A stretch of 34,410 nt of DNA from a virus (lineage: Duplodnaviria > Heunggongvirae > Uroviricota > Caudoviricetes). This document shows, one piece after another, positions 1 to 34,410 of this stretch. How positions within the stretch are numbered: position 1 is the stretch's first letter; each line of letters opens with the position of its first letter. The stretch lies in IMG/VR virus record IMGVR_UViG_2778261135_000004; one strand, 5' to 3'. The notes under the pieces were generated by a model. It saw only the letters and a list, made by a program, of their open reading frames with translations, was not told the DNA's origin and ran no database searches. The position numbers were made by a program, and so were the translations under genes.

Positions 1-318
1 ATGAAAAAGATAGCTGCTATATCATTAATTAGTATTTTTATTATGTCTGGTTGTGCTGTGCATAATGATGAGACAAGTATCGGTAAATTTGGTCTTGCAT
101 ATAAAAGTAATATTCAGCGTAAACTCGATAACCAATACTACACCGAAGCCGAAGCTTCTTTAGCCAGGGGCAGAATATCTGGTGCAGAAAATATAGTAAA
201 AAATGATGCAGCCCATTTCTGTGTTACTCAGGGCAAAAAAATGCAGATAGTTGACCTGAAGACAGAAGGTGCAGGATTACATGGCGTCGCTCGTCTGACA
301 TTCAAATGTGGAGAGTGA
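1..318 (+). CDS. yegR: Host small lipoprotein (YegR-like), 105 aa
   Basis: Complete ORF at window start; N-terminal signal peptide with lipobox (IFIMSGC); lies outside the att repeat, so host rather than phage. Symbol from recalled similarity to E. coli YegR, not from a search. Confidence 0.7.
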   Translation: MKKIAAISLISIFIMSGCAVHNDETSIGKFGLAYKSNIQRKLDNQYYTEAEASLARGRISGAENIVKNDAAHFCVTQGKKMQIVDLKTEGAGLHGVARLTFKCGE

Positions 319-476
319 GAATATTTTTTGGTAAGCGTCAAACATGCGCGTTCTGGTTGTGCTTAGCCGGAACCTGTGCGAGCACGATGCCGTTACGTGA
401 AAGGCATCGTGCTATGAAGGGAGATTCTATCGATGTGGTCAATGGAAGACGGTGACCAGGGATAGGGCTTATGCAT

Positions 477-503
477 AAAAAATAAGCCCGTGTAAGGGAG
501 ATT
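477..503. repeat. attL: attL core (27-bp direct repeat AAAAAATAAGCCCGTGTAAGGGAGATT)
   Basis: Exact 27-bp copy of the sequence at 32878..32904; immediately adjacent to int 3' end; matches the P2 att core as I recall it. Confidence 0.9.
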
Positions 504-582
504 TAGGGTGTCACCATTAGGGGCTTTCAACGGTACAATGCGGGTTTGAGCGGCATAAATTACCACTGAAAGCCCTTAAACG

Positions 583-1596
583 TTACTCTACTGTGGACAC
601 TGTGTGGACACTCTCAGCCTCAGTACCACCTCTTAGCGGATTAAGAGAAATGGCGTCCTGAAGGTACTCTGGCGCAAAATGAGCGTAAACCATAGTTTGC
701 TCAATCCGTGTGTGACCTAGTATCCGTTGTAGCGTGATAATACTTCCTCCATTAATCATGAAATGAGTGGCAAAGCTGTGCCTTAGTGCATGTGTGGCTT
801 GCCCCATTGGCAAATCCGGTTTTATTGCTTTCATTGTTCGTCTGAAGCGAGGGTAATCAGCATCAGGGAATAAAAAACCTCGTTTGTTATCCGCGATCAT
901 TTTGGCAACAGCCTCTGAGATCGGGACGGTGCGTGGTTTGTTTGTTTTCGTTTTAACAAACGTGACGCGGTTATGGATAATATTTTCTGCTTTCAAACGA
1001 GCTGCTTCTCCCCAACGTGCTCCAGTACTCAGGCAAAGAATCGCAATCTTTTTGTTGTCGCCGTCAAGAGCAGCAAGCAGTAAGGCAATTTCTTCCTGCG
1101 TGAGATAGCCTGTGTCTGGTTTTTCCTCCTTAAGCCTTTTTGTCCCTCTGATAGGGTGCTCACCAAAGAATAACTCCGCTTCAATCAGGGCTGTAAACAT
1201 GCCGCTAATACATGTTAAATCACGATTGATACTCGAAGGTTTAATACCCTGACTTCTTCGGGTGGCGCAGTACTGGCTGATAAGCGATTTCGTAATTTGA
1301 AATGCGCATGGGTCATTCGTTATTTTTGTGAAGATTTCAATTTTTCCAAGATTAGATCTCCCATGCTCTTCGTGTTTACCCTTTAAATCCCACCAGATCT
1401 GTGTCAGCTCCGACAGACGTCGCTTGTCTGTTGGTTTTGATAGCCATTCTTTATTGTGGTGGTTGTACAACGTGTATTTCTCGAAAGCGACAGCTTCGCT
1501 TTTCTTATCAAACTTCCTACGGATGCGTTTTCCATTACGTCCAGTAGGGCGGATGTCCACTTCATATCGACCATCATCGAGTTTTTTGATTGCCAT
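583..1596 (-). CDS. int: Tyrosine integrase (P2 Int-like), 337 aa
   Basis: 337-aa ORF adjacent to attL; C-terminal catalytic region with R..HxxR..Y motifs (ALRHSFATH..., MVYAHF); length and sequence recognisably P2 Int. Confidence 0.95.
   Translation of the reverse strand: MAIKKLDDGRYEVDIRPTGRNGKRIRRKFDKKSEAVAFEKYTLYNHHNKEWLSKPTDKRRLSELTQIWWDLKGKHEEHGRSNLGKIEIFTKITNDPCAFQITKSLISQYCATRRSQGIKPSSINRDLTCISGMFTALIEAELFFGEHPIRGTKRLKEEKPDTGYLTQEEIALLLAALDGDNKKIAILCLSTGARWGEAARLKAENIIHNRVTFVKTKTNKPRTVPISEAVAKMIADNKRGFLFPDADYPRFRRTMKAIKPDLPMGQATHALRHSFATHFMINGGSIITLQRILGHTRIEQTMVYAHFAPEYLQDAISLNPLRGGTEAESVHTVSTVE
592..611. promoter_or_regulatory. Putative Int arm-type binding sites (P' arm): two direct TGTGGACAC repeats 11 bp apart
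   Basis: Direct repeats TGTGGACAC at 592..600 and 603..611, one helical turn apart, next to the att core and overlapping the int 3' end; similar TGTGGNC repeats occur in the opposite arm at 32819..32837. Confidence 0.6.
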
Positions 1597-1711
1597 CAGA
1601 AAACCCTCCGAGTGGTGTGTTTTTTTGCGACTACTAATCGCTTTTTTCGTGGTGGCTGAAATTTAGCCACCAATAGTAGGCACTTGTGATGAATATATTC
1701 ACGATGAATTG

Positions 1712-2011
1712 TTAACCAGTCTTTTGACCGGAGTGGGGCGACGTTGTTTCGTTTTGCCCAAAGTGTGCGAGAGCGGGCGCAATTTGCCCGGACTCAGGAG
1801 CGATCTGATTGGTCATGAACCATAAAGTGTATTTGGTGAATTGTGGGGTCTGCAGGATGTTCATCATGACATCTGTTGGAGGTGTTGAACGACCACTTTC
1901 ATAGTAACTCAGCGTGCCATACGGAACCCCTGTTAAATCAGCAAGTTGTTGTCTGCTCAAATACTCTGATTTTCGCATTAAGACTATCTTCTCGCTTATC
2001 GTGTTTGACAT
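1712..2011 (-). CDS. C: Immunity repressor C (P2 C-like), 99 aa
   Basis: 99-aa ORF upstream of and co-oriented with int, divergent from cox; HTH segment (LSRQQLADLTGVPYGTLSYYESG); P2 C length. Confidence 0.9.
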   Translation of the reverse strand: MSNTISEKIVLMRKSEYLSRQQLADLTGVPYGTLSYYESGRSTPPTDVMMNILQTPQFTKYTLWFMTNQIAPESGQIAPALAHFGQNETTSPHSGQKTG

Positions 2012-2014
2012 GGT

Positions 2015-2044
2015 GTTTAGATCTCAATAGTATTTAGTTTAGAT
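2015..2044. promoter_or_regulatory. Early control region: two direct GTTTAGAT repeats (putative C operator half-sites O1/O2) within the divergent Pc/Pe promoter region
   Basis: GTTTAGAT at 2015..2022 and 2037..2044, 22 bp apart (two helical turns), in the 114-bp gap between divergent C and cox; matches the known P2 operator arrangement of direct repeats. Confidence 0.6.
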
Positions 2045-2125
2045 GTAGATTGTTTAGTGCTTGAATGTGGGCACTAAAAGGCATTATAAGGCATTAAACG
2101 CAATTCATGAGGGCTGGAGGACGAC

Positions 2126-2401
2126 ATGAGCAAGCAAGTAACACTCATGACTGATGCGATTCCTTATCAGGAGTTCGCAAAACTAATAGGAAAATCGACA
2201 GGAGCGGTTCGTCGGATGATCGATAAAGGAAAGCTGCCTGTAATTGATATGACCGATCCACAATCAGCTTCAGGTCGTGCAGGTGAATATTGGGTATACC
2301 TTCCGGCATGGAATAACGGACTAAAACTGGCTTATGAAAGCCGTCCTAAAGAGATTCGTGACGGCTGGTTGATGTGGTTAGGTCTCGGTGAACCACGTTA
2401 A
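2126..2401 (+). CDS. cox: Cox excisionase / early-promoter regulator, 91 aa
   Basis: 91-aa ORF, first gene of the rightward early operon divergent from C; P2 Cox length and sequence. Confidence 0.9.
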   Translation: MSKQVTLMTDAIPYQEFAKLIGKSTGAVRRMIDKGKLPVIDMTDPQSASGRAGEYWVYLPAWNNGLKLAYESRPKEIRDGWLMWLGLGEPR

Positions 2402-2411
2402 GGAGAACCGT

Positions 2412-2582
2412 ATGAATGAGCCTCGTTGTATTGCTCAGTTATTGCGTAACGAAAGCCCCAGGGCGATTGACTTCACCATCACCCACGGTAAGGGGCGTAA
2501 GGGAATCATTATCCGCACCAAAAAACAGAGTCCGTTAAAAAAGGCTCTGACCTTTCTGAAAAGCCGGAGGGTCTGGAAATGA
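2412..2582 (+). CDS. Small early protein (P2 orf78-like), 56 aa
   Basis: ATG at 2412 preceded by AGGAG (2402..2406); the 2388 start in the ORF track is a GTG inside the cox 3' end; stop overlaps B start (ATGA). Confidence 0.7.
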   Translation: MNEPRCIAQLLRNESPRAIDFTITHGKGRKGIIIRTKKQSPLKKALTFLKSRRVWK

Positions 2583-3079
2583 CAGTGATGACGCTCAATC
2601 TCGTTGAAAAACAGCCAGCAACTATGCGCCGGATAATTGGTAAGCATCTTGCCGTCCCTCGCTGGCAGGAGACATGCGATTATTATAATCAGATGATGGA
2701 ACGCGAACGGCTAACGGTTTGCTTCCATGCGCAGTTAAAACAGCGTCACGCAACGATGCGTTTTGAAGAAATGAACGACGTCGAACGTGAACGACTGGTA
2801 TGTGCAATTGATGAATTGCGTGGGGCATTCTCAAAACGCCGTCAGGTTGGCGCAAGTGAGTATGCATATATTAGTTTTTTAACAGTCAGTCAGCGCCGTA
2901 CTTTATTTATGCATGCCGGATTGACTGAAAAAGAATTTAACCAGCCATACTGGCGAATTAATGAAGAGTCATGTTACTGGCGTGATGCTTTATTCCGTGC
3001 GTTACGTGAATTATTCAGTCTGTTTGAGTATGCACCGACAATTCTGACGTCGGTAAAACCAGAGCAATATCTGCATTAA
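2579..3079 (+). CDS. B: Replication protein B (helicase-loader-like), 166 aa
   Basis: 166-aa ORF in the early operon; P2 gpB length and sequence. Confidence 0.9.
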   Translation: MTVMTLNLVEKQPATMRRIIGKHLAVPRWQETCDYYNQMMERERLTVCFHAQLKQRHATMRFEEMNDVERERLVCAIDELRGAFSKRRQVGASEYAYISFLTVSQRRTLFMHAGLTEKEFNQPYWRINEESCYWRDALFRALRELFSLFEYAPTILTSVKPEQYLH

Positions 3080-3142
3080 GTAATTAACCAGAGTTTTTAA
3101 CGCACTTAATCGTGCGGGGCTTCTTTTTGCCTGGAGAAAGTC

Positions 3143-3367
3143 ATGCATACAGTTTCTGAAAATCAGTGCGGTAAATACGCATTACTGCTGCAACAGGCCA
3201 GAACCGAAGCACAGGCCGACGCAGCGACGCGCTTTTCTTCTCATCTTGACGCCATGATTCGCCACATCACAAAGGCGGAGTTATCCCGCGTGGAGATAGT
3301 CGAGCTGCTCAGTCAGGAGTCGGAAAAATTTCACAATATCGGATTATCTCGCGGGGAGGTGCTTTGA
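3143..3367 (+). CDS. Hypothetical early protein (P2 orf80-like), 74 aa
   Basis: Position between B and A in early operon; RBS-like GGAGAAAG upstream. Confidence 0.75.
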
Positions 3368-3669
3368 TGTCCTGTTCTCATTCAGTTGTATTACTGAATA
3401 ACGCCTTAAAAATCGCTGTTATGAAAAATGGCGATTTATCTCTTATTCAACTTGGTCTTGATAAAGAAAAACGCGAAATAACTGAGTCTGTTATCGCGAT
3501 TTATCAGAACGAATTAAATCTCCTGTCTGATGTGGTCAATTTACTTGTTAAACGCGCTGTATTTCACAAGCAAATCTCCTCCGTGGATGAACTGACGAAA
3601 TTAACGACAGAAATTGCCAGCTATTGCGCTGATGAATTTAAAAAACTTAACGACAAAAGGAGCTGGTAA
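3364..3669 (+). CDS. Hypothetical early protein (P2 orf81-like), 101 aa
   Basis: Start overlaps previous stop (ATGA-type coupling); notably lower G+C than neighbours. Confidence 0.75.
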
Positions 3670-3893
3670 TGCCGGACAACGTAGATTTTATTCAGGAACA
3701 ACAGGCTGAATTACTGGAGCGCCAGATTAACGCGGCAAGAGTAAAACATTGCGGTGCTTCTGCGCTGGTTTGCGAAGAGTGTGACGCGCCAATACCTGCT
3801 GCCCGTCGTGCGGCTTATCCGTCAGCCACGCGTTGTGTTTCCTGTCAGTCAGTCTTTGAAGCAAAAAACAAACATTACCGGAGAATGGCATGA
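3669..3893 (+). CDS. TraR/DksA-type C4 zinc-finger protein (P2 orf82-like), 74 aa
   Basis: Cys pairs CEECDAPIP...CVSCQ typical of the TraR/DksA zinc-finger family; position in early operon. Confidence 0.8.
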   Translation: MPDNVDFIQEQQAELLERQINAARVKHCGASALVCEECDAPIPAARRAAYPSATRCVSCQSVFEAKNKHYRRMA

Positions 3894-4165
3894 GCATTCG
3901 TATTGAAATTGGCGAACGTTATGTCGTTACCAGTGACAGCTTTCAGTTTATTCTCCACGAGAAAAAGAGAGCGGAAAGCGGTAAAAACGCCGGTCAGGAA
4001 TGGCTGGCGGTGGTTGGTTATTACCCGAAATTAAGCCAGCTCGTTTCCGGCCTGATGCATCACGATATTCTGACCGGAAGCGCAAAGTCTTTTGCTGATT
4101 TAAACGCGCAGGTTGAGCAACTCAGCAGGCGTTGTTCAGAGGCTTTTGGCTCATATGGCCGTTAA
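3890..4165 (+). CDS. Hypothetical early protein (P2 orf83-like), 91 aa
   Basis: Translationally coupled ORF immediately upstream of A; overlaps A start by 11 nt. Confidence 0.75.
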   Translation: MSIRIEIGERYVVTSDSFQFILHEKKRAESGKNAGQEWLAVVGYYPKLSQLVSGLMHHDILTGSAKSFADLNAQVEQLSRRCSEAFGSYGR

Positions 4166-6422
4166 AGCCTCCGGGCGTTTTGTCCCTCCGTCAGCATTTG
4201 CCGCAGGCACCGGTAAGACGTTTACCGGTGCTTATGCATGGAACGCGCCACGTGAGGCTGTCGGGCGCGAAAGACCCCTTACACGTGACGAGATGCGTCA
4301 GGTGCAAGGTGTTTTATCCACGATTAACCGCCTGCCTTACTTTTTGCGCTCGCTGTTTACTTCACGTTATGACTACATCCGGCGCAATAAAAGCCCGGTG
4401 CACGGGTTTTATTTCCTCACATCCACTTTTCAGCGTCGTTTATGGCCGCGCATTGAGCGTGTGAATCAGCGCCATGAAATGAACACCGACGCGTCGTTGC
4501 TGTTTCTGGCAGAGCGTGACCACTATGCGCGCCTGCCGGGAATGAATGACAAGGAGCTGAAAAAATTTGCCGCCCGTATCTCATCGCAGCTTTTCATGAT
4601 GTATGAGGAACTCAGCGATGCCTGGGTGGATGCGCATGGCGAAAAAGAATCGCTGTTTACGGATGAGGCGCAGGCTCACCTCTATGGTCATGTTGCTGGC
4701 GCTGCACGTGCTTTCAATATTTCCCCGCTCTACTGGAAAAAATACCGTAAAGGACAGATGACCACGAGGCAGGCATATTCTGCCATTGCCCGTCTGTTTA
4801 ACGATGAGTGGTGGACTCATCAGCTTAAAGGCCAGCGTATGCGCTGGCATGAGGCGTTACTGATCGCTGTCGGGGAGGTCAATAAAGACCGTTCTCCTTA
4901 TGCCAGTAAACATGCCATTCGTGATGTACGTGCACGCCGCCAGGCAAATCTGGAATTTCTTAAATCGTGTGACCTTGAAAACAGGGAAACCGGCGAGCGC
5001 ATCGACCTTATCAGTAAGGTGATGGGCAGTATTTCTAATCCTGAAATTCGCCGGATGGAGCTGATGAACACCATCGCCGGTATTGAGCGTTACGCCGCCG
5101 CAGAGGGTGATGTGGGGATGTTTATCACGCTGACCGCGCCGTCAAAGTATCATCCGACACGTCAGGTCAGAAAAGGCGAAAGTAAAACCGTCCAGCTAAA
5201 TCACGGCTGGAACGATGAGGCATTTAATCCAAAGGATGCGCAGCGTTATCTCTGCCGTATCTGGAGCCTGATGCGCACGGCATTCAAGGATAATGATTTA
5301 CAGGTCTACGGTTTGCGAGTCGTCGAGCCACACCACGACGGAACGCCGCACTGGCATATGATGCTTTTTTGTAATCCACGCCAGCGTAACCAGATTATCG
5401 AAATCATGCGTCGCTATGCGCTCAAAGAGGATGGCGACGAAAGAGGAGCCGCGCGAAACCGTTTTCAGGCAAAACATCTTAACCGGGGCGGTGCTGCGGG
5501 GTATATCGCGAAATACATCTCAAAAAACATCGATGGCTATGCACTGGATGGTCAGCTCGATAACGATACCGGCAGGCCGCTGAAAGATACTGCTGCGGCT
5601 GTTACCGCATGGGCGTCAACGTGGCGCATCCCGCAATTTAAAACGGTTGGCCTGCCGACAATGGGGGCTTACCGTGAACTACGCAAATTGCCTCGCGGCG
5701 TCAGCATTGCTGATGAGTTTGACGAACGCGTTGAGGCTGCACGTGCCGCCGCAGACAGTGGTGATTTTGCGTTGTATATCAGCGCGCAGGGTGGGGCAAA
5801 TGTTCCGCGTGATTGCCAGACTGTCAGAGTCGCCCGTAGCCCGTCGGATGACGTTAACGAGTACGAGGAAGAAGTCGAGAGAGTGGTCGGCATTTACGCG
5901 CCGCATCTCGGCGCGCGTCATATTCATATCACCAGAACGACGGACTGGCGCATTGTGCCGAAAGTTCCGGTCGTTGAGCCTTTGACTTTAAAAAGCGGCA
6001 TCGCTGCGCCTCGGAGTCCTGTCAATAACTGTGGAAAGCTCACCGGTGGTGATACTTCGTTACCGGCTCCCACACCTTCTGAGCACGCTGCAGCAGTGCT
6101 TAATCTGGTTGATGACGGTGTCATCGAATGGAGTGACCCGGAGGTCGTGAGGGCGCTCAGGGGCGCATTAAAACACGACCTGAGAACACCAAACCGTCAG
6201 CAAAGAAACGGAAGCCCGTTAAAACCACATGAAATTGCACCATCGGCCAGACTGACCCGGTCGGAAAGAATGCAAATCACCCGTATCCGCGTTGACCTTG
6301 CTCAGAACGGTATCAGGCCGCAGCGATGGGAGCTTGAGGCGCTGGCGCGTGGCGCGACTGTAAATTATGACGGGAAACAATTCATGTATCTGGTCGCTGA
6401 TGAGTGGATAGGTTTTAGGTGA
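4155..6422 (+). CDS. A: Replication initiation endonuclease A (rolling-circle initiator), ~755 aa
   Basis: Begins MAVKASGRFVPP... at ATG 4155 (ORF track start 4113 is an upstream extension); contains the HxH-type motif (TPHWHMMLF) and the Tyr-containing region (YIAKYISKNIDGY) expected of P2 gpA-family initiators. Confidence 0.9.
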   Translation: MAVKASGRFVPPSAFAAGTGKTFTGAYAWNAPREAVGRERPLTRDEMRQVQGVLSTINRLPYFLRSLFTSRYDYIRRNKSPVHGFYFLTSTFQRRLWPRIERVNQRHEMNTDASLLFLAERDHYARLPGMNDKELKKFAARISSQLFMMYEELSDAWVDAHGEKESLFTDEAQAHLYGHVAGAARAFNISPLYWKKYRKGQMTTRQAYSAIARLFNDEWWTHQLKGQRMRWHEALLIAVGEVNKDRSPYASKHAIRDVRARRQANLEFLKSCDLENRETGERIDLISKVMGSISNPEIRRMELMNTIAGIERYAAAEGDVGMFITLTAPSKYHPTRQVRKGESKTVQLNHGWNDEAFNPKDAQRYLCRIWSLMRTAFKDNDLQVYGLRVVEPHHDGTPHWHMMLFCNPRQRNQIIEIMRRYALKEDGDERGAARNRFQAKHLNRGGAAGYIAKYISKNIDGYALDGQLDNDTGRPLKDTAAAVTAWASTWRIPQFKTVGLPTMGAYRELRKLPRGVSIADEFDERVEAARAAADSGDFALYISAQGGANVPRDCQTVRVARSPSDDVNEYEEEVERVVGIYAPHLGARHIHITRTTDWRIVPKVPVVEPLTLKSGIAAPRSPVNNCGKLTGGDTSLPAPTPSEHAAAVLNLVDDGVIEWSDPEVVRALRGALKHDLRTPNRQQRNGSPLKPHEIAPSARLTRSERMQITRIRVDLAQNGIRPQRWELEALARGATVNYDGKQFMYLVADEWIGFR

Positions 6423-6440
6423 TGTAGAAATTAATGCGGT

Positions 6441-6465
6441 TAAAAAGTAAGAAACTTACTTTTTG
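6441..6465 (+). terminator. Putative intrinsic terminator downstream of A
   Basis: AAAAAGTAAG-AAA-CTTACTTTTT hairpin with T-run about 20 nt after the A stop codon; AT-rich stem, so weak. Confidence 0.4.
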
Positions 6466-6688
6466 GAGTATAAACATTTTAGTTGTCGAGTAAGGAGCCT
6501 CTGCGATATGGCAATTTCATGTGGTGATATTATGATTTCAAACTTGATTATTAGTATTGCAAGATAAGTTTGCAGTAGGTAACGAGCGTGTAAGGTATTG
6601 TGAGTTTTGTTGTTGTGCATTATATTGATTTTCTTAAGTTTATTGTGTTGGTTGTAATTGAAACTTAACAATTAATTAAGGAAAAAGA

Positions 6689-9040
6689 ATGTTAAAGAGG
6701 ATTAAATTAATAGAGGGCGTAGGTAACTATATTAAAGCTCGCTCCAGCTCTTATGAGTTTAATAACATGAATGTTATCTACGGTGAAAATAGACATGGTA
6801 AAAGTACTCTTTGTGACATCTTTTATTCTTTATCAACGAATACTCCTGAATTGGTTGTTAACAGAAAGACTATTCTGGAGGGAGATGGTGAAGTAATTCC
6901 AAGGATTGATTTACAATTCACAGAGGGGAGTTCAAATAGAGTTGTTTCATTTTATGTAGATAAATGGTCAGGATTACCACCACCAGATTCTAAATTATAT
7001 ATCTTTGATCAGAGTTTTGTTCATAGAAATGTAATGGCAGGTACAGTATCTAATCGAGAAAACTCTGAATGTGTTACTGCATTTATTTTGGGTGAAGACA
7101 ATGTTGCTGCTTTTGAAGCTCTGGAAAAGGAGAATGCAGAATTAAGAAGTTTAAGAGGTTCGTTAAGAAGTAAAAAAGATTTAATTCAATCACACCAAAT
7201 TGATAACGTTGATGAGTATGCTAATAGTGAGCCTGTCATAACAGATTATGATTGCGTTGACTCAAAAATAAATGAGCTTATTAAGTCAATACAAGAAGTT
7301 GAAAAGAAGAAAACAGCCGTCAAATATATTAAAGCAAGGCCGTTGTTTAATTTAATTAACTGTACACCAAAGTTGAAAGATATTTCAATTAGGGTTAATA
7401 AATGTCTTTCTTCTGGAATGGCTACAATTCATGACGATGCACTTTCTATATTAGAGCGACATAAAGAGAGAATAAAGGCTCACGATCATTTTAATGGATG
7501 GATCTCAAACGGGCTTGGTATGGCCACAGAAATATGTCCATTTTGCGGTCAGAGTATATCAGGAGAATCAAAAGAGCTGATTAGTGCTTATAAGGATTCA
7601 TTTGATGAGTCATTTATGCGCTTTATTGAAAGTACAAAAAAAGAATTAAAAGAAATAAGGCGGATTGATTTTTCATTTATCTCATTAAATGTAATTGATG
7701 ATGTACATAGCAAAAACATTGATGTTTTGTCACAGTATTTAGAGAATGAGATAAAAAATGAATTAAGTAATAATGGAAGGTTTGAGTCATGTTGTGCTAT
7801 TTATAATCAAGTAAGAAATGATATATTGACATTTAACCAAGATCTACTTAAGGCTCAGCAATCACTGGAGTGTATATATGATGAGAAAGAATTAGCTGTA
7901 TACAACGAAATGAAGGGGTTTGATTTTTCGGCTCTTCTACAATTTGAGCATGAAATTCATGGCAAATTGGAATCATACAATAGCATTATTAATCAGCTCA
8001 ATGATGAGTTGGTGAAGTATAAAGAAAGTATCAATTCCACCAAATTAGATGTATTACTGGGAATCTATCAAAAAGATCTTGAGCAGTGGGAATCTAATAA
8101 AAAAAGATTATTGCTTGAGCCAGATTGTCGAGAATATCTTGAACTGAAAAAAGAAATAGATATTAGGGAAAAAAACTATAATGAGAAGAAGAAAACATTA
8201 GAGGAATGCCAGGAGCAATTTTTAAACAAATATTTTGAGCACATTAATTCTCTGTTCTGTTCTGTTGGATCTAGTAAATTTTCTATAAATAAAAAAATAA
8301 ACAGGCAGGGTACAAAAATTGTTTATGAACTTGACGTTTCATTTAATGGGAAGGCAGTTGGAAAAAACAAACTTAATTGTTTGTTTAGTGAGTCAGATCG
8401 CCGAGCTTTGGCTTTGTGCATCTTTCTTTCTAAAATTTACTTGTTACCTAATGATGAGAAATCAAAAGCTATTCTTATTATGGATGATCCTGTAACAAGT
8501 TTTGATGAGGAAAGAATATCTTGTATTTTGCAGAAGTTGTATGAATTACAGCCTTATGTAAAACAGATGTTTATTACTACACACTATAAAGGAATGGCAG
8601 CAAAGACATCTCAAAAATTTAATTTGGATAGAATTCTTCAGATCAAACAAGGTCAAGACGGTTCTAATTTTGAACCGCTGAAGGTAGAGCAATTAATAGC
8701 TTCAGACCATGAGAGATCCTATGAGAGGATTGTTGATTTTATAAATGGTGTGGATACTGATAAGACAATAATACTATCTTTAAGGCCATATCTTGAATCA
8801 GAATTCCGTTCTCGTTATCGCAAACAACTGACAGACTGCAACTTAAATGATAGAACGGATTTTTCTGTGTGTATTAATCGACTGGCTGAAGATGGTATTT
8901 TGGAAGAGGAGACGGCCAGAAGAATTCATGGGTTTAGAACTGCACTCAATGAGCCTATGCACGTTATCCGTGAATGGACTGATGAAGATATGAAAAGTTA
9001 TGCGCAGGATATGCTACGCCTAATATATACAGAACTTTAA
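6689..9040 (+). CDS. Cargo gene at the tin/old hotspot: Rad50/RloC-like ABC ATPase with CxxC coiled-coil insert and uncharacterised C-terminal domain, 783 aa (candidate anti-phage defence protein)
   Basis: Walker A GENRHGKST (aa 32-40); long K/E-rich coiled-coil insert with CPFC (aa 283-286); signature-like SESDRRALAL (aa 567-576); Walker B/D-loop ILIMDDPVTSFD (aa 595-606); H-loop TTHY (aa 631-634); ~150-aa C-terminal domain without obvious TOPRIM motifs. Strongly AT-rich relative to the prophage backbone; RBS AAGGAAAAAGA upstream. Confidence 0.8.
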   Translation: MLKRIKLIEGVGNYIKARSSSYEFNNMNVIYGENRHGKSTLCDIFYSLSTNTPELVVNRKTILEGDGEVIPRIDLQFTEGSSNRVVSFYVDKWSGLPPPDSKLYIFDQSFVHRNVMAGTVSNRENSECVTAFILGEDNVAAFEALEKENAELRSLRGSLRSKKDLIQSHQIDNVDEYANSEPVITDYDCVDSKINELIKSIQEVEKKKTAVKYIKARPLFNLINCTPKLKDISIRVNKCLSSGMATIHDDALSILERHKERIKAHDHFNGWISNGLGMATEICPFCGQSISGESKELISAYKDSFDESFMRFIESTKKELKEIRRIDFSFISLNVIDDVHSKNIDVLSQYLENEIKNELSNNGRFESCCAIYNQVRNDILTFNQDLLKAQQSLECIYDEKELAVYNEMKGFDFSALLQFEHEIHGKLESYNSIINQLNDELVKYKESINSTKLDVLLGIYQKDLEQWESNKKRLLLEPDCREYLELKKEIDIREKNYNEKKKTLEECQEQFLNKYFEHINSLFCSVGSSKFSINKKINRQGTKIVYELDVSFNGKAVGKNKLNCLFSESDRRALALCIFLSKIYLLPNDEKSKAILIMDDPVTSFDEERISCILQKLYELQPYVKQMFITTHYKGMAAKTSQKFNLDRILQIKQGQDGSNFEPLKVEQLIASDHERSYERIVDFINGVDTDKTIILSLRPYLESEFRSRYRKQLTDCNLNDRTDFSVCINRLAEDGILEEETARRIHGFRTALNEPMHVIREWTDEDMKSYAQDMLRLIYTEL

Positions 9041-9057
9041 GGCTTATAATTTGCATA

Positions 9058-9083
9058 CCAGTGCATGTATTTGCATGCACTGG
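9058..9083 (+). terminator. Perfect 10-bp inverted repeat (CCAGTGCATG / CATGCACTGG), possible terminator of the cargo gene
   Basis: Hairpin 18 nt after the cargo gene stop; a T-run (TTTTT) follows about 10 nt after the stem, so not a canonical terminator geometry. Confidence 0.35.
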
Positions 9084-9171
9084 CTGTTGGGGATTTTTAT
9101 CGTTCATAGTTTATCCTGCCTGTTTTAGAGAAGGTGCATTGTTGCATTAAAACCGCCCCATGAAGCGGGCG

Positions 9172-9190
9172 GGCGAGGCGGGGAAAGCAC
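9172..9190. other. cos: cos site (19-nt cohesive-end sequence GGCGAGGCGGGGAAAGCAC)
   Basis: Exact match to the P2 cohesive-end sequence as I recall it, located between the right-end cargo and Q, where cos lies in a P2 prophage. Confidence 0.8.
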
Positions 9191-9242
9191 TGCGCGCTGT
9201 TTTGTGCGGTGGTGAGTGTGTGAGGGCGTGATGACGGGGTGT

Positions 9243-9264
9243 AAAAAAGCCGCCCGCAGGCGGC
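9243..9264 (-). terminator. Rho-independent terminator downstream of Q (minus strand)
   Basis: On the minus strand: GC-rich hairpin GCCGCC-TGCG-GGCGGC followed by TTTTTT, immediately after the Q stop codon. Confidence 0.75.
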
Positions 9265-9269
9265 GATGT

Positions 9270-10304
9270 TCAGCCGTTGTCAGTGTCCAGTGAGTAGTTT
9301 TTAAAGCGGATGACCTCCTGACCGAGCCAGCCGTTTATCTCGCGGATCCTGTCCTGTAACGGGATAAGCTCATTGCGGACAAAGACCTTTGCCACTTTCT
9401 CAATATCTCCCAGTGACCCGACGTTCTCCGGCTTGCCGCCCATCAACTGAAAGGGGATACGGTGCGCGTCCAGCAGGTCAGCGGCGCTGGCTTTTTTGAT
9501 ATTAAAAAAATCGTCCTTCGTTGCCACTTCACTGAGCGGGATAATTTTAATGCCGTCAGCTTTCCCCTGCGGGGCATAGAGAAACAGATTTTTAAAGTTG
9601 TTGCGACCTTTCGACTTAACCATGTTTTCGCGAAGCATTTCGATATCGTTGCGATCCTGCACGGCATCGGTGACGTACATGATGTATCCGGCATGTGCGC
9701 CATTTTCGTAATACTTGCGGCGGAACAGCGTAGCTGATTCATTCAGCCAGGCAGAATTAAGGGCGCTGAGATATTCCGGCAGGCCGTACAGCTCCTGATT
9801 AATATCCGGCTCCAGCAGGTGAAACACGGAGCCGGGCGCGAAAGGTGTCGGCTCGTTGAAGGACGGCACCCACCAGTAAACATCCTCCTCAACACCACGG
9901 CGGGTATATTTTGCCGGTGAGGTTTCCAGTCTGATGACCTTACCGGTGGTGCTGTAGCGCTTTTCCAGAAACGCATTACCGAACACCAGAAAATCCAGCA
10001 CAAAGCGGCTGAAATCCTGCTGGGAAAGCCACGGGTGCGGAATAAACGTTGAAGCCAGAATATTACGTTTGACGTAAATCGGTGAGCTGTGATGTACGGC
10101 AGCACGCAGGCTTTTTGCCAGACCGGTAAAGCTGACCGGTGGCTCATACCATCTGCCGTTACTGATGCACTCGACGTAATCCAGAATGTCACGGCGGTCG
10201 AGTACCGGCACCGGCTCACCAAAGGTGAATGCCTCCATTTTCGGGGCGCTGGCGGTGATTGTTTTTGCCGCAGGTTGCGGTGTTTTCCCTTTTTTCTTGC
10301 TCAT
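9270..10304 (-). CDS. Q: Portal protein Q, 344 aa
   Basis: 344-aa ORF; P2 gpQ length and sequence; start ATG overlaps the P stop (ATGA). Confidence 0.95.
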   Translation of the reverse strand: MSKKKGKTPQPAAKTITASAPKMEAFTFGEPVPVLDRRDILDYVECISNGRWYEPPVSFTGLAKSLRAAVHHSSPIYVKRNILASTFIPHPWLSQQDFSRFVLDFLVFGNAFLEKRYSTTGKVIRLETSPAKYTRRGVEEDVYWWVPSFNEPTPFAPGSVFHLLEPDINQELYGLPEYLSALNSAWLNESATLFRRKYYENGAHAGYIMYVTDAVQDRNDIEMLRENMVKSKGRNNFKNLFLYAPQGKADGIKIIPLSEVATKDDFFNIKKASAADLLDAHRIPFQLMGGKPENVGSLGDIEKVAKVFVRNELIPLQDRIREINGWLGQEVIRFKNYSLDTDNG

Positions 10305-12076
10305 CAGTAAAACTCCAGAATGGTGGATGTCAGCGGAGTGCTGATACCGGCGGTGAGTGGCTCATTTAACAGGGCGTGCATGGTCGCCCAGGCGAGGTCG
10401 GCGTGGCTGGCTTCCTCGCTGCGGCTGGCCTCATAGGTGGCGCTGCGTCCGCTGCTGGTCATGGTCTTGCGGATAGCCATAAACGAGCTGGTGATGTCGG
10501 TGGCGCTGACGTCATATTCCAGACAGCCACGGCGGATGACGTCTTTTGCCTTGAGCACCATTGCGGTTTTCATTTCCGGCGTGTAGCGGATATCGCGCGC
10601 GGCGGGATAGAACGAGCGCACGAGCTGGAACACGCCGACACCGAGGCCGGTGGCATCAATCCCGATGTATTCAACGTTATATTTTTCGGTGAGTTTGCGG
10701 ATGGATTCCGCCTGGGTGGCAAAGTCCATGCCTTTCCACTGGTGACGCTCAAGTATTCTGAATTTGCCACCGGCCACCACCGGCGGTGCCAGCACCACGC
10801 ATCCGGCGCTGTCGCCACGGTGTGACGGGTCGTAACCAATCCATACCGGACGTGAGCCGAACGGATTGACGGCAAACGGCGCATAGTCTTCCCATTCTTC
10901 CAGCGTATCGACCATGCAGCGTTGCAGCTCCTCGAACGGGAACACCGACGCCTTGTCGTCAACAAATTCACACATGAACAGGTTTTTAAAATCGTCGGCG
11001 CTGTTTTCACGTTTGAGCTGCTCAATGTCGAACAGCGTGCAGCCACCTTTCAGGGCATCCTCAATGGTGACAATCTGCCGCCACTGGCCGTCCGCACAGA
11101 GAAGCCCACCGGCAAGGGCGTTATGACTGACGTCGATTTCCACGCGTTCGGCGGCGCTGGCGCGTCCCCGGTTGAACAGTTCACCTGACCAGAACGGGTA
11201 GGCGTCGTGCGCCAGCGTGGACGGGGTGGAGAAATAGGTCGAGCGCAGGTGACTCTGTGAGGCCATACCTGATGCCACCTTACGCAGTACCTGAAAATTC
11301 GGGATCCAGAAAATCTCGTCGACGTACAGGTCGCCGTTATGGCTCTGCGCGGTGTTGGAGTTGGTGCCGAGAAAAATCAGTTTTGCGCCGTTATTGCCAA
11401 GGACAATCGGGTCACCGGTCAGGTCAACGTCAACCAGACGGGCAAAGGCGATGATGTATTCACGGAACACATACGCCTGCGTTTTACTGGCCGACAGAAA
11501 AATCTGGTTATGACCGGTTTTCAGGGCGCGCAGCAGCGCCTCGCGGGAAAAATAAAACGTCGCGCCAATCTGGCGGGATTTCAGGATATCGCGGATGCGG
11601 TGCTCAAGCCCGGCGCGATACCAGTGCAACTGATATTCAAAAGACTGCTCAAAGAAAATCTGCTCCAGCTTTTCGATGGCCTCGTCACTGAAAAAATTCT
11701 TTTTCGGTTTGCGACGCCCGCCTTTGTTGCGGTTAGCGACGTTCGGATTAAGGTCTGCCTCGTTGCCGGTCTGACTGTAGCGGTTGACCCGTGCCAGTCG
11801 TTCAATCTGACGTCCCAGCAGGTCAATTTCCTTGAAGTCACCGCCGGTTTTCTGCGGTTTGATGATGAGCTGGGTCAGCCGCGCTTCCAGACTCATTTCG
11901 ACACGGCTGATGGGGGCAACGCTGTCCCAGCCGTCGCGCTGTTTCCAGCTCTGCACCGTCGGGCGTTTCATCTGCAACATGGCGGCAATCTGCGGCACGG
12001 AAAACCCCTGCCAGTACAGCAGCGCCGCCTGACGACGCGGGTCGTGTAAAAGAGTGGTGTCTGTGGTGATGGTCAT
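10304..12076 (-). CDS. P: Terminase large (ATPase) subunit P, 590 aa
   Basis: Begins MTITTDTTLLHDPRRQ... at ATG 12076 (track start 12106 is an upstream extension); P2 gpP length and sequence. Confidence 0.95.
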   Translation of the reverse strand: MTITTDTTLLHDPRRQAALLYWQGFSVPQIAAMLQMKRPTVQSWKQRDGWDSVAPISRVEMSLEARLTQLIIKPQKTGGDFKEIDLLGRQIERLARVNRYSQTGNEADLNPNVANRNKGGRRKPKKNFFSDEAIEKLEQIFFEQSFEYQLHWYRAGLEHRIRDILKSRQIGATFYFSREALLRALKTGHNQIFLSASKTQAYVFREYIIAFARLVDVDLTGDPIVLGNNGAKLIFLGTNSNTAQSHNGDLYVDEIFWIPNFQVLRKVASGMASQSHLRSTYFSTPSTLAHDAYPFWSGELFNRGRASAAERVEIDVSHNALAGGLLCADGQWRQIVTIEDALKGGCTLFDIEQLKRENSADDFKNLFMCEFVDDKASVFPFEELQRCMVDTLEEWEDYAPFAVNPFGSRPVWIGYDPSHRGDSAGCVVLAPPVVAGGKFRILERHQWKGMDFATQAESIRKLTEKYNVEYIGIDATGLGVGVFQLVRSFYPAARDIRYTPEMKTAMVLKAKDVIRRGCLEYDVSATDITSSFMAIRKTMTSSGRSATYEASRSEEASHADLAWATMHALLNEPLTAGISTPLTSTILEFY

Positions 12077-12249
12077 GAATACCTCGCCGTGATGAATACA
12101 CGGCAAGGCTACTGAGTCGCGCCCCGCGATTCGCTAAGGTGCTGTTGTGTCAGTGATAAGCCATCCGGGACTGATGGCGGAGGATGCGCATCGTCGGGAA
12201 ACTGATGCCGACATGTGACTCCTCTACTCACTATTCAGGACTCCTGACA
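12077..12249. promoter_or_regulatory. Divergent late promoter region (P-Q leftward, O-onward rightward), Ogr-dependent by analogy with P2
   Basis: Intergenic gap between divergent P and O; position only. I could not identify an exact TGT-N12-ACA activator dyad by eye. Confidence 0.4.
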
Positions 12250-13104
12250 ATGGCAAAAAAAGTCTCAAAATTCTTTCGTATCGGCGTTGAGGGTGACACC
12301 TGTGACGGGCGTGTCATCAGTGCGCAGGATATTCAGGAAATGGCCGAAACCTTTGACCCGCGTGTCTATGGTTGCCGCATTAACCTGGAACATCTGCGCG
12401 GCATCCTGCCTGACGGTATTTTTAAACGTTATGGCGATGTGGTCGAACTGAAGGCCGAAAAGATTGACGACGATTCGGCGCTGAAAGGCAAATGGGCGCT
12501 GTTTGCGAAAATCACCCCGACCGATGACCTTATCGCGATGAACAAGGCCGCGCAGAAGGTCTACACCTCAATGGAAATTCAGCCGAACTTTGCCAATACC
12601 GGCAAATGTTATCTGGTGGGTCTGGCCGTCACCGACGACCCGGCGAGCCTCGGCACGGAATACCTGGAATTCTGCCGCAAGGCAAAACACAACCCCCTGA
12701 ACCGCTTCAAATTAAGCCCTGAAAACCTGATTTCAGTGGCAACGCCCGTTGAGCTGGAATTTGAAGACCTGCCTGAAACCGTGTTCACCGCCCTGACCGA
12801 AAAGGTGAAATCCATTTTTGGTCGCAAACAGGCCAGTGATGACGCCCGTCTGAATGATGTGCATGAAGCGGTGACCGCTGTTGCTGAACATGTGCAGGAA
12901 AAACTGAGCGCCACTGAGCAGCGCCTCGCTGAGATGGAAAACGCCTTTTCCGCACTTAAGCAGGAGGTGACTGACAGGGCGGATGAAACCAGCCAGGCAT
13001 TCACCCGCCTGAAAAACAGTCTCGACAACACCGAAAGTCTGACCCAGCAGCGCCGCAGCAAGGCCACCGGCGGTGGCGGAGACGCCCTGATGACGAACTG
13101 CTGA
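12250..13104 (+). CDS. O: Capsid scaffolding protein O, 284 aa
   Basis: Begins MAKKVSKFFRIGVEG... at ATG 12250; P2 gpO length and sequence. Confidence 0.95.
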   Translation: MAKKVSKFFRIGVEGDTCDGRVISAQDIQEMAETFDPRVYGCRINLEHLRGILPDGIFKRYGDVVELKAEKIDDDSALKGKWALFAKITPTDDLIAMNKAAQKVYTSMEIQPNFANTGKCYLVGLAVTDDPASLGTEYLEFCRKAKHNPLNRFKLSPENLISVATPVELEFEDLPETVFTALTEKVKSIFGRKQASDDARLNDVHEAVTAVAEHVQEKLSATEQRLAEMENAFSALKQEVTDRADETSQAFTRLKNSLDNTESLTQQRRSKATGGGGDALMTNC

Positions 13105-13162
13105 CCGGCGTCAGTCAGTCCGGGAAAACCTTCACGATTAACCCTTAATTTCAGGAACAAAT

Positions 13163-14236
13163 ATGCGCCAGGAAACCCGTTTTAAATTTAATGCCTATCT
13201 GTCCCGTGTTGCCGAACTGAACGGCATCGACGCCGGTGATGTGTCGAAAAAATTCACCGTTGAACCGTCGGTCACCCAGACCCTGATGAACACCATGCAG
13301 GAGTCCTCTGACTTTCTGACCCGCATCAACATTGTGCCGGTTAGCGAAATGAAAGGGGAAAAAATTGGTATTGGTGTCACCGGCTCCATCGCCAGCACCA
13401 CCGACACCGCCGGTGGCACCGAGCGTCAGCCGAAGGACTTCTCGAAGCTGGCGTCAAACAAGTACGAATGCGACCAGATTAACTTCGATTTTTATATCCG
13501 CTACAAAACGCTTGACCTGTGGGCGCGTTATCAGGATTTCCAGCTCCGTATCCGTAACGCCATTATCAAACGCCAGTCCCTTGATTTCATCATGGCCGGT
13601 TTTAACGGCGTGAAGCGTGCAGAAACCTCTGACCGCAGCAGCAATCCGATGCTGCAGGATGTGGCGGTCGGCTGGCTGCAGAAATACCGCAATGAAGCCC
13701 CGGCGCGCGTGATGAGCAAGGTTACTGACGAGGAAGGTCACACGACCTCTGAGGTCATCCGCGTAGGTAAGGGCGGTGATTATGCCAGCCTCGATGCACT
13801 GGTGATGGATGCGACCAACAACCTGATTGAACCGTGGTATCAGGAAGACCCTGACCTTGTGGTGATTGTGGGACGTCAGCTACTGGCGGACAAGTATTTC
13901 CCTATCGTCAACAAGGAGCAGGATAACAGCGAGATGCTGGCCGCTGACGTCATCATCAGCCAGAAACGCATCGGTAACCTGCCGGCGGTACGCGTCCCGT
14001 ACTTCCCGGCGGATGCGATGCTCATCACGAAGCTGGAAAACCTGTCCATCTACTACATGGATGACAGCCATCGCCGCGTGATTGTGGAAAACCCGAAACT
14101 CGACCGCGTGGAGAACTACGAGTCAATGAATATTGATTACGTGGTGGAAGACTACGCCGCCGGTTGCCTGGTGGAAAAAATTAAGGTCGGTGATTTCTCC
14201 ACACCGGCCAGGGCGACCGCAGAGCCGGGAGCGTAA
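13163..14236 (+). CDS. N: Major capsid protein N, 357 aa
   Basis: 357-aa ORF following O; P2 gpN length and sequence. Confidence 0.95.
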   Translation: MRQETRFKFNAYLSRVAELNGIDAGDVSKKFTVEPSVTQTLMNTMQESSDFLTRINIVPVSEMKGEKIGIGVTGSIASTTDTAGGTERQPKDFSKLASNKYECDQINFDFYIRYKTLDLWARYQDFQLRIRNAIIKRQSLDFIMAGFNGVKRAETSDRSSNPMLQDVAVGWLQKYRNEAPARVMSKVTDEEGHTTSEVIRVGKGGDYASLDALVMDATNNLIEPWYQEDPDLVVIVGRQLLADKYFPIVNKEQDNSEMLAADVIISQKRIGNLPAVRVPYFPADAMLITKLENLSIYYMDDSHRRVIVENPKLDRVENYESMNIDYVVEDYAAGCLVEKIKVGDFSTPARATAEPGA

Positions 14237-14239
14237 CCG

Positions 14240-14983
14240 ATGACGAGTCCCGCACAGCGCCACATGATGCGGGTCTCGGCAGCGATGACCGCGCAGCGGG
14301 AAGCCGCTCCGCTGCGACATGCAACTGTCTATGAGCAGATGCTGGTCAAGCTGGCCGCAGACCAGCGCACACTGAAAGCGATTTATTCAAAAGAGCTTAA
14401 GGCCGCGAAAAAGCGCGAACTGCTGCCGTTCTGGTTGCCGTGGGTGAACGGTGTGCTGGAGCAGGGCAAAGGTGCACAGGATGACATTCTGATGACGGTC
14501 ATGCTGTGGCGTCTGGATACCGGCGATATTGCCGGTGCGCTGGAGATTGCCCGTTATGCCCTGAAATACGGTCTGACCATGCCGGGTAAACACCGCCGCA
14601 CCCCGCCGTACATGTTCACCGAGGAGGTGGCACTTGCGGCCATGCGCGCCCACGCTGCCGGTGGGTCTGTGGATACCCGCCTGCTGACGGACACCCTCGA
14701 ACTGACCGCCACGGCTGACATGCCTGATGAAGTGCGCGCAAAGCTGCACAAAATCACCGGTCTGTTTCTGCGTGACGCTGGTGATGCCGCCGGTGCGCTG
14801 GCTCACCTGCAACGTGCGACACAGCTCGACTGTCAGGCAGGCGTCAAAAAAGAGATTGAACGACTGGAGCGGGAGCTGAAACCGAAGCCGGAGCCGCAGC
14901 CAAAAGCGGTCACCCGCGCCCCGCGTAAGACCCGGAGCGTGACACCGGCAAAACGTGGACGCCCGAAAAAGAAAGCCAGTTAA
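14240..14983 (+). CDS. M: Terminase small/endonuclease subunit M, 247 aa
   Basis: 247-aa ORF following N; basic C-terminal tail (KRGRPKKKAS); P2 gpM length. Confidence 0.9.
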   Translation: MTSPAQRHMMRVSAAMTAQREAAPLRHATVYEQMLVKLAADQRTLKAIYSKELKAAKKRELLPFWLPWVNGVLEQGKGAQDDILMTVMLWRLDTGDIAGALEIARYALKYGLTMPGKHRRTPPYMFTEEVALAAMRAHAAGGSVDTRLLTDTLELTATADMPDEVRAKLHKITGLFLRDAGDAAGALAHLQRATQLDCQAGVKKEIERLERELKPKPEPQPKAVTRAPRKTRSVTPAKRGRPKKKAS

Positions 14984-15082
14984 CAACCGAATGCGCCCCG
15001 CGCCAGGGCGGCACGCCGGTCAGTGAGGGTGAATCACCTGACACTGCACCGGCGTCCACCGCCCGACTTTTCAGAGGTAGTC

Positions 15083-15592
15083 ATGATGACGCTGATTATT
15101 CCGCGAAAGGAGGCTCCCGTGTCCGGTGAGGGTACGGTGGTCATCCCGCAACCGGCAGGCGACGAGCCGGTGATTAAAAACACGTTCTTTTTTCCCGATA
15201 TCGACCCGAAGCGCGTCCGGGAACGTATGCGCCTTGAGCAGACCGTCGCCCCCGCCCGTCTGCGTGAGGCCATCAAGTCAGGCATGGCGGAGACGAATGC
15301 GGAGCTGTACGAGTACCGCGAACAGAAAATTGCCGCCGGTTTTACGCGTCTGGCGGACGTCCCGGCGGACGACATCGACGGTGAAAGCATCAAAGTTTTT
15401 TACTACGAGCGCGCCGTGTGTGCGATGGCGACCGCGTCGCTTTATGAGCGTTATCGCGGCGTGGATGCCAGTGCGAAAGGCGACAAGAAGGCCGACAGCA
15501 TTGACAGCACCATTGATGAGCTGTGGCGGGATATGCGCTGGGCGGTGGCGCGCATCCAGGACAAACCGCGCTGCATCGTGAGTCAAATCTGA
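15083..15592 (+). CDS. L: Capsid completion protein L, 169 aa
   Basis: Begins MMTLIIPRKEAP... at ATG 15083 (track start 15023 is an extension); P2 gpL length. Confidence 0.9.
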   Translation: MMTLIIPRKEAPVSGEGTVVIPQPAGDEPVIKNTFFFPDIDPKRVRERMRLEQTVAPARLREAIKSGMAETNAELYEYREQKIAAGFTRLADVPADDIDGESIKVFYYERAVCAMATASLYERYRGVDASAKGDKKADSIDSTIDELWRDMRWAVARIQDKPRCIVSQI

Positions 15593-15795
15593 TGAAGACC
15601 TTTGCGCTACAGGGCGACACGCTCGACGCCATTTGTGTCCGGTATTACGGGCGCACTGAGGGCGTGGTTGAGACCGTGCTCGCCGCAAATCCGGGACTGG
15701 CTGAACTGGGTGCGGTGCTGCCACACGGCACCGCCGTCGAACTGCCCGACGTTCAGACCGCGCCCGTGGCTGAAACTGTCAATCTGTGGGAGTAA
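15592..15795 (+). CDS. X: Tail protein X (LysM-like), 67 aa
   Basis: Begins MKTFALQGDTLDAICVRYYG... at ATG 15592, overlapping the L stop (ATGA); P2 gpX length. Confidence 0.9.
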   Translation: MKTFALQGDTLDAICVRYYGRTEGVVETVLAANPGLAELGAVLPHGTAVELPDVQTAPVAETVNLWE

Positions 15796-15798
15796 CGC

Positions 15799-16080
15799 AT
15801 GACAGCAGAAGAAAAAAGCGTCCTCTCGCTTTTCATGATTGGAGTGCTGATTGTTGTCGGCAAGGTGCTTGCCGGTGGTGAACCCATCACCCCGCGTCTG
15901 TTTATCGGGCGCATGTTGCTCGGTGGTTTTGTCTCGATGGTTGCCGGTGTTGTTCTGGTGCAGTTTCCTGACCTGTCACTGCCTGCGGTGTGCGGCATCG
16001 GCTCCATGCTGGGTATCGCCGGTTATCAGGTGATTGAGATTGCCATTCAGCGCCGCTTTAAGGGCAGGGGGAAACAGTAA
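15799..16080 (+). CDS. Y: Holin Y, 93 aa
   Basis: 93-aa membrane protein with hydrophobic segments (LSLFMIGVLIVVGKVLAGG...), immediately upstream of the endolysin. Confidence 0.9.
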   Translation: MTAEEKSVLSLFMIGVLIVVGKVLAGGEPITPRLFIGRMLLGGFVSMVAGVVLVQFPDLSLPAVCGIGSMLGIAGYQVIEIAIQRRFKGRGKQ

Positions 16081-16577
16081 TGCCGGTAATTAACACGCAT
16101 CAGAATATCGCCGCCTTTCTCGACATGCTGGCCGTGTCCGAAGGGACGGCGAATCATCCGCTGACGAAAAACCGGGGCTATGACGTGATAGTCACCGGAC
16201 TGGACGGGAAGCCGGAAATTTTCACCGACTACAGTGACCACCCGTTCGCGCATGGCCGACCGGCGAAGGTGTTTAACCGTCGCGGTGAAAAATCCACGGC
16301 CTCCGGTCGCTATCAGCAGCTTTACCTGTTCTGGCCGCACTACCGCAAACAGCTTGCCCTGCCTGATTTCAGTCCGTTGTCACAGGACAGACTTGCCATT
16401 CAGTTGATCCGCGAACGCGGTGCACTGGATGACATCCGGGCGGGACGCATTGAGCGCGCCATTTCACGCTGTCGCAATATCTGGGCGTCCCTGCCGGGTG
16501 CCGGTTACGGTCAGCGTGAGCATTCACTGGAAAAACTGGTCACCGTCTGGCGTACCGCCGGCGGCGTACCGGCTTAA
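16080..16577 (+). CDS. K: Endolysin K (lysozyme), 165 aa
   Basis: 165-aa ORF following the holin; P2 gpK length and sequence. Confidence 0.9.
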   Translation: MPVINTHQNIAAFLDMLAVSEGTANHPLTKNRGYDVIVTGLDGKPEIFTDYSDHPFAHGRPAKVFNRRGEKSTASGRYQQLYLFWPHYRKQLALPDFSPLSQDRLAIQLIRERGALDDIRAGRIERAISRCRNIWASLPGAGYGQREHSLEKLVTVWRTAGGVPA

Positions 16578-16591
16578 ACGGAGTAAACACC

Positions 16592-17017
16592 ATGAAGAAA
16601 TTATCCCTTTCACTGATGCTGAACGTGTCGCTGGCGCTGATGCTGGCACTGTCCCTGATTTACCCGCAGAGCGTGGCCGTCAGTTTTGTCGCCGCCTGGG
16701 CGATTCTGGCGACGGTTATCTGTGTGGTTGCCGGTGGTGTCGGCGTGTATGCCACAGAGTATGTACTGGAACGCTACGGGCGGGAGCTGCCACCGGAATC
16801 GCTGGCCGTGAAGATTGTCACGTCGCTGTTTTTGCAGCCGGTGCCGTGGCGCAGACGGGCGGCGGCTCTGGTAGTGATGGTGGCGACGTTTATCTCGCTG
16901 GTCGCTGCCGGGTGGATTTTTACCGCGCTGATTTATCTCGTGGTATCGGTGTTCTTCCGGCTGATACGTACGGCCTGCCGTCAGCGTTTTGAGGGGCGGG
17001 AACCATGTCAAAGCTGA
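16592..17017 (+). CDS. lysA: Lysis regulatory membrane protein LysA, 141 aa
   Basis: 141-aa highly hydrophobic multi-TM protein in the lysis cassette. Confidence 0.85.
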   Translation: MKKLSLSLMLNVSLALMLALSLIYPQSVAVSFVAAWAILATVICVVAGGVGVYATEYVLERYGRELPPESLAVKIVTSLFLQPVPWRRRAAALVVMVATFISLVAAGWIFTALIYLVVSVFFRLIRTACRQRFEGREPCQS

Positions 17018-17430
17018 TGACTGTGCTGGTTGTGTTGTTATCGCTGGCGGTGGCGGGTCTGTTTCTGGCGAAGCATAAAAACGCCAGCCTGCGCACCTCA
17101 CTGGACAGGGCAAACAACGTCGCCAGCGAGCAGCAGGCGACCATCACCATGCTGAAAAATCAGCTTCATGTTGCGCTCACCAGGGCAGACAAAAACGAGC
17201 TGGCGCAGGTGGCACTGCGTCAGGAGCTGGAGAACGCTGCGAAGCGTGAAGCACAGCGCGAGAAAACCATCACGAGGTTACTTAATGAAAACGAAGATTT
17301 TCGCCGCTGGTACGGTGCTGACCTGCCTGATGCTGTGCGCCGGTTGCACCAGCGCACGGCCTGCACTGACGCCAGTGATTGTCCACAACGCCTGCCCGAA
17401 AGTGAGCCTTTGCCCGATGCCGGGCAGTGA
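17005..17430 (+). CDS. lysB: Spanin inner-membrane subunit LysB (Rz-like), 141 aa
   Basis: N-terminal TM segment followed by a coiled-coil periplasmic domain; carries the embedded lysC in the +1 frame. Confidence 0.85.
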   Translation: MSKLMTVLVVLLSLAVAGLFLAKHKNASLRTSLDRANNVASEQQATITMLKNQLHVALTRADKNELAQVALRQELENAAKREAQREKTITRLLNENEDFRRWYGADLPDAVRRLHQRTACTDASDCPQRLPESEPLPDAGQ

Positions 17431-17575
17431 CCCGCAGAAGAACGGCGATTTAAGTGCCGATATCCGGCAGCTTGAGAACGCGCTGGCACGCTGTGCCAGC
17501 CAGGTAAAAATGATTAAACACTGTCAGGACGAAAATGATGCTCAAACCCGACAGCCTGCGCAGGGCGCTGACTGA
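17285..17575 (+). CDS. lysC: Spanin outer-membrane lipoprotein LysC (Rz1-like), 96 aa, embedded in lysB and overlapping R
   Basis: ATG at 17285 in an alternative frame of lysB; signal peptide with lipobox (LCAGC); Pro-rich mature region; 96 aa matches P2 LysC. Confidence 0.8.
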   Translation: MKTKIFAAGTVLTCLMLCAGCTSARPALTPVIVHNACPKVSLCPMPGSDPQKNGDLSADIRQLENALARCASQVKMIKHCQDENDAQTRQPAQGAD

Positions 17576-18005
17576 TGCCGTCACGGTGTTGAAAACCAGT
17601 CCAGAGATGCTGCGGATATTCGTGGATAACGGGAGTATTGCCTCCACGCTGGCGGCGTCGTTGTCATTCGAAAAGCGTTACACGCTCAATGTGATTGTGA
17701 CCGAATTTACCGGTGATTTTGACCTGCTCATCGTGCCGGTGCTGGCGTGGCTACGGGAAAATCAGCCCGACATCATGACCACCGACGCAGGCCAGAAAAA
17801 GGGCTTCACGTTTTATGCAGACATCAACAATGACAGCAGCTTTGATATCAGCATCAGCCTGATGCTGACTGAGCGCACGCTGGTCAGTGAGGTTGACGGC
17901 GCGCTGCATGTGAAGAATATCCCGGAACCCCCGCCGCCGGAGCCGGTCACCCGCCCGATGGAGCTTTATATCAATGGCGAACTGGTGAGTAAGTGGGATG
18001 AATGA
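17535..18005 (+). CDS. R: Tail completion protein R, ~155 aa
   Basis: P2 gpR length and sequence; two adjacent ATG codons at 17535 and 17538 make the exact start ambiguous. Confidence 0.9.
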   Translation: MMLKPDSLRRALTDAVTVLKTSPEMLRIFVDNGSIASTLAASLSFEKRYTLNVIVTEFTGDFDLLIVPVLAWLRENQPDIMTTDAGQKKGFTFYADINNDSSFDISISLMLTERTLVSEVDGALHVKNIPEPPPPEPVTRPMELYINGELVSKWDE

Positions 18006-18450
18006 GTTTAAGCGTTTTGAAGACCGGCTGACCGGACTTATTGAATCGCTGTCACCGTCAGGGCGTCGACGACTGAGCGCCGAACTGGCGAAACGTCTGC
18101 GTCAGAATCAGCAGCGTCGGGTGATGGCACAGAAAGCCCCGGACGGCACACCCTATGCGCCACGCCAGCAGCAGAGCGCCAGAAAAAAGACCGGTCGCGT
18201 TAAGCGAAAAATGTTTGCGAAACTTATCACCAGTCGTTTTTTGCATATCCGCGCCAGCCCTGAACAGGCAGCAATGGAGTTTTACGGCGGGAAGTCGCCG
18301 AAAATCGCCAGTGTGCATCAGTTCGGTCTTTCGGAAGAAAACCGGAAAGACGGTAAGAAAATTGATTATCCGGCGCGTCCTCTGCTCGGCTTTACGGGTG
18401 AGGATGTGCAGATGATTGAAGAGATTATCCTGGCTCACCTCGACCGTTAG
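17998..18450 (+). CDS. S: Tail completion protein S, 150 aa
   Basis: 150-aa ORF overlapping the R stop; P2 gpS length. Confidence 0.9.
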   Translation: MNEFKRFEDRLTGLIESLSPSGRRRLSAELAKRLRQNQQRRVMAQKAPDGTPYAPRQQQSARKKTGRVKRKMFAKLITSRFLHIRASPEQAAMEFYGGKSPKIASVHQFGLSEENRKDGKKIDYPARPLLGFTGEDVQMIEEIILAHLDR

Positions 18451-18516
18451 TTGTGCCATTCCCGACACCTCATCGTCACATTGCCGCCGGTATGACCCGG
18501 CGGCATCCTTCCCGTT

Positions 18517-19152
18517 ATGAACACTCTCGCAAATATTCAGGAACTCGCGCGCGCACTGCGCAACATGATACGCACCGGCATTGTCGTCGAAACCGACCTT
18601 AACGCCGGTCGCTGCCGAGTGCAGACCGGCGGCATGTGCACCGACTGGCTTCAGTGGCTGACCCATCGCGCCGGACGTTCGCGCACATGGTGGGCACCTT
18701 CCGTGGGGGAACAGGTGCTGATTCTGGCCGTGGGCGGTGAACTCGACACGGCGTTCGTTCTGCCGGGGATTTATTCCGGCGATAACCCTGCGCCGTCTGC
18801 GTCGGCTGATGCCCTGCATATCCGTTTCCCTGACGGGGCGGTGATTGAGTATGAACCCGAAACCAGTGCACTCACGGCAAGCGGAATTAAAACGGCCAGC
18901 GTGACGGCTTCTGATTCTGTTACTGCCACGGTACCGGTGGTCACGGTGAAAGCGTCAACCCGTGTCACCCTGGACACACCGGAAGTGGTCTGCACTAACA
19001 AACTGACTACCGGCACGCTGGAAGTGCAGAGGGGCGGGACGATGCGCGGCAACATTGAACACACCGGCGGTGAACTCTCATCAAACGGTAAGGTACTGCA
19101 TACCCACAAACACCCCGGCGACAGCGGCGGCACAACCGGGAGTCCTTTATGA
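18517..19152 (+). CDS. V: Baseplate spike/assembly protein V, 211 aa
   Basis: 211-aa ORF starting the baseplate operon; P2 gpV length. Confidence 0.9.
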   Translation: MNTLANIQELARALRNMIRTGIVVETDLNAGRCRVQTGGMCTDWLQWLTHRAGRSRTWWAPSVGEQVLILAVGGELDTAFVLPGIYSGDNPAPSASADALHIRFPDGAVIEYEPETSALTASGIKTASVTASDSVTATVPVVTVKASTRVTLDTPEVVCTNKLTTGTLEVQRGGTMRGNIEHTGGELSSNGKVLHTHKHPGDSGGTTGSPL

Positions 19153-19496
19153 CAGCGCGTTATCTCGGAATGAATCGCAGTGATGGCCTGACGGTCACTG
19201 ACCTTGAGCATATCAGCCAGAGTATCGGCGATATCCTGCGCACACCGGTCGGCTCACGGGTGATGCGTCGTGATTACGGCTCGTTGCTGGCGTCAATGAT
19301 TGACCAGCCGCAGACTCCGGCGCTTGAGTTGCAGATTAAGGTCGCCTGTTACATGGCAGTGCTGAAATGGGAACCCCGCGTCACCCTGTCATCCGTCACC
19401 ACGGCGCGCAGTTTTGACGGGCGAATGACTGTCACGTTAACCGGCCAGCACAACGACACCGGCCAGTCACTTTCGTTAACCATCCCTGTGAGTTGA
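19149..19496 (+). CDS. W: Baseplate wedge protein W (gp25-like), 115 aa
   Basis: 115-aa ORF overlapping the V stop (ATGA); P2 gpW length. Confidence 0.9.
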   Translation: MTARYLGMNRSDGLTVTDLEHISQSIGDILRTPVGSRVMRRDYGSLLASMIDQPQTPALELQIKVACYMAVLKWEPRVTLSSVTTARSFDGRMTVTLTGQHNDTGQSLSLTIPVS

Positions 19497-19500
19497 AACC

Positions 19501-20409
19501 ATGCCGATTATCGACCTGAACCAGCTACCCGCACCGGATGTGGTCGAGGAGCTGGACTTTGAAACCATTCTCGCTGAACGCAAGGCGACACTGATTTCCC
19601 TTTACCCGGAAGACCAGCAGGAGGCGGTCGCCCGTACCCTGACGCTGGAATCCGAGCCTCTCGTCAAACTGCTGGAGGAAAATGCTTATCGTGAGCTTAT
19701 CTGGCGTCAGCGTGTGAATGAGGCCGCACGGGCGGTAATGCTGGCCTGTGCCGCCGGTAATGACCTTGATGTGATTGGTGCCAATTACAACACCACGCGC
19801 CTGATTATCACCCCGGCAGATGATTCGACCATCCCGCCGACACCGGCAGTGATGGAGTCTGACACTGATTATCGTCTGCGTATTCAGCAGGCGTTTGAGG
19901 GCTTAAGCGTCGCCGGGTCGGTGGGAGCCTATCAGTATCATGGTCGCAGTGCTGACGGGCGTGTCGCGGATATCTCTGTCACCAGTCCGTCTCCGGCCTG
20001 TGTCACTATCTCTGTGCTGTCACGTGAAAATAACGGTGTCGCATCCGAAGACCTGCTGGCTGTGGTACGTAACGCCCTTAATGACGAGGACGTCAGGCCG
20101 GTGGCCGACCGCGTGACCGTGCAGTCTGCTGCCATCGTTGAATACCAGATAAACGCCACGCTTTACCTTTACCCTGGTCCCGAAAGCGAACCCATTCGCG
20201 CTGCCGCCGTGAAAAAACTGGAAGCGTATATCACGGCACAGCACCGGCTGGGGCGCGACATCCGTCTGTCTGCCATTTATGCCGCTTTGCATGTGGAAGG
20301 CGTGCAGCGTGTCGAACTGGCTGCACCGCTGGCCGACATCGTGCTCAACAATACGCAGGCGTCTTTCTGTACCGAATACAGCGTCGTGACCGGAGGCTCG
20401 GATGAGTGA
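19501..20409 (+). CDS. J: Baseplate wedge protein J, 302 aa
   Basis: 302-aa ORF; P2 gpJ length and position. Confidence 0.9.
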   Translation: MPIIDLNQLPAPDVVEELDFETILAERKATLISLYPEDQQEAVARTLTLESEPLVKLLEENAYRELIWRQRVNEAARAVMLACAAGNDLDVIGANYNTTRLIITPADDSTIPPTPAVMESDTDYRLRIQQAFEGLSVAGSVGAYQYHGRSADGRVADISVTSPSPACVTISVLSRENNGVASEDLLAVVRNALNDEDVRPVADRVTVQSAAIVEYQINATLYLYPGPESEPIRAAAVKKLEAYITAQHRLGRDIRLSAIYAALHVEGVQRVELAAPLADIVLNNTQASFCTEYSVVTGGSDE

Positions 20410-20932
20410 TTCGCGACTGCTGCCGACCGGCTCATCACCGCTTGAAGTCGCCGCCGCAAAAGCCTGTGCGGAAATTGAAAAAACGCCGGTCAGTATTCGT
20501 GAGCTGTGGAACCCGGACACCTGCCCGGCAAATCTGCTGCCGTGGCTGGCGTGGGCCTTTTCGGTCGACAGGTGGGATGAAAAGTGGCCGGAAGCGACAA
20601 AACGCGCCGTTATCCGCGATGCCTATTTCATCCACTGTCATAAAGGCACTATAGGTGCAATCCGGCGTGTGGTGGAGCCGCTGGGCTATCTCATCAACGT
20701 GACGGAGTGGTGGGAAAACAGTGACCCGCCAGGCACCTTCCGGCTTGATATTGGTGTACTGGAAAGCGGCATCACAGAGGCAATGTATCAGGAAATGGAA
20801 CGGCTTATTGCTGATGCCAAACCTGCAAGCCGTCATCTTATTGGCCTGAACATTACCCGGGACATTCCCGGCTACCTGTTCGCCGGTGGTGTGGCTTACG
20901 ACGGCGATGTAATTACGGTTTACCCCGGATAA
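20402..20932 (+). CDS. I: Baseplate protein I, 176 aa
   Basis: 176-aa ORF overlapping the J end; P2 gpI length. Confidence 0.9.
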   Translation: MSDSRLLPTGSSPLEVAAAKACAEIEKTPVSIRELWNPDTCPANLLPWLAWAFSVDRWDEKWPEATKRAVIRDAYFIHCHKGTIGAIRRVVEPLGYLINVTEWWENSDPPGTFRLDIGVLESGITEAMYQEMERLIADAKPASRHLIGLNITRDIPGYLFAGGVAYDGDVITVYPG

Positions 20933-20942
20933 GTGAGGAATA

Positions 20943-23261
20943 ATGAGCACAAAATTCAAAACCGTTATCACCACTGCCGGTGCAGCAAAGCTGGCAGCGG
21001 CAACCGCACCGGGAGGGCGGAAGGTCAACATTACCACGATGGCCGTCGGGGATGGCGGTGGTAAATTGCCTGTCCCGGATGCCGGACAGACCGGGCTTAT
21101 CCACGAAGTCTGGCGACATGCGCTGAACAAAATCAGCCAGGACAAACGAAACAGTAATTATATTATCGCAGAGCTGGTTATTCCGCCGGAGGTGGGCGGT
21201 TTCTGGATGCGTGAGCTTGGCCTGTACGATGATGCGGGAACGTTAATTGCCGTGGCGAACATGGCCGAAAGTTATAAACCCGCACTTGCCGAAGGCTCAG
21301 GGCGTTCGCAGACCTGCCGCATGGTCATCATCGTCAGCAGTGTGGCCTCAGTGGAGCTGACCATTGACACCACAACGGTGATGGCGACGCAGGATTACGT
21401 TGATGACAAAATTGCAGAGCACGAACAGTCACGACGTCACCCGGACGCCTCGCTGACCGCAAAAGGTTTTACTCAGTTAAGCAGTGCGACCAACAGCACG
21501 TCTGAAACACTGGCCGCAACGCCGAAAGCGGTAAAGGCCGCGTATGACCTTGCTAACGGGAAATATACCGCACAGGACGCCACCATAGCGCGAAAAGGCC
21601 TTGTCCAGCTCAGTAGTGCCACCAACAGCACGTCTGAAACGCTCGCCGCAACGCCGAAAGCGGTAAAGGCAGCATATGACCTTGCTAACGGGAAATACAC
21701 TGCACAGGACGCCACCACAACGCGAAAAGGCCTTGTTCAGCTCAGTAGCGCCACCAACAGTGATTCTGAAACGCTTGCGGCAACGCTAAAGGCGGTAAAG
21801 GCTGCGTATGACCTTGCTAACGGGAAATACACTGCACAGGATGCCACCACCGCGCGAAAAGGTCTTGTCCAGCTAAGTAGCGCCACCAACAGTGATTCTG
21901 AAACACTGGCCGCAACACCAAAAGCGGTGAAGTCTGCCTATGACAATGCTGAAAAACGTCTTCAGAAAGATCAGAATGGTGCGGATATTCCGGGAAAGGA
22001 TACCTTCACGAAAAATATCGGTGCCTGTCGTGCTTATAGCGGCGCTTTGAGTACTGAAGCCGGAAACTGGACAACCGCTCAGTTTATTGAATGGCTGGAT
22101 TCCCGTGGTGCATTTAATCATCCGTACTGGATGTGCAAAGGCTCCTGGTCATATGCAAATAACAAAATCATTACGGATACCGGATGTGGTGATATCCACC
22201 TGGCTGGTTGTGTCGTCGAGGTCATGGGAATTAAATCTGCAATCACTATCCGAGTGACCACGCCGACAACATCAAGTGGTGGCGGTACAACCAGCGCGCA
22301 ATTCACTTACATTAATCATGGGGACGGCTACTCCCCCGGCTGGCGTCGTGACTGGAATCGTCAGGGCGACGAAATGACCGGAACGATTAATCAGGACGGC
22401 GGTAGCCAGAATGCCTATATGTCTACGGCCTTATGTTCAGGCACCAGAGGCGGCAAAAAATATCTCAGAAAGTTTCGTGGTGGAGAAGGAGACACTGTCT
22501 GGCATGAAACAGTACAGGGCGGGGTAGTTCGCTGGGCGACTGGTAATACTGATGCTCAGGAAGAATTATCACTCAGCTCCGCTTATGGTCTCCGTTCAAG
22601 AGGTGAGATTACATCACTCAGTGCTAATGGTCTGCGCATTGCTTATGGCAATTATGGATTCTTTATCAGGAATGATGGCGGCAGCACATATTTAATGCTG
22701 ACGGCCTCTGGCGATAAATTTGGGACATGGAACGGTTTAAGGCCGCTGACTATCAATAACGCCAATGGCGGAGTGTCAATGGGGCATGGCCTGAGTGTTA
22801 CAGGTGATATTGTCTCAAGTACCAAAGTACGTGCCGGTAGCGGGAAAAAGTTCACGGTCAGCAGCAGCAATACATCCACGAAGGAAGCCGCATTCAATTT
22901 GTGGGGAAACTCAAGTCGTCCGGTGGTGGCTGAATTAGGTGATGATGCAGGCTGGCATTTTTACAGTCAGAGAAATACAGATAACAGCATCACTTTTGCT
23001 GTTAACGGGCAGGTATCACCATCTAACTATAGTAATTTTGATTCACGCTATGTCCGGGATATCCGGCTTGGTGGTGCTGCCACATACAAACCTGCGAACA
23101 ATGGCATGACATGGACACATCAGGCACCGTCCGGGTGTGTATATTCCGGCATTATTGTTCAGGATACCGGCTCAAACTCTGCCGATAACATTGGTGGCGT
23201 ATATTACAGACCGGTGCAGAAATACATTAACGGGACTTGGTATAACGTGGCGCAGGTATAA
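20943..23261 (+). CDS. H: Tail fibre protein H, 772 aa, with tandem-repeat region and divergent C-terminal receptor-binding portion
   Basis: N-terminal region matches P2 gpH (MSTKFKTVITTAGAAKLAAATAPG...); the middle carries ~3.7 in-frame copies of a 44-aa repeat; the C-terminal half is unlike P2 H as I recall it and the protein is about 100 aa longer than P2 H. Confidence 0.9.
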   Translation: MSTKFKTVITTAGAAKLAAATAPGGRKVNITTMAVGDGGGKLPVPDAGQTGLIHEVWRHALNKISQDKRNSNYIIAELVIPPEVGGFWMRELGLYDDAGTLIAVANMAESYKPALAEGSGRSQTCRMVIIVSSVASVELTIDTTTVMATQDYVDDKIAEHEQSRRHPDASLTAKGFTQLSSATNSTSETLAATPKAVKAAYDLANGKYTAQDATIARKGLVQLSSATNSTSETLAATPKAVKAAYDLANGKYTAQDATTTRKGLVQLSSATNSDSETLAATLKAVKAAYDLANGKYTAQDATTARKGLVQLSSATNSDSETLAATPKAVKSAYDNAEKRLQKDQNGADIPGKDTFTKNIGACRAYSGALSTEAGNWTTAQFIEWLDSRGAFNHPYWMCKGSWSYANNKIITDTGCGDIHLAGCVVEVMGIKSAITIRVTTPTTSSGGGTTSAQFTYINHGDGYSPGWRRDWNRQGDEMTGTINQDGGSQNAYMSTALCSGTRGGKKYLRKFRGGEGDTVWHETVQGGVVRWATGNTDAQEELSLSSAYGLRSRGEITSLSANGLRIAYGNYGFFIRNDGGSTYLMLTASGDKFGTWNGLRPLTINNANGGVSMGHGLSVTGDIVSSTKVRAGSGKKFTVSSSNTSTKEAAFNLWGNSSRPVVAELGDDAGWHFYSQRNTDNSITFAVNGQVSPSNYSNFDSRYVRDIRLGGAATYKPANNGMTWTHQAPSGCVYSGIIVQDTGSNSADNIGGVYYRPVQKYINGTWYNVAQV
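21461..21960 (+). repeat. In-frame tandem repeat, 132-bp unit (44 aa), ~3.7 copies, within H
   Basis: Repeating unit KG(F/L)(T/V)QLSSATNS(T/D)SETLAAT(P/L)KAVKAAYDLANGKYTAQDAT..R seen directly in the H translation, and mirrored as an internally repeated antisense ORF (21473..21718); resembles the phage tail-fibre repeat found once in P2 H. Confidence 0.85.
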
Positions 23262-23264
23262 TTT

Positions 23265-23792
23265 ATGCAGCATTTGATAAATATAACGGCAGGTAATCCA
23301 AAAACGGTTGAACAATATCAATTGACAAAGGACTTTGATGTTGTCTGGTTTTTTTCAGAAGATGGTAAGAACTGGTACGAAGAACAAAAGTATTTTGCTG
23401 ATGACACGATAAAAATAGCGTACGACAAAGATAATATTATCCGCTATGTGGAAAAGGATGTGACAGCTATCAGACCGGATGGATTAAGTGTTGTTGAAGT
23501 GCCGGATATTACTGCTAACCGACGGGCGGACATTTCAGGGGGCTGGATGTTTAAGGACGGTACAGTGATTAAACGAATTTATACGGCAGAGGAATTGCAG
23601 CAGCAGGCAGAAAATCGGAAAGCCAGACTTCTTGCAGATGCTGAATCCGTGATTTTGCCGCTGGAGCGCGCTGTCAGGCTGAACATGGCAACAGAGGAGG
23701 AGCGCACACGGCTGGAGGCTTGGGAACGCTACAGCGTTGTGGTCAGTCGTGTGGATCCTGCAAATCCTGAATGGCCGGAAATGCCGCAATAA
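23265..23792 (+). CDS. G: Tail fibre assembly chaperone G, 175 aa
   Basis: 175-aa ORF immediately after H; P2 gpG length and sequence. Confidence 0.9.
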
Positions 23793-23825
23793 GTTGTATG
23801 AACTCTGGTGTGAGCTTACATATCT

Positions 23826-23885
23826 ATGGCACAGAGTAAAGCCTAATCTGACAGTCCGCTCTGTGCCAAAAGCGGACTGTCAAAT
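23826..23885. terminator. Nested inverted repeats between convergent G and cargo gene (putative bidirectional terminator)
   Basis: TGGCACAGAG/CTCTGTGCCA (23826..23835 / 23860..23869) and AATCTGACAGTCCGC/GCGGACTGTCAAATT (23844..23858 / 23871..23885) can form alternative hairpins; no clean T-run. Confidence 0.4.
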
Positions 23886-23990
23886 TGCATCAAAAGAGCA
23901 TTGATATTACGTTTATTAATATTTCTCAATAATCCCTCAATACTATAAAGGGTTTAGAGACCTAGTTCTTACTTATATCTGGATACAGAT

Positions 23991-25787
23991 CTACGATTTA
24001 ATATCAAATAAAGAACTTTCACCTTTGAATATATTCACCCAATGGTATTGTATGTATTTCATACGGTTTGTGTTTCCGTTGACGTAAGGAATGGTTCTTC
24101 TTTCGATTGTAGAATACATTTGCGCAAGGTGTGTGGTCATTTTTTTATCTCGGCTAATTGCAACTTTTCCATCTGAACGAATGGCAATGAAACCATTTTC
24201 GAAAAGTGAATCACATATTGCACATTGCAACATTGCTATGTTATCGAAATCTGCTCGCTCTTCATGTGTGCATTTAGATCTAGGTTTCACATGCGCAGCA
24301 ATGAGAATAGCATGCGGCCATGAATTTCCGCAAATCTCACAGACCCCTACATTATTTTCATTGCTATATAACAGCGATTGTTGAAGGAGCAGGTATTCTC
24401 GAAGTAATGCTTGTTCTGCACGAGTCTTTCTTAAAAAGGTTCCCAGCACATCTAGTGAATCCAATTCGCTTCTGATGTCTGTTATTTTTCTTCTTATACT
24501 ATCTATTCTTTCCATTCTGGTATCGATAGGCCGAGCCACTTGCTTGGTTGGAATATATTCATCATCAAGTGGTTTGTAGTAATCATTTCGTCTCCCGCCA
24601 CCTTCTTTGTAATACAAGGTTGGATAACTAAAAATCAATGATTTGAAAGCTTGCGGGATTTTCCCTTTTAATTCCCTACCAATGCTCATTGAGTCTAAGG
24701 GGCCACCATTTGATTTTATAGCATTTAAGGCAATAACTTGATAATGGATAGTACCACTGACATCTTCCAATTGGAGTTCTGAATAAAGGCTATCTCCAGG
24801 TATTCTATAACCGGGTGTTGACTCTTGTAGTAATCCAGTTTTCAAACAATAATCGTCCAGAGCACCATCGGCGCTTTCTAGAAGCTCTAGGCAGGGGGGT
24901 TGACGGGCATCTGCACTACGACGGAAGTTGTGTGTAAGGGCCCTTTTTAAAGCAGATATAACTCTTTCAACTTTTAGTGGGTTTTTATAATGAATAAAAA
25001 TTGGTTTGAGAATTCGACTAACTCTTTCGTCACGAGACGTGAAAGCATAAAAACGTCCATTAGAAATAGATAAAAAATCTTCTTCAGTTGAAATTAAGTC
25101 AGATATATATTGCACCTTAATTTCATCAGGAATTTCCCTAATAAAACCAGGAGGGTCTGACTCCCATGAACAAACAGCAAGTTTTTCTATTGAAAATAAA
25201 CCACCAAAATACGTTGATATCTTTCCGGCATATGTGATTAAATCGCTAGTAATGGATTTGGGATTATGATTTTCTTCCAGTATGATTTGATGTCCATTAT
25301 ATTCATGAAATTTGAAATGTGCATTTATTTCGAATGATTTTGCTAACTGAGTAACTATAGGAAGATAAATGTTACTATCAATTACACCTGCTGCTATAAG
25401 AGTGCTTTGGACTTTATTTGAAAATACTGGTTTTTTAGTGGTCGTTATTTTTCCGATTAATATTTCAATCAATTTCTTCAATTGAATAAGGTCAGTTTTC
25501 GCAGCTAGGGTAATCGTATCACCTGCTACCAAGCCTCGGTTGAGCCGACTTAGTTCTGACGGCAAGTCTTGATTTAAGAATTTTGATATGATCTGACGTG
25601 CTCTTTCTCTCGTGACCTCTTTCTTGAGTTCAGGTAGTTTACCCAGCGTATCTAAGGTCAAGTTTCTGCTAGAAGATGTCTGAGTAAAGTGTGCTTTCAA
25701 TATGATCTTAGTAGTTTCTGATGTATTCTTCTTTTGATAAATGCGATCAATCAGTTCTGTAATAATTTCTTGGTAGGTTTTACTCAT
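23991..25787 (-). CDS. Cargo gene at the G-FI (Z/fun) hotspot: ~598-aa protein with C-terminal HNH-type nuclease motif and N-terminal HTH-like segment (candidate anti-phage defence nuclease)
   Basis: C-terminal motif CEICGNSWPHAILIAAHVKP...ADFDNIAMLQCAICDSLFENGFIAI (CxxC ... AAH ... N ... CxxC ... F-x-NG; HNH/His-Me finger, HNH_2-like by eye); N-terminal segment TLDTLGKLPELKKEVTRERARQIISKFL resembles sigma-70 region-4-type HTH. Start taken at ATG 25787; the track start 25799 is a GTG. Strongly AT-rich. Confidence 0.8.
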   Translation of the reverse strand: MSKTYQEIITELIDRIYQKKNTSETTKIILKAHFTQTSSSRNLTLDTLGKLPELKKEVTRERARQIISKFLNQDLPSELSRLNRGLVAGDTITLAAKTDLIQLKKLIEILIGKITTTKKPVFSNKVQSTLIAAGVIDSNIYLPIVTQLAKSFEINAHFKFHEYNGHQIILEENHNPKSITSDLITYAGKISTYFGGLFSIEKLAVCSWESDPPGFIREIPDEIKVQYISDLISTEEDFLSISNGRFYAFTSRDERVSRILKPIFIHYKNPLKVERVISALKRALTHNFRRSADARQPPCLELLESADGALDDYCLKTGLLQESTPGYRIPGDSLYSELQLEDVSGTIHYQVIALNAIKSNGGPLDSMSIGRELKGKIPQAFKSLIFSYPTLYYKEGGGRRNDYYKPLDDEYIPTKQVARPIDTRMERIDSIRRKITDIRSELDSLDVLGTFLRKTRAEQALLREYLLLQQSLLYSNENNVGVCEICGNSWPHAILIAAHVKPRSKCTHEERADFDNIAMLQCAICDSLFENGFIAIRSDGKVAISRDKKMTTHLAQMYSTIERRTIPYVNGNTNRMKYIQYHWVNIFKGESSLFDIKS

Positions 25788-26173
25788 AGCAATCCACACT
25801 CATAAAGTACTGTAAAATGATCCGACTGATTTCTGTAATCATCTCTCATCGGTCCATACCTAACTTGCGGCTAATGAAATGAATATAAAATCATCTAATG
25901 CCTTTTGCTAATTTGATAATGCTATATTTCTTGGAAAATTACACTCTAAAAGGTTAAGTCTGCTCCTCGCTCAAAGCAGACTGTCAGATTTGATAGCGTT
26001 TGGGCTATGTAAATTGTCAGTTGGAAAATGAGTGAGTGCAAATCATGACAGGCAGGCGGATTACCCGCTTTTTCTTTGTCTGTTGTTTCATCCACTGACC
26101 AGCCAGGTCAAATAGCGTCTCATGCACTGCCCAACAGAAAATAGTTGCACCCATTAACCACGGAGTTAAACGG

Positions 26174-27364
26174 ATGAGTGACTATCATCACGGCGTGCAG
26201 GTGCTGGAGATTAACGACGGCACCCGCGTCATTTCCACCGTATCCACTGCCATTGTCGGCTTGGTCTGCACGGCCAGCGATGCGGATGCGGAAACCTTCC
26301 CCCTCAATAAACCTGTGCTGATTACCAATGTGCAGAGTGCAATTGCAAAGGCTGGTAAAAAAGGCACGCTGGCGGCATCGTTGCAGGCCATCGCTGACCA
26401 GTCAAAACCGGTCACCGTTGTTGTGCGTGTGGAAGACGGCACCGGCGACGACGAGGAAACGAAACTCGCGCAGACCGTATCCAATATCATCGGCACCACC
26501 GACGAAAACGGTCAGTACACCGGACTGAAAGCCCTGCTGGCGGCGGAGTCGGTAACCGGTGTTAAACCGCGTATTCTCGGTGTGCCGGGACTGGACACCA
26601 AAGAGGTGGCTGTTGCACTGGCATCAGTCTGTCAGAAGCTGCGCGCTTTCGGGTATATCAGCGCATGGGGCTGTAAGACCATTTCCGAGGTGAAAGCCTA
26701 CCGCCAGAATTTCAGCCAGCGTGAGCTGATGGTCATCTGGCCGGATTTCCTCGCATGGGATACGGTCACCAGCACCACCGCCACCGCGTATGCCACCGCC
26801 CGTGCGCTGGGTCTGCGTGCCAGAATCGACCAGGAGCAGGGCTGGCATAAAACGCTGTCCAATGTCGGGGTGAACGGTGTTACCGGCATCAGCGCATCTG
26901 TATTCTGGGATTTGCAGGAGTCCGGCACCGATGCTGACCTGCTTAACGAGTCAGGCGTCACTACGCTGATTCGCCGTGACGGTTTCCGATTCTGGGGTAA
27001 CCGTACCTGCTCTGATGACCCGCTTTTCCTCTTTGAAAACTACACCCGCACCGCGCAGGTGCTGGCCGATACGATGGCTGAGGCGCACATGTGGGCGGTG
27101 GACAAGCCCATCACCGCAACGCTGATTCGCGACATCGTTGACGGCATCAATGCCAAATTCCGTGAGCTGAAAACAAACGGCTATATCGTGGATGCGACCT
27201 GCTGGTTCAGCGAAGAATCCAACGATGCGGAAACCCTCAAGGCCGGAAAACTGTATATCGACTACGACTATACCCCGGTGCCTCCTCTCGAAAACCTGAC
27301 CCTGCGCCAGCGTATCACCGATAAATACCTGGCAAATCTGGTCACTTCGGTTAACAGCAATTAA
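26174..27364 (+). CDS. FI: Tail sheath protein FI, 396 aa
   Basis: 396-aa ORF; P2 gpFI length and sequence. Confidence 0.95.
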   Translation: MSDYHHGVQVLEINDGTRVISTVSTAIVGLVCTASDADAETFPLNKPVLITNVQSAIAKAGKKGTLAASLQAIADQSKPVTVVVRVEDGTGDDEETKLAQTVSNIIGTTDENGQYTGLKALLAAESVTGVKPRILGVPGLDTKEVAVALASVCQKLRAFGYISAWGCKTISEVKAYRQNFSQRELMVIWPDFLAWDTVTSTTATAYATARALGLRARIDQEQGWHKTLSNVGVNGVTGISASVFWDLQESGTDADLLNESGVTTLIRRDGFRFWGNRTCSDDPLFLFENYTRTAQVLADTMAEAHMWAVDKPITATLIRDIVDGINAKFRELKTNGYIVDATCWFSEESNDAETLKAGKLYIDYDYTPVPPLENLTLRQRITDKYLANLVTSVNSN

Positions 27365-27376
27365 GGAGACTGACCG

Positions 27377-27895
27377 ATGGCAATGCCGCGCAAACTCAAG
27401 TTAATGAACGTCTTTCTGAACGGCTACAGCTATCAGGGCGTTGCAAAGTCCGTCACGCTGCCAAAACTGACCCGTAAGCTCGAAAACTATCGCGGTGCGG
27501 GGATGAACGGCAGCGCACCGGTAGACCTCGGCCTTGATGACGATGCGCTGTCAATGGAGTGGTCGCTCGGGGGCTTCCCGGATTCGGTTATCTGGGAGCT
27601 TTACGCCGCAACCGGTGTGGATGCCGTGCCGATTCGTTTTGCAGGCTCTTACCAGCGCGACGATACCGGCGAAACGGTGGCCGTCGAAGTGGTCATGCGT
27701 GGACGTCAGAAAGAAATCGACACCGGCGAGGGTAAACAGGGAGAAGACACCGAGTCGAAAATCTCCGTGGTCTGCACCTATTTCCGGCTGACGATGGACG
27801 GTAAGGAGCTGGTCGAAATCGACACCATCAACATGATTGAGAAGGTGAACGGCGTCGACCGGCTGGAGCAACACCGCCGAAATATCGGCCTGTGA
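27377..27895 (+). CDS. FII: Tail tube protein FII, 172 aa
   Basis: 172-aa ORF after FI; P2 gpFII length. Confidence 0.95.
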   Translation: MAMPRKLKLMNVFLNGYSYQGVAKSVTLPKLTRKLENYRGAGMNGSAPVDLGLDDDALSMEWSLGGFPDSVIWELYAATGVDAVPIRFAGSYQRDDTGETVAVEVVMRGRQKEIDTGEGKQGEDTESKISVVCTYFRLTMDGKELVEIDTINMIEKVNGVDRLEQHRRNIGL

Positions 27896-27951
27896 TTTTC
27901 ATCCGGTCAGCCTGGCTGACCGGTTAACCCTGATTCAGAAGTGAGAAAACC

Positions 27952-28227
27952 ATGAACAAAGAAAATGTGATTACCCTGGACAATCCGGTCAAGCGTGGTG
28001 AGCAGGTTATCGAACAGGTCACGCTGATGAAACCCAATGCCGGGACGCTGCGCGGTGTCAGTCTGGCTGCGGTCGCGAACTCCGAAGTCGATGCACTGAT
28101 TAAAGTGCTGCCGCGCATGACGGCACCGATGCTGACCGAACAGGAGGTCGCCGCGCTGGAACTGCCTGACCTTGTGGCGCTGGCCGGTAAGGTGGTCGGT
28201 TTTTTGTCGCCGAACTCGGTGCAGTGA
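27952..28227 (+). CDS. E: Tail assembly chaperone E, 91 aa
   Basis: 91-aa ORF between tube and tape-measure genes; ends shortly after a T7G slippery run. Confidence 0.9.
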   Translation: MNKENVITLDNPVKRGEQVIEQVTLMKPNAGTLRGVSLAAVANSEVDALIKVLPRMTAPMLTEQEVAALELPDLVALAGKVVGFLSPNSVQ

Positions 28228-28379
28228 CGTTTCCGAAAAATCTCTCGGTCGATGACCTGATGGCGGATGTGGCAGTGATATTTCACTGGCCGCCATCAGA
28301 ACTGTATCCCATGAGCCTGACCGAACTCATCACATGGCGCGAAAAGGCGCTCCGGCGAAGCGGAAACACGAATGAGTAA
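27952..28379 (+). CDS. E': Tail assembly chaperone E+E' (programmed -1 frameshift product, ~142 aa)
   Basis: Slippery TTTTTTG at 28200..28206; the -1 frame from there reads FFVAELGAVTFPKNLSVDDLMADVAVIFHWPPSELYPMSLTELITWREKALRRSGNTNE and stops at 28377..28379, overlapping the T start; matches the known P2 E/E' arrangement. Confidence 0.8.
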
Positions 28380-30819
28380 CAATGTAAAATTACAGGTATT
28401 GCTCAGGGCTGTTGACCAGGCATCCCGCCCGTTTAAATCCATCCGCACAGCGAGCAAATCGCTGTCGGGGGATATCCGGGAAACACAAAAATCACTGCGC
28501 GAGCTGAACGGTCAGGCATCCCGTATTGAGGGATTTCGCAAGACCAGTGCACAGCTCGCCGTGACTGGTCATGCACTTGAAAAGGCTCGGCAGGAAGCCG
28601 AAGCCCTTGCCACACAGTTTAAAAACACCGAACGTCCGACCCGTGCTCAGGCGAAAGTGCTGGAATCCGCAAAGCGTGCGGCGGAGGACTTACAGGCGAA
28701 ATATAACCGCCTGACGGATTCTGTTAAACGCCAGCAGCGGGAACTGGCCGTTGTGGGAATTAATACCCGCAATCTTGCACATGATGAGCAGGGACTGAAA
28801 AACCGTATCAGTGAAACCACCGCACAGCTTAACCGTCAGCGTGACGCGCTGGCGCGTGTCAGTGCACAACAGGTAAAACTTAACGCAGTCAAACAGCGTT
28901 ATCAGGCAGGAAAGGAACTGGCCGGAAATATGGCCTCAGTGGGCGCTGCCGGTGTGGGGATTGCAGCTGCGGGAACGATGGCCGGAGTTAAGCTGCTGAT
29001 GCCCGGTTATGAGTTTGCGCAGAAAAACTCAGAATTACAGGCTGTGCTCGGTGTGGCAAAAGACTCCGCCGAAATGACCGCACTCCGCAAGCAGGCGCGC
29101 CAGCTCGGCGACAATACCGCAGCCTCGGCAGATGATGCAGCCGGTGCACAGATTATCATTGCGAAAGCGGGTGGAGATGCTGCGGCTATTCAGGCGGCAA
29201 CGCCGGTCACGCTGAATATGGCACTGGCGAATCAGCGGTCGATGGAAGAAAACGCGCAACTGTTGCTGGGGACTAAGGCATCCTTTCAACTGTCAAATGA
29301 TGATGTCAGCCATGTGGGCGACGTGTTGTCGGCAACGATGAATAAGTCGGCGGCTGATTTTCAGGGACTCAGTGATGCACTGACTTACCTCGGGCCGGTT
29401 GCGAGGACGGCAGGTGTAAGTCTTGAGCAGGCAGCAGCCATGACAGGTGTGCTGCATGACAATAACATCAGGGGGTCAATGGCGGGGACGGGTAGCAGTG
29501 CCGTTGTCACCCGATTACAGGCACCGACTGGAAAAGCATGGGATGCACTCAAAGAGCTTGGCGTGAAAACCTCGGACAAAAAGGGAAATATGCGTCCGTT
29601 ATTCACCATTCTGAAAGAGATTCAGGCCAGCTTTGATAAACACAAGCTGGGAACGTCTCAGAAGGGGGAATACCTTAAAACCATTTTTGGTGAGGAAGCC
29701 CTGAAATCAGCGAACGTTTTACTGGCAGCGGCAGCAAGCGGAAAACTGGATAAGCTGACCGCCACGCTGAAAGCCTCGGACGGTAAAACGGAAGAGCTGG
29801 TTAAAATCATGCAGGATAACCTCGGCGGTGACTTTAAGGAGTTTCAGTCCGCTTATGAGGCGGTGGGGACTGACCTGTTTGACCAGCAGGAAGGCGCGCT
29901 GCGTAAGCTCACGCAGACAGCCACAAAGTATGTGTTAAAACTCGACGGCTGGATCCAGAAAAACAAATCACTGGCGTCAACCATCGGCATCATTGCCGGT
30001 GGCGCGCTGGCGCTTACTGGCATCATCGGTGCCATTGGCCTTGTAGCCTGGCCGGTTATCACCGGCATCAATGCCATCATCGCGGCAGCAGGCGCAATGG
30101 GGGCAATCTTCACGACGGTTGGCAGTGCCGTTATGACGGCCATCGGGGCGATTAGCTGGCCGGTTGTGGCTGTGGTGGCCGCCATTGTCGCCGGGGCGTT
30201 GCTTATCCGTAAATACTGGGAGCCTGTCAGCGCATTCTTTGGCGGTGTGGTGGAAGGGCTGAAAGCGGCATTTGCGCCGGTGGGGGAACTGTTCACGCCA
30301 CTTAAGCCGGTGTTTGACTGGCTGGGAGAAAAGTTACAGGCCGCGTGGCAGTGGTTTAAAAACCTGATTGCCCCGGTTAAAGCCACACAGGACACCCTGA
30401 ACCGTTGCCGTGACACGGGCGTCATGTTCGGGCAGGCACTGGCTGACGCGTTGATGCTGCCGCTTAATGCGTTCAACAAACTGCGCAGTGGTATTGACTG
30501 GGTACTGGAAAAACTCGGTGTTATCAACAAAGAGTCAGACACACTTGACCAGACCGCCGCAAGGACTAATGCCGCCACGTATGGCACCGGTGGTTATATT
30601 CCGGCGACCAGCTCTTTTGCAGGCTATCAGGCTTATCAGCCGGTCACGGCACCGGCTGGCCGCTCTTATGTGGACCAGAGTAAAAACGAATATCACATCA
30701 GCCTGACGGGCGGTACTGCGCCGGAGACACAGCTTGACCGCCAGTTACAGGATGCGCTCGAAAAATACGAGCGGGATAAACGTGCGCGCGCCCGTGCCAG
30801 CATGATGCATGACGGTTAA
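28372..30819 (+). CDS. T: Tail tape measure protein T, 815 aa
   Basis: 815-aa ORF with coiled-coil N-terminal part and hydrophobic Gly/Ala-rich segments; P2 gpT length. Confidence 0.95.
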   Translation: MSNNVKLQVLLRAVDQASRPFKSIRTASKSLSGDIRETQKSLRELNGQASRIEGFRKTSAQLAVTGHALEKARQEAEALATQFKNTERPTRAQAKVLESAKRAAEDLQAKYNRLTDSVKRQQRELAVVGINTRNLAHDEQGLKNRISETTAQLNRQRDALARVSAQQVKLNAVKQRYQAGKELAGNMASVGAAGVGIAAAGTMAGVKLLMPGYEFAQKNSELQAVLGVAKDSAEMTALRKQARQLGDNTAASADDAAGAQIIIAKAGGDAAAIQAATPVTLNMALANQRSMEENAQLLLGTKASFQLSNDDVSHVGDVLSATMNKSAADFQGLSDALTYLGPVARTAGVSLEQAAAMTGVLHDNNIRGSMAGTGSSAVVTRLQAPTGKAWDALKELGVKTSDKKGNMRPLFTILKEIQASFDKHKLGTSQKGEYLKTIFGEEALKSANVLLAAAASGKLDKLTATLKASDGKTEELVKIMQDNLGGDFKEFQSAYEAVGTDLFDQQEGALRKLTQTATKYVLKLDGWIQKNKSLASTIGIIAGGALALTGIIGAIGLVAWPVITGINAIIAAAGAMGAIFTTVGSAVMTAIGAISWPVVAVVAAIVAGALLIRKYWEPVSAFFGGVVEGLKAAFAPVGELFTPLKPVFDWLGEKLQAAWQWFKNLIAPVKATQDTLNRCRDTGVMFGQALADALMLPLNAFNKLRSGIDWVLEKLGVINKESDTLDQTAARTNAATYGTGGYIPATSSFAGYQAYQPVTAPAGRSYVDQSKNEYHISLTGGTAPETQLDRQLQDALEKYERDKRARARASMMHDG

Positions 30820-30833
30820 GGAGGTGACGAAAA

Positions 30834-31313
30834 ATGATGCTCGCGTTAGGTATGTTTGTTTTTATGCGCCAGACGCTGCCACACCAGACCATGCAGCGTG
30901 AATCAGATTATCGCTGGCCGTCAAATTCCCGTATCGGTAAACGGGATGCCTACCAGTTTCTCGGTGTGGGTGAGGAAAACATCACGCTTGCCGGTGTGCT
31001 TTATCCTGAACTGACCGGCGGAAAGCTGACGATGACCACGCTCAGGCTGATGGCAGAGGAAGGCCGGGCGTGGCCGTTGCTGGATGGCACAGGCATGATT
31101 TACGGCATGTATGTCATCAGCAGGGTGAGTGAAACAGGGAGTATTTTCTTTGCAGACGGCACACCCCGGAAAATTGATTTTACGCTGTCACTCACCCGCG
31201 TTGATGAATCACTGGCCGCGCTTTATGGCGATATCGGTAAACAGGCGGAGTCGCTCATCGGTAAGGCTGGCAGTCTGGCGACCAGATTCACGGGGATGAC
31301 GGGGGCGGAATAA
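30834..31313 (+). CDS. U: Tail protein U, 159 aa
   Basis: 159-aa ORF after T; P2 gpU length. Confidence 0.9.
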   Translation: MMLALGMFVFMRQTLPHQTMQRESDYRWPSNSRIGKRDAYQFLGVGEENITLAGVLYPELTGGKLTMTTLRLMAEEGRAWPLLDGTGMIYGMYVISRVSETGSIFFADGTPRKIDFTLSLTRVDESLAALYGDIGKQAESLIGKAGSLATRFTGMTGAE

Positions 31314-32476
31314 TGCTGGATGCGCTGACATTTGATGCAGGCAGTACGCTGACGCCGGATTACATGCTGATGCTCGACAGCAGGGATATTACCGGCAATA
31401 TCAGCGACCGTCTGATGAGCATGACCCTGACGGATAACCGGGGCTTTGAGGCTGACCAGCTTGATATTGAACTGAACGATGTCGACGGGCAGGTCGGGCT
31501 GCCGGTTCGTGGCGCTGTCCTGACGGTGTATATCGGCTGGAAAGGTTTTGCCCTGGTATGCAAAGGGAAATTTACCGTTGATGAGGTTGAACACCGGGGC
31601 GCACCGGATGTGGTCACCATCCGCGCCCGGAGTGCAGATTTTCGCGGGACGCTCAATTCCCGCCGGGAAGGCTCATGGCATGACACCACGCTCGGTGCGA
31701 TTGTTGAGGCGATAGCCTCCCGTAACAGGCTGGAAGCCAGTGTCGCTCCGTCACTGGCCGGAATTAAAATCCCGCACATCGACCAGTCGCAGGAGTCTGA
31801 TGCGAAATTTCTGACCCGTCTTGCAGAACGCAACGGCGGTGAGGTGTCGGTAAAAATGGGAAAACTGCTGTTTCTCAAAGCGGGGCAGGGGGTGACGGCC
31901 AGCGGTAAAAAAATCCCGCAGATTACCATCACCCGCAGCGACGGCGACCGTCATCATTTTGCGATTGCTGACCGTGGAGCTTACACCGGCGTAACGGCAA
32001 AGTGGTTACACACCAAAGACCCGAAGCCGCAAAAGCAGAAGGTAAAACTGAAACGCAAAAAGAAAGAAAAACACCTGCGCGCACTGGAGCACCCGAAAGC
32101 GAAACCGGTCACGCAGAAGAAAGCGCCAAAAGTACCGGAAGCGCGCGAAGGTGAATACATGGCCGGTGAGGCTGACAACGTTTTTGCCCTGACCACGGTA
32201 TATGCCACGAAAGCGCAGGCCATGCGCGCCGCTCAGGCGAAGTGGGATAAGCTGCAACGGGGCGTTGCGGAGTTCTCCATCAGTCTGGCTACCGGTCGTG
32301 CTGATATTTACACGGAAACACCGGTTAAAGTGTCAGGCTTTAAGCGCGTCATAGACGAGCAGGACTGGACAATCACTAAGGTGACACATTTTCTGAATAA
32401 TAGCGGCTTCACGACGTCCTTGGAGCTTGAGGTCAGGCTTTCTGATGTGGAGTACGAAACAGAAGATGATGAGTGA
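31313..32476 (+). CDS. D: Tail protein D (late control D family), 387 aa
   Basis: 387-aa ORF overlapping the U stop (ATGA); P2 gpD length. Confidence 0.9.
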   Translation: MLDALTFDAGSTLTPDYMLMLDSRDITGNISDRLMSMTLTDNRGFEADQLDIELNDVDGQVGLPVRGAVLTVYIGWKGFALVCKGKFTVDEVEHRGAPDVVTIRARSADFRGTLNSRREGSWHDTTLGAIVEAIASRNRLEASVAPSLAGIKIPHIDQSQESDAKFLTRLAERNGGEVSVKMGKLLFLKAGQGVTASGKKIPQITITRSDGDRHHFAIADRGAYTGVTAKWLHTKDPKPQKQKVKLKRKKKEKHLRALEHPKAKPVTQKKAPKVPEAREGEYMAGEADNVFALTTVYATKAQAMRAAQAKWDKLQRGVAEFSISLATGRADIYTETPVKVSGFKRVIDEQDWTITKVTHFLNNSGFTTSLELEVRLSDVEYETEDDE

Positions 32477-32557
32477 TGTTTTTATTTTATCTGTTTGTTT
32501 TATAAGGATAAATTAACTAAAATGGCACCATCAACAAAACCGGAAGAGGTGCTCGCG

Positions 32558-32776
32558 ATGTTTCATTGTCCTTTATGCCAGCATGCCGCACATGCGCGTA
32601 CAAGTCGCTATATCACTGACACGACAAAAGAGCGTTATCACCAGTGCCAGAACGTGAATTGCAGCGCCACGTTCATCACTTATGAGTCGGTACAGCGATA
32701 CATCGTGAAGCCGGGAGAAGTCCACGCCGTAAGGCCGCACCCGTTGCCGTCAGGGCAGCAAATTATGTGGATGTAA
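32558..32776 (+). CDS. ogr: Late gene transcription activator Ogr (zinc-finger), 72 aa
   Basis: Begins MFHCPLCQHAAHARTSRYITDTTKERYHQCQNVNCSATF at ATG 32558 (track start 32495 is an extension); CxxC...CxxxxC zinc-binding motif; last gene before attR as in P2. Confidence 0.9.
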   Translation: MFHCPLCQHAAHARTSRYITDTTKERYHQCQNVNCSATFITYESVQRYIVKPGEVHAVRPHPLPSGQQIMWM

Positions 32777-32787
32777 TTACAAACAGG

Positions 32788-32813
32788 AAGCCCCTCAGTC
32801 GAGGGGCTTTTTT
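32788..32813 (+). terminator. Rho-independent terminator downstream of ogr
   Basis: GCCCCTC-AGTC-GAGGGGC hairpin followed by TTTTTT, 12 nt after the ogr stop. Confidence 0.85.
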
Positions 32814-32818
32814 GTCGA

Positions 32819-32837
32819 TGTGGTCAATGTGTGGACG
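32819..32837. promoter_or_regulatory. Putative Int arm-type binding sites (P arm): TGTGGTCA and TGTGGACG, 11 bp apart
   Basis: Direct repeats at 32819..32826 and 32830..32837 related to the TGTGGACAC repeats near attL; lie between the ogr terminator and the att core. Confidence 0.55.
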
Positions 32838-32877
32838 TGACCAGAAATAAATCCTTTTATTTCATTGTATTACGCGT

Positions 32878-32904
32878 AAAAAATAAGCCCGTGTAAGGGA
32901 GATT
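32878..32904. repeat. attR: attR core (27-bp direct repeat AAAAAATAAGCCCGTGTAAGGGAGATT)
   Basis: Exact copy of 477..503; marks the right prophage-host junction. Confidence 0.9.
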
Positions 32905-33048
32905 ACACAGGCTAAGGAGGTGGTTCCTGGTACAGCTAGCATTTTATGGGTTATGTTTTTCAGCGAAACGGATGATAACCTTAATAAATGCAGCTGTATG
33001 TGATCGGTTTCTAAGAATTTTCCATCCGGGAAAAATAATCGAAATTAA

Positions 33049-34410
33049 TCACTTACCGTGGGGATTACGCGTGGTTTCCCCGGAGAAATTACGCATCAGC
33101 AGCGCGTAATTGAGCTCAAGATCCTGCGGGACCGGGAGCCACACAGTATAACCATCGCCTGGTGCTATCGGCATAGCTTCGCCTTTGGCGTTTTCCATGT
33201 GCTCAAGGGTAAAATTAATGTTGCCTTGCGGCGTCATCAGCTCAAGGCTGTCGCCAACGGAGAATTTATTTTTCACCGCTACCGCCGCGAGGTCCCCCTT
33301 GCGCTCACCGGTAAACTCACCAACAAACTGCTGGCGGTCAGAAACTGAATAACCGTATTCGTAGTTCTGATAATCGTCGTGAGTATGACGACGCAGGAAA
33401 CCTTCGGTATAGCCACGATGCGCCAGACCTTCCAGAGTTTCCAGCAGGCTGGTATCGAACGGTTTTCCCGCAGCGGCGTCATCGATAGCTTTGCGGTAAA
33501 CCTGTGCGGTGCGTGCACAATAGTAGAAAGATTTGGTACGACCTTCGATTTTCAGCGAATGCACGCCCATTTTGGTCAGGCGTTCTACATGGGCGATGGC
33601 GCGCAGATCTTTCGAGTTCATGATGTAAGTGCCGTGCTCATCTTCAAACGCGGTCATATACTCGCCCGGACGCTGGGCCTCTTCGATCATAAACACTTTG
33701 TCGGTTGGTGCGCCGATACCCAGCGTCGGCTCAACATTTTGCACCGGAATCGGCTCGTACTTGTGTACGATGTTGCCAACATCATCTTCTTTCCCTTCCT
33801 GGACGTTGTACTCCCAGCGGCAGGCGTTGGTGCAGGTGCCCTGGTTCGGGTCGCGCTTGTTGATATAGCCAGAGAGCAGGCAGCGACCGGAGTAGGCCAT
33901 GCACAGCGCGCCGTGAACGAAGATCTCGATCTCCATATCCGGCACCTGATTGCGGATCTCTTCAATCTCTTCCAGCGACAGCTCGCGAGAGAGGATCACG
34001 CGGGTCAGGCCCATTTGCTGCCAGAATTTCACCGTCGCCCAGTTCACGGCGTTAGCCTGCACCGAAAGGTGGATCGGCATTTCAGGGAAGTGCTCACGCA
34101 CCAGCATAATCAGCCCTGGATCGGACATAATCAGCGCATCCGGCCCCATTTCCACCACCGGTTTCAGGTCACGGATAAAGGTTTTCAGCTTGGCGTTGTG
34201 CGGTGCAATGTTGACCACGACATAAAACTTTTTCCCCAGCGCGTGGGCTTCATTGATGCCGAGCTGAAGATTTTCGTGGTTGAATTCGTTGTTGCGCACA
34301 CGCAGGGAATAACGCGGCTGGCCCGCATAAACAGCATCTGCGCCATAAGCGAAAGCGTAACGCATATTTTTCAGCGTTCCCGCCGGGGAAAGGAGTTCCG
34401 GTTTAAACAT
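33049..34410 (-). CDS. yegQ: Host U32-family peptidase-like protein (YegQ/RlhA-like), 453 aa
   Basis: Complete 453-aa ORF outside attR; G+C and sequence typical of enterobacterial core genes. Symbol from recalled similarity to E. coli YegQ, not from a search. Confidence 0.8.
   Translation of the reverse strand: MFKPELLSPAGTLKNMRYAFAYGADAVYAGQPRYSLRVRNNEFNHENLQLGINEAHALGKKFYVVVNIAPHNAKLKTFIRDLKPVVEMGPDALIMSDPGLIMLVREHFPEMPIHLSVQANAVNWATVKFWQQMGLTRVILSRELSLEEIEEIRNQVPDMEIEIFVHGALCMAYSGRCLLSGYINKRDPNQGTCTNACRWEYNVQEGKEDDVGNIVHKYEPIPVQNVEPTLGIGAPTDKVFMIEEAQRPGEYMTAFEDEHGTYIMNSKDLRAIAHVERLTKMGVHSLKIEGRTKSFYYCARTAQVYRKAIDDAAAGKPFDTSLLETLEGLAHRGYTEGFLRRHTHDDYQNYEYGYSVSDRQQFVGEFTGERKGDLAAVAVKNKFSVGDSLELMTPQGNINFTLEHMENAKGEAMPIAPGDGYTVWLPVPQDLELNYALLMRNFSGETTRNPHGK

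Follow-up and report, generated by a model that had tools for sequence, protein, structure and literature searches.

In E. coli K-12 the chromosomal interval between yegR and yegQ carries a P2 remnant. This raises the question of what the same interval holds in the DNA studied here, a stretch of 34,410 nucleotides (the window), and how closely its content follows phage P2. We are highly confident that the window comes from an E. coli chromosome and carries a complete P2-lineage prophage (genus Peduovirus, P2 immunity type); the only unusual aspect of this prophage is a pair of swapped-in defence-type cargo genes.

Insertion site and chromosomal flanks

The attachment sites and their surroundings comprise the following features:
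1–318, + strand: yegR, left chromosomal flank (annotated as yegR in all matching E. coli genomes)
416–464, + strand: bacterial flank resembling the end of the ogr terminator and the Int P arm of attR (39/50 positions match 32801–32849)
477–503, + strand: attL core, 27 bp, orphan copy of the 3′ half of the cyaR terminator (exact repeat, identical to the P2 attP core)
520–615, + strand: Cox-binding region and Int P′ arm of attL (74/74 and 25/27 bases as in the annotated P2 sites)
32788–32879, + strand: ogr/F terminator, Int P arm and IHF site of attR (23/24, 28/28 and 29/34 bases as in P2)
32878–32904, + strand: attR core, 27 bp (exact repeat)
32881–32966, − strand: cyaR (ryeE) sRNA gene (3′ half of the terminator and U tail inside the attR core)
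33049–34410, − strand: yegQ/trhP, right chromosomal flank (annotation in matching E. coli genomes)

A preliminary description of this DNA had the prophage delimited by a perfect 27-bp direct repeat. This is indeed the case: a window-wide search found exactly two + strand copies of the 27-mer AAAAAATAAGCCCGTGTAAGGGAGATT, at 477–503 and 32878–32904. A third copy with up to three mismatches does not occur in the window, and none of 100 shuffles matched. Its sequence is exactly that of the P2 attP core as annotated in NC_001895 (24356–24382). The flanks had been named yegR and yegQ, and comparison with E. coli genomes bore this out: joined across one repeat copy they give a reconstructed 1028-bp 'empty site' that E. 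coli E2865 and strain 6629 contain with 100% identity and with the annotation yegR | yegQ (trhP). This empty site was matched in 5424 of 5426 complete E. coli genomes.

The att repeat corresponds to the 3′ half of the terminator of the sRNA cyaR, which covers the full Rfam model RF00112 with 100.7 bits (gathering score 47) and is identical to K-12 over 89 nt; the preliminary description had not connected the repeat with this gene. The attP core of the phage matches the final 24 nt of cyaR exactly, which means that integration restores a complete cyaR at attR, while the copy at attL is an orphan. On this reading, the prophage was inserted by P2 Int at a 27-bp target located at the 3′ terminus of cyaR, between yegR and yegQ/trhP; the P2 literature calls this site locI. 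The flank at 416–464 is also found in unoccupied sites and, judged by its similarity, resembles a vestige of an older P2-like attR.

Integration at this position is already known biology. The genome paper of E. coli W lists 'cyaR RNA' as an insertion site, occupied by Wphi2 (P2) in E. coli W, ogr-D′ in K-12 and P2*B in E. coli B (PMC3032704), all of which have the attachment site in common with the window. The yegR-attL-int junction of the window recurs in 812 of the 5426 complete genomes (about 15%).

Gene content

The backbone genes of the prophage, compared with P2 (NC_001895 / AF063097) at the protein level, are:
583–1596, − strand: int, tyrosine integrase (337 aa, 99.4%, full length)
1712–2011, − strand: C, immunity repressor (99 aa, 100%)
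2126–2401, + strand: cox, excisionase and Pc repressor (100%)
2412–2582, + strand: orf78 (100%)
2579–3079, + strand: B, replication, lagging-strand synthesis (98.2%, full length)
3143–4165, + strand: orf80, orf81, orf82 and orf83, small early genes (95–98.6%, each full length)
4155–6422, + strand: A, replication initiator nickase (97.9% over P2 A residues 1–754 of 761)
9270–10304, − strand: Q, portal (99.1%)
10304–12076, − strand: P, large terminase (590 aa, 99.7%)
12250–15795, + strand: O scaffold, N major capsid, M small terminase, L head completion and X tail (98–100%, each full length)
15799–17575, + strand: lysis cassette, Y holin, K endolysin, lysA, lysB and lysC (94–100%, each full length)
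17538–18450, + strand: R and S, tail completion (96.8% and 97.3%)
18451–18516, + strand: short S-V spacer without P2 orf30 (same junction in Wphi and L-413C)
18517–20932, + strand: V, W, J and I, baseplate (95.7–100%, each full length)
20943–23261, + strand: H, tail fibre (772 aa, C-terminal part non-P2)
23265–23792, + strand: G, tail-fibre assembly (175 aa, 74% over full length)
26174–28379, + strand: FI sheath, FII tube, E and E+E′ (98–100%)
28372–32476, + strand: T tape measure, U and D (91.8%, 98.7% and 98.7%, each full length)
32558–32776, + strand: ogr, late-gene activator (100%)

Every P2 protein was searched against the window with tblastn. The gene order is that of P2, and 37 backbone genes are full length with 92–100% amino acid identity and no frameshift or stop, which agrees with the earlier statement that the essential genes are full length. 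C, Cox and Ogr match their P2 counterparts at every residue (100%). At the nucleotide level, identity to P2 is ∼97% over the collinear blocks, and the aligned coverage of P2 is about 81%. The same search found no match in the window for P2 orf30, fun(Z), orf91, tin and old. The term 'intact' given to the element previously thus holds for the backbone but not for these five genes; other cargo sits in the two defence loci. The effect of missense changes in essential genes, such as those in T (only 91.8%), is beyond the reach of sequence comparison.

At the position of orf30, S and V lie 66 bp apart as in the viable phages Wphi and L-413C, with 97–98% identity. H differs from its P2 counterpart (669 aa) by a repeat expansion, a 132-bp tandem repeat of 3.5 copies at 21489–21944, and by a different C-terminus: its C-terminal 523 aa are ∼90% identical to phages vB_YpM_46, P37 and VB-YPM-4. 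Both the S-V junction without orf30 and this C-terminal variant of H are also found in phages isolated as virions.

Regulatory sites and lysogeny

Operators, promoters, Int arms, IHF and Cox sites, ori, the slippery site, the pO/pP activator site, tQ, the ogr terminator and cos are all conserved with P2, identically or nearly so. In addition to the att-associated sites, we located:
2005–2108: face-to-face promoters Pe and Pc with operators O1 and O2 (40/40 and 25/26 bases as in P2)
5998–6028: ori nick region within A (30/31 bases)
9143–9197, + strand: cos, the 55-bp stretch common to P2 and P4, including the 19-nt cohesive end at 9172–9190
9243–9264, − strand: tQ terminator (22/22 bases; terminator-like by scan)
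12140–12170: Ogr activator site for the pO and pP promoters (31/31 bases)
28197–28217: E/E′ slippery region (21/21 bases)

The presence of cos and of the Q and ogr terminators, proposed before, is thereby confirmed. The pF activator region diverges from P2, yet TGT-N12-CCA is kept. Local alignment turned up no match to the P2 pV activator site in the window, because the S-V spacer differs from that of P2; this spacer also occurs in viable phages.

From the identity to P2, we infer a life cycle of the P2 type. C would keep Pe off; Cox together with Int and IHF would mediate excision, replication by A and B would start from the ori inside gene A, Ogr would switch on the four late operons, and terminase would cut at the 19-nt cos; the element would still package its DNA and form plaques. 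The earlier suggestion that the prophage may be inducible calls for caution: P2 C is not known to be inactivated by the SOS response, and P2-type immunity is not SOS-inducible. As C of the window is 100% identical, phage release is to be expected only as a spontaneous event or through derepression by P4 epsilon.

Two cargo genes at the P2 defence hotspots

Two genes without P2 counterparts form low-GC islands and replace the two P2 defence loci:
6689–9040, + strand: 783-aa ABC ATPase (AAA_13) between A and cos, tin/old locus
23991–25787, − strand: 598-aa protein between G and FI, fun(Z) locus (mechanical ORF extends to 25799)

Both loci have been described as defence hotspots (PMC9122126, PMC9519451). 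For both genes a defence role is predicted; we found no experimental test of the PADLOC candidate PDC-S06 or of the HNH family in the literature.

The protein between A and cos, which stands in place of tin and old, resembles PrrC and RloC in its architecture. It combines an AAA_13-family ABC ATPase with Walker A/B motifs, a coiled coil, an extended helical insert with an invariant CPFCGQ motif, as in the zinc hook of RloC, and a HEPN-fold domain at the C-terminus in which R...N...H is conserved. Its best HMM match is PDC-S06 rather than a PrrC or RloC model, and its homologues are named 'wobble nucleotide-excising tRNase' by JGI. PrrC and RloC are anticodon nucleases, abortive-infection RNases that join an ABC ATPase to HEPN; the likeness seen here is one of architecture. 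The context also differs, as PrrC is associated with type I R-M whereas the present gene occupies a P2 hotspot. The product of the present gene is probably an abortive-infection RNase.

The protein between G and FI, a rare type in place of fun(Z), is a predicted winged-helix-HNH nuclease: N-terminal tandem winged-helix domains and a coiled coil precede a predicted C-terminal HNH nuclease. The N-terminal 450 aa have no Pfam match and model as tandem winged-helix, like the kleisins JetA and MukF at low Z. In contrast to the type IV modification-dependent HNH enzymes VcaM4I (6yex) and TagI (6ghs), the protein lacks an EVE/PUA/SRA reader domain.

A deletion beside cos and alternative readings

Global alignment with P2 revealed one further difference:
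9197–9198: junction of an 89-bp deletion (about P2 27–115)

The deletion abuts the cos core, starting 7 bp to the right of the cohesive end. It could be that the prophage, although complete in gene content, is grounded, with this deletion or an undetected point defect blocking packaging or plaque formation while the host keeps it mainly as a carrier of immunity and two defence genes. The missing segment is present in all phage records examined (about 100) and, among the E. coli genomes listed, is absent elsewhere only from SBF45, with the same junction. It is also partly conserved between P2 and 186/PSP3 and may for this reason contribute to packaging; longer flanks around cos are reported to improve transduction (PMC9594776). 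However, the 55 bp shared by P2 and P4, a figure also given in PMC9594776, are intact in the window, and P4, which is packaged by the P2 terminase, has no counterpart of the deleted stretch. Moreover, no essential gene is damaged, and in SBF45 the deletion is joined to another early region and other hotspot-1 cargo, a pattern that fits a lineage which kept swapping modules after the deletion arose. We consider a grounded element unlikely.

The SBF45 prophage (NZ_CP067232, 3391.4–3422.0 kb) lies at the same yegR/cyaR/yegQ site and is 99.95% identical over window 9143–34410, including the HNH cargo and the late region; over window 1–6407 identity is only 96–98%, and its A/cos locus has about 1 kb without annotated gene in place of the 783-aa ABC-HEPN gene. 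Such a mosaic could in principle reflect an assembly artefact or a chimera of two genomes that mimics repeat and integration, but both junctions are ordinary: strain CUVM3 has a 100% identical attL junction, which also occurs in the 812 genomes, and SBF45 does not differ from the window on the attR side. Mosaicism at the hotspots is the described norm for P2-like phages (PMC13586616), and an artefact is hardly conceivable. Assignment to another P2-like species, be it Wphi, 186 or a further type, with other immunity and possibly SOS induction also appears very improbable. The tail-fibre C-terminus, G, the cargo and the missing orf30 do differ from P2, and the aligned coverage is probably below a strict species threshold; but C, Cox, Ogr and the operator region match P2 completely, Int nearly so, gene content and order are those of P2, and an extra early gene such as the 186-type tum is absent. 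A complete prophage of the P2 lineage remains the preferred reading.

Relation to the K-12 remnant

According to the preliminary description, K-12 retains a P2 remnant, ogrK and the D-gene fragment yegZ, at this same site. Both a D fragment and ogrK were found there; the name yegZ is absent from the K-12 record that we read. All that K-12 MG1655 has in this interval is ogrK and a truncated pseudogene annotated as 'phage late control D family protein'. The D′-ogrK-attR-cyaR stretch is 97.8% identical to window 32264–33071; at this level of identity, the window element need not be the direct ancestor of the remnant. The left junction of the remnant lies inside the attL core: AAAAAAATAAGCCCGTGTA is kept and is followed by the interior of gene D (corresponding to window 32264). 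This identifies the remnant as the product of an internal deletion of ∼31.8 kb in a prophage that occupied exactly the present site. K-12 has lost all DNA between a point within the attL core and the middle of D, whereas the prophage of the window is whole.

A P2 prophage with a full-length backbone in the 3′ end of cyaR

The preliminary description had delimited the prophage by a perfect 27-bp direct repeat, and this holds: the 27-mer AAAAAATAAGCCCGTGTAAGGGAGATT occurs exactly twice in the window, at 477-503 (attL core) and 32878-32904 (attR core), and is letter for letter the annotated attP core of the reference phage P2 (NC_001895, 24356-24382). No third copy was found in the window at up to three mismatches, and none occurred in 100 shuffles. 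On the phage side of the two cores lie the Int arm, IHF and Cox sites; outside them are yegR at one end and cyaR-yegQ at the other. The genes proposed as flanks are annotated yegR and yegQ (current name trhP). We rebuilt the empty site by joining the left and right flanks over one copy of the repeat: in unoccupied strains, E2865 for example, the yegR-yegQ interval is 100% identical to the resulting 1028 bp. Among 5426 complete E. coli genomes this sequence has a match in 5424, in 4565 of these at one contiguous place.

The right end of the prophage overlaps a small RNA gene:

32881-32966, - strand: cyaR/ryeE sRNA gene, complete Rfam match (100.7 bits, gathering score 47)

Counted with its U tail, cyaR has 89 nt here and is identical to the K-12 gene. 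Its last 24 nt, which consist of the hairpin's descending arm in the terminator plus the U tail, are contained in the attR core, so that P2 enters the 3′ end of cyaR and brings an identical replacement with it; attL holds the orphan half-terminator. Many phages integrate into the 3′ ends of tRNA genes in the same manner and likewise supply an identical replacement; no tRNA genes were found in the window. The cyaR 3′-end site is locI, the preferred site of P2, which was reportedly described together with the 27-nt core by Barreiro and Haggard-Ljungquist in 1992. Of the 5426 complete E. coli genomes, 812 (15%) share the yegR-attL-int junction. In the E. coli W genome paper ‘cyaR RNA’ is given as the insertion site of Wphi2 (P2) in W, of ogr-D' in K-12 and of P2*B in B (PMC3032704). 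P2 at the cyaR site and the K-12 remnant there have long been established, the junction recurs in 15% of complete E. coli genomes, and the phenomenon is textbook and common. The finding as stated in the preliminary description matters little; only the gene for the rare HNH cargo and the naturally occurring deletion beside cos invite experiments. The locus nevertheless provides an example of a temperate phage that restores the sRNA gene whose 3′ end it enters.

On the chromosomal side of attL, window positions 416-464 are similar to the ogr-terminator end together with the attR Int P arm, with agreement at 39 of 50 positions; this stretch is also found in unoccupied strains. An older P2-like prophage may thus have left its last trace in the ‘empty’ yegR-yegQ site.

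Relation to the K-12 remnant

That K-12 keeps only a P2 remnant at this position proved correct: all that MG1655 has of the phage in the same interval is ogrK and a pseudogene, annotated as a truncated ‘phage late control D family protein’. The K-12 sequence is collinear with window positions 1-494, resumes at 32264 inside gene D and continues through yegQ with 97.8% identity. The left breakpoint (approximately position 1990-2000 of the K-12 locus, L002; 494/32264 in the window) falls inside the attL core, so the remnant goes back to a prophage at this site that lost ~31.8 kb in one internal deletion. K-12 therefore offers an example of a cryptic remnant, ogrK-D', derived from one internal deletion that starts in attL. 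The window's element had been described as ancestral in type. The shared site stands, but with a divergence of 2% the element is a relative of the K-12 ancestor and need not be that ancestor itself.

The P2 backbone and its cis-acting sites

In tblastn searches 37 of 42 P2 proteins gave full-length collinear matches in the window without frameshift or internal stop, and all essential genes are open reading frames, in agreement with the earlier impression that they are full length. In blastn comparisons the window and P2 align in four blocks, collinear and in the order of the prophage, at ~94-98% DNA identity, and the P2 gene order is kept: int-C / cox-B-A ... Q-P / O-N-M-L-X-lysis-R-S / V-W-J-I-H-G / FI-FII-E-T-U-D-ogr. 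Protein identity to P2 is 100% for C, Cox, Orf78, Ogr, X, Y, K, I and FII, 99.7% for P, 99.4% for Int and 99.2% for N; the backbone is least P2-like in T (91.8%), in G (74%) and, within H, in the C-terminal two-thirds. The PGAP annotation of E. coli SBF45 (NZ_CP067232), whose late region is 99.95% identical to the window, lists no pseudogenes there. Most annotated P2 cis-acting sites are conserved as well, among them cos and the Q and ogr terminators that had been noted as present:

Cis-acting sites of the window and number of bases identical to P2
Pe/O1/O2: 40/40
Pc: 25/26
Cox sites: 74/74
Int P arm: 28/28
Int P' arm: 25/27
IHF site: 29/34
ori nick region: 30/31
E/E' slippery region: 21/21
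pO/pP activator site: 31/31
tQ: 22/22
ogr/F terminator: 23/24
9172-9190, 19-nt cos: 19/19

The immunity switch is of the P2 type, consisting of C and Cox, the face-to-face promoters Pe and Pc and the operators O1 and O2. Local alignment misplaces the short or divergent P2 sites tO, pV, tV, pF and ogr -35/-10, and nothing was concluded from it at these positions. Instead, pF and the S-V spacer were judged by eye, the spacer also in comparison with viable phages. The pF activator region diverges from that of P2 but retains TGT-N12-CCA; the pV region differs from P2 and equals that of Wphi and L-413C. A pattern search with TGT-N12-ACA for sites of the zinc-finger activator Ogr gave no match at any late promoter.

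Five non-essential P2 genes, orf30, fun(Z), orf91, tin and old, had no match in the window (tblastn). The S-V junction without orf30 is the common configuration; Wphi, L-413C, pro147 and other phages that were isolated as virions have it at 97-98% identity. The tail fibre protein H comprises 772 aa, and a 132-bp tandem repeat in its gene (21489-21944; 3.5 copies, 88% matches) accounts for much of its extra length over P2 H. Over the C-terminal 523 residues its identity to the fibres of three P2-like phages, vB_YpM_46, P37 and VB-YPM-4, is ~90%, which makes H a known and presumably working fibre type. Judged by this comparison, the element is P2 itself except for its accessory parts.

Two cargo genes at the P2 defence hotspots

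The GC content of the window is ~0.55 except for two islands, with values of 0.32-0.33 at 7-9 kb and 0.35-0.39 at 24-26 kb. Defence hotspots of P2 have been described in the interval between A and the portal gene and in the G-FI interval (PMC9122126, PMC9519451, PMC13586616), and the two low-GC islands fall exactly there. Each contains a gene that takes the place of P2 accessory genes:

6689-9040, + strand: cargo 1, ABC ATPase-HEPN protein, 783 aa, PADLOC family PDC-S06, replaces P2 tin/old
23991-25787, - strand: cargo 2, tandem winged-helix and HNH protein, 598 aa, replaces P2 fun(Z)

Cargo 1 matches the HMM of the candidate defence family PDC-S06 (PDLC04895) with an E-value of 1.6e-153 over residues 1-783 (profile positions 1-780 of 784) and Pfam AAA_13 with 1.6e-33. 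In an alignment of 27 homologues residues of the Walker A, signature, Walker B and H-loop motifs are invariant (G32, N34, G37, K38, S567, D599, D600 and H632), as is CPFCGQ in the helical insert; in the C-terminal HEPN-fold domain R699 is invariant and N754 and H758 are nearly so. The protein thereby carries both hallmarks of the anticodon nucleases PrrC and RloC, an N-terminal ABC ATPase domain and a C-terminal HEPN domain with conserved Arg and His, and the JGI product name of its homologues is ‘wobble nucleotide-excising tRNase’. From this architecture we infer that cargo 1 is a predicted abortive-infection RNase. No match named PrrC or RloC was obtained in a PADLOC scan at E-values up to 0.01, PHROGs gave no entry, and a profile of the HEPN domain found nothing among PDB sequences. 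An experimental test of PDC-S06 was not found in the literature, where one preprint names the family solely as a prediction. Cargo 1 occurs in 23 of the 5426 complete E. coli genomes; the closest of these copies, in strain LS45, is 99.8% identical and has the gene for the replication endonuclease on one side and the portal gene on the other.

Cargo 2 contains the HNH catalytic module of the VcaM4I/TagI-type clade of type IV restriction enzymes. Enzymes of this type bear an N-terminal reader of modified bases (EVE, PUA, SRA or YTH), whereas cargo 2 lacks such a domain and is modelled with a winged-helix part instead: Pfam gave no match in the N-terminal 450 residues, residues 1-411 included, and this part models as tandem winged-helix domains with a faint likeness to the kleisins JetA and MukF. 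PHROGs gave only a family of unknown function. The full-length family is rare, with 26 clusters among 5.8 billion proteins and ~8 representatives among 1.84 billion; it was found in 2 of 185,579 species genomes, in no record of IMG/VR, and among the 5426 complete E. coli genomes in SBF45 only. Relatives of just the HNH module number ~1500, some of them with EVE fusions, and the N-terminal module is also joined to a different HNH. Homologues occur as lone genes in cassettes of the V. cholerae superintegron and in an integrase island of Pseudomonas. A search for a link to the integron systems Sirona and Nemetona, both described only as HNH-related, found nothing. A role of cargo 2 in defence is plausible, and we give roughly even chances to the more specific prediction of a single-gene anti-phage nuclease in which a new tandem winged-helix DNA sensor is coupled to a type IV-type HNH module.

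No genome among the 5426 complete ones of E. coli carries both cargo genes. NCBIfam searches yielded sub-threshold matches only, and promoter scans around the two genes gave no excess over shuffled expectation. With its near-identical backbone the element is an example of P2-like phages exchanging defence cargo at two fixed loci, and its two cargo genes, the rare one for the HNH protein and the one for the PDC-S06 ABC-HEPN protein, are candidates that lend themselves to assays of phage defence.

A deletion beside cos and exchange of modules

The 55-bp cos core common to P2 and P4 (PMC9594776), composed of 29 bp, the 19-nt cohesive end and 7 bp, is intact: the 48 bp through the cohesive end are identical to P2 at 47 positions and the next 7 bp match P2. 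Packaged phage DNA of ~32 kb would end at GGCGAGGCGGGGAAAGCAC. Exactly at the end of this core, 7 bp to the right of the cohesive end, 89 bp of P2 (~27-115) are absent from the window (9197/9198), leaving the junction string GCACTGCGCGCTGTTTTGTGCGG. The 89-bp segment is kept in all phage records that span the junction and, apart from SBF45, in every E. coli match listed, drawn from more than 2100 genomes. The deletion is not unique to the window: direct comparison revealed the identical junction in the SBF45 prophage at the same site, the sole one-piece match among the 40 listed for a re-designed query; genomes ranked below these may share it.

Partial conservation of the deleted stretch between P2 and the more distant phages 186 and PSP3 hints at a function. 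P4, however, has no counterpart of it and is yet packaged by P2 terminase. The natural deletion is a free test of which flanking sequences this terminase needs. Packaging efficiency aside, gene content and cis-acting sites are consistent with a viable phage, as far as can be predicted from them. The preliminary description considered the prophage possibly inducible. P2 is not known to be SOS-inducible, and as the element has the P2 C repressor unchanged, ‘inducible’ should here mean release that is spontaneous or follows derepression by a satellite.

The window and SBF45 are 99.95% identical over 9143-34410, i.e. the late region and the right flank, but only 96-98% identical in the early region (1-6407), and SBF45 carries other cargo at the A/cos locus. 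The late module bearing the deletion has thus recombined with different early modules; this mosaicism indicates recombination with a breakpoint at the hotspot beside cos, and such exchange weakly suggests that the lineage stayed mobile. Past the right end of the window, the SBF45 locus (L004) contains a toxin-antitoxin pair of the ParD/ParE family, without annotation in the K-12 locus, at 36513-37107 between yegQ and yegP.

Follow-up and report, generated by a model that had tools for sequence, protein, structure and literature searches.

Why should the bacterial side of a prophage junction carry parts of a phage attachment site? The question is raised by a 34,410-nucleotide stretch of DNA (IMG/VR record IMGVR_UViG_2778261135_000004; the window, here and below, is this whole stretch) that consists of a P2-like prophage with host DNA on both sides. 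The initial annotation reported an exact 10-bp copy of the att core at 417..426 and an exact 15-bp copy of the phage P arm at 430..444, both within the 60 bp immediately outside attL. The coordinates and strings of both copies are confirmed. Two readings were offered: a scar of an earlier integration and excision, or of tandem lysogeny, and a secondary att site. An intrinsic bacterial sequence mimicked by the phage attP was named as a fallback. The analysis reported here leads to another answer. The stretch 427..476 probably derives from an ancient P2-like prophage, whose P arm, the side with the arm-binding sites for Int, it preserves in worn-down form. The features on which the argument draws are the following.

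1..318, + strand: yegR, an ORF for a 105-aa lipoprotein-like product in the left host side (ORF and YegR annotation)
381..415, + strand: perfect 11-bp hairpin AGCACGATGCC / GGCATCGTGCT in the yegR 3' region, directly left of the 10-mer (sequence and fold)
417..426, + strand: 10-mer AAGGGAGATT, matching exactly the 10 bp of the att core nearest to P'
424..453, + strand: near-invariant 30-mer ATTCTATCGATGTGGTCAATGGAAGACGGT (comparison across E. coli records)
430..461, + strand: probable decayed homologue of the P2 P-arm Int footprint (repeat search and P2 annotation)
462..476, + strand: probable place of the lost IHF site (alignment and P2 IHF annotation)
477..503, + strand: 27-bp att core AAAAAATAAGCCCGTGTAAGGGAGATT at the int-side junction, attL (identical to 32878..32904; annotated attP core of P2)
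504..612, + strand: P' arm of the resident prophage, with arm-type repeats TGTGGACA at 592 and 603 (P2 annotation of Cox and Int P' arm sites)
583..1596, − strand: integrase of the resident P2-like prophage, 337 aa (ORF; 'site-specific integrase' annotated at the same junction in other lysogens)
32522..32776, + strand: ogr of the resident prophage (translation; Ogr annotation under matches in phage records)
32790..32813, + strand: ogr terminator, directly upstream of the P arm (sequence; P2 annotates a terminator at the same place)
32815..32877, + strand: intact P arm of the resident prophage; two Int arm-type repeats (32819, 32830) precede the IHF site
32878..32904, + strand: 27-bp att core at the ogr-side junction, attR; also the 3' half of the cyaR terminator
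32881..32966, − strand: cyaR (RyeE) sRNA gene (Rfam RF00112, 100.7 bits, full length; same match in the empty site)
33049..34410, − strand: yegQ (trhP), in the right host side beside cyaR (annotation)

Arm and core motifs in the host flank

The att core coincides with the descending half of the cyaR terminator hairpin and its T-run. We take this core at the cyaR site to be locI, the preferred attB of P2. An inverted repeat, GGGCTTAT / ATAAGCCC at 466..490, spans the junction of host flank and core, so that the flank 3' of the cyaR T-run can pair back onto the 3' half of the terminator. Far from either junction, at 21443..21950, the late region of the prophage holds three tandem direct copies of a unit with a 132-nt period (244-nt reference, 80–84% identity).

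Both copied motifs are rare within the window. The 10-mer AAGGGAGATT occurs at 417, 494 and 32895, which makes three copies against 0.07 expected, and none of 100 shuffles reached three. The 15-mer TCGATGTGGTCAATG is found only at 430 and 32815 with up to two mismatches allowed (0.10 expected). A repeat search lengthens the 15-mer pair to 416-464 versus 32801-32849 (71%, ungapped), and the similar stretch GACGGTGACCAG noted earlier after the 15-mer is a genuine likeness, with GTGACCAG common to flank and phage. At the other end of the flank, the identity of the core runs 8 nt further left (469-503 versus 32870-32904, two mismatches), and TTATGCAT at 469..476 still matches the core-proximal end of the P arm, TTACGCGT. 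When the 15-mer is left out, 445..476 aligns to 32830..32877 above shuffles (p = 0.001-0.007). Chance resemblance would be suggested by the shortness of the motifs and by the K-12 type of the 10-mer, which agrees with the core at only 8 of 10 positions. The 15-mer and its extended collinear homology, at the right distance and in the right orientation from the core, go far beyond what chance provides, and coincidence as an account of the flank is extremely unlikely. It is excluded for 430..476 but may apply to the 10-mer alone.

The likeness extends to the organization of the arm. The arm-type motif TGTGGNCN has one copy in the flank (434) and two in each of the prophage arms, P' (592 and 603) and P (32819 and 32830). 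In the P2 reference record, the binding site labelled 'Int, P arm' is TCGATGTGGTCAATGTGTGGACGTGACC, followed by the IHF site and then by the core. The stretch 430..457 is thus homologous to an annotated Int footprint. The published consensus of P2-type arm repeats is tgTGGaCa (PMC3448106). As in the P arm of P2 attP, the flank has an intact repeat of this type (TGTGGTCA, 434..441), is collinear with the Int footprint and with known P arms, and stands on the same side of, and in the same orientation to, the 27-bp core that it adjoins and that forms the cyaR terminator. It differs from that arm in three respects. (i) The second repeat, TGTGGACG, is changed to GAAGACGG, leaving only TGTGGTCA at 434 of the two direct repeats of a functional P arm. 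(ii) The IHF site between the repeats and the core is not kept: approximately 16-17 nt of the A/T-rich element are gone, and GGGATAGGGC stands there instead. (iii) The arm is 46 nt long, whereas the phage P arm has 63 nt. Judged by sequence, the remnant would fail the features required of a working P arm.

The 10-mer is a separate problem. The 27-mer that ends at 426 agrees with the core at 15 of 27 positions, a score equalled or bettered by 59 other 27-mers in the window, and only its contiguous 10/10 stretch is unusual. The initial annotation raised the possibility that a secondary att site lies here, with 400..426 as a pseudo-core used by P2-like phages. The perfect identity to the P'-proximal end of the core speaks for such a site. 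Against it stand the poor match over the full core, the polymorphism of the 10-mer, and the position of the junction, since in every listed lysogen the query is divided at the true core (469-503). That proposal is hardly credible. In the sampled E. coli the 10-mer has the alleles AAGGGAGATT, AAGGAGGATT (K-12), AAGGAGTATT and AAGGGGGATT; the surrounding 30-mer, 404..433, is exact in 2586/5415 records (48%) and has two mismatches in 2122. Because of this polymorphism the 10/10 match may not be the ancestral state. The 8/10 match of the K-12-type allele is no more than chance would give near any site. An alignment of the DNA to the left of the 10-mer with P arm and core was not significant (371..416 versus 32850..32894, p = 0.1-0.6) and lends no support to a model with two stacked P-O units. 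It also means that a simple history with one deletion does not explain AAGGGAGATT. An ancestral 8/10 state would put the resemblance at chance level, and an ancestral 10/10 state would make the 10-mer the probable stub of one more core copy, belonging to an additional layer; we weigh these alternatives about equally. The chance that AAGGGAGATT at 417..426 is left over from such a core copy is even or somewhat short of even.

The flank across E. coli and its relatives

The empty site was rebuilt as 1..503 joined to 32905..33404 and was searched in 5,426 complete E. coli genomes. Prophage-free strains (E2865 and others) are 100% identical to it, and in 4565 of the 5426 genomes at least 80% of its length is found together at a single place. 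The 72-mer 405..476 is present in 5414/5426, essentially always as a single copy. Comparison with unoccupied sites, which the initial annotation itself had proposed, finds the identical 60 bp there, and its reading does not survive in the form given. What stands is the kind of event: the flank appears to be a scar, but its presence in nearly every genome rules against this prophage, tandem lysogeny or a recent excision as the source. In the strain-level version of this reading, the resident or a sister phage integrated and left, or lysogenized in tandem, in this lineage; a partial core and a partial P arm beside attL could then be leftovers of an imprecise earlier event. Such a history has an extremely low probability in view of the 5414 genomes, of the full identity in unoccupied sites, and of the same sequence to the left of the K-12 ogr-D' remnant.

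The K-12 locus shows the order of events. In MG1655 the same flank comes first, and after it a partial core (AAAAAAATAAGCCCGTGTA), part of the D gene, ogrK, an intact P arm, the full core and cyaR. The flank thus lies outside the K-12 remnant and predates it. The left end of the ogr-D' remnant (L002, about 780..800) is a deletion junction inside the att core, at which AAAAAAATAAGCCCGTGTA is joined to the D fragment, so that two scar layers are stacked in K-12. The K-12 layout recurs in the GenBank entry 'Phage TP'. Variation is also seen further left: in some E. coli (AR_0086, L003 619..790; more matches) an AT-rich insert of about 170 bp directly follows the yegR stop codon.

Comparison with other species defines the insertion of which the flank is a part. 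The yegQ region was taken from 80 other Enterobacteriaceae species. In approximately 48 of them the end of cyaR lies 75-145 nt from the yegS start codon, and these include Escherichia sp. E1V33, whose YegQ is 99% identical. The corresponding distance in E. coli is 890 nt. Homology of E. coli to E1V33 is broken precisely where the core ends, at its last T, and picks up again upstream of yegS, at CCTC(C)GACTTTCATCC. The longer spacer and the exact break at the core end together indicate that E. coli has an insertion of about 800 bp, termed the yegR islet, precisely at the P2 core. At an otherwise ancestral cyaR-yegS site, yegR or arm-like DNA was found in none of the 80 species. The age of the insertion is only loosely bounded by this comparison, which holds just two non-coli Escherichia genomes. 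The arm remnant makes up the first 46 bp of the islet, and yegR is the only gene of this E. coli-specific segment between yegS and the cyaR terminator.

Had the islet arrived by site-specific insertion, a second core would once have been expected beside the yegS upstream region. When the alignment is anchored at the boundary, a weak likeness to the core emerges at the far end of the islet (p = 0.004-0.02 against shuffles, p = 0.001-0.003 against genomic segments). A stringent local alignment gave no significant second core at this end, and the core-like similarity is suggestive only. Within the islet no phage genes were found: of 50,697 phage records only two match, and both include host flank. 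The same records hold no homologue of YegR, and a profile scan gave no Pfam-A match above the cut-off; the family PF27694 is given only in precomputed annotations. Relatives of YegR (47-82% identity) occur in unrelated chromosomal or IS-rich contexts. On these grounds, a homology-based case for yegR and its islet as phage-borne was rejected, and the link of yegR to a phage is positional only. Genes of the YegR family lie in at least four unrelated neighbourhoods (L094-L104), one of them IS-rich and beside an MFS transporter in Enterobacter sp. BIDMC 29, another between glutaminase and nitroreductase/ivy. A gene of this type looks mobile, and the locus suggests that yegR may be an orphan gene delivered by a mobile element.

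Scars at the cyaR terminator and the direction of transfer

P arms of the same type are common among P2-like phages. Matches to the P arm were found in 93 P2-like phage records (Escherichia, Yersinia, Klebsiella, Salmonella). Many of these extend only to window position 32865, which suggests that those phages may have different cores. The same P arm stands beside cyaR in prophages of Citrobacter, Enterobacter, Scandinavium and others. The string GTGACCAG is common to the E. coli flank and the E. coli P2 lineage and is variable in other phages. This last observation could be turned round. The sequence might be ancestral E. coli DNA that P2 captured as its P arm, for example when an aberrant excision from attL placed B' DNA beside the phage core, as could happen in principle, or that the phage evolved to mimic. 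Transfer from host to phage is nevertheless very unlikely. Outgroups with the ancestral cyaR-yegS arrangement are without the sequence, P2-like phages of other genera conserve the complete arm, two repeats and IHF site included, and the host copy is the degraded one, having lost one repeat and the IHF site. The direction is thus from phage to host, and on the sequences compared the host most likely acquired the arm from a phage. The fallback of the initial annotation, by which attP mimics an intrinsic bacterial sequence, fails for the same two reasons: the outgroups are without the sequence and the P arm is a feature of the whole phage family.

The preferred reading, a worn-down P arm, can be set out as a sequence of steps. 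(i) An ancestor of E. coli would have been lysogenized by a P2-like phage at the cyaR terminator. (ii) This prophage would then have been deleted almost wholly, leaving the islet of about 800 bp between the cyaR terminator and the yegS upstream region. We infer that the islet, yegR included, arrived with the ancient phage. (iii) The cyaR-proximal end of the islet would be a core followed by a P-arm remnant, in other words a scar of the attR type (P-O-B). (iv) The core beside cyaR was presumably kept intact as the terminator of the sRNA. (v) Present-day P2 phages would take that core as attB, so that the modern attL is composed of old P arm, core and P'. The phage-to-host direction and the near-universal presence in E. 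coli together imply an event that is old and close to fixed. At the E. coli cyaR site, the 'bacterial' arm of attB would thus itself be old phage DNA, and for this reason the attL of every P2 lysogen there would look like a crippled attP.

Other genomes show comparable decay at the same place. Two P2-like prophages at cyaR (L085 and L069) have ogr and D, with a cargo ORF between the P arm and ogr. In Citrobacter youngae (L056) the P arm, a cargo ORF and ogr are followed by D', of which only aa 1-89 are kept. In Enterobacter sp. L079 the core, the P arm and two cargo ORFs are followed directly by yegS, and no match to Ogr, D or Int was found in this scar. These arrangements suggest an att-proximal cargo slot in P2-like prophages at cyaR. 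The L079 scar is the closest analogue of the E. coli islet, and by this analogy it is plausible that yegR was att-proximal cargo. The ORFs between P arm and ogr or yegS in these other genera are unrelated (L085 4834..5109, L056 4838..5443, L079 5173..6079); their products are membrane-like proteins of 91 and 201 aa and a soluble protein of 201 aa. The type strain of E. albertii, NBRC 107761 (L009, 4533..4900), retains the core next to the proximal half of a P2-type arm. This half comprises an IHF-like site and one GTCCAC repeat and then breaks into a putative IS-type fragment. By its sequence, it would be an independent arm-only scar that was truncated differently from the one in E. coli.

In every parallel case (K-12, C. 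youngae, L079 and E. albertii) what has survived is the cyaR side, and decay has always spared the end with the terminator. Selection for an intact sRNA terminator would fit this pattern. The cyaR terminator is a hotspot for more than one element. Several Enterobacter genomes (L007, L066, L072, L076, L080, L082; about 4533..5167) have a different putative element or remnant at the cyaR core, with a spacer of 634 or 626 nt that is apparently coding on the reverse strand. Yet another element, of 750-830 nt, occupies the core in Kluyvera (L031, L033, L048). One of the Enterobacter records, L007, titled Enterobacter hormaechei B17-3, has a YegQ 100% identical to that of the window and the E. coli-type core variant TTACACGGGC; it could be a mislabelled genome or reflect a recent transfer.

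Conservation of the flank and comparison with known systems

Is the arm remnant still of use to phage or host? Part of it is strongly conserved. The 30-mer 424..453 is identical in 5236/5415 records (96.7%), compared with 48% for 404..433, and the 72-mer 405..476 is fully identical in 1352 records (25%). Nine sampled alleles have 26 variable positions in 137 nt, and their longest SNP-free run is 424..453 (scan-corrected p = 0.02). This invariance is only suggestive of constraint, and it is not as expected of a fully neutral relic. The homology block 430..461, which had been specified beforehand, showed no depletion of variable sites (four sites, p = 0.21). Searches of the rebuilt empty site for a promoter, a terminator or an Rfam family found only cyaR and its terminator. 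A small ORF of 27 aa downstream of cyaR in the empty site was considered and rejected, as common 1-nt and 12-nt indels break its frame. The conservation of 424..453 is thus accounted for by no promoter, terminator, Rfam family or stable ORF.

RNA structure was considered as well. The RNA fold of 319..476 has a free energy of -59.3 kcal/mol (z = -3.55). No covariation in support of the fold was found among the sampled alleles, and in the G454T allele the inner stem is disrupted. With the allelic C-to-T change at 390, the hairpin at 381..415 can still pair on the + strand, but only through a G-U pair, a hint of a structure in the yegR 3' UTR.

A functional role would most naturally involve the integrase. 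The arm repeat, with or without the AAGGGAGATT half-core, might bind P2 Int, and by aiding the preference for this attB or by altering attL it might be under selection. The perfect-consensus repeat TGTGGTCA 36 bp from the core speaks for such a role, and the conservation of 424..453 agrees with it. Several observations disagree: 430..461 shows no shortage of variable sites, neither the second repeat nor the IHF site survives, and host selection for a phage-binding site is hard to see. The remnant is also open to insertions. Strain KY 1497 (L092) has 12 nt, TCAATCCGTCTC, inserted at about 462, and the P2 lysogen LB858871 (L093, 1..242) has an IS3-family element (by annotation) directly left of GTGGTCAATGG inside the arm remnant; insertions are therefore tolerated there. 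A selected accessory element appears unlikely on balance, and there is a similarly small chance that the surviving repeat still binds Int. Slightly less likely again is the specific form in which the near-invariant 424..453 would recruit the N-terminal domain of P2 Int and make the cyaR site an 'arm-assisted attB'. With the second repeat and most of the IHF site lost, the remnant is probably inert in recombination, and inertness is the most likely state overall. Were an arm-assisted attB to exist, it could explain the strong site preference of P2 or tune prophage stability at this site, and the fossil of one phage would be influencing where its descendants integrate.

Only if integrase still binds the remnant would the practical consequences be more than modest. 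Extra arm and core motifs beside a junction can mislead automated callers of att sites and prophage boundaries. The main interest lies in a layered history at one sRNA terminator, in which an old arm scar would have been followed by the K-12 ogr-D' remnant and then by current prophages. A literature search found no description of the arm-like flank; key older papers on the P2 att site were outside that search, and the scar, apparently unreported, may have been noted before. The original description of the cryptic P2 remnant in K-12 is reportedly that of Barreiro & Haggard-Ljungquist in 1992. In its table of mobile elements, the E. coli W genome paper has cyaR as the P2 insertion site, enters the K-12 'ogr-D'' there, and scores strain Crooks '-', that is no element (PMC3032704). 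With Crooks scored in this way, the older arm scar was not counted there as a trace of a mobile element. Repeated insertions at another locus, sdsR, have also been noted (PMC3333887).

The arm scar is a further example of a familiar process, the decay of prophages at an sRNA terminator. Its nearest relative is the K-12 remnant (ogrK, yegZ/D', attR). The two share locus and orientation, and both keep the attR side, with P arm and intact core, and have lost the int side. The K-12 remnant is restricted to certain strains, is about 630 bp long and more than 95% P2-like, and contains ogr and part of D. The scar described here has about 46 bp of arm and no phage gene, is close to fixed, and lies to the left of the K-12 remnant as an older layer. 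A second comparison is with the 'grounded' prophage islets found at the 3' ends of sRNA and tRNA genes. In these too, insertion is exactly at the sRNA terminator and regenerates the sRNA 3' end, and only an orphan gene and att-proximal DNA are kept. The yegR islet differs from them in that its only phage-diagnostic piece is the arm site of the recombinase itself.

Follow-up and report, generated by a model that had tools for sequence, protein, structure and literature searches.

RloC proteins are defined by ABC ATPase motifs, a coiled-coil insert carrying CX2C and the triad R-X3-E-X36-52-H (Davidov and Kaufmann 2008). In the Geobacillus kaustophilus protein (GkaRloC), residues R692, E696 and H737 are essential (Davidov and Kaufmann 2008), ATP together with DNA activates the nuclease, and mutations in the hook de-repress it (2012 RloC paper). 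For canonical RloC, that 2012 paper had yet to establish either phage protection in a natural host or the in vivo trigger. PrrC and RloC have been described as atypical HEPN domains, and prophage-borne ABC-HEPN fusions have been discussed (Anantharaman 2013). An RloC orthologue different from the one considered here, from E. coli APEC O1, appears at the same P2 locus in Table S1 of Davidov and Kaufmann (2008).

Here, we analyze a 783-aa protein encoded between gene A (gpA) and cos of a P2-like prophage, within a window of 34,410 nt (the whole stretch of DNA studied). We consider it likely that the gene is cargo of the gpA-cos hotspot and specifies a stand-alone RloC-type defence protein. Table S5A of Rousset 2022 already contains this very protein, WP_128999349, under the name "AAA_13" and at the P2 hotspot; it is not reported among the validated systems of that study. 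RloC and AAA_13 are both absent from a 2026 preprint devoted to P2/P4 hotspots. Public records call the protein only "AAA family ATPase" or "hypothetical protein."

The gpA-cos cassette and its distribution

In phage P2, this locus is occupied by the exclusion genes old and tin. Here, the interval from gene A to cos and the portal gene is an AT-rich island filled by the ORF for the 783-aa protein (Table 1). GC content falls from 51% to 33% in the island, running at 0.31-0.36 along positions 6501-9000 with both flanks at 0.50-0.57; the ORF itself has a GC of 0.329 and a GC3 of 0.265, compared with 0.534 and 0.544 for gene A. It begins with ATG, preceded by the Shine-Dalgarno sequence AAGGA 6-7 nt 5' of the start. 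An initial annotation had read this segment as foreign cargo at the A-cos hotspot, and the GC drop, the Phage_GPA match upstream and the portal gene downstream bear this out. The 19-nt sequence at the right border is one that we take to be P2 cos, and the two alleles compared are identical from the adjoining hairpin onward. A 71-aa minus-strand ORF (6456..6671) was considered as a second cassette gene; two 1-bp indels disrupt it in the O25:H4 allele, and it is therefore not a gene.

A survey of 5426 complete E. coli genomes found the flanks in 2157 and the gene in 23. Its occurrence in 23 of the 2157 flank-carrying genomes marks it as dispensable cargo. Carriers form a small share of E. coli and include an O25:H4 strain and O25b:H4-ST131 entries. 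A tblastn search of 50,697 deposited phage genomes returned no match, so that prophages and viral contigs are the only places where the gene is known. Other RloC-like alleles reside at the gpA-cos hotspot in APEC O1 and in distant P2-like viral contigs. Beyond this hotspot, homologues are located in defence islands, an ICE-like element, plasmids and TA-rich islands, including one placed directly 3' of a type IIG R-M gene and 5' of a RhuM-Fic gene. These settings agree with the RloC context given by Anantharaman 2013.

The cassette holds a single gene, and no neighbour is conserved across the seven chromosomal or metagenomic and two plasmid contexts inspected. This bears on whether the protein could belong to a multi-gene system, as Lamassu LmuB or a retron/Septu-type ATPase does, and depend for its activity on a partner encoded at another site. 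A secondary PADLOC match to LmuB (E=1.6e-19) and Foldseek matches to LmuACB and JetABC speak for such an arrangement, but the LmuB match spans only the ATPase and coiled coil, neither an LmuA effector nor LmuC is adjacent, and the protein has a predicted effector domain of its own. Together with the variable neighbourhood, these observations make a multi-gene system highly improbable.

Table 1. Features of the gpA-cos interval, with residue numbers referring to the 783-aa protein
Feature	Position	Strand	Basis or remark
P2 gene A (replication endonuclease), left border of hotspot	4113..6422	+	Pfam Phage_GPA E=1.3e-122; RefSeq relatives named "replication endonuclease"
Cassette leader, AT-rich, non-coding	6423..6688	+	
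46-nt block in leader	6571-6616		Invariant across both alleles
Promoter-like site in leader	6598-6626		
RloC-like gene, 783 aa: ABC ATPase head, coiled-coil/zinc-hook insert, C-terminal HEPN domain (predicted)	6689..9040	+	
Walker A/P-loop GENRHGKST, aa 32-40	6782..6808	+	G37, K38 invariant
Long helical (coiled-coil) insert dividing the ATPase head, residues about 136-525	7094..8263	+	AF2 secondary structure; Foldseek
CPFC zinc-hook motif (predicted), aa 283-286	7535..7546	+	C283, P284, C286, Q288 invariant
ABC signature-like SESDRRALAL, aa 567-576	8387..8416	+	S567 invariant
Walker B ILIMDD (aa 595-600; D599, D600) and D-loop PVTSFD	8471..8506 (Walker B 8471-8488)	+	D599, D600, S604, D606 invariant among homologues
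H-loop TTHY, aa 630-633	8576..8587	+	H632 invariant
HEPN-fold helical domain, predicted RNase effector, residues about 666-783	8684..9037	+	
R699-x3-E703 (in LRPYLESE, aa 698-705), predicted catalytic Arg and Glu of anticodon-nuclease triad	8783..8797	+	
N754-x3-H758 (LNEPMH, aa 753-758), predicted catalytic His	8948..8962	+	
GC-rich hairpin, right edge of cassette, adjoining cos	9153..9172		Terminator-like match, minus strand
Presumed cos, 19-nt cohesive-end sequence GGCGAGGCGGGGAAAGCAC	9172..9190		Sequence read directly
Portal gene Q, right border of hotspot	9270..10304	-	Pfam Phage_portal; RefSeq annotation

A Rad50-like ATPase head split by a long insert

In the 783-aa protein, a long helical insert with a predicted CPFC zinc hook interrupts an ABC ATPase head of Rad50 type. 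Every motif of the initial annotation was recovered at the same coordinates, and in an alignment of 33 homologues (19-82% identity) K38, C283, C286, D599, D600, H632 and R699 are invariant. E568, S569, D570 and R572 in the signature region are at least 90% conserved, and profile matches show this segment to resemble the C-terminal halves of RecF and Rad50. The motifs are not a product of chance, because the protein matches Pfam AAA_13 at E=1.6e-33 and PADLOC PDC-S06 at E=1.6e-153. Of the elements in the 2008 RloC definition, Walker A, the signature, Walker B/D-loop and the linchpin His are all present, as is a coiled-coil insert within the ATPase domain bearing a central CX2C, here the predicted zinc hook.

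Structure prediction contains the expected ABC-ATPase fold: the AF2 model (pLDDT 82.9) has Rad50 as its top PDB match in Foldseek (7zr1_C, E=1.4e-11), with SMC heads, LmuB and JetC ranking next. This match, with a weak profile match to the 140-residue Rad50 chain 6zff_A (E=0.0026, query 228-342), supports the split head with CxxC hook first proposed from motifs. The insert measures about 390 residues, and CPFC lies in a stretch of it that lacks regular helix, with pLDDT below 50 at residues 270-285.

With Rad50 and SMC heads as top structural matches, and the gene placed between a replication gene and cos, the protein might instead handle DNA during prophage replication, recombination or maintenance. 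In that case, the HEPN-like domain would be a module for binding that lacks catalytic activity, as certain HEPN domains, e.g., MtlR, do. We regard this as quite unlikely. No Mre11/SbcD-like or kleisin partner was found here, no Mre11/SbcD neighbour occurs at the homologue loci inspected, and the gene's scarcity among flank-carrying genomes, its conserved polar R/E/N/H residues and the homologues in defence islands and beside R-M and Fic genes all argue against it.

The C-terminal domain as a predicted HEPN effector

The C-terminal domain (C-domain) is all-helical and has an HEPN fold, including the helical bundle that characterizes the superfamily. Across the 33 homologues, conservation reaches 90% or more at E703, N754 and H758, alongside the invariant R699. 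The LRPYLE segment lines up with LRPILE of restriction-linked RloC-like proteins, and when the C-domain is compared by hhalign with AAA_13 proteins adjoining R-M systems (97.7% probability, E=1.6e-12, 131 columns), the R-x3-E and N-x3-H motifs come out in register. N-x3-H is also found in Ketogulonicigenium (NRFHH), APEC O1 (NRGSH) and L029 (NKYSH). The proposal that R-x3-E could form part of an HEPN anticodon-nuclease-like site fits the conservation of R699 and E703 and the RloC-like alignment. Of the two His residues suggested to complete the site, H758 (EPMH) is conserved but H747 (RIHGF) is not. We count the result as the C-proximal R-X3-E...H triad of the 2008 definition despite its X54 spacing; in the restriction-linked relative from Ketogulonicigenium, Glu and His are separated by X53/54 (manual count).

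Foldseek of the C-domain alone pointed to the right family at a non-significant E=0.18, and single-sequence hhalign against the C-domain of the APEC O1 protein was insignificant. The PADLOC PrrC model does not match the 783-aa protein even at E<=1. A C-domain profile run against 1.84 billion proteins retrieved its own clade only, a group of about 350 clusters (50% identity) in which the ~780-aa architecture is always the same. A word-indexed search with this profile returned five fragments only. C-domain matches of PrrC size (~400 aa) were also considered; the five inspected were N-terminally truncated metagenomic fragments.

The self-contained nature of this clade, missed by the PrrC model, raises the possibility that the protein is an ABC-ATPase-gated defence HEPN RNase acting on another substrate (mRNA, rRNA or other parts of tRNA), perhaps with a trigger other than that of RloC. 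The HEPN Rx4-6H motif is absent: the C-domain has R750-x7-H758, in which R750 is not universal, and its R-x3-N-x3-H motif is unlike Rx4-6H. Structural neighbours include the mRNases HepT, LsoA and RnlA. However, R-x3-E...N-x3-H and the whole architecture are common to RloC-like proteins, in which the triad was shown to be necessary for anticodon cleavage (Davidov and Kaufmann 2008), and a substrate outside the anticodon loop therefore seems unlikely to us.

A diverged homologue of P2 Old, with an ABC ATPase followed by a TOPRIM nuclease, would fit the shared locus and the N-terminal ABC ATPase. No TOPRIM or Old model was matched in Pfam, NCBIfam or PADLOC, the C-domain has an all-helical HEPN fold, and the head bears a long coiled-coil/hook insert, which Old is not known to have. 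These fold and motif results refute an Old/TOPRIM identity, leaving it almost no chance of being correct, and they agree with the earlier view that the protein is not a simple Old homologue.

Proposed activity and relation to known systems

A check with PADLOC, which the initial annotation had advised, assigns the protein to PDC-S06, a "phage defence candidate" label without an assigned mechanism; the match to sub-model PDLC04895 is full-length (residues 1-783 versus 1-780 of 784). Our results suggest that PDC-S06 covers RloC-like proteins. The Vassallo PD-T4, PD-T7 and PD-Lambda systems were considered as well; PADLOC gave no match to them, and the Vassallo paper contains nothing corresponding. 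The structural claims of the initial annotation have held, but novelty was overstated in light of PDC-S06, Rousset 2022, the 2008 RloC paper and Anantharaman 2013.

A model for the activity of the protein can be drawn by analogy with the GkaRloC experiments. In a resting lysogen, zinc hooks would keep the dimer silent. Upon infection or DNA damage, the ATPase heads would bind DNA (e.g., ends or breaks), and ATP hydrolysis would set the HEPN nuclease free to cleave tRNA anticodon loops, halting translation. The infected cell would then yield no phage, so that the lysogen population and its prophage would be protected by abortive infection.

The clade may also be a distinct ABC-hook-HEPN branch, with a nuclease domain (R-x3-E...R-x3-N-x3-H) so diverged that the PrrC model no longer detects it. 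It may therefore cleave an RNA of its own or answer to a separate trigger; the Rad50-like head might, for example, sense a superinfecting phage through its linear or cohesive DNA ends. We judge a distinct branch to be unlikely; if real, it would provide the first natural, tractable host-phage system for RloC-type activation in vivo, because the gene resides in an E. coli P2 prophage. Under the favoured reading of an RloC-type defence protein, if the gene is active, the gpA-cos hotspot can swap ABC-ATPase-gated nucleases, exchanging Old (TOPRIM) for an HEPN effector of the same logic. An active gene would also make an E. coli prophage-borne RloC-type system available for study, which is of value given that neither the protective role nor the in vivo trigger of RloC had been proven in the 2012 paper. 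The gene should be counted in predictions of phage resistance.

Several known systems share parts of this design. Rad50/SbcC have the same head fold, a coiled-coil insert and the CPxCG hook motif; the protein differs from them in its lack of an Mre11/SbcD partner, its extra C-terminal HEPN domain and its much shorter, asymmetric insert. PrrC likewise joins an ABC-type NTPase to a nuclease of the HEPN class, which lies C-terminally and has an Arg-Glu-His triad. PrrC, however, is about 400 aa long without a coiled-coil/hook insert, whereas the insert here spans ~390 residues, and PrrC is always found inside a type Ic R-M (hsd) locus that silences it, whereas the flanks here are gpA and cos/portal. 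The logic of an ABC ATPase sensor gating a nuclease is shared with Gabija GajA, PARIS AriA/B and P2 Old, which in P2 holds the locus taken here by the RloC-like gene. The effector is HEPN in place of the TOPRIM of Old, and the ATPase contains a Rad50-like hook insert. Old is reported in a 2026 preprint to act as a tRNase.

The APEC O1 orthologue (YP_852004 / WP_000423308.1, 738 aa), probably of the APECO1_4465 family of Anantharaman 2013, likewise occupies the gpA–portal hotspot of a P2-like prophage, belongs to PDC-S06 and has a CPFC hook; its site reads R646-x3-E650...N-x3-H690. It lies on the opposite strand, falls under PADLOC sub-model PDLC04886 and matches the PADLOC PrrC model at 1e-12, unlike the 783-aa protein, with which it shares 24% identity only across the hook, coiled-coil and C-terminal ATPase-half region.

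Relative to RloC itself, the His context is N-x-P-x-H in place of S-H, HMMER gives no link from the C-domain to PrrC, and the Glu-His spacing of 54 is two beyond the range of the 2008 set (36-52; 40 in GkaRloC). Like RloC, the gene is stand-alone, AT-rich and laterally transferred and has low-usage codons. Its product is similar in length to GkaRloC (783 versus 804 aa), follows the same order of Walker A, coiled coil with CxxC hook, signature, Walker B, H-loop and C-terminal nuclease domain, and places its triad at nearly equal positions (R699/E703/H758 versus R692/E696/H737).

A single-gene cassette in a P2-like prophage

The window is a P2-like prophage that also carries a terminase and a tail-fibre assembly gene. 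A single long open reading frame (ORF) separates gene A from the portal gene, and its composition agrees with the initial annotation of an AT-rich, one-gene cargo: GC content is 33.1% at 6423-9171 versus 50.8% in the whole window, and GC3 is 26.5% in the ORF versus 54.4% in gene A. We take the 19-nt sequence at its right border to be P2 cos, which places the end coordinate first proposed (9171) at the edge of cos. The cassette brings its own AT-rich leader of 266 bp. Its two alleles differ by approximately 14% outside a 46-nt leader block that is identical between them and overlaps a promoter-like site (6598-6626); this block may serve to regulate the cassette.

Several observations concern the flanking regions. 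The mechanically called gene A ORF opens at a TTG, and the start annotated in RefSeq relatives corresponds to 4155. Just right of cos, at 9197/9198, a 91-bp segment (TGGCGGTGGTGCTGATTTTATTTTTTCAGCGTCTGAGCG...) is absent from the window and present in two other aligned carriers. Of 2154 matching E. coli records, those ranked best all align in two pieces at this junction, indicating an insertion in those records relative to the window; loss of this cos-flanking segment might affect packaging. A second AT-rich island (GC 0.31-0.40) follows the tail-fibre assembly gene, at the position of the Z/fun hotspot in P2. Its 601-aa ORF, which matches HNH in PADLOC (E=5e-9) and Pfam HNH_2 at threshold, is probably another defence cargo gene. 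At the prophage right end, the CyaR/RyeE gene presumably marks host DNA.

Features of the window and of related loci
Feature	Location	Strand	Remarks
Integrase	583..1596	-	
Replication endonuclease (gene A)	4113..6422	+	Phage_GPA, E=1.3e-122
46-nt leader block	6571..6616		
RloC-like ORF	6689..9040	+	783 aa
Putative cos	9172..9190		
Portal gene	9270..10304	-	
ORF of second AT-rich island	23991..25799	-	601 aa; C-terminal HNH/type II REase-like region
CyaR/RyeE sRNA gene	32881..32966	-	Full-length; Rfam RF00112, 100.7 bits
APEC O1 RloC orthologue	L016 (NC_008563) 25932..28148	-	738 aa; strand opposite to window gene
RloC-like gene, distant P2-like viral contigs	L029 5920..8241; L031 5176..7497		773 aa; CEFC hook, RKLLEAF...NKYSH
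ISEc12 (IS21 family), strain LS45	L001 285..2587		Inside gene A
ISEc12 (IS21 family), O25:H4 strain	L002 7292..9093		Next to portal gene

Architecture and conserved residues of the encoded protein

Pfam AAA_13 matches residues 12-634 of the window protein (E=1.6e-33), with the final 140 profile positions unmatched; NCBIfam gave weak RecF and ABC matches, and a PHROGs scan of the protein yielded nothing useful. In the full-length AlphaFold2 model (mean pLDDT 82.9), residues 1-135 and 527-665 form a beta-rich head. The head is interrupted at approximately 136-525 by a long insert of helices, in which a low-confidence stretch at 270-285 holds the CPFC motif, and it is followed by a C-terminal domain that is wholly helical. 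Foldseek against the PDB ranked Rad50 first (7zr1_C, E=1.4e-11), followed by SMC heads, Lamassu LmuB, JetC and RecN, and the family sequence profile matches the C-terminal halves of RecF and Rad50. The ABC ATPase head split by an insert, proposed initially from motifs that all lie where they had been placed, is thus borne out.

We found 49 homologues and aligned 33 for conservation: the E. coli allele that shares 82% identity and more distant proteins (19-41%), with named entries from Vibrio, Shewanella, Aliikangiella, Zhongshania and Ignavibacteriales in addition to metagenomic sequences. Among the invariant positions are G37, K38, C283, P284, C286, Q288, S567, D599, D600, S604, D606, H632 and R699, and E703, N754 and H758 are conserved in at least 90%. 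The proposed kinship of CPFC to the Rad50 hook is consistent with its invariant residues and with a weak family-profile match between the hook-containing segment (query 228-342) and a 140-residue Rad50 chain (6zff_A, E=0.0026). If the protein instead had a Rad50-like function unrelated to defence, its HEPN domain being non-catalytic, the Foldseek ranking would fit; with the C-terminal residues so conserved, we consider this improbable.

In the description by Davidov and Kaufmann (PMC2610378), RloC is distantly homologous to PrrC and is marked by three features: the motifs of an ABC ATPase, an insert of coiled coil with a CX2C zinc hook and, near the C terminus, an Arg-X3-Glu-X36-52-His triad; R692, E696 and H737 are each essential to the anticodon-nuclease activity of Geobacillus kaustophilus RloC (GkaRloC). 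In the window protein, R699-X3-E703-X54-H758 lies at nearly the positions of that triad. Sequence comparison suggests an indirect link to characterised proteins. Searching plasmids with tblastn recovered two close homologues, from Yersinia (38.6%) and Psychrobacter (36%), as well as numerous AAA_13 proteins (21-25% identity) with alignments that span the R-x3-E helix. Several of these adjoin restriction-modification (R-M) systems, of type I in Ketogulonicigenium and type II in Methylocystis and Sphingobium, and the restriction-linked proteins have CPFC hooks and LRPILEAxxR...NRFHH motifs. Profile-profile comparison of their C-terminal domains with those of the window clade gave 97.7% probability (E=1.6e-12, 131 columns), both motifs being in register. 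The PrrC/RloC-like HEPN nuclease site, at first a speculation, thereby gains support; of its two candidate histidines H758 is conserved among the 33 aligned homologues and H747 is not. Computation shows the architecture of the protein, its conserved ATPase, hook and nuclease residues and its HEPN fold, together with the solitary, mobile setting of the gene and the repeated presence of RloC-like genes at the hotspot. The C-terminal profile, run against 1.84 billion representatives, found 350 matches, in its own clade only. Full-length matches span approximately 740-800 aa; five inspected matches of about 400 aa were N-terminally truncated fragments.

In PADLOC, PDLC04895, a model of the phage defence candidate PDC-S06, matches the window protein over its full length (E=1.6e-153, residues 1-783 against 1-780 of 784) and is also the best sub-model for the restriction-linked proteins (E=1e-50 to 1e-70). 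Weaker matches were to other PDC-S06 sub-models, LmuB and AriA; the scan gave none to Old, PrrC, PD-T4, PD-T7 or PD-Lambda models. Homology to Old, which sits at this hotspot in P2, is refuted by this result and the all-helical C-terminal domain, and we give it practically no credence, as the initial annotation anticipated in setting the protein apart from a simple Old homologue.

Distribution and recurrence at the hotspot

The gene occurs in 23 of 5426 complete E. coli genomes, always on the chromosome, and its flanking backbone in 2157. Twelve carriers have it at ≥99.5% DNA identity and 11 at approximately 86%; the latter allele (82% protein identity) is seen, for example, in an O25:H4 strain. 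All public records name the protein "AAA family ATPase" or "hypothetical protein", and no relatives were found in deposited phage genomes. About half of the 23 chromosome records begin exactly at the gene A start codon (window 4155; record position 2146 is window 6300), these assemblies apparently having been rotated to the prophage "replication" gene rather than dnaA. The ISEc12 insertions imply that at least some carrier prophages are defective.

Homologues lie in a Vibrio island with nSTAND3, helicases, VspR and a NERD-kinase-helicase, near a Shedu-type gene (Aliikangiella), alone amid metabolic genes (Zhongshania), near conjugation genes (TrwC relaxase, coupling protein) and a HindIII R-M system, between toxin-antitoxin pairs, and on plasmids. 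As no neighbour is conserved across these loci, the gene appears to work alone in a solitary, mobile context; dependence on a partner encoded elsewhere, unlinked to it, strikes us as very improbable.

RloC-like genes recur at the hotspot and had been recorded there previously. RloC orthologue no. 51 of PMC2610378 (Table S1) is E. coli APEC O1 YP_852004 (738 aa), with "phage replication initiation" and "capsid" genes as neighbours; its gene maps to NC_008563 925932-928148, in a P2-like prophage, where gpA and the portal gene flank it. The protein combines a CPFC hook with R646-x3-E650...NRGSH690, and matches PDC-S06 PDLC04886 (E=1e-254) and, unlike the window protein, the PrrC model (E=1e-12). 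Identity between the two proteins is only 24%, in an alignment that covers the hook, the coiled coil and the C-terminal half of the ATPase. A further RloC-like gene adjoins the portal gene in distant P2-like phages of IMG/VR, whose portal and terminase are 53% and 57% identical. Anantharaman et al. (2013) assigned the nucleases of PrrC and RloC to the HEPN domains, described ABC-HEPN fusions borne by prophages, with APECO1_4465 as the type example, and placed RloC-like genes beside R-M and Fic/Doc genes, exactly the context of the Ignavibacteriales homologue P0040 (type IIG R-M, homologue, RhuM-Fic). Rousset et al. (2022) reported 1,650 gene arrangements for the gpA-gpQ hotspot and entered this exact protein, WP_128999349, as "AAA_13" (Table S5A); the validated systems named in their text are of other types and do not include its gene. 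A PDC-S06 AAA-ATPase from E. coli is named in a 2025 preprint as probably a genuine defence protein.

Proposed mechanism and relation to known systems

In experiments on GkaRloC, the nuclease stays silent unless ATP and DNA are present, head ATP hydrolysis (K44, D572) together with DNA turns it on, and mutating the hook both de-represses it and frees it from dependence on the ATPase. By analogy, the window protein would be silenced by its hook and gated by DNA and ATP, and its HEPN tRNase activity would abort infection by competing phages. We regard this general mechanism as likely and are less confident of the exact substrate. Another RNA target or trigger is conceivable but unlikely; it leads the alternatives, followed by the non-defence role, the unlinked partner and Old homology.

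By its sequence, the gene appears to be a divergent, unannotated member of the RloC-like/PDC-S06 group rather than a novel type of system. It would serve chiefly as a tractable E. coli model for the triggering of RloC-type nucleases. P2 Old is an ABC-ATPase-gated nuclease, reported as a tRNase in a 2026 preprint, so the swap would keep the logic and change the effector domain.

Follow-up and report, generated by a model that had tools for sequence, protein, structure and literature searches.

A module-built tail fibre gene with four PF03406 units in a P2-like Escherichia coli prophage

Gene H of the prophage studied here encodes a tail fibre protein with more copies of a 44-residue repeat than its P2 counterpart and with a distal part that is largely foreign to P2. 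The locus raises the question of how such a fibre came about, and whether it is still a working one. The window, the whole stretch of DNA that was analyzed, is 34,410 nt long. At a probability of about 0.88, H is the intact tail fibre gene of a P2-like (Peduovirus) E. coli prophage, assembled from modules and predicted to be functional. What is established here is the anatomy of the gene with its breakpoints, its polymorphic copy number, the action of purifying selection and the linkage of tip and chaperone. The features are as follows.

20943..23261, plus strand: gene H, tail fibre protein, intact open reading frame (772 aa)
20943..21395, plus strand: N-terminal baseplate-attachment domain of P2 type (aa 1-151; Pfam PF12571, E 1.4e-58)
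21450..21944, plus strand: four 44-aa PF03406 units (aa 170-334), from Tandem Repeats Finder, four Pfam matches, the unit HMM and a repeat search (spacing 132)
21945..22406, plus strand: Mu/P1 Sv'-type domain (aa 335-488; PDB 8JU3 residues 177-333, domain E 5.2e-69), not in P2 H
22407..22574, plus strand: connecting segment (aa 489-544), outside all PDB matches and without a P2 counterpart
22575..22832, plus strand: Mu S/T4 gp34-type trimerisation domain (aa 545-630; PF21446 and PDB matches)
22833..23072, plus strand: conserved P2-like distal domain (aa 631-710; from alignment, 78% identity to P2 H)
23073..23207, plus strand: hypervariable tip, presumed receptor-contact region (aa 711-755), unlike P2 and vB_YpM_46
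23208..23258, plus strand: conserved last 17 aa, RPVQKYINGTWYNVAQV (94% identity to P2 and vB_YpM_46)
23265..23792, plus strand: gene G, tail fibre assembly chaperone (175 aa; PF02413, E 9.2e-34)
23043..23640, plus strand: exchange cassette of the H tip and the N-terminal fibre-binding domain of G (G aa 1 to ~125; ~600 nt)
23845..23886, plus strand: hairpin 3' of G and probable terminator of the operon (inverted repeat I5, whose 16-nt arms are 94% complementary)

H has the makeup of a P2-type gpH (Peduoviridae), with a PF12571 N-terminus, a late-operon position before G and a conserved C-terminal end. The operon order V-W-J-I-H-G is that of a complete P2-type prophage, the V, W, J and I homologues being the open reading frames at 18517-20932 upstream of H, and the position of H-G is shared with P2 gpH and gpG (AAD03286.1 and AAD03287.1; AF063097). 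The RefSeq 'tail fiber protein' WP_089633333.1 of E. coli SBF45 is 100% identical to H. In the window and the near-identical SBF45 prophage the P2 gene set is complete, from integrase to late genes and ogr. In the left arm (window positions 1-10000) the best match, at 97.9%, is in strains other than SBF45, and the cargo gene differs; taking the window to be the SBF45 prophage was rejected for the left arm, despite the 100% identity of H-G.

One could suppose that the prophage is cryptic and its fibre gene H in decay, the mosaic structure and a Pro-to-Leu replacement being signs of relaxed constraint. The element is known here only as a prophage, and unit 3 of the repeat has Leu282 at a nearly invariant position, Pro being kept in 632 of the 655 repeat cores examined; this residue could slightly impair that unit. 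Decay is nevertheless highly improbable, as the reading frame is intact, dN/dS over codons 1-700 is 0.08 against the H orthologue of the Yersinia phage vB_YpM_46 (QKE55600.1), no part of the P2 gene set is missing, and the close relatives vB_YpM_46, P37 and fiAA91-ss form plaques.

The four units of this apparently intact fibre start at nt 21450, 21582, 21714 and 21846 (aa 170, 214, 258 and 302). The fourth is a junction unit in which the motif is retained to aa ~336, giving ~3.75 copies at 21450-21944, close to the ~3.7 in-frame copies of 44 aa that a sequence-only reading had placed at 21461..21960. The substitutions which that reading listed between copies are also present (NSTSE/NSDSE, ATPKAVK/ATLKAVK and TIARKG/TTTRKG/TTARKG). 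Tandem Repeats Finder returned a single array of 3.5 copies with a period of 132 nt and 88% matches (21489-21944; score 674), and no other array in the window scoring above 44. Pfam matched four PF03406 stretches in H (E 8.5e-77), and with the 42-position PF03406 profile H scored 253 bits against a gathering cut-off of 22, which places it with Phage_fiber_2.

Short-read assemblies can miscount 132-nt tandem repeats, and the number of copies might on that account be an artefact, a concern that the sequence-only reading had itself raised. The evidence leaves this explanation with virtually no probability. Pairs of H units differ at 16-31 of 132 nt (12-23%), mainly at synonymous sites, so reads place uniquely and the array cannot collapse in assembly. 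The complete E. coli SBF45 genome contains an identical H-G (2850/2850 nt), and at least 80% of H-G is present in 146 complete E. coli genomes; all 29 other matches listed align with H-G over its full length and without gaps at 97.6-97.8% identity. Similarly, 357 complete genomes contain at least 80% of the repeat region and its flanking sequence, and several hundred contigs encode 772-aa proteins with 99% identity, among them 351 contigs for P0086 and 96 for P0107.

As the four units are real, it may be asked when they arose. In P2 H (669 aa; AF063097) there are two units (aa 170-202 and 214-244), and not the single one with which it had been credited. The higher number in H would be explained if a P2-like ancestor that had one or two units had undergone a recent, lineage-specific expansion, and unit duplication does happen in relatives, as in a five-unit allele (L004) where two units have 0 differences in 132 nt. 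However, dS between H units is 0.41-1.0 (dN/dS 0.07-0.19) whereas dS between H and its vB_YpM_46 orthologue is only 0.09, and each H unit pairs with its own orthologue in that phage with 2-7 differences per 132 nt. Because the units are far more diverged from one another than H is from vB_YpM_46 and are orthologous one to one, the array in H is old and not the product of a recent expansion. P2DC1, 9W and 12474II likewise have four units. In addition, a different downstream junction truncates the second unit of P2, and P2 is therefore not the ancestral state by default. Given the above, recent expansion in this lineage is very unlikely. The repeat expansion first proposed thus stands as a larger number of units than in P2, four against two and not against one, but as a feature of ancient date. 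Purifying selection acts on every H unit.

Gain and loss of units are better seen among relatives, in which an HMM trained on the four H units served to count the copies. Counts of 3, 4, 5 and 6 occur among the 120 nearest protein clusters and close relatives have 2-6 units, while 150 distant representatives have 0-12, mostly spaced at 44 aa. Forms of 728, 772 and 816 aa, with 3, 4 and 5 units, are 97-100% identical in the remainder of the protein, and on a second backbone alleles with 5 or 6 units are otherwise identical. The 3-unit allele corresponds to the vB_YpM_46 array less unit 2. Copy number is a live polymorphism in E. coli prophages, and recent gain or loss of units shows in sister alleles and not in the H of the window. 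With four copies, H lies within the natural range of 2-6 and is therefore not a new kind of thing. A search of the literature on PF03406 found nothing on copy-number variation in P2-type fibres.

Units are probably gained and lost in exact 132-nt steps as neighbouring units slip or cross over unequally; in H, neighbours share in-register exact identical runs of 26-35 nt. Since alleles with 3, 4 and 5 units (and with 5 and 6) coexist, differ by exact 132-nt steps and are under purifying selection in every unit, it is conceivable, if rather doubtful, that the number of PF03406 units serves as a selectable length dial of the fibre. If so, the reach of the fibre could be tuned to the depth of the O-antigen or capsule layer of the host. 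The natural series of 3-, 4- and 5-unit alleles provides a ready test of fibre length against adsorption.

Downstream of the array, the relationships of H change from segment to segment. In a sliding comparison, DNA identity to P2 is 92-100% up to ~nt 21660, the sequences are unrelated up to ~22860, and identity is again 67-82% up to ~23040. Identity to vB_YpM_46 is 87-100% (mostly 93-100%) up to ~23040, falls to 38-85% only within 23043-23640 and then returns to 88-97%. On this pattern, H consists of at least five segments of separate ancestry with breakpoints at conserved joints. As proteins, H and P2 H are 95% identical over aa 1-251, with PF03406 units common to both, and 97% identical over aa 1-169, in keeping with the P2-like N-terminal part noted from the start. 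In contrast, the ~300 residues at aa 335-630 are without equivalent in P2 (4-16% identity) and the tip is 11% identical, while aa 631-710 (78%) and the last 17 residues (94%) are again P2-like.

The sequence-only reading had considered the C-terminal ~450 aa different from P2. That description fits aa 335-630 and 711-755 but fails for aa 631-710 and the last 17 residues; the ending quoted as foreign, ...RPVQKYINGTWYNVAQV, equals P2's ...RPIQKYINGTWYNVAQV (94% over 17 aa), and 16 of the 17 residues of the Tfa-recognised C-terminal end (…RPxQKYINGTWYNVAQV) are the same as in P2 H. Modular recombination of the receptor-binding region, proposed in the same reading, is supported by the breakpoints mapped against P2 and vB_YpM_46. 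The donor lineages it had asked for were found as well: Mu/P1 Sv'-type and Mu S/T4 gp34-type sequences, and the tip and G cassette of Peduoviruses such as fiAA91-ss, 10W-12W and P24C9.

Among the closest known fibres is that of vB_YpM_46, whose H is 93% identical over its full length and has four orthologous units; its relatives include YPM-4, P37 (three units), YpM_115/117 and GMS190. Fibres of this type have the same Sv'-type and gp34/Mu S-type middle as H (95-99% identity), and aa 489-544 are found at 93-95% identity only in YpM_46/P37-type fibres. The middle module in its entirety turned up solely in P2-like phages whose isolation host was Y. pestis. Peduoviruses of the fiAA91-ss group, with three or four units, share only the Sv'-type domain of the middle (79-80%) and are without aa 489-630. 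The Sv'-type domain also occurs in P1 Sv', P7, and Mu-like and lambdoid side tail fibres. In the following module, Pfam places PF21446 at aa 540-604, and aa 550-624 match PDB entries 5YVQ, 4UXE and 5NXF; the latter two represent the C-terminal trimerisation domain of T4 gp34 (E ~1e-23 to 1e-25), the sole domain that H shares with that protein.

The likeness to Mu extends further. Residues 177-333 of Mu S' (PDB 8JU3) align with H aa 334-488 (E 5e-69), residues 261-503 of Mu S in complex with TfaMu (PDB 5YVQ) align with H aa 545-771 (E 3.5e-42), and Mu fibres and H have in common a PF03406 unit, the NGADIP motif and a chaperone of the Tfa family. Such matches to both S' and S would be expected if H belonged to an invertible, switchable fibre system in the style of Mu and P1 (S/S', U/U', Gin/Cin). 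In Mu, however, there is one unit and an invertible segment carries the modules as parts of two alternative genes, whereas in H both Mu-like modules follow four units in one fixed open reading frame, on a single strand, joined to a P2 baseplate adaptor. The locus has no bracketing inverted repeats at distal H and G, no second Sv/U set and no nearby invertase gene. A search for a Mu gix-like site with an approximate pattern found none at up to 3 mismatches, which is weaker evidence than the missing inverted repeats. The likelihood of an invertible fibre is negligible, and the Sv'/Sv homology of H is one of shared domains, not of membership of an invertible system.

That mosaic tail fibres are common to P2, Mu, P1, lambda and T4 is textbook knowledge, reportedly going back to Haggard-Ljungquist et al. 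in 1992 and Sandmeier in 1994. H leaves this established knowledge unchanged and is a clean worked example of how phages reshuffle their host-recognition genes.

The segment in which H departs from vB_YpM_46 continues into G. As in other Tfa (PF02413) partners, G lies directly 3' of H; its N-domain varies and matches the tip, and its C-domain is conserved. It had been called P2-like, which is only loosely true because its identity to P2 G is 74% overall, at 69% for aa 1-100 in the N-domain and 81% for the C-terminal half (aa 101-175). In a module-by-module identity table, the tip type and the type of G N-domain co-vary in 13 of 13 fibres compared, and in the same comparison the G C-domain is 77-97% identical, PSP3 excepted. 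The cassette of the YpM_46-type phages is of P2 type and that of the window is of another type, their tips being 22% identical in amino acids. The window's type is found at 96.7-97.9% DNA identity in 19 Peduovirus records among the matches listed (about a dozen distinct phages); fiAA91-ss, P2DC1 (OU784750), P24C9, 10W/11W/12W, D8 and PhiR44 have tips 98% and G N-domains 96-99% identical to those of the window. The H tip and the G N-domain were exchanged together, as one ~600-nt unit. For host-range engineering of P2-type phages and R-type pyocin-like particles, this would mean moving the tip together with the G N-domain. In the P2-like phage P88, host range was changed by swapping HR2, the equivalent of the tip region (PMC5285337).

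A fibre of this makeup is probably arranged as follows. The P2-type N-terminal domain would anchor the fibre trimer to the baseplate, and the four PF03406 units would form a repetitive shaft segment, continued distally by the Sv'-type and Mu S/T4 gp34-type trimerisation domains. The hypervariable tip of ~45 aa, borne by the conserved distal domain, would touch the receptor, probably the LPS core; the nearest solved pattern to this tip is that of Mu S, and the two fibres of Mu bind the outer and the inner core of LPS (PMC11821841). The chaperone G would fold and cap the tip, its variable N-domain matching the tip and travelling with it; in Tfa proteins the fibre is bound by the N-domain, and a role in driving trimerisation has been proposed for the conserved C-domain (PMC9608196). 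The conserved joints at which modules are probably swapped by recombination are the core of the repeat (...ETLAATPKAVK...), the NGADIPGKDTF motif, the stretch SSSNTSTK...FDSRYV and the final 17 codons. The shaft role of the repeats, LPS as the receptor and any influence of the number of units on the reach of the fibre or on host range are inferred. That the mid-fibre Sv'-type domain provides an additional, lateral receptor-binding site, making the fibre bispecific, seems less likely still than the length dial.

A PDB search with two repeat units returned only Mu S and S', with one unit each, and no array of several PF03406 units; the S' structure 8JU3 is credited to Mori et al. 2024 in PMC11821841. 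The PF03406 domain has been described as little known in structure and function, and has tentatively been regarded as globular and not rod-like (PMC3368898, from 2012), a view that counts against a shaft role. An AlphaFold2 model of aa 150-360, run as a single-sequence monomer of what would be an intertwined trimer, was all-helical at a mean pLDDT of 49.6 and a pTM of 0.35 and was discarded for too low confidence. Beyond G, the position of the hairpin is equivalent to that of an annotated terminator in P2.

H belongs to a well-known class of mosaic tail fibres, in which it is ordinary, and its repeat array is real and correctly placed. Upstream of the gene lie homologues of V, W, J and I, baseplate genes of P2, and downstream lies G, whose product is a tail fibre assembly protein (Pfam PF02413). 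The domain order is as follows.

Genes and Pfam domains of the H-G region
20943-23261 (+): H, ORF, 772 aa
H aa 1-151: phage tail-collar fibre N-terminal domain (PF12571)
H, four stretches: phage tail fibre repeat (PF03406; 253 bits, cut-off 22)
H aa 540-604: gp34 trimerisation domain (PF21446)
23265-23792 (+): G, ORF after H, 175 aa

In these fibre families H forms a trimer that docks on the baseplate through its N-terminus and binds the receptor through its C-terminal tip, the folding of which is aided by the G-type protein.

The sole strong tandem array in the whole window lies at 21489-21944 (period 132 nt, 3.5 copies, 88% matches, score 674; Tandem Repeats Finder). The 44-aa units begin at aa 170, 214, 258 and 302, and the fourth keeps the motif through ...AVKSAYD, after which the sequence changes. 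Together with a listing of the protein units, this bears out the coordinates, copy count and substitutions named in the sequence-only reading. Its proposal that the array expanded recently from a P2 state with one copy fails on both counts. P2 H (669 aa; AF063097) carries two units, and the window units are diverged, differing from one another at 16-31 of 132 nt, mostly in synonymous codons (dS 0.41-1.0, dN/dS 0.07-0.19; Nei-Gojobori). Each is nearest to the same-position unit of H from Yersinia phage vB_YpM_46 (YpM_46), the best phage match. Codons 1-700 of the two H genes give a dS of 0.09 and a dN/dS of 0.08 by the same method, and H is under purifying selection. The unit divergence, the dN/dS values and the position-matched YpM_46 units therefore indicate a four-unit array much older than the window allele and selectively maintained. 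At codon 282 (unit 3, 21786-21788) H has Leu where the ...LAATPKAVK core has Pro. Of the 655 repeat cores examined, 632 have Pro at this position and just two have Leu, these two coming from two protein clusters with the same unit-3 sequence.

Though the array is old, unit number is labile among close relatives. The best 120 protein clusters nearest to H have lengths of 728, 772, 808-819 and 862-863 aa, equal to 3, 4, 5 and 6 units, and the 728-, 772- and 816-aa forms are 97-100% identical in all remaining segments. One 3-unit allele (L005) is the YpM_46 array with unit 2 exactly removed. In a 5-unit allele (L004 3001-5451, E. coli GCA_002230065.1) the adjacent units 3 and 4 have no differences in 132 nt, a sign of a very recent duplication or else of an error in the draft assembly. 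Between neighbouring window units there are exact in-register matches of 26-35 nt, long enough to permit unequal homologous exchange or slippage. Four units are unremarkable, both among characterised phages and among 150 distant representatives (of 8525 clusters, E <= 0.001), which have 0 to 12 units with 44-aa spacing predominant.

PF03406 units in characterised phages
2 units: P2, pro147
3 units: P37, fiAA91-ss, PSP3, P88_4B11
4 units: YpM_46, P2DC1, 9W, 12474II

A three-way alignment of window, P2 and YpM_46 H, with a module table, located the differences from P2.

Identity of window H to P2 H
aa 1-169: 97% (aa 1-251: 95%)
aa 335-630: no P2 counterpart (4-16%)
aa 631-710: 78%
aa 711-755: 11%
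last 17 aa: 94%

The C-terminal ~450 aa had been described as non-P2; this applies to aa 335-630 and 711-755 and not to aa 631-710 or the last 17 aa, so that the ending quoted as foreign is P2's own. The window and P2 versions of G are 74% identical (first 100 aa, 69%; remainder, 81%). The modular recombination proposed for the receptor-binding region is upheld, and breakpoints, from sliding 60-nt DNA identity, and donors can now be stated. Against P2, identity is 92-100% to ~nt 21660, where the core of the second unit ends, after which the DNA is unrelated to ~22860, 67-82% identical to ~23040, low in the tip and ~82% over the end of H and start of G; within G it is 63-78% in the N-terminal part and 80-95% in the C-terminal part. 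Against YpM_46, identity is 87-100% (mostly 93-100%) from 19443 to ~23040, 38-85% over 23043-23640, and again 88-97% from 23643 to ~23880.

The 600-nt stretch of low identity, 23043-23640, comprises the tip of H and codons 1 to ~125 of G. This cassette is 96.7-97.9% identical in 19 Peduovirus records among the matches listed, about a dozen distinct phages (fiAA91-ss, P2DC1, P24C9, 10W, 11W, 12W, D8, PhiR44 and others). Tip and chaperone are linked, as their identities co-vary across 13 fibres: besides the window, five have a tip of at least 93% and a G N-domain of at least 95%, and seven have a tip of at most 22% and a G N-domain of 39-72%. This is consistent with what has been published on Tfa chaperones: their N-domain, which is variable, binds the fibre, and the conserved helices at their C-terminus have been proposed as the driver of trimerisation (PMC9608196). 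Swapping the corresponding 31-aa region, HR2, altered the host range of P88, a P2-like phage (PMC5285337).

The non-P2 modules are shared with other phages. In a PDB sequence search, H aa 334-488 matched S', a tail fibre of Mu (8JU3 residues 177-333; domain E 5e-69; ~80% identity by eye), aa 545-771 matched Mu S (5YVQ residues 261-503; E 3.5e-42) and aa 550-624 the T4 gp34 C-terminal region. The middle module recurs over its first 150 aa in Sv' of P1 and P7, in Mu-like phages and in the side tail fibres of lambdoid phages. Within the phage collection, the complete 295-aa module is confined to phages isolated on Y. pestis, at 95-98% identity in the P2-like YpM_46, YPM-4, P37, GMS190 and YpM_115/117 and 85% in the larger YpM_41/44. 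Whereas Mu carries the S and S' modules as two alternative genes in an invertible segment, the window has both in one fixed ORF, and a search of the H-G region found no Mu-style inverted repeats bracketing distal H and G, second gene set or invertase. Immediately after the last unit lies NGADIPGKDTFTKNIG (aa 334-364; 21942-22034), a motif that aligns to Mu in two places, where the constant part Sc ends (residues 145-175) and where Sv' starts (177-207); Mu S' thus has this joint twice and window H once. From these alignments, it looks like a recombination joint common to many fibres.

The LPS core is the receptor of P2. By analogy with the P2 and Mu fibres it may also be that of H; both Mu fibres bind it (PMC11821841). 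The PF03406 units would form an extended shaft segment with a length proportional to their number. The structure of the unit was not known according to a 2012 study (PMC3368898), the PDB holds no solved multi-unit PF03406 array, and a monomer model of the repeat region was discarded as unusable.

That H-G is an assembly artefact or a rarity is rejected, since it is 100% identical over 2850 nt to complete E. coli SBF45 (RefSeq: tail fiber protein and tail fiber assembly protein), at least 80% of it is present in 146 of 5426 complete E. coli genomes, and hundreds of contigs encode a near-identical protein of 772 aa. Among the matches listed, all 29 others are full-length and ungapped at 97.6-97.8%. 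In a further search, 357 genomes had 80% or more of the repeat region and its flanks. The window is not colinear with any one complete E. coli genome of the collection; the left arm (1-10000) has its best match, 97.9%, in strains XH992 and HS4, although H-G is that of SBF45. Prophages at the yegR-yegQ site have fibre alleles in common and different cargo.

Two cargo genes accompany this fibre.

6689-9040 (+): low-GC gene, 783 aa, with replication gene A (4113-6422) to its left and the portal gene (9270-10304) to its right, the P2 old/tin slot
23991-25799 (-): gene of ~35% GC, 602 aa, between G and the tail sheath gene, the P2 Z/fun slot

The 783-aa product is an AAA_13 ATPase (Pfam, E 1.6e-33) and matches over its full length PDC-S06, a candidate defence system in PADLOC (E 1.6e-153); SBF45, with its identical H-G, lacks the gene. 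The 602-aa product has a weak HNH_2 match (aa 487-540), its C-terminus resembles PADLOC HNH and type II restriction-enzyme-like models (E 5e-9), and it is probably an anti-phage gene. Relatives have different cargo in this slot: L004 a TIR_2 protein, L005 DUF3606 and others, P2 fun(Z). The 602-aa gene is flanked by an inverted repeat of 34 nt with 79% complementarity (23845-23878 and 25957-25990); the arms may be conserved terminator-like borders of a cargo hotspot, and the left one belongs to a hairpin after G (23845-23886).

Follow-up and report, generated by a model that had tools for sequence, protein, structure and literature searches.

The closest HNH relatives of the protein described here are VcaM4I (EVE-HNH) and TagI (SRA-HNH) (PDB IDs: 6yex, 6ghs), NTP-independent type IV restriction endonucleases, both solitary and without a methyltransferase, in which a PUA-superfamily base-flipping sensor of ~150 aa is followed by a helical linker and an HNH domain with catalytic H/N/D/(D or E) residues. 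Residues H224, N241, D250 and D254 of VcaM4I have been implicated through mutagenesis or structure, and its HNH domain alone is a toxic, non-specific nuclease that is restrained by its linker (PMC7897488). That winged-helix (wH) domains read modifications has been documented for type IV enzymes; the wH-HNH enzymes and those of the PUA-wH-HNH type are 224-496 aa long, contain one wH, are mostly haloarchaeal and read Dam-type Gm6ATC, many of them being toxic in Dam+ E. coli (PMC11037411). Two HNH-related single-gene systems, Sirona and Nemetona, come from integron cassettes of V. cholerae N16961, and their description makes them relatives of lambda NinG (PF05766) (Darracq et al., bioRxiv 10.1101/2024.07.02.601686). 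The G-FI (fun) locus of P2 is its second, validated defence hotspot (Vassallo et al., 2022; PMC9519451); the P2 hotspot analysis of Rousset et al. (2022) dealt with the other locus (A-Q), and HNH is unmentioned there. Hotspots also carry non-defence cargo, e.g. partition systems and toxins (PMC9122126).

The cargo gene and its slot

The window (the whole stretch of DNA that was analysed, 34,410 nucleotides) derives from a P2-like prophage of E. coli. Between the tail fibre assembly gene G on the left (23265-23792) and the tail sheath gene FI on the right (26174-27364) lies a gene (23991..25787, minus strand; stop codon 23991-23993) for a 598-aa protein with an HTH, a winged-helix array and an HNH endonuclease domain (WP_089633334). 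The open reading frame spans 23991..25799 (minus strand) and gives 602 aa when counted from a GTG; counted from the ATG at 25787, the protein (MSKTYQ...) has 598 aa, the length of RefSeq WP_089633334 and of most homologues. As an earlier note on this DNA had claimed, the gene is opposite in strand to the late genes, is strongly AT-rich (GC 0.367, local range 0.32-0.40, versus ~0.56 in the flanks, where the late genes range over 0.55-0.58) and replaces fun(Z), which in reference P2 occupies the same slot of this described hotspot, likewise on the strand opposite the late genes. The note had also taken all of 23793-26173 as cargo; cargo does lie there, but the swapped cargo proper covers only ~23883-25956, the rest being conserved P2 backbone. 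The prophage carries the gene in its fun hotspot as lysogenic-conversion cargo, and slot, orientation and a lysogenic-conversion or defence role are shared with both P2 Fun(Z) and that hotspot's PD systems; sequence similarity was found neither to Fun(Z) (tblastn, phage collection including P2) nor to the PADLOC PD systems. A candidate sigma-70 promoter of the gene, TTAGCA-18-TATATT (25882..25911, minus strand), was located by a consensus scan with 9/12 matches, a weak prediction because the number of such sites in the region is not above that in shuffles. The ~150 nt upstream of the gene, around the candidate promoter, are conserved with enterobacterial homologues.

Both junctions of the cargo are palindromic. 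At the left junction, a dispersed REP-like repeat with a 12-bp stem, TGACAGTCCGCT-N10-AGCGGACTGTCA (23849..23882, no strand assigned), has one exact match in the window versus 0.02 expected and folds as DNA with dG of -13.6 and -14.3 kcal/mol (z of -6.9 and -7.8); homology with P2-like prophages bearing other cargo stops at this palindrome. The right junction, placed by backbone alignment, is an 8-bp-stem palindrome, AGTCTGCT-N10-AGCAGACT (25957..25982, no strand assigned; one exact match in the window versus 0.01 expected; dG -7.0 kcal/mol, z -2.2), at which the conserved P2 backbone resumes. The slot proved variable when its contents elsewhere were tabulated: 24 cargo regions with the same two junction sequences, that of the window included, hold 18 unrelated gene families. 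The left palindrome also occurs downstream of the homologues in two further loci (L014 and L017), where a hairpin related to the right palindrome lies upstream. A role of the downstream (left) hairpin as a dedicated cassette-exchange signal common to the P2 hotspot and chromosomal islands was rejected as stated, since its family (144 sites, spread over 120 stretches of diverse genomes) is dispersed beside housekeeping genes, with 1/120 stretches near P2 genes in a genome scan. The other hotspot of the prophage carries a PDC-S06 ATPase.

Domain architecture of the cargo protein

The N-terminal helical domain (residues 1-116; 25440..25787, minus strand) was delimited from the alignment of the family. 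Within it, an HTH like that of sigma-70 region 4.2 (residues 40-73; 25569-25670, minus strand) was located by BLASTP and by hhalign against sigma-70 region 4; it includes the TRERARQI motif (residues 59-66), and V58, R60, E61, R62, R64 and Q65 are invariant in the family alignment. The resemblance to sigma-70 region 4 that had been noticed earlier was borne out: 14/32 residues are identical to E. coli RpoD region 4 (BLASTP E 2e-4), and hhalign aligned the HTH with region 4.2 at E 5.7e-5, at a probability of only 66% and with 4 residues inserted in its turn compared with sigma-70. The NCBIfam RpoD models gave weak matches over residues 4-72 (14-15 bits versus cut-offs of 354-531), and neither Sigma70_r4 nor any other Pfam Sigma70 model matched the cargo protein or its N-terminal piece. 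Membership of the sigma-70 family of sigma factors was rejected, given that only the ~30-residue HTH resembles region 4.2 and that the RpoD scores are far below cut-off.

The ~400 aa between the HTH and the HNH domain, previously described as being without a nameable motif, are predicted by structure modelling to form about four tandem winged-helix units, in AF2 models that rest on only 12-25 sequences. This array (residues 117-415; 24543..25439, minus strand) consists of four helix-helix-helix-strand-strand units, the final wing being a near-invariant Tyr/Arg-rich hairpin, YPTLYYKEGGGRRNDYYKPLDD. It matched the winged helices with which the restriction enzymes DpnI and BpuJI read DNA; the nucleases of these two are PD-(D/E)XK, not HNH, the likeness is at fold level only, and their specificity is not transferable to the cargo protein. 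A profile of residues 1-415 found no match among PDB sequences at E up to 10. Searches of Pfam, NCBIfam, PHROGs and PADLOC with the whole protein and with its N-terminal, middle and linker pieces returned only HNH and the weak RpoD matches, and the modification readers SRA, EVE, YTH, ASCH, SBD and DUF3427 were not found in the protein. The array is followed by a linker in the form of a long helical hairpin (residues 416-478, with helices at 423-444 and at 448-474 by AF2 secondary structure; 24354..24542, minus strand), which is missing from a distant ~500-aa subfamily and sits where VcaM4I has its auto-inhibitory linker helix (PMC7897488); by analogy, it may be auto-inhibitory as well.

The C-terminal residues 479-598 (23994..24353, minus strand) form an HNH (beta-beta-alpha-Me) nuclease domain with fold similarity to solved HNH domains. 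The motifs by which it had been recognised (CEICG, AAHVKP, DFDNIAML, CAIC and LFENGF) are present at residues 483-533 (nt 24189-24341), and a zinc-type CxxC...CxxC is formed by C483, C486, C522 and C525. The domain aligns with VcaM4I across 106 residues, reaching the C-terminus, with H499, N516, D526 and E530 standing in the places of VcaM4I H224, N241, D250 and D254, respectively. H499 is predicted to act as general base, N516 to be structural and D526 and E530 to be metal ligands; all four are invariant in 25 aligned sequences, which answers the earlier question of whether the HNH residues are conserved among homologues. The Pfam model HNH_2 (PF13391) matched residues 483-536 marginally, exactly at threshold (21.0 bits versus a cut-off of 21, E 3e-4), and distant family members score 25-37 bits with the same model. 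The overall order of HTH, wH array, hairpin and HNH is assigned with high confidence.

Known systems and the distribution of the family

No Pfam, NCBIfam, PDB or defence-system model covers the whole cargo protein. PADLOC-DB v2.0.0 (including PD-T4, PD-T7, PD-Lambda and Rst) contained no full-length system match; the only hits (E 5e-9 to 1e-5) were partial, C-terminal ones with type II REase models and models named simply 'HNH', in agreement with the earlier reading that no catalogued defence family fits. The translation likewise holds neither a DGQQR motif nor an ATPase or helicase, HNH_2 being the sole Pfam match, and GmrSD / DUF262-DUF1524 was rejected on these grounds. A phosphorothioate-dependent enzyme of the ScoMcrA/SprMcrA type (NF045808) was rejected as well: the weak likeness (20.8 bits versus a cut-off of 180) is confined to the HNH part, residues 483-588, and the sulfur-binding / SRA domain of that type is missing.

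With VcaM4I and TagI the cargo protein shares the catalytic residues, the order of sensor, helical linker and HNH, and the solitary, methyltransferase-free state; it differs in having an HTH and about four wH units (~415 aa) as its sensor, a two-helix hairpin as its linker and a full CxxC...CxxC zinc site that it retains. The wH-HNH enzymes of PMC11037411 are alike in the fusion of a wH reader to HNH, in the usual lack of a methyltransferase and in type IV logic, but the cargo protein departs from their architecture in its size (598 aa), its ~four wH units with an additional HTH and its helical hairpin ahead of the HNH, and sequence-level similarity between the two sets of wH regions was not detected. 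Sirona and Nemetona are similarly single-gene and HNH-related, and the present family also has a member in a Vibrio integron cassette. Judging from their descriptions, the family is unlikely to be either of them: Pfam gave no NinG/PF05766 match in the cargo protein, and the Vibrio homologue is present on about 10-15 contigs only, which places it outside the heavily sequenced N16961 lineage. The earlier proposal of an undescribed nuclease system therefore stands only in that no catalogued system matches; since sensor-linker-HNH enzymes such as VcaM4I and TagI and wH-HNH fusions are already known kinds of type IV enzyme, the cargo protein is a variant and not a separate class.

The family is small. 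The N-terminal module had 24 matches among 1.84 billion representatives, and in all 24 relatives, where complete, HNH stands at the C-terminus, with no other effector found. The family, for which 24 full-length homologue clusters were found, is present in E. coli, Pantoea, Pseudomonas, Vibrio (including Vibrio cholerae) and Idiomarina, and in every host its gene is AT-rich. In other proteins this HNH subtype is attached to EVE, SRA, PT-binding and Cro-type HTH domains and to unknown N-termini, as expected for a shuffled effector. Neither a methyltransferase nor any conserved partner gene was found in six different neighbourhoods (the HsdM genes ~3 kb from the homologue in L017 are part of a distinct type I system). 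In Vibrio the gene forms a single-gene superintegron cassette flanked by attC, in Pantoea it has Shango SngABC on one side and a Mokosh-like (MkoC/MkoA) helicase gene on the other, and further neighbours are PDC-S15, PDC-S25/ThsA-like and PDC-S31; known or candidate defence genes directly adjoin homologues in 4/4 of the non-P2 loci scanned, in keeping with the lone defence cargo that the earlier note had supposed. One gene moves among three defence gene pools, namely the hotspot of a prophage, the cassette array of an integron and the defence islands of chromosomes. Every domain of the cargo protein is under purifying selection, with dN/dS of 0.20-0.23 for the whole gene (versus homologues of 94, 81 and 78% identity) and 0.11-0.39 per domain across all domains.

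Proposed function and alternatives

As a whole explanation, a sensor-linker-HNH defence endonuclease, probably type IV-like, is favoured tentatively and falls a little short of an even call. The gene, solitary and mobile by horizontal transfer, would encode a DNA endonuclease of one polypeptide that resembles the NTP-independent type IV enzymes in its build: a sensor that reads DNA is followed by a helical linker and, at the C-terminus, by an HNH of the VcaM4I/TagI/ScoMcrA type. The endonuclease would protect the lysogen against other phages. Host DNA would be spared since the sensor would engage only a feature missing from it, most likely a non-canonical or hypermodified base, and the helical hairpin may keep a dimeric HNH auto-inhibited until the sensor meets its target, in the way that has been proposed for VcaM4I. 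The hosts E. coli, Pantoea and Vibrio cholerae are Dam+; Dam-m6A dependence was rejected on this host range, from which the protein is expected to be without Dam-type specificity, and Dam or Dcm methylation is unlikely to be the sensed feature because the hosts bear both marks. An anti-phage defence role of the gene is, by itself, probable. A type IV-like, modification-dependent mechanism is a more doubtful proposition, if a realistic one: known type IV sensors have far fewer DNA-binding units than the five of the cargo protein, and the N-terminal module is seen only with HNH, so that the swapping of sensors that usually marks type IV enzymes is not seen from the sensor side. If a defence role is true, a very rare, compact, single-gene system would join those that the P2 fun hotspot is known to carry, and the sensors of HNH restriction enzymes would extend from a single PUA or wH to an array of HTH and wH units; if the mechanism is modification-dependent, its specificity would be neither Dam nor Dcm, and the enzyme could serve as a reagent for phage-type hypermodified DNA.

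The context of a solitary gene in defence-associated company would be the same for a conditional nuclease of the abortive-infection or infection-triggered kind, a rather unlikely alternative in which the HTH/wH region would sense not a modification but either a protein of the phage or a form of DNA specific to infection (candidates being free ends, replication intermediates and Z- or branched DNA), and the freed, non-specific HNH would degrade phage DNA and possibly host DNA too. That known modification readers were not found in the protein argues for it, and the linker control of VcaM4I indicates that an HNH of this type can be gated. However, the sequence suggests no trigger, and the characterised close HNH relatives found here are all direct, DNA-modification-dependent restriction enzymes.

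The sigma-like HTH bears chiefly on a sequence- or site-directed nuclease against competitors, whose HTH and wH array would recognise a sequence absent from the host, e.g. in rival phages, satellites or plasmids, and whose HNH would cut nearby. R60, E61, R62, R64 and Q65, identical to sigma-70 and invariant, occupy the positions through which region 4.2 of E. coli sigma-70 contacts the -35 element, and the presence of five DNA-binding units points to a site that is long or composite. Such a nuclease is nevertheless improbable in view of the inserted turn and the low hhalign probability of the HTH, and of a host range from E. coli and Pantoea to Pseudomonas, Vibrio and Idiomarina, over which sequence self-avoidance would be hard to keep without a methyltransferase.

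An HNH combined with HTH-type DNA-binding modules is a common homing endonuclease design, and such genes lie between conserved phage genes; the gene and its flanking palindromes moreover recur at loci unrelated to one another, where homology breaks off at the palindromes. A selfish, free-standing homing-type HNH endonuclease that spreads its own cassette without host benefit is nonetheless very improbable. No match to the cargo protein was found by tblastn in 50,697 phage records, Foldseek against viral structures (BFVD) returned only HNH-domain matches, and among 5,426 complete E. coli genomes the gene is present in 1, whereas the flanks of the locus are matched in 1,039. It is absent from the 23 other cargo regions with the same junctions, the slot houses many unrelated non-HNH genes, the palindrome downstream of the gene belongs to a generic, dispersed repeat and is not a gene-specific site, and the Vibrio copy travels as an integron cassette. 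Free-standing homing membership was rejected for want of recurrence in the phage records and in the same-junction regions. The earlier opinion that homing is unlikely is upheld by these counts but not by the reason given for it, intergenic placement, which is a weak argument because free-standing homing genes are themselves intergenic.

Just as improbable is a non-defence function, as a DNA-binding regulator or in another form of lysogenic conversion, with the HNH serving repair, recombination or prophage maintenance: the several DNA-binding domains, sigma-like HTH included, and the partition systems and toxins housed by hotspots would fit it, but the strictly conserved catalytic centre, the adjoining defence genes in all four non-P2 loci and the movement of the gene as integron cassette and defence-island cargo speak against it. 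Least probable of all, and only barely credible, is that the region-4.2 look-alike is a host sigma mimic, a bait for phage region-4 binders (which could be T4 AsiA-type anti-sigma or sigma-appropriating factors) whose binding would trigger the auto-inhibited HNH; if true, it would amount to guard/decoy infection sensing inside a single-protein nuclease.

The cargo gene and the G-FI slot

The AT-rich gene that the earlier note had placed between tail fibre assembly gene G (23265-23792) and sheath gene FI (26174-27364), opposite in strand to the late genes, was confirmed as a real open reading frame, listed at 23991..25799 on the minus strand with 602 aa from a GTG. Counted from the ATG at 25787, the product has 598 aa, the length of RefSeq WP_089633334 (100% match) from E. 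coli SBF45, from which the window derives, and the modal length among homologues of this cargo gene. Its GC content is 0.32-0.40, as against 0.55-0.58 in both flanks. The slot is indeed that of fun(Z), which reference P2 carries there, likewise on the opposite strand. In an alignment with three P2-like prophages bearing different genes in the slot, the conserved backbone stops near 23882 and restarts near 25957, so that the exchanged cargo measures ~2.07 kb and contains only the cargo gene and its upstream region.

The fun locus is reported as a second defence-enriched hotspot of P2, from which three validated systems have come (Vassallo et al. 2022, PMC9519451). Tabulation of what P2-like prophages carry between G and FI gave 18 unrelated families (by longest ORF) in 24 sampled cargo regions with the same junction sequences (the window's included), with no second copy of the cargo gene among them. 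Other G-FI cargo in E. coli prophages (L011:1705-2460, L012:1782-3125 and L013:1785-2483) includes 251-aa and 447-aa hypothetical proteins with no PADLOC match and a 232-aa 'lysogenic protein' weakly matching the DRT-associated RTasTM model (E 1.4e-6). A second AT-rich island (6689-9040, plus strand, GC 0.32) occupies the other hotspot of the prophage, which lies between replication gene A (4113-6422) and Q, on the portal side; its one gene encodes a 783-aa, LmuB-like AAA_13 ATPase matching the candidate defence model PDC-S06 (E 1.6e-153); each hotspot of the prophage thus carries one putative defence gene.

Domain architecture and nuclease centre

Every motif quoted in the earlier note was recovered at its nucleotides in the cargo gene. 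Family scans (Pfam, PADLOC, NCBIfam, PHROG) recognised nothing beyond the C-terminus except weak NCBIfam RpoD matches at residues 4-72. The C-terminal HNH was confirmed by Pfam HNH_2, scoring exactly at threshold, and by alignment of residues 483-588 to VcaM4I, an EVE-HNH modification-dependent endonuclease and the only solved relative by sequence, reaching the very C-terminus of the latter. PADLOC returned partial matches to generic HNH and type II REase models, the NCBIfam phosphorothioate-dependent restriction family matched far below threshold, and a PHROG of unknown function spans the linker and HNH. The H-N-H triad of VcaM4I consists of H224, N241 and D250, the last replacing the second histidine, and its strongest loss-of-function variants are H224A, D250A and D254A (PMC7897488). 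Via the alignment, H224/N241/D250/D254 correspond to H499/N516/D526/E530 of the cargo protein, which are invariant across its family, as are the four zinc-site cysteines; the motif conservation on which the earlier reading depended was borne out. The catalytic assignment of D526 is confirmed by a distant subfamily (~500 aa), which has the histidine of a canonical CxxCH at this position. Judged from these residues, the nuclease centre is intact.

The proposed HTH resembling sigma-70 region 4 was also upheld, within narrow limits. When compared with the C-terminus of the true E. coli RpoD, residues 42-73 share 14 of 32 positions (E 2e-4 in one such comparison). In hhalign, the family profile reached a probability of 66% (E 5.7e-5) across 30 columns against RpoD; the turn carries a 4-residue insertion. 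T59-R-E-R-A-R-Q-I66 is the counterpart of sigma-70 TRERIRQI, and V58, R60, E61, R62, R64 and Q65 are invariant in the family alignment; Pfam Sigma70_r4 gave no score on the cargo protein. The likeness is real and confined to the region 4.2 HTH, and the cargo protein is not a sigma factor.

The middle region, for which no motif could previously be named, resolved on structure prediction into a winged-helix (wH) array (residues 117-415 modelled separately, pLDDT 84, pTM 0.70). Fold matches of this model were almost only winged-helix proteins (JetA, MukF, LOTUS, Z-alpha, cullin WH-B, MarR family, ScpA, RecQ1 WH), among them the domains with which DpnI and BpuJI read DNA. A helix-helix-helix-strand-strand unit occurs four times, the count of four wH units being taken from this secondary-structure pattern; direct support for at least two units in tandem comes from the matches to SelB, JetA and MukF. 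The predicted protein comprises an N-terminal helical domain with the HTH (residues 1-116), approximately four wH units (117-415), a two-helix hairpin (416-478) and the HNH domain (479-598).

Distribution and putative mode of action

A word-indexed search of 5.8 billion clusters yielded 24 full-length relatives from Enterobacterales, Pseudomonas and Vibrio cholerae. Among all 1.84 billion representatives, a profile of the N-terminal 415 residues found matches with E no higher than 1e-3 in just 24 proteins, and the complete proteins scanned among these all end in HNH or HNH_2, indicating that the sensor module is very rare and so far joined to no other effector. The HNH subtype is widespread with other N-termini, as on plasmids of Streptomyces and Bacillus, a fusion to a Cro-type HTH among them. 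The distant ~500-aa subfamily (P0039, P0041-P0046; alignment A6), so far recorded on just a handful of contigs from metagenomes or draft assemblies, has the HTH and wH array in common, lacks the helical hairpin, and scores above threshold for both Pfam HNH and HNH_2. Of 5,426 complete E. coli genomes, 1 carries the cargo gene, and no copy was found among 50,697 phage records. The gene is AT-rich whatever its host (GC 0.34-0.44) and shows dN/dS of 0.20-0.23 overall (0.11-0.39 per domain) against homologues of 94, 81 and 78% identity.

The gene is solitary at every locus examined. The V. cholerae copy is a single-gene cassette between VCR/attC repeats of superintegron arrays, in four different neighbourhoods; the Pseudomonas putida copy lies within an integrase-borne island, and that of Pantoea vagans directly between Shango (SngA, SngB, SngC; E 1e-101 to 1e-279) and a Mokosh-like (MkoC/MkoA) helicase gene. 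An 81%-identical copy shares an island with anti-restriction, RadC, CbtA/CbeA, integrase and type I R-M genes, and direct neighbours elsewhere are the PADLOC candidates PDC-S15, PDC-S25/ThsA-like SIR2 and PDC-S31. At one superintegron locus (L004:6193-7779) the next cassette upstream of the homologue codes for a 528-aa ThsA-like SIR2 protein (PDC-S25, E 6.5e-162), placing two putative defence cassettes side by side.

The best-supported reading is a putative sensor-linker-HNH defence endonuclease of type IV design. Its template would be VcaM4I, in which a sensor domain and an auto-inhibitory linker helix precede an HNH that dimerises and is toxic and non-specific once freed (PMC7897488). That winged helices can read modifications is proven for DpnI, HhiV4I and related fusions, which read Dam-type Gm6ATC and many of which are toxic in Dam+ E. 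coli (PMC11037411). Such specificity was excluded for the cargo protein because its family resides in E. coli, Pantoea and Vibrio; the sensor would instead target something its hosts do not have, such as phage hypermodified bases. A candidate reading surface is the wing of wH unit four, which is rich in Tyr and Arg and near-invariant (Y388, Y392, Y393, K394, G396, R399, Y404, Y411). Against the type IV design stand an unusually large DNA-binding capacity, top fold matches that are kleisin-like (kleisin wH domains serve protein contacts), no sensor swapping seen, and no recognised modification-reader domain. These points keep alive both an infection-triggered (Abi-type) nuclease and a site-directed nuclease against competitors. 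A homing endonuclease, a class outside which the cargo gene falls, and a non-defence regulator are both unlikely.

The cargo protein is an HNH superfamily member whose working mode would be closest to that of VcaM4I and TagI. It falls outside the Dam-dependent wH-HNH enzymes, the PT-dependent enzymes (to which the sub-threshold NCBIfam match belongs), GmrSD and all PADLOC systems, in keeping with the earlier note, which saw no GmrSD motif and could name no matching defence family. Indirect grounds make it unlikely that the protein is Sirona or Nemetona, both of them integron systems. Hotspots are by now a common source of single-gene nuclease candidates for defence, and this one, of putative function, is clean, rare and experimentally tractable.

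Junction palindromes and repeats

The cargo is bounded by a left palindrome, GTCCGCT-N10-AGCGGAC (23849-23882, downstream of the cargo gene; very stable by DNA folding), and a right palindrome, GTCTGCT-N10-AGCAGAC (25957-25982), each present once in the window against 0.01-0.02 copies expected by chance. The same hairpins flank enterobacterial homologues outside P2, where homology breaks at them (L014:41-64 and 2144-2167; L017:7911-7934 and ~5755-5790), which suggests recombination breakpoints for cargo exchange. A scan of species-representative genomes showed the left element to belong to a family of dispersed REP-like repeats, with 144 sites on 120 stretches (L143-L262; consensus ~AT-GTCCGCT-TYTGGCAC-NN-AGCGGAC-AT), present in many genera with several copies per genome and non-conserved flanks. 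Hosts include Enterobacterales, Hyphomicrobiales, Nitrosospira and Idiomarina (for example L159 and L161, Hyphomicrobium MAG; L175-L179, Pantoea sp. WMus005; L196-L201, Mixta). Most sites follow the 3' ends of genes, a median of 88 nt past the stop codon, beside housekeeping genes, with P2 genes near in only 1 of the 120 stretches; Rfam gave no matching family. The hairpins are therefore more plausibly generic palindromes, which may be used as breakpoints in recombination, than a dedicated cassette signal.

At L017:7911-7975 a hairpin of the downstream type runs straight into a second one, of the upstream type (TGTTCCGCTCTGAGCTAGGAGCGGAAC), which gives the look of two abutting hairpin-bounded units; the next gene encodes a DUF2971 protein matching PDC-S31. 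Just upstream of the left palindrome, GGCACAGAG (23828-23836) is the exact complement of CTCTGTGCC (23859-23867, loop and stem edge), making an alternative pairing possible, and both segments are kept in other P2-like prophages. Tail fibre gene H (20943-23261) contains a tandem repeat at 21489-21944 (unit 132 nt, 3.5 copies, 88% identity) encoding ...SSATNS(T/D)SETLAATPKAVKAAYDLANGKYTAQDAT... units.

Follow-up and report, generated by a model that had tools for sequence, protein, structure and literature searches.

Two inverted 16-mers that flank an HNH cargo gene in the tail region of a P2-like prophage are read here, with somewhat more confidence than doubt, as the phage-side halves of two 24-bp site-specific recombination sites, L and R, belonging to a cassette system that P2 appears to have adopted. 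The window (the whole 34,410-nt stretch of DNA that was analysed) carries variable, low-GC cargo between genes G and FI of the prophage, as is characteristic of the P2-like G-FI (Z/fun) hotspot. The available text of the papers on this P2 defence hotspot (Rousset et al. 2022, PMC9122126; NAR 2026, PMC13586616) describes the same locus and the same rapid replacement of cargo, and a text search of it returned no description of boundary hairpins or sites. The locus is laid out as follows.

23265..23792, + strand: gene G, tail fibre assembly, left core gene of the hotspot (open reading frame; annotation in matching phages).
23793..23853, + strand: 61-nt left edge of the landing pad, conserved wherever a P2-like locus bears cargo.
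23845..23860, + strand: left 16-mer, made up of 9 nt of pad flank (AATCTGACA) and the L-site arm on the phage-proximal side (GTCCGCT).
23854..25981, no strand: cassette unit of 2128 bp, comprising L site, cargo and R site (from blastn to the locus L231).
23854..23877, + strand: L site, 24 bp: GTCCGCT (23854-23860), CT, GTGCCA (23863-23868), AA, AGCGGAC (23871-23877, cargo-proximal arm).
23871..23886, - strand: partner of the left 16-mer, the cargo-proximal L arm plus TGTCAAATT.
23991..25787, - strand: cargo gene, encoding 598 aa, or 602 aa if translation starts upstream at the GTG at 25799, and running antisense to the L-to-R axis.
25958..25981, + strand: R site, 24 bp: GTCTGCT (25958-25964, cargo-proximal), CC, TCGCTC (25967-25972), AA, AGCAGAC (25975-25981, phage-proximal).
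25975..25990, - strand: right 16-mer, the phage-proximal arm of the R site plus the 9-nt pad flank TGTCAGATT.
25982..26047, + strand: right conserved edge of the landing pad, 66 nt, missing from prophages with an empty junction.
26054..26080, + strand: intrinsic-terminator-like hairpin with a T-run, the only such site in a terminator scan.
26174..27364, + strand: gene FI, tail sheath, right core gene of the hotspot (open reading frame; annotations in matching phages).

The first-pass annotation had reported the 16-mers as an inverted pair bracketing AT-rich cargo. The pair itself is as described, in that the left copy AATCTGACAGTCCGCT and the right copy AATCTGACAGTCTGCT agree at 15/16 positions in opposite orientation, although the coordinates first given (23844-23859 and 25974-25989) were 1 nt off; the near-palindromic partner assigned to the left copy, AATTTGACAGTCCGCT, was likewise found, with one mismatch, and the GC content of the cargo is 28-44%, versus 51-62% in the flanks. 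Chance repetition does not account for the motif: the window holds five matches with three or fewer mismatches, compared with 0.43 ± 0.61 in 100 dinucleotide-preserving shuffles, none of which reached five, and the remaining two matches (at 5815 and 24333) carry three mismatches each and are noise-like. Overlooked at first was that the right 16-mer also lies in a local hairpin, AGTCTGCT-N10-AGCAGACT, at 25957-25982. As both elements are local hairpins, they are direct repeats of each other as well (23853-23886 versus 25957-25990, 76%). Between left and right, the 16-mer together with its hairpin forms an inverted repeat (score 39 versus 11 ± 4 for shuffled sequence), and the outer ~50 nt of the conserved edges do not (alignment score 7 versus 7 ± 3). 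What did not survive is the 16-mer as a unit, as it straddles a boundary: 9 of its positions belong to the phage landing pad, and the other 7 form an arm of a 24-bp site. The two 24-bp sites are the units that matter. The 9-nt extension TGTCAAATT of the left partner is unusual and occurs only in the window and in locus L089. Neither L nor R sites were found at the other hotspots of the window. Long-range pairing of the two 16-mers in a read-through transcript was rejected because substitutions in the two copies are independent across phages.

In both sites, inverted arms of 7 nt are separated by 2-nt linkers from a 6-nt centre that is asymmetric; the consensus is GTCCGCT yy GTGCCA rr AGCGGAC for L and GTCCGCT yy TCGCTC ay AGCrGAC for R. 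Among 40 distinct, unrelated G-FI cargo types of P2-like phages, the left site is present in 39 and the right site in 38, with L always on the left and R always on the right at the same positions and with cargo genes on either strand; at a handful of loci (L012, L010, L029, L044, L027 and L080) the sites are eroded or atypical. Whatever the cargo, the left copy always lies 53 nt after the G stop codon, or 41 nt where there is a 12-nt deletion, and the right copy ends 183-184 nt upstream of the FI ATG, both in 14 named P2-like phages and in an IMG/VR sample anchored on FI. The suggestion that the motifs are the conserved edges of the variable segment is thus upheld by their constant positions across cargos in aligned loci. 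Absence from phages with other cargo, which had been named as evidence against it, was not what we saw: the motif was there, at its fixed position.

The majority-base frequency is 0.97 in the left 16-mer (39 cargo types) and 0.94-0.96 in the right (38 cargo types). Across the 38-39 cargo types, it stands at 0.94-0.97 over the phage flank, the phage-proximal arm and the central hexamer, falls to 0.49 over the two nucleotides next to the centre towards the cargo, and is 0.81-0.88 in the cargo-proximal arm and 0.46-0.49 in the cargo. The step (~0.96 to 0.49) falls exactly at the cargo-side edge of each central hexamer and is mirror-symmetric at the two sites, which is the trace expected from exchange within or at the site centre; we infer from it that strand exchange may take place within the 6-nt centre. 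A generic tyrosine-recombinase core site has two inverted binding arms around an asymmetric crossover region of 6-8 bp, inside which the recombinant borders fall; L and R have arms, a conserved asymmetric hexamer and, in both, a conservation step at the hexamer edge. In the 7-10-7 layout the 10-nt distance between the arms is long for a tyrosine-recombinase core, and the 9-6-9 parsing of the site is a fit to the conservation profile rather than a measurement.

An alternative that we consider unlikely is that homologous recombination does all the work. RecA or phage recombinases would act in G, FI and the edges, the hairpins would be backbone elements with an RNA or transcription role (an insulator, an mRNA 3'/5' stabiliser or a non-canonical terminator), and selection against hairpin-damaging insertions would make the borders look precise. 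Both elements do fold as single-stranded DNA (-13.6 kcal/mol, z = -6.9, for 23845-23886; -7.0 kcal/mol for the right element), and many plus-strand cassettes have a conserved promoter-like/RBS leader after L. The order of the hairpins is, however, fixed while cargo genes face either way, so that the hairpins are not expression signals of the cargo. Nor did the terminator and promoter-proximal hairpins of the first-pass annotation find support: an intrinsic terminator has a GC-rich stem and a short loop with a T-run after it, whereas the hairpins at L and R have a 10-nt loop and no T-run on either strand, and the only real terminator-like site lies downstream, at 26054-26080. In the alignment of double sites described below, the loop is as conserved as the stem, and the pairs at stem position 4 (C-G 67, C-A 27, T-G 24, T-A 4) reflect independent transitions with no excess of double changes; a conserved loop without compensatory change fits a site that is read as double-stranded DNA sequence, not an RNA hairpin. 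We also rejected a structured RNA element, given this lack of compensatory change and the lack of an Rfam match at the sites in the window and three array loci.

Homologous recombination is invoked in the hotspot discussions in the available text of PMC13586616 and PMC9122126. The same cargo usually travels among P2-like phages with its own conserved edges, across different G alleles and with breakpoints inside G (loci L014 and L074 are 86% identical in G and 100% identical in the left edge), so homologous recombination is enough for most phage-to-phage spread. The window's own cassette speaks against homologous recombination alone. The cargo protein has a C-terminal Pfam HNH_2 domain (residues 483-536, E = 3e-4) and weak matches to PADLOC HNH and type II REase models, belongs to a rare family of 24 clusters, and is encoded in 1 of 5426 complete E. 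coli genomes, that of strain SBF45. By blastn, 23854-25981 of the window matches positions 2167-41 of L231, a contig holding a non-P2 array, with 94.9% nucleotide identity across 2128 nt that begin with the first base of L and end with the last of R, in identical polarity and with identical spacing to the gene; outside these limits nothing matches. In L231 the cassette is followed by a junction spacer, and the four bases after the cargo-proximal L arm are GAAC in L231 and TGTC in the window. Because all L sites are alike, the left breakpoint can be placed only to within the site. The occurrence of this 2.1-kb L-to-R block in two unrelated contexts implies that the block moved, and the sole recombination substrate shared by the two contexts is the 24-bp site.

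Where the G-FI junction of a P2-like prophage is empty, both sites and the pad are missing, and only 2-5 nt separate the G stop codon from the terminator-like hairpin; the empty loci without the left edge are L015-L018, L030, L056, L061, L087 and L090. The left edge of the window is 77.6% identical to a non-P2 element in locus L230. A pad bounded by terminal inverted repeats, as in a MITE, or related to ERIC was rejected, as the termini of the P2 pad have no more than TTGTA in common, a match at chance level; the resemblance to ERIC lies in the 11-nt GAGCTTACATA.

Beyond P2, a double site composed of an R site, ~18 nt and an L site occurs in at least 120 loci across Enterobacterales (Pantoea, Klebsiella, Rahnella, Buttiauxella, Citrobacter, Serratia, Yersinia and others) and on 919 plasmids. 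None of 18 P2 proteins searched for was found among the 120 loci listed, and there the sites bound cassettes without flanking P2 homology, which again argues against homologous recombination alone. The L site has the same consensus as the corresponding half of 131 double sites outside P2. The double site spans 66-73 nt, with the consensus aAc-[66 nt]-rTTg; its R and L sites are imperfect inverted repeats of each other (loops 6/10 complementary), and the fold of the consensus is a single long, imperfect hairpin that has unpaired stretches inside it (-24.7 kcal/mol, z = -6.7). Double sites often stand in arrays of one orientation, with junctions at intervals of 0.7-3 kb separating assorted accessory genes, which lie on both strands. 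Array starts are lone L sites and array ends lone R sites, in P2 and in a Lelliottia plasmid alike.

This distribution bears on a further suggestion of the first-pass annotation, a protein-binding site that regulates the cargo. In the form considered here, a regulator from the phage or the host (Ogr, C, Cox or an IHF-like factor) would bind the inverted 16-mers and loop out or silence the cargo. Conservation of the palindrome at the level of sequence rather than structure would suit such a role. Yet a P2-specific binding site for Ogr or C is not supported, as the same sites are present in at least 120 loci and 919 plasmids without P2 genes; the left and right copies moreover substitute independently, and by inspection the sequence has no match to TGT-N12-ACA. 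We regard regulation of this kind as extremely improbable.

A candidate enzyme accompanies some of these sites. Long-form junctions carry, between the R site and an L half-site, the gene rec2, which encodes a 200-aa tyrosine recombinase (PF00589 in all homologues) whose catalytic R..K..HxxR..H..Y pattern was read by eye, with no reference alignment, as KLRGCD, QKTG, HSMRR, LGH and VRY. The family is widespread, with homologues 77-96% identical across Gammaproteobacteria. In Providencia, Idiomarina, ICE and E. coli settings, an L half-site lies 28-49 nt downstream of the rec2 stop codon, and in a metagenome sample one was found after 9/9 close homologues and after 20/70 homologues of 55-75% identity (background rate, 0.03 per 90 nt); diverged rec2 lineages have a half-site with a co-varied CGGCCA centre. 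These observations suggest that rec2 may be the enzyme acting on L and R. The gene occurs in 915 of 5426 complete E. coli genomes (~17%), with one E. coli copy at NZ_LR778141.1 4120327-4121040, and lies within 8 kb in just 5-6 of the 120 double-site loci listed. With rec2 absent from P2 and from the chromosome of SBF45, the window's own strain, any exchange must have taken place elsewhere or at an earlier time. One array is adjoined by a second recombinase, Xer-like and 329 aa long, which is an alternative candidate. In NCBIfam rec2 has a weak match to a tyrosine-type DNA invertase, and a sequence search of the PDB returned no match. With respect to an mcr-10 'xerC' lead (PMC9431528), the one Enterobacter plasmid examined was not an mcr-10 context.

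The resemblance of the long form to a RAYT gene flanked by REPs raises the alternative that the double site is a selfish miniature element of the REPIN/MITE kind, with the rec2-bearing form as its autonomous version; the cassettes would then be whatever DNA lies between insertions, and L and R in P2 would be insertion remnants. The R and L inverted repeats ~18 nt apart, with their single long hairpin, and the many copies per genome or plasmid are in keeping with this. Against it, the P2 order L, cargo, R is a circular permutation rather than an element with cargo inside; whole-element insertion would not be expected to leave a lone L at array starts and a lone R at array ends; the same 2.1-kb block sits in two unrelated contexts; and orientation is uniform within arrays. 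We hold this explanation to be rather improbable.

Very improbable in our estimation is that the sites are integron attC sites and the arrays CALINs (attC clusters without an integrase), recombined by IntI on folded single strands. The length of the double site, its conserved flanking AAC ... GTT, reminiscent of R''/R', its imperfect hairpin with internal unpaired stretches and its place between cassettes of same-orientation arrays all recall attC. The cassette genes, however, lie on either strand, often with their own promoter-like leader, strong conservation of the internal sequence from genus to genus sets the double site apart from attC, and half-elements stand at the P2 ends. No IntI turned up in the neighbourhood of any array, and rec2 falls far below the integron-integrase cut-offs, at 55 bits versus 220 on the XerA/integron model with no TIGR02249 match; the 329-aa Xer-like neighbour reaches 69 bits versus a cut-off of 265.

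Site-specific cassette exchange, the reading that we favour, would operate as follows. L and R would delimit a mobile cassette (23854-25981) within a landing pad of ~130 nt between G and the G terminator, and recombination at them would be enzymatic and site-specific. Since L and R have the same arms and different centres, L would be expected to recombine with L alone and R with R alone, making the two sites heterospecific. A circular or array-borne cassette with an R-18 nt-L junction could integrate at either site to give a two-cassette array, and recombination at the other site pair could then remove the old cassette, the net result being an exchange with fixed polarity and precise borders. 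Internal junctions of multi-gene P2 cargos do consist of an R site, ~18 nt and an L site, and the full 16-N(6-14)-16 palindrome of an L/R hybrid 'empty pad' had 0 matches in IMG/VR, as heterospecific centres predict. The likely enzyme would be rec2, acting in trans in hosts that carry it, and once in a P2 genome the cassette would be spread among P2-like phages by ordinary homologous recombination in G and FI.

This arrangement is comparable to several known systems. Like integrons, it has arrays of unrelated accessory genes separated by an imperfect palindrome of ~60-130 nt with AAC...GTT flanks, a recombinase gene followed by an attachment site and then cassettes, and defence genes among the cargo. 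Unlike integrons, its recombinase has 200 aa, whereas IntI-type enzymes have ~320 aa with an extra IntI domain and lie beside the array; its genes occur on either strand with promoter-like leaders, whereas integron cassettes are mostly promoterless and co-oriented with attC; and its junction is conserved in sequence, with two 24-bp palindromes of different centres and half-junctions at the array ends. The pdif modules of Acinetobacter plasmids are gene modules flanked by XerC/XerD sites, with a mechanism inferred from comparative data, and they too are bounded by opposed short palindromic recombinase sites, in many plasmid contexts and with borders exactly at the sites. A dif-type site is, however, 28 bp long with an 11-6-11 layout and the XerD arm TTATGTTAAAT, whereas L and R have 24 bp and by inspection lack that arm, each junction here has a pair of sites separated by 18 nt instead of a single shared one, and the recombinase is small and dedicated rather than chromosomal XerCD. 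Recombinase-mediated cassette exchange is a laboratory technique that uses engineered Cre/FLP with heterospecific lox/FRT sites; there, as here, arms are identical and spacers different, each site pairs with its own kind, and a double exchange swaps DNA with polarity fixed, but the present arrangement would be natural and its heterospecificity would follow from two conserved hexamers only.

REP/BIME and REPIN-RAYT systems share paired short intergenic palindromes, many per genome, and an enzyme gene flanked by repeats. They differ in using an HUH Y1 transposase rather than a PF00589 tyrosine recombinase and in a GTAG-type tetranucleotide that is lacking here, where the repeats delimit exchangeable gene blocks in one orientation along the array. 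FimB and FimE are likewise tyrosine recombinases of ~200 aa without a large N-terminal domain that use short inverted repeats, but they invert a promoter segment, and rec2 belongs to a distinct and much more widespread family. A site-specific-recombination proposal for a 'TO region' was reportedly made by Nilsson et al. 2004 (Mol Biol Evol). The available text of PMC6823313 uses this name for the tin/old region between A and Q. That proposal thus concerns another hotspot, not G-FI.

In the searchable literature we found no description of a comparable cassette system, keyword matches being integron papers only, and no occurrence of the literal L or R sequences in searchable paper text. We tentatively suggest, as a possibility held with less assurance than the nature of the sites, that two heterospecific 24-bp palindromic sites with GTGCCA and TCGCTC as their centres, serving as cassette borders, form together with a tyrosine recombinase of 200 aa a previously undescribed platform, integron-like in outcome and distinct in its parts, which would extend across Gammaproteobacteria on chromosomes, plasmids, ICE/island hotspots and P2 G-FI and could be the missing mechanism by which hotspot cargo is acquired and replaced. 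Fast and clean cargo replacement in P2/P4 defence hotspots is stated to be unresolved in the available text of PMC9122126 and PMC13586616; the present analysis turns that question into testable objects, namely two 24-bp sites, a predicted R-18 nt-L circular or array intermediate and a candidate enzyme. If correct, the proposal would link the P2 hotspot to cassette arrays on enterobacterial chromosomes and more than 900 plasmids, would provide a sequence signature for cassette borders and therefore for new defence and accessory genes, and would offer a natural two-site exchange system usable as a tool. Should the proposed enzyme prove to be the wrong one, cassette borders that run from site to site, and occur so widely, would still be useful for annotation. 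Taken together, the L and R sites and rec2 suggest a testable site-specific mechanism for the change of cargo in phage defence hotspots.

In the window, a P2-like (Peduovirus) prophage whose sequence is identical to that of E. coli SBF45 (NZ_CP067232.1), an AT-rich stretch is bracketed by genes G and FI and carries an HNH cargo gene present in just one of 5,426 complete E. coli genomes.

Features of the cargo locus
23265-23792, gene G (tail fibre assembly), left flank of the AT-rich segment
23854-23877, L site, 24-bp palindrome, GTCCGCT CT GTGCCA AA AGCGGAC
23991-25787, minus strand, cargo gene (598 aa), sole recognisable domain a C-terminal HNH_2
25958-25981, R site, 24-bp palindrome, GTCTGCT CC TCGCTC AA AGCAGAC
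26174-27364, gene FI (tail sheath), right flank of the AT-rich segment

The first-pass annotation had reported inverted copies of a 16-mer on either side of the cargo and a near-palindromic partner of the left copy. All are present, the copies at 23845-23860 (plus strand) and 25975-25990 (minus strand), each 1 nt further right than reported, and the partner at 23871-23886 (minus strand, one mismatch); the window held five matches to the motif with up to three mismatches versus 0.43 expected. Each 16-mer consists of a 9-nt flank (AATCTGACA or TGTCAGATT) and the outer arm of one palindrome, and as the right copy also belongs to a local hairpin, the two boundary elements repeat each other in direct and in inverted orientation. 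The left 3' arm continues as TGTCAA only in the window (23871-23886) and in one retrieved locus (L089), giving a near-perfect 16-10-16 palindrome, and a cassette on contig L231, 94.9% identical to that of the window, reads GAAC where the window has TGTC. The extension may derive from gene conversion by the R flank (TGTCAGATT) or from plain mutation. The window's second P2 hotspot, where a 783-aa ORF (6689-9040) lies in the interval from A (4155-6422) to the minus-strand gene Q (9270-10304), has no L or R sites.

Conservation was assessed in 14 named P2-like phages of differing cargo and 80 IMG/VR loci, the latter fetched with an FI protein query and thus independently of the motif. G and FI could both be placed in 72 loci (71 fetched plus the window), and the cargo formed 40 k-mer clusters, 39 with the left site and 38 with the right, which bears out the proposal that the motifs are the conserved edges of the variable segment. 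The left site always lay 53 nt past the G stop codon, or 41 nt where the allele has a 12-nt deletion, and the right site always ended 183-184 nt ahead of the FI ATG; the sites were retained even where G identity was 44-47%, and L invariably flanked the cargo on the G side and R on the FI side, with cargo genes in either direction. Measured as majority-base frequency over cargo types, conservation was 0.94-0.97 in the phage flank, phage-proximal arm and central hexamer, 0.49 at the two bases separating the hexamer from the cargo-proximal arm, 0.81-0.88 in that arm and 0.46-0.49 in the cargo proper, with mirror symmetry between L and R. This mirror-symmetric step suggests that each cargo carries its own inner arm, and that phage and cargo are joined where the central hexamer, GTGCCA in L and TCGCTC in R, ends on the cargo side. 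Several unrelated cargo types share the left pad edge with the 12-nt deletion (motif at +41 rather than +53; loci L005, L006, L012, L019, L037, L047 and L079), and thus one backbone allele has received different cassettes.

Two cargo-bearing G-FI loci, L044, which has neither site and opens with a different terminator-like hairpin, and L027, which has no R site, may represent independent insertions or eroded pads. Locus L080 has, at 530-620, an internal L-like site and, 34 nt further on, an R-like site plus TGTAAGAGTTGATTG, which is the P2 right edge in diverged form; the whole resembles what is left of a nested or duplicated pad. Many plus-strand cassettes start, immediately 3' of the L site, with a shared leader, RTTGMTnACA-N-TATGTTAAT-N-GGGAG (loci L049, L020, L025, L080 and L014; L168, L183, L158 and L197), which looks like a -35/-10 promoter and ribosome-binding site.

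In nine prophages, four from 10 such matches in complete E. coli genomes and five from the IMG/VR sample, FI directly follows G at a distance of 128-132 nt, the G stop codon being followed after 2-5 nt by an intrinsic terminator, the late promoter region and FI. Both sites and both conserved edges were absent from all nine. Compared with these empty junctions, positions 23793-26047 of the window are a single insertion, in which a landing pad of ~130 nt is split by the cassette; IMG/VR yielded no cargo-free pad, in which the site would be an L/R hybrid. The sole terminator-like site of the region lies at 26054-26080, and thus the boundary hairpins are not the G terminator, contrary to the initial reading of them as terminator and promoter-proximal hairpins. 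At 23828-23867, a second hairpin (GGCACAGAG ... CTCTGTGCC; 9-bp stem and 22-nt loop) shares bases with the L site, its pairing being mutually exclusive with the L palindrome, and in other phages its changes preserve G-U-compatible pairing on the plus strand (e.g. GCGTAGAG in L005 and CTCTGTGTC in L004); it could be an RNA element ending the G transcript.

As single strands, the left element, right element and junction consensus fold with -13.6 (z = -6.9), -7.0 (z = -2.8) and -24.7 kcal/mol (z = -6.7), respectively. Since loops are as conserved as stems, transitions at the one variable stem position are independent (C-G 67, C-A 27, T-G 24, T-A 4), an Rfam search of the sites returned no family matches and there is no covariation between the left and the right 16-mer, the sequence comparisons favour DNA sites read by a protein over RNA elements, with a duplex or a folded strand alike compatible.

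Where a P2 locus has more than one cargo block, the blocks are separated by an R site, 18 nt and an L site; in E. coli EcPF40, this junction separates genes for a 461-aa protein and a DUF3800 protein. Scanning one genome per species with the pattern TCGCTCANAGCRGAC-N16-20-GTCYGCT revealed the junction in at least 120 loci from Pantoea, Klebsiella, Rahnella, Buttiauxella, Citrobacter, Kluyvera, Serratia, Yersinia, Erwinia, Enterobacter and others, with the consensus aAc GTCCGCT cc TCGCTCAy AGCGGAC CTTCAGCTCAGTTAGCTt GTCCGCT yc GTGCCA gr AGCGGAC rTTg. None of the 18 P2 proteins sought is encoded in the junction loci listed, and the suggestion that the motif binds a P2 regulator governing the cargo found no support. 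Junctions often occur in arrays, spaced 0.7-3 kb apart in a single orientation, with miscellaneous accessory genes on both strands between them (hydrolases, LysR/AraC/TetR regulators, GNAT, ASCH, HNH and SDR). The junction is carried by 919 plasmids, mainly of Klebsiella, Enterobacter and Pantoea, and by 1,136 E. coli genomes, where the single instance inspected (EcPF40) lies inside the P2 G-FI locus and many other matches share its record coordinates. A Lelliottia plasmid array begins with a lone L after ...CACA and finishes with a lone R before TGTCA..., an arrangement like that of the P2 ends.

The HNH cargo family is rare (24 clusters), and its nearest relative (94% amino acid identity) lies on a 100-kb non-P2 contig (L231) beside genes for APH(6), an acetyltransferase, TetR, a hydrolase and GSHPx. 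By blastn, window positions 23854-25981 match L231 at 94.9% over 2,128 nt. The match begins at the first base of L and stops at the last base of R, with nothing aligning beyond, which defines the mobile unit at site resolution. Polarity is equal, with 113-114 nt from stop codon to L and 170 nt from start codon to R, and in L231 the junction spacer follows R. An 81% relative (L230; NCBI JBRGBJ010000008.1) lies in a two-cassette array (DUF2971 / HNH) with a P2-like left edge and R plus TGTCAGATTTGAT and neither G nor FI. This array is contained in a 3,278-bp element (reverse-complement positions 4816-8093) whose ends are 26-bp inverted repeats (24/26; TTGTATTAGCTCAGATTTGA...); CP4-57-like island genes and a gene for a 247-aa integrase lie nearby. 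The landing pad itself may be mobile; no significant inverted repeat was found at the P2 pad termini.

A candidate enzyme is rec2, a 200-aa protein with the tyrosine recombinase pattern R..K..HxxR..H..Y (read by eye), whose gene takes the spacer position in four of the 120 junction loci listed as well as on the Lelliottia plasmid, in the layout AAC GTCCGCT cc TCGCTCAT..[rec2]..terminator hairpin..TGTGCCAGG AGCGGAC GTT. The terminator hairpin fused to the L half-site is always 3' of rec2, in Providencia islands, Idiomarina, SXT/R391-like ICE and E. coli, and in E. coli and Providencia variable cassettes follow this half-site. In a metagenome sample (79 usable loci of 80 fetched), a half-site lay within 90 nt of the rec2 stop codon for 9 of 9 close and 20 of 70 distant homologues, versus a background of 0.03 per 90 nt, and diverged clades had a co-varied CGGCCA centre. 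The family is conserved and very widespread: all but one among the best 8,000 candidates were homologues, identity was 77-96% among the 120 matches listed, from several gammaproteobacterial genera, and rec2 occurs on 403 plasmids and in 915 of 5,426 E. coli genomes, its range extending to alpha- and betaproteobacteria. It is absent from P2 and from the SBF45 chromosome. L and R sites also lie close to the rec2 homologues of L234-L236, in SXT/R391-like ICE regions (traF/traH/traG, rumAB-like, mer, ars), and may border ICE variable regions as well; the Idiomarina rec2 gene (L233) precedes an eptA-like phosphoethanolamine transferase operon. The Lelliottia array (L222) has, ~1 kb ahead of its first L site, a gene (5584-6573) for a 329-aa Xer-like tyrosine recombinase, of which locus L160 has a 79% homologue; this protein is a candidate alternative or accessory recombinase, possibly linked to the 'xerC' beside mcr-10 (PMC9431528).

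The outcome resembles that of Acinetobacter pdif modules and of integrons. Integrons, however, are based on IntI; as the arrays here have no IntI nearby, genes on both strands with their own leaders and a conserved junction sequence, the system is not an integron. A REP/RAYT system was rejected, the candidate enzyme here being a tyrosine recombinase. The accessible text of papers on P2/P4 hotspots mentions no boundary sites and terms the recombination process unresolved (PMC9122126, PMC13586616), and the searchable literature yielded no prior description of the sites or of a role for rec2, although older P2 papers may contain one.

As their arms are equal and their asymmetric centres different, we infer from sequence that L and R are heterospecific core sites. 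Recombination of L with L or R with R would integrate a cassette bearing R-18 nt-L, as a circle or from another array, and integration via either site would yield two-cassette arrays such as those observed; recombination at the remaining pair would then delete the resident cassette, with exchange as the net result. Such exchange would explain why L always precedes R although genes point either way, why arrays finish in half-junctions, why conservation drops in a step and why empty pads are absent. The comparisons establish the anatomy and distribution of the sites, the sharing of the cassette and the linkage of rec2 to the half-site, whereas enzymatic exchange, the role of rec2 in it and the cut positions are, like heterospecificity, inferred. 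Among P2 phages themselves, most cargo travels with its edges and breakpoints fall in G, which suggests that homologous recombination spreads cassettes from phage to phage. The original proposal that the motifs are boundaries of cargo exchange is supported and sharpened to 24-bp sites, which probably belong to a site-specific cassette system reaching well beyond P2.
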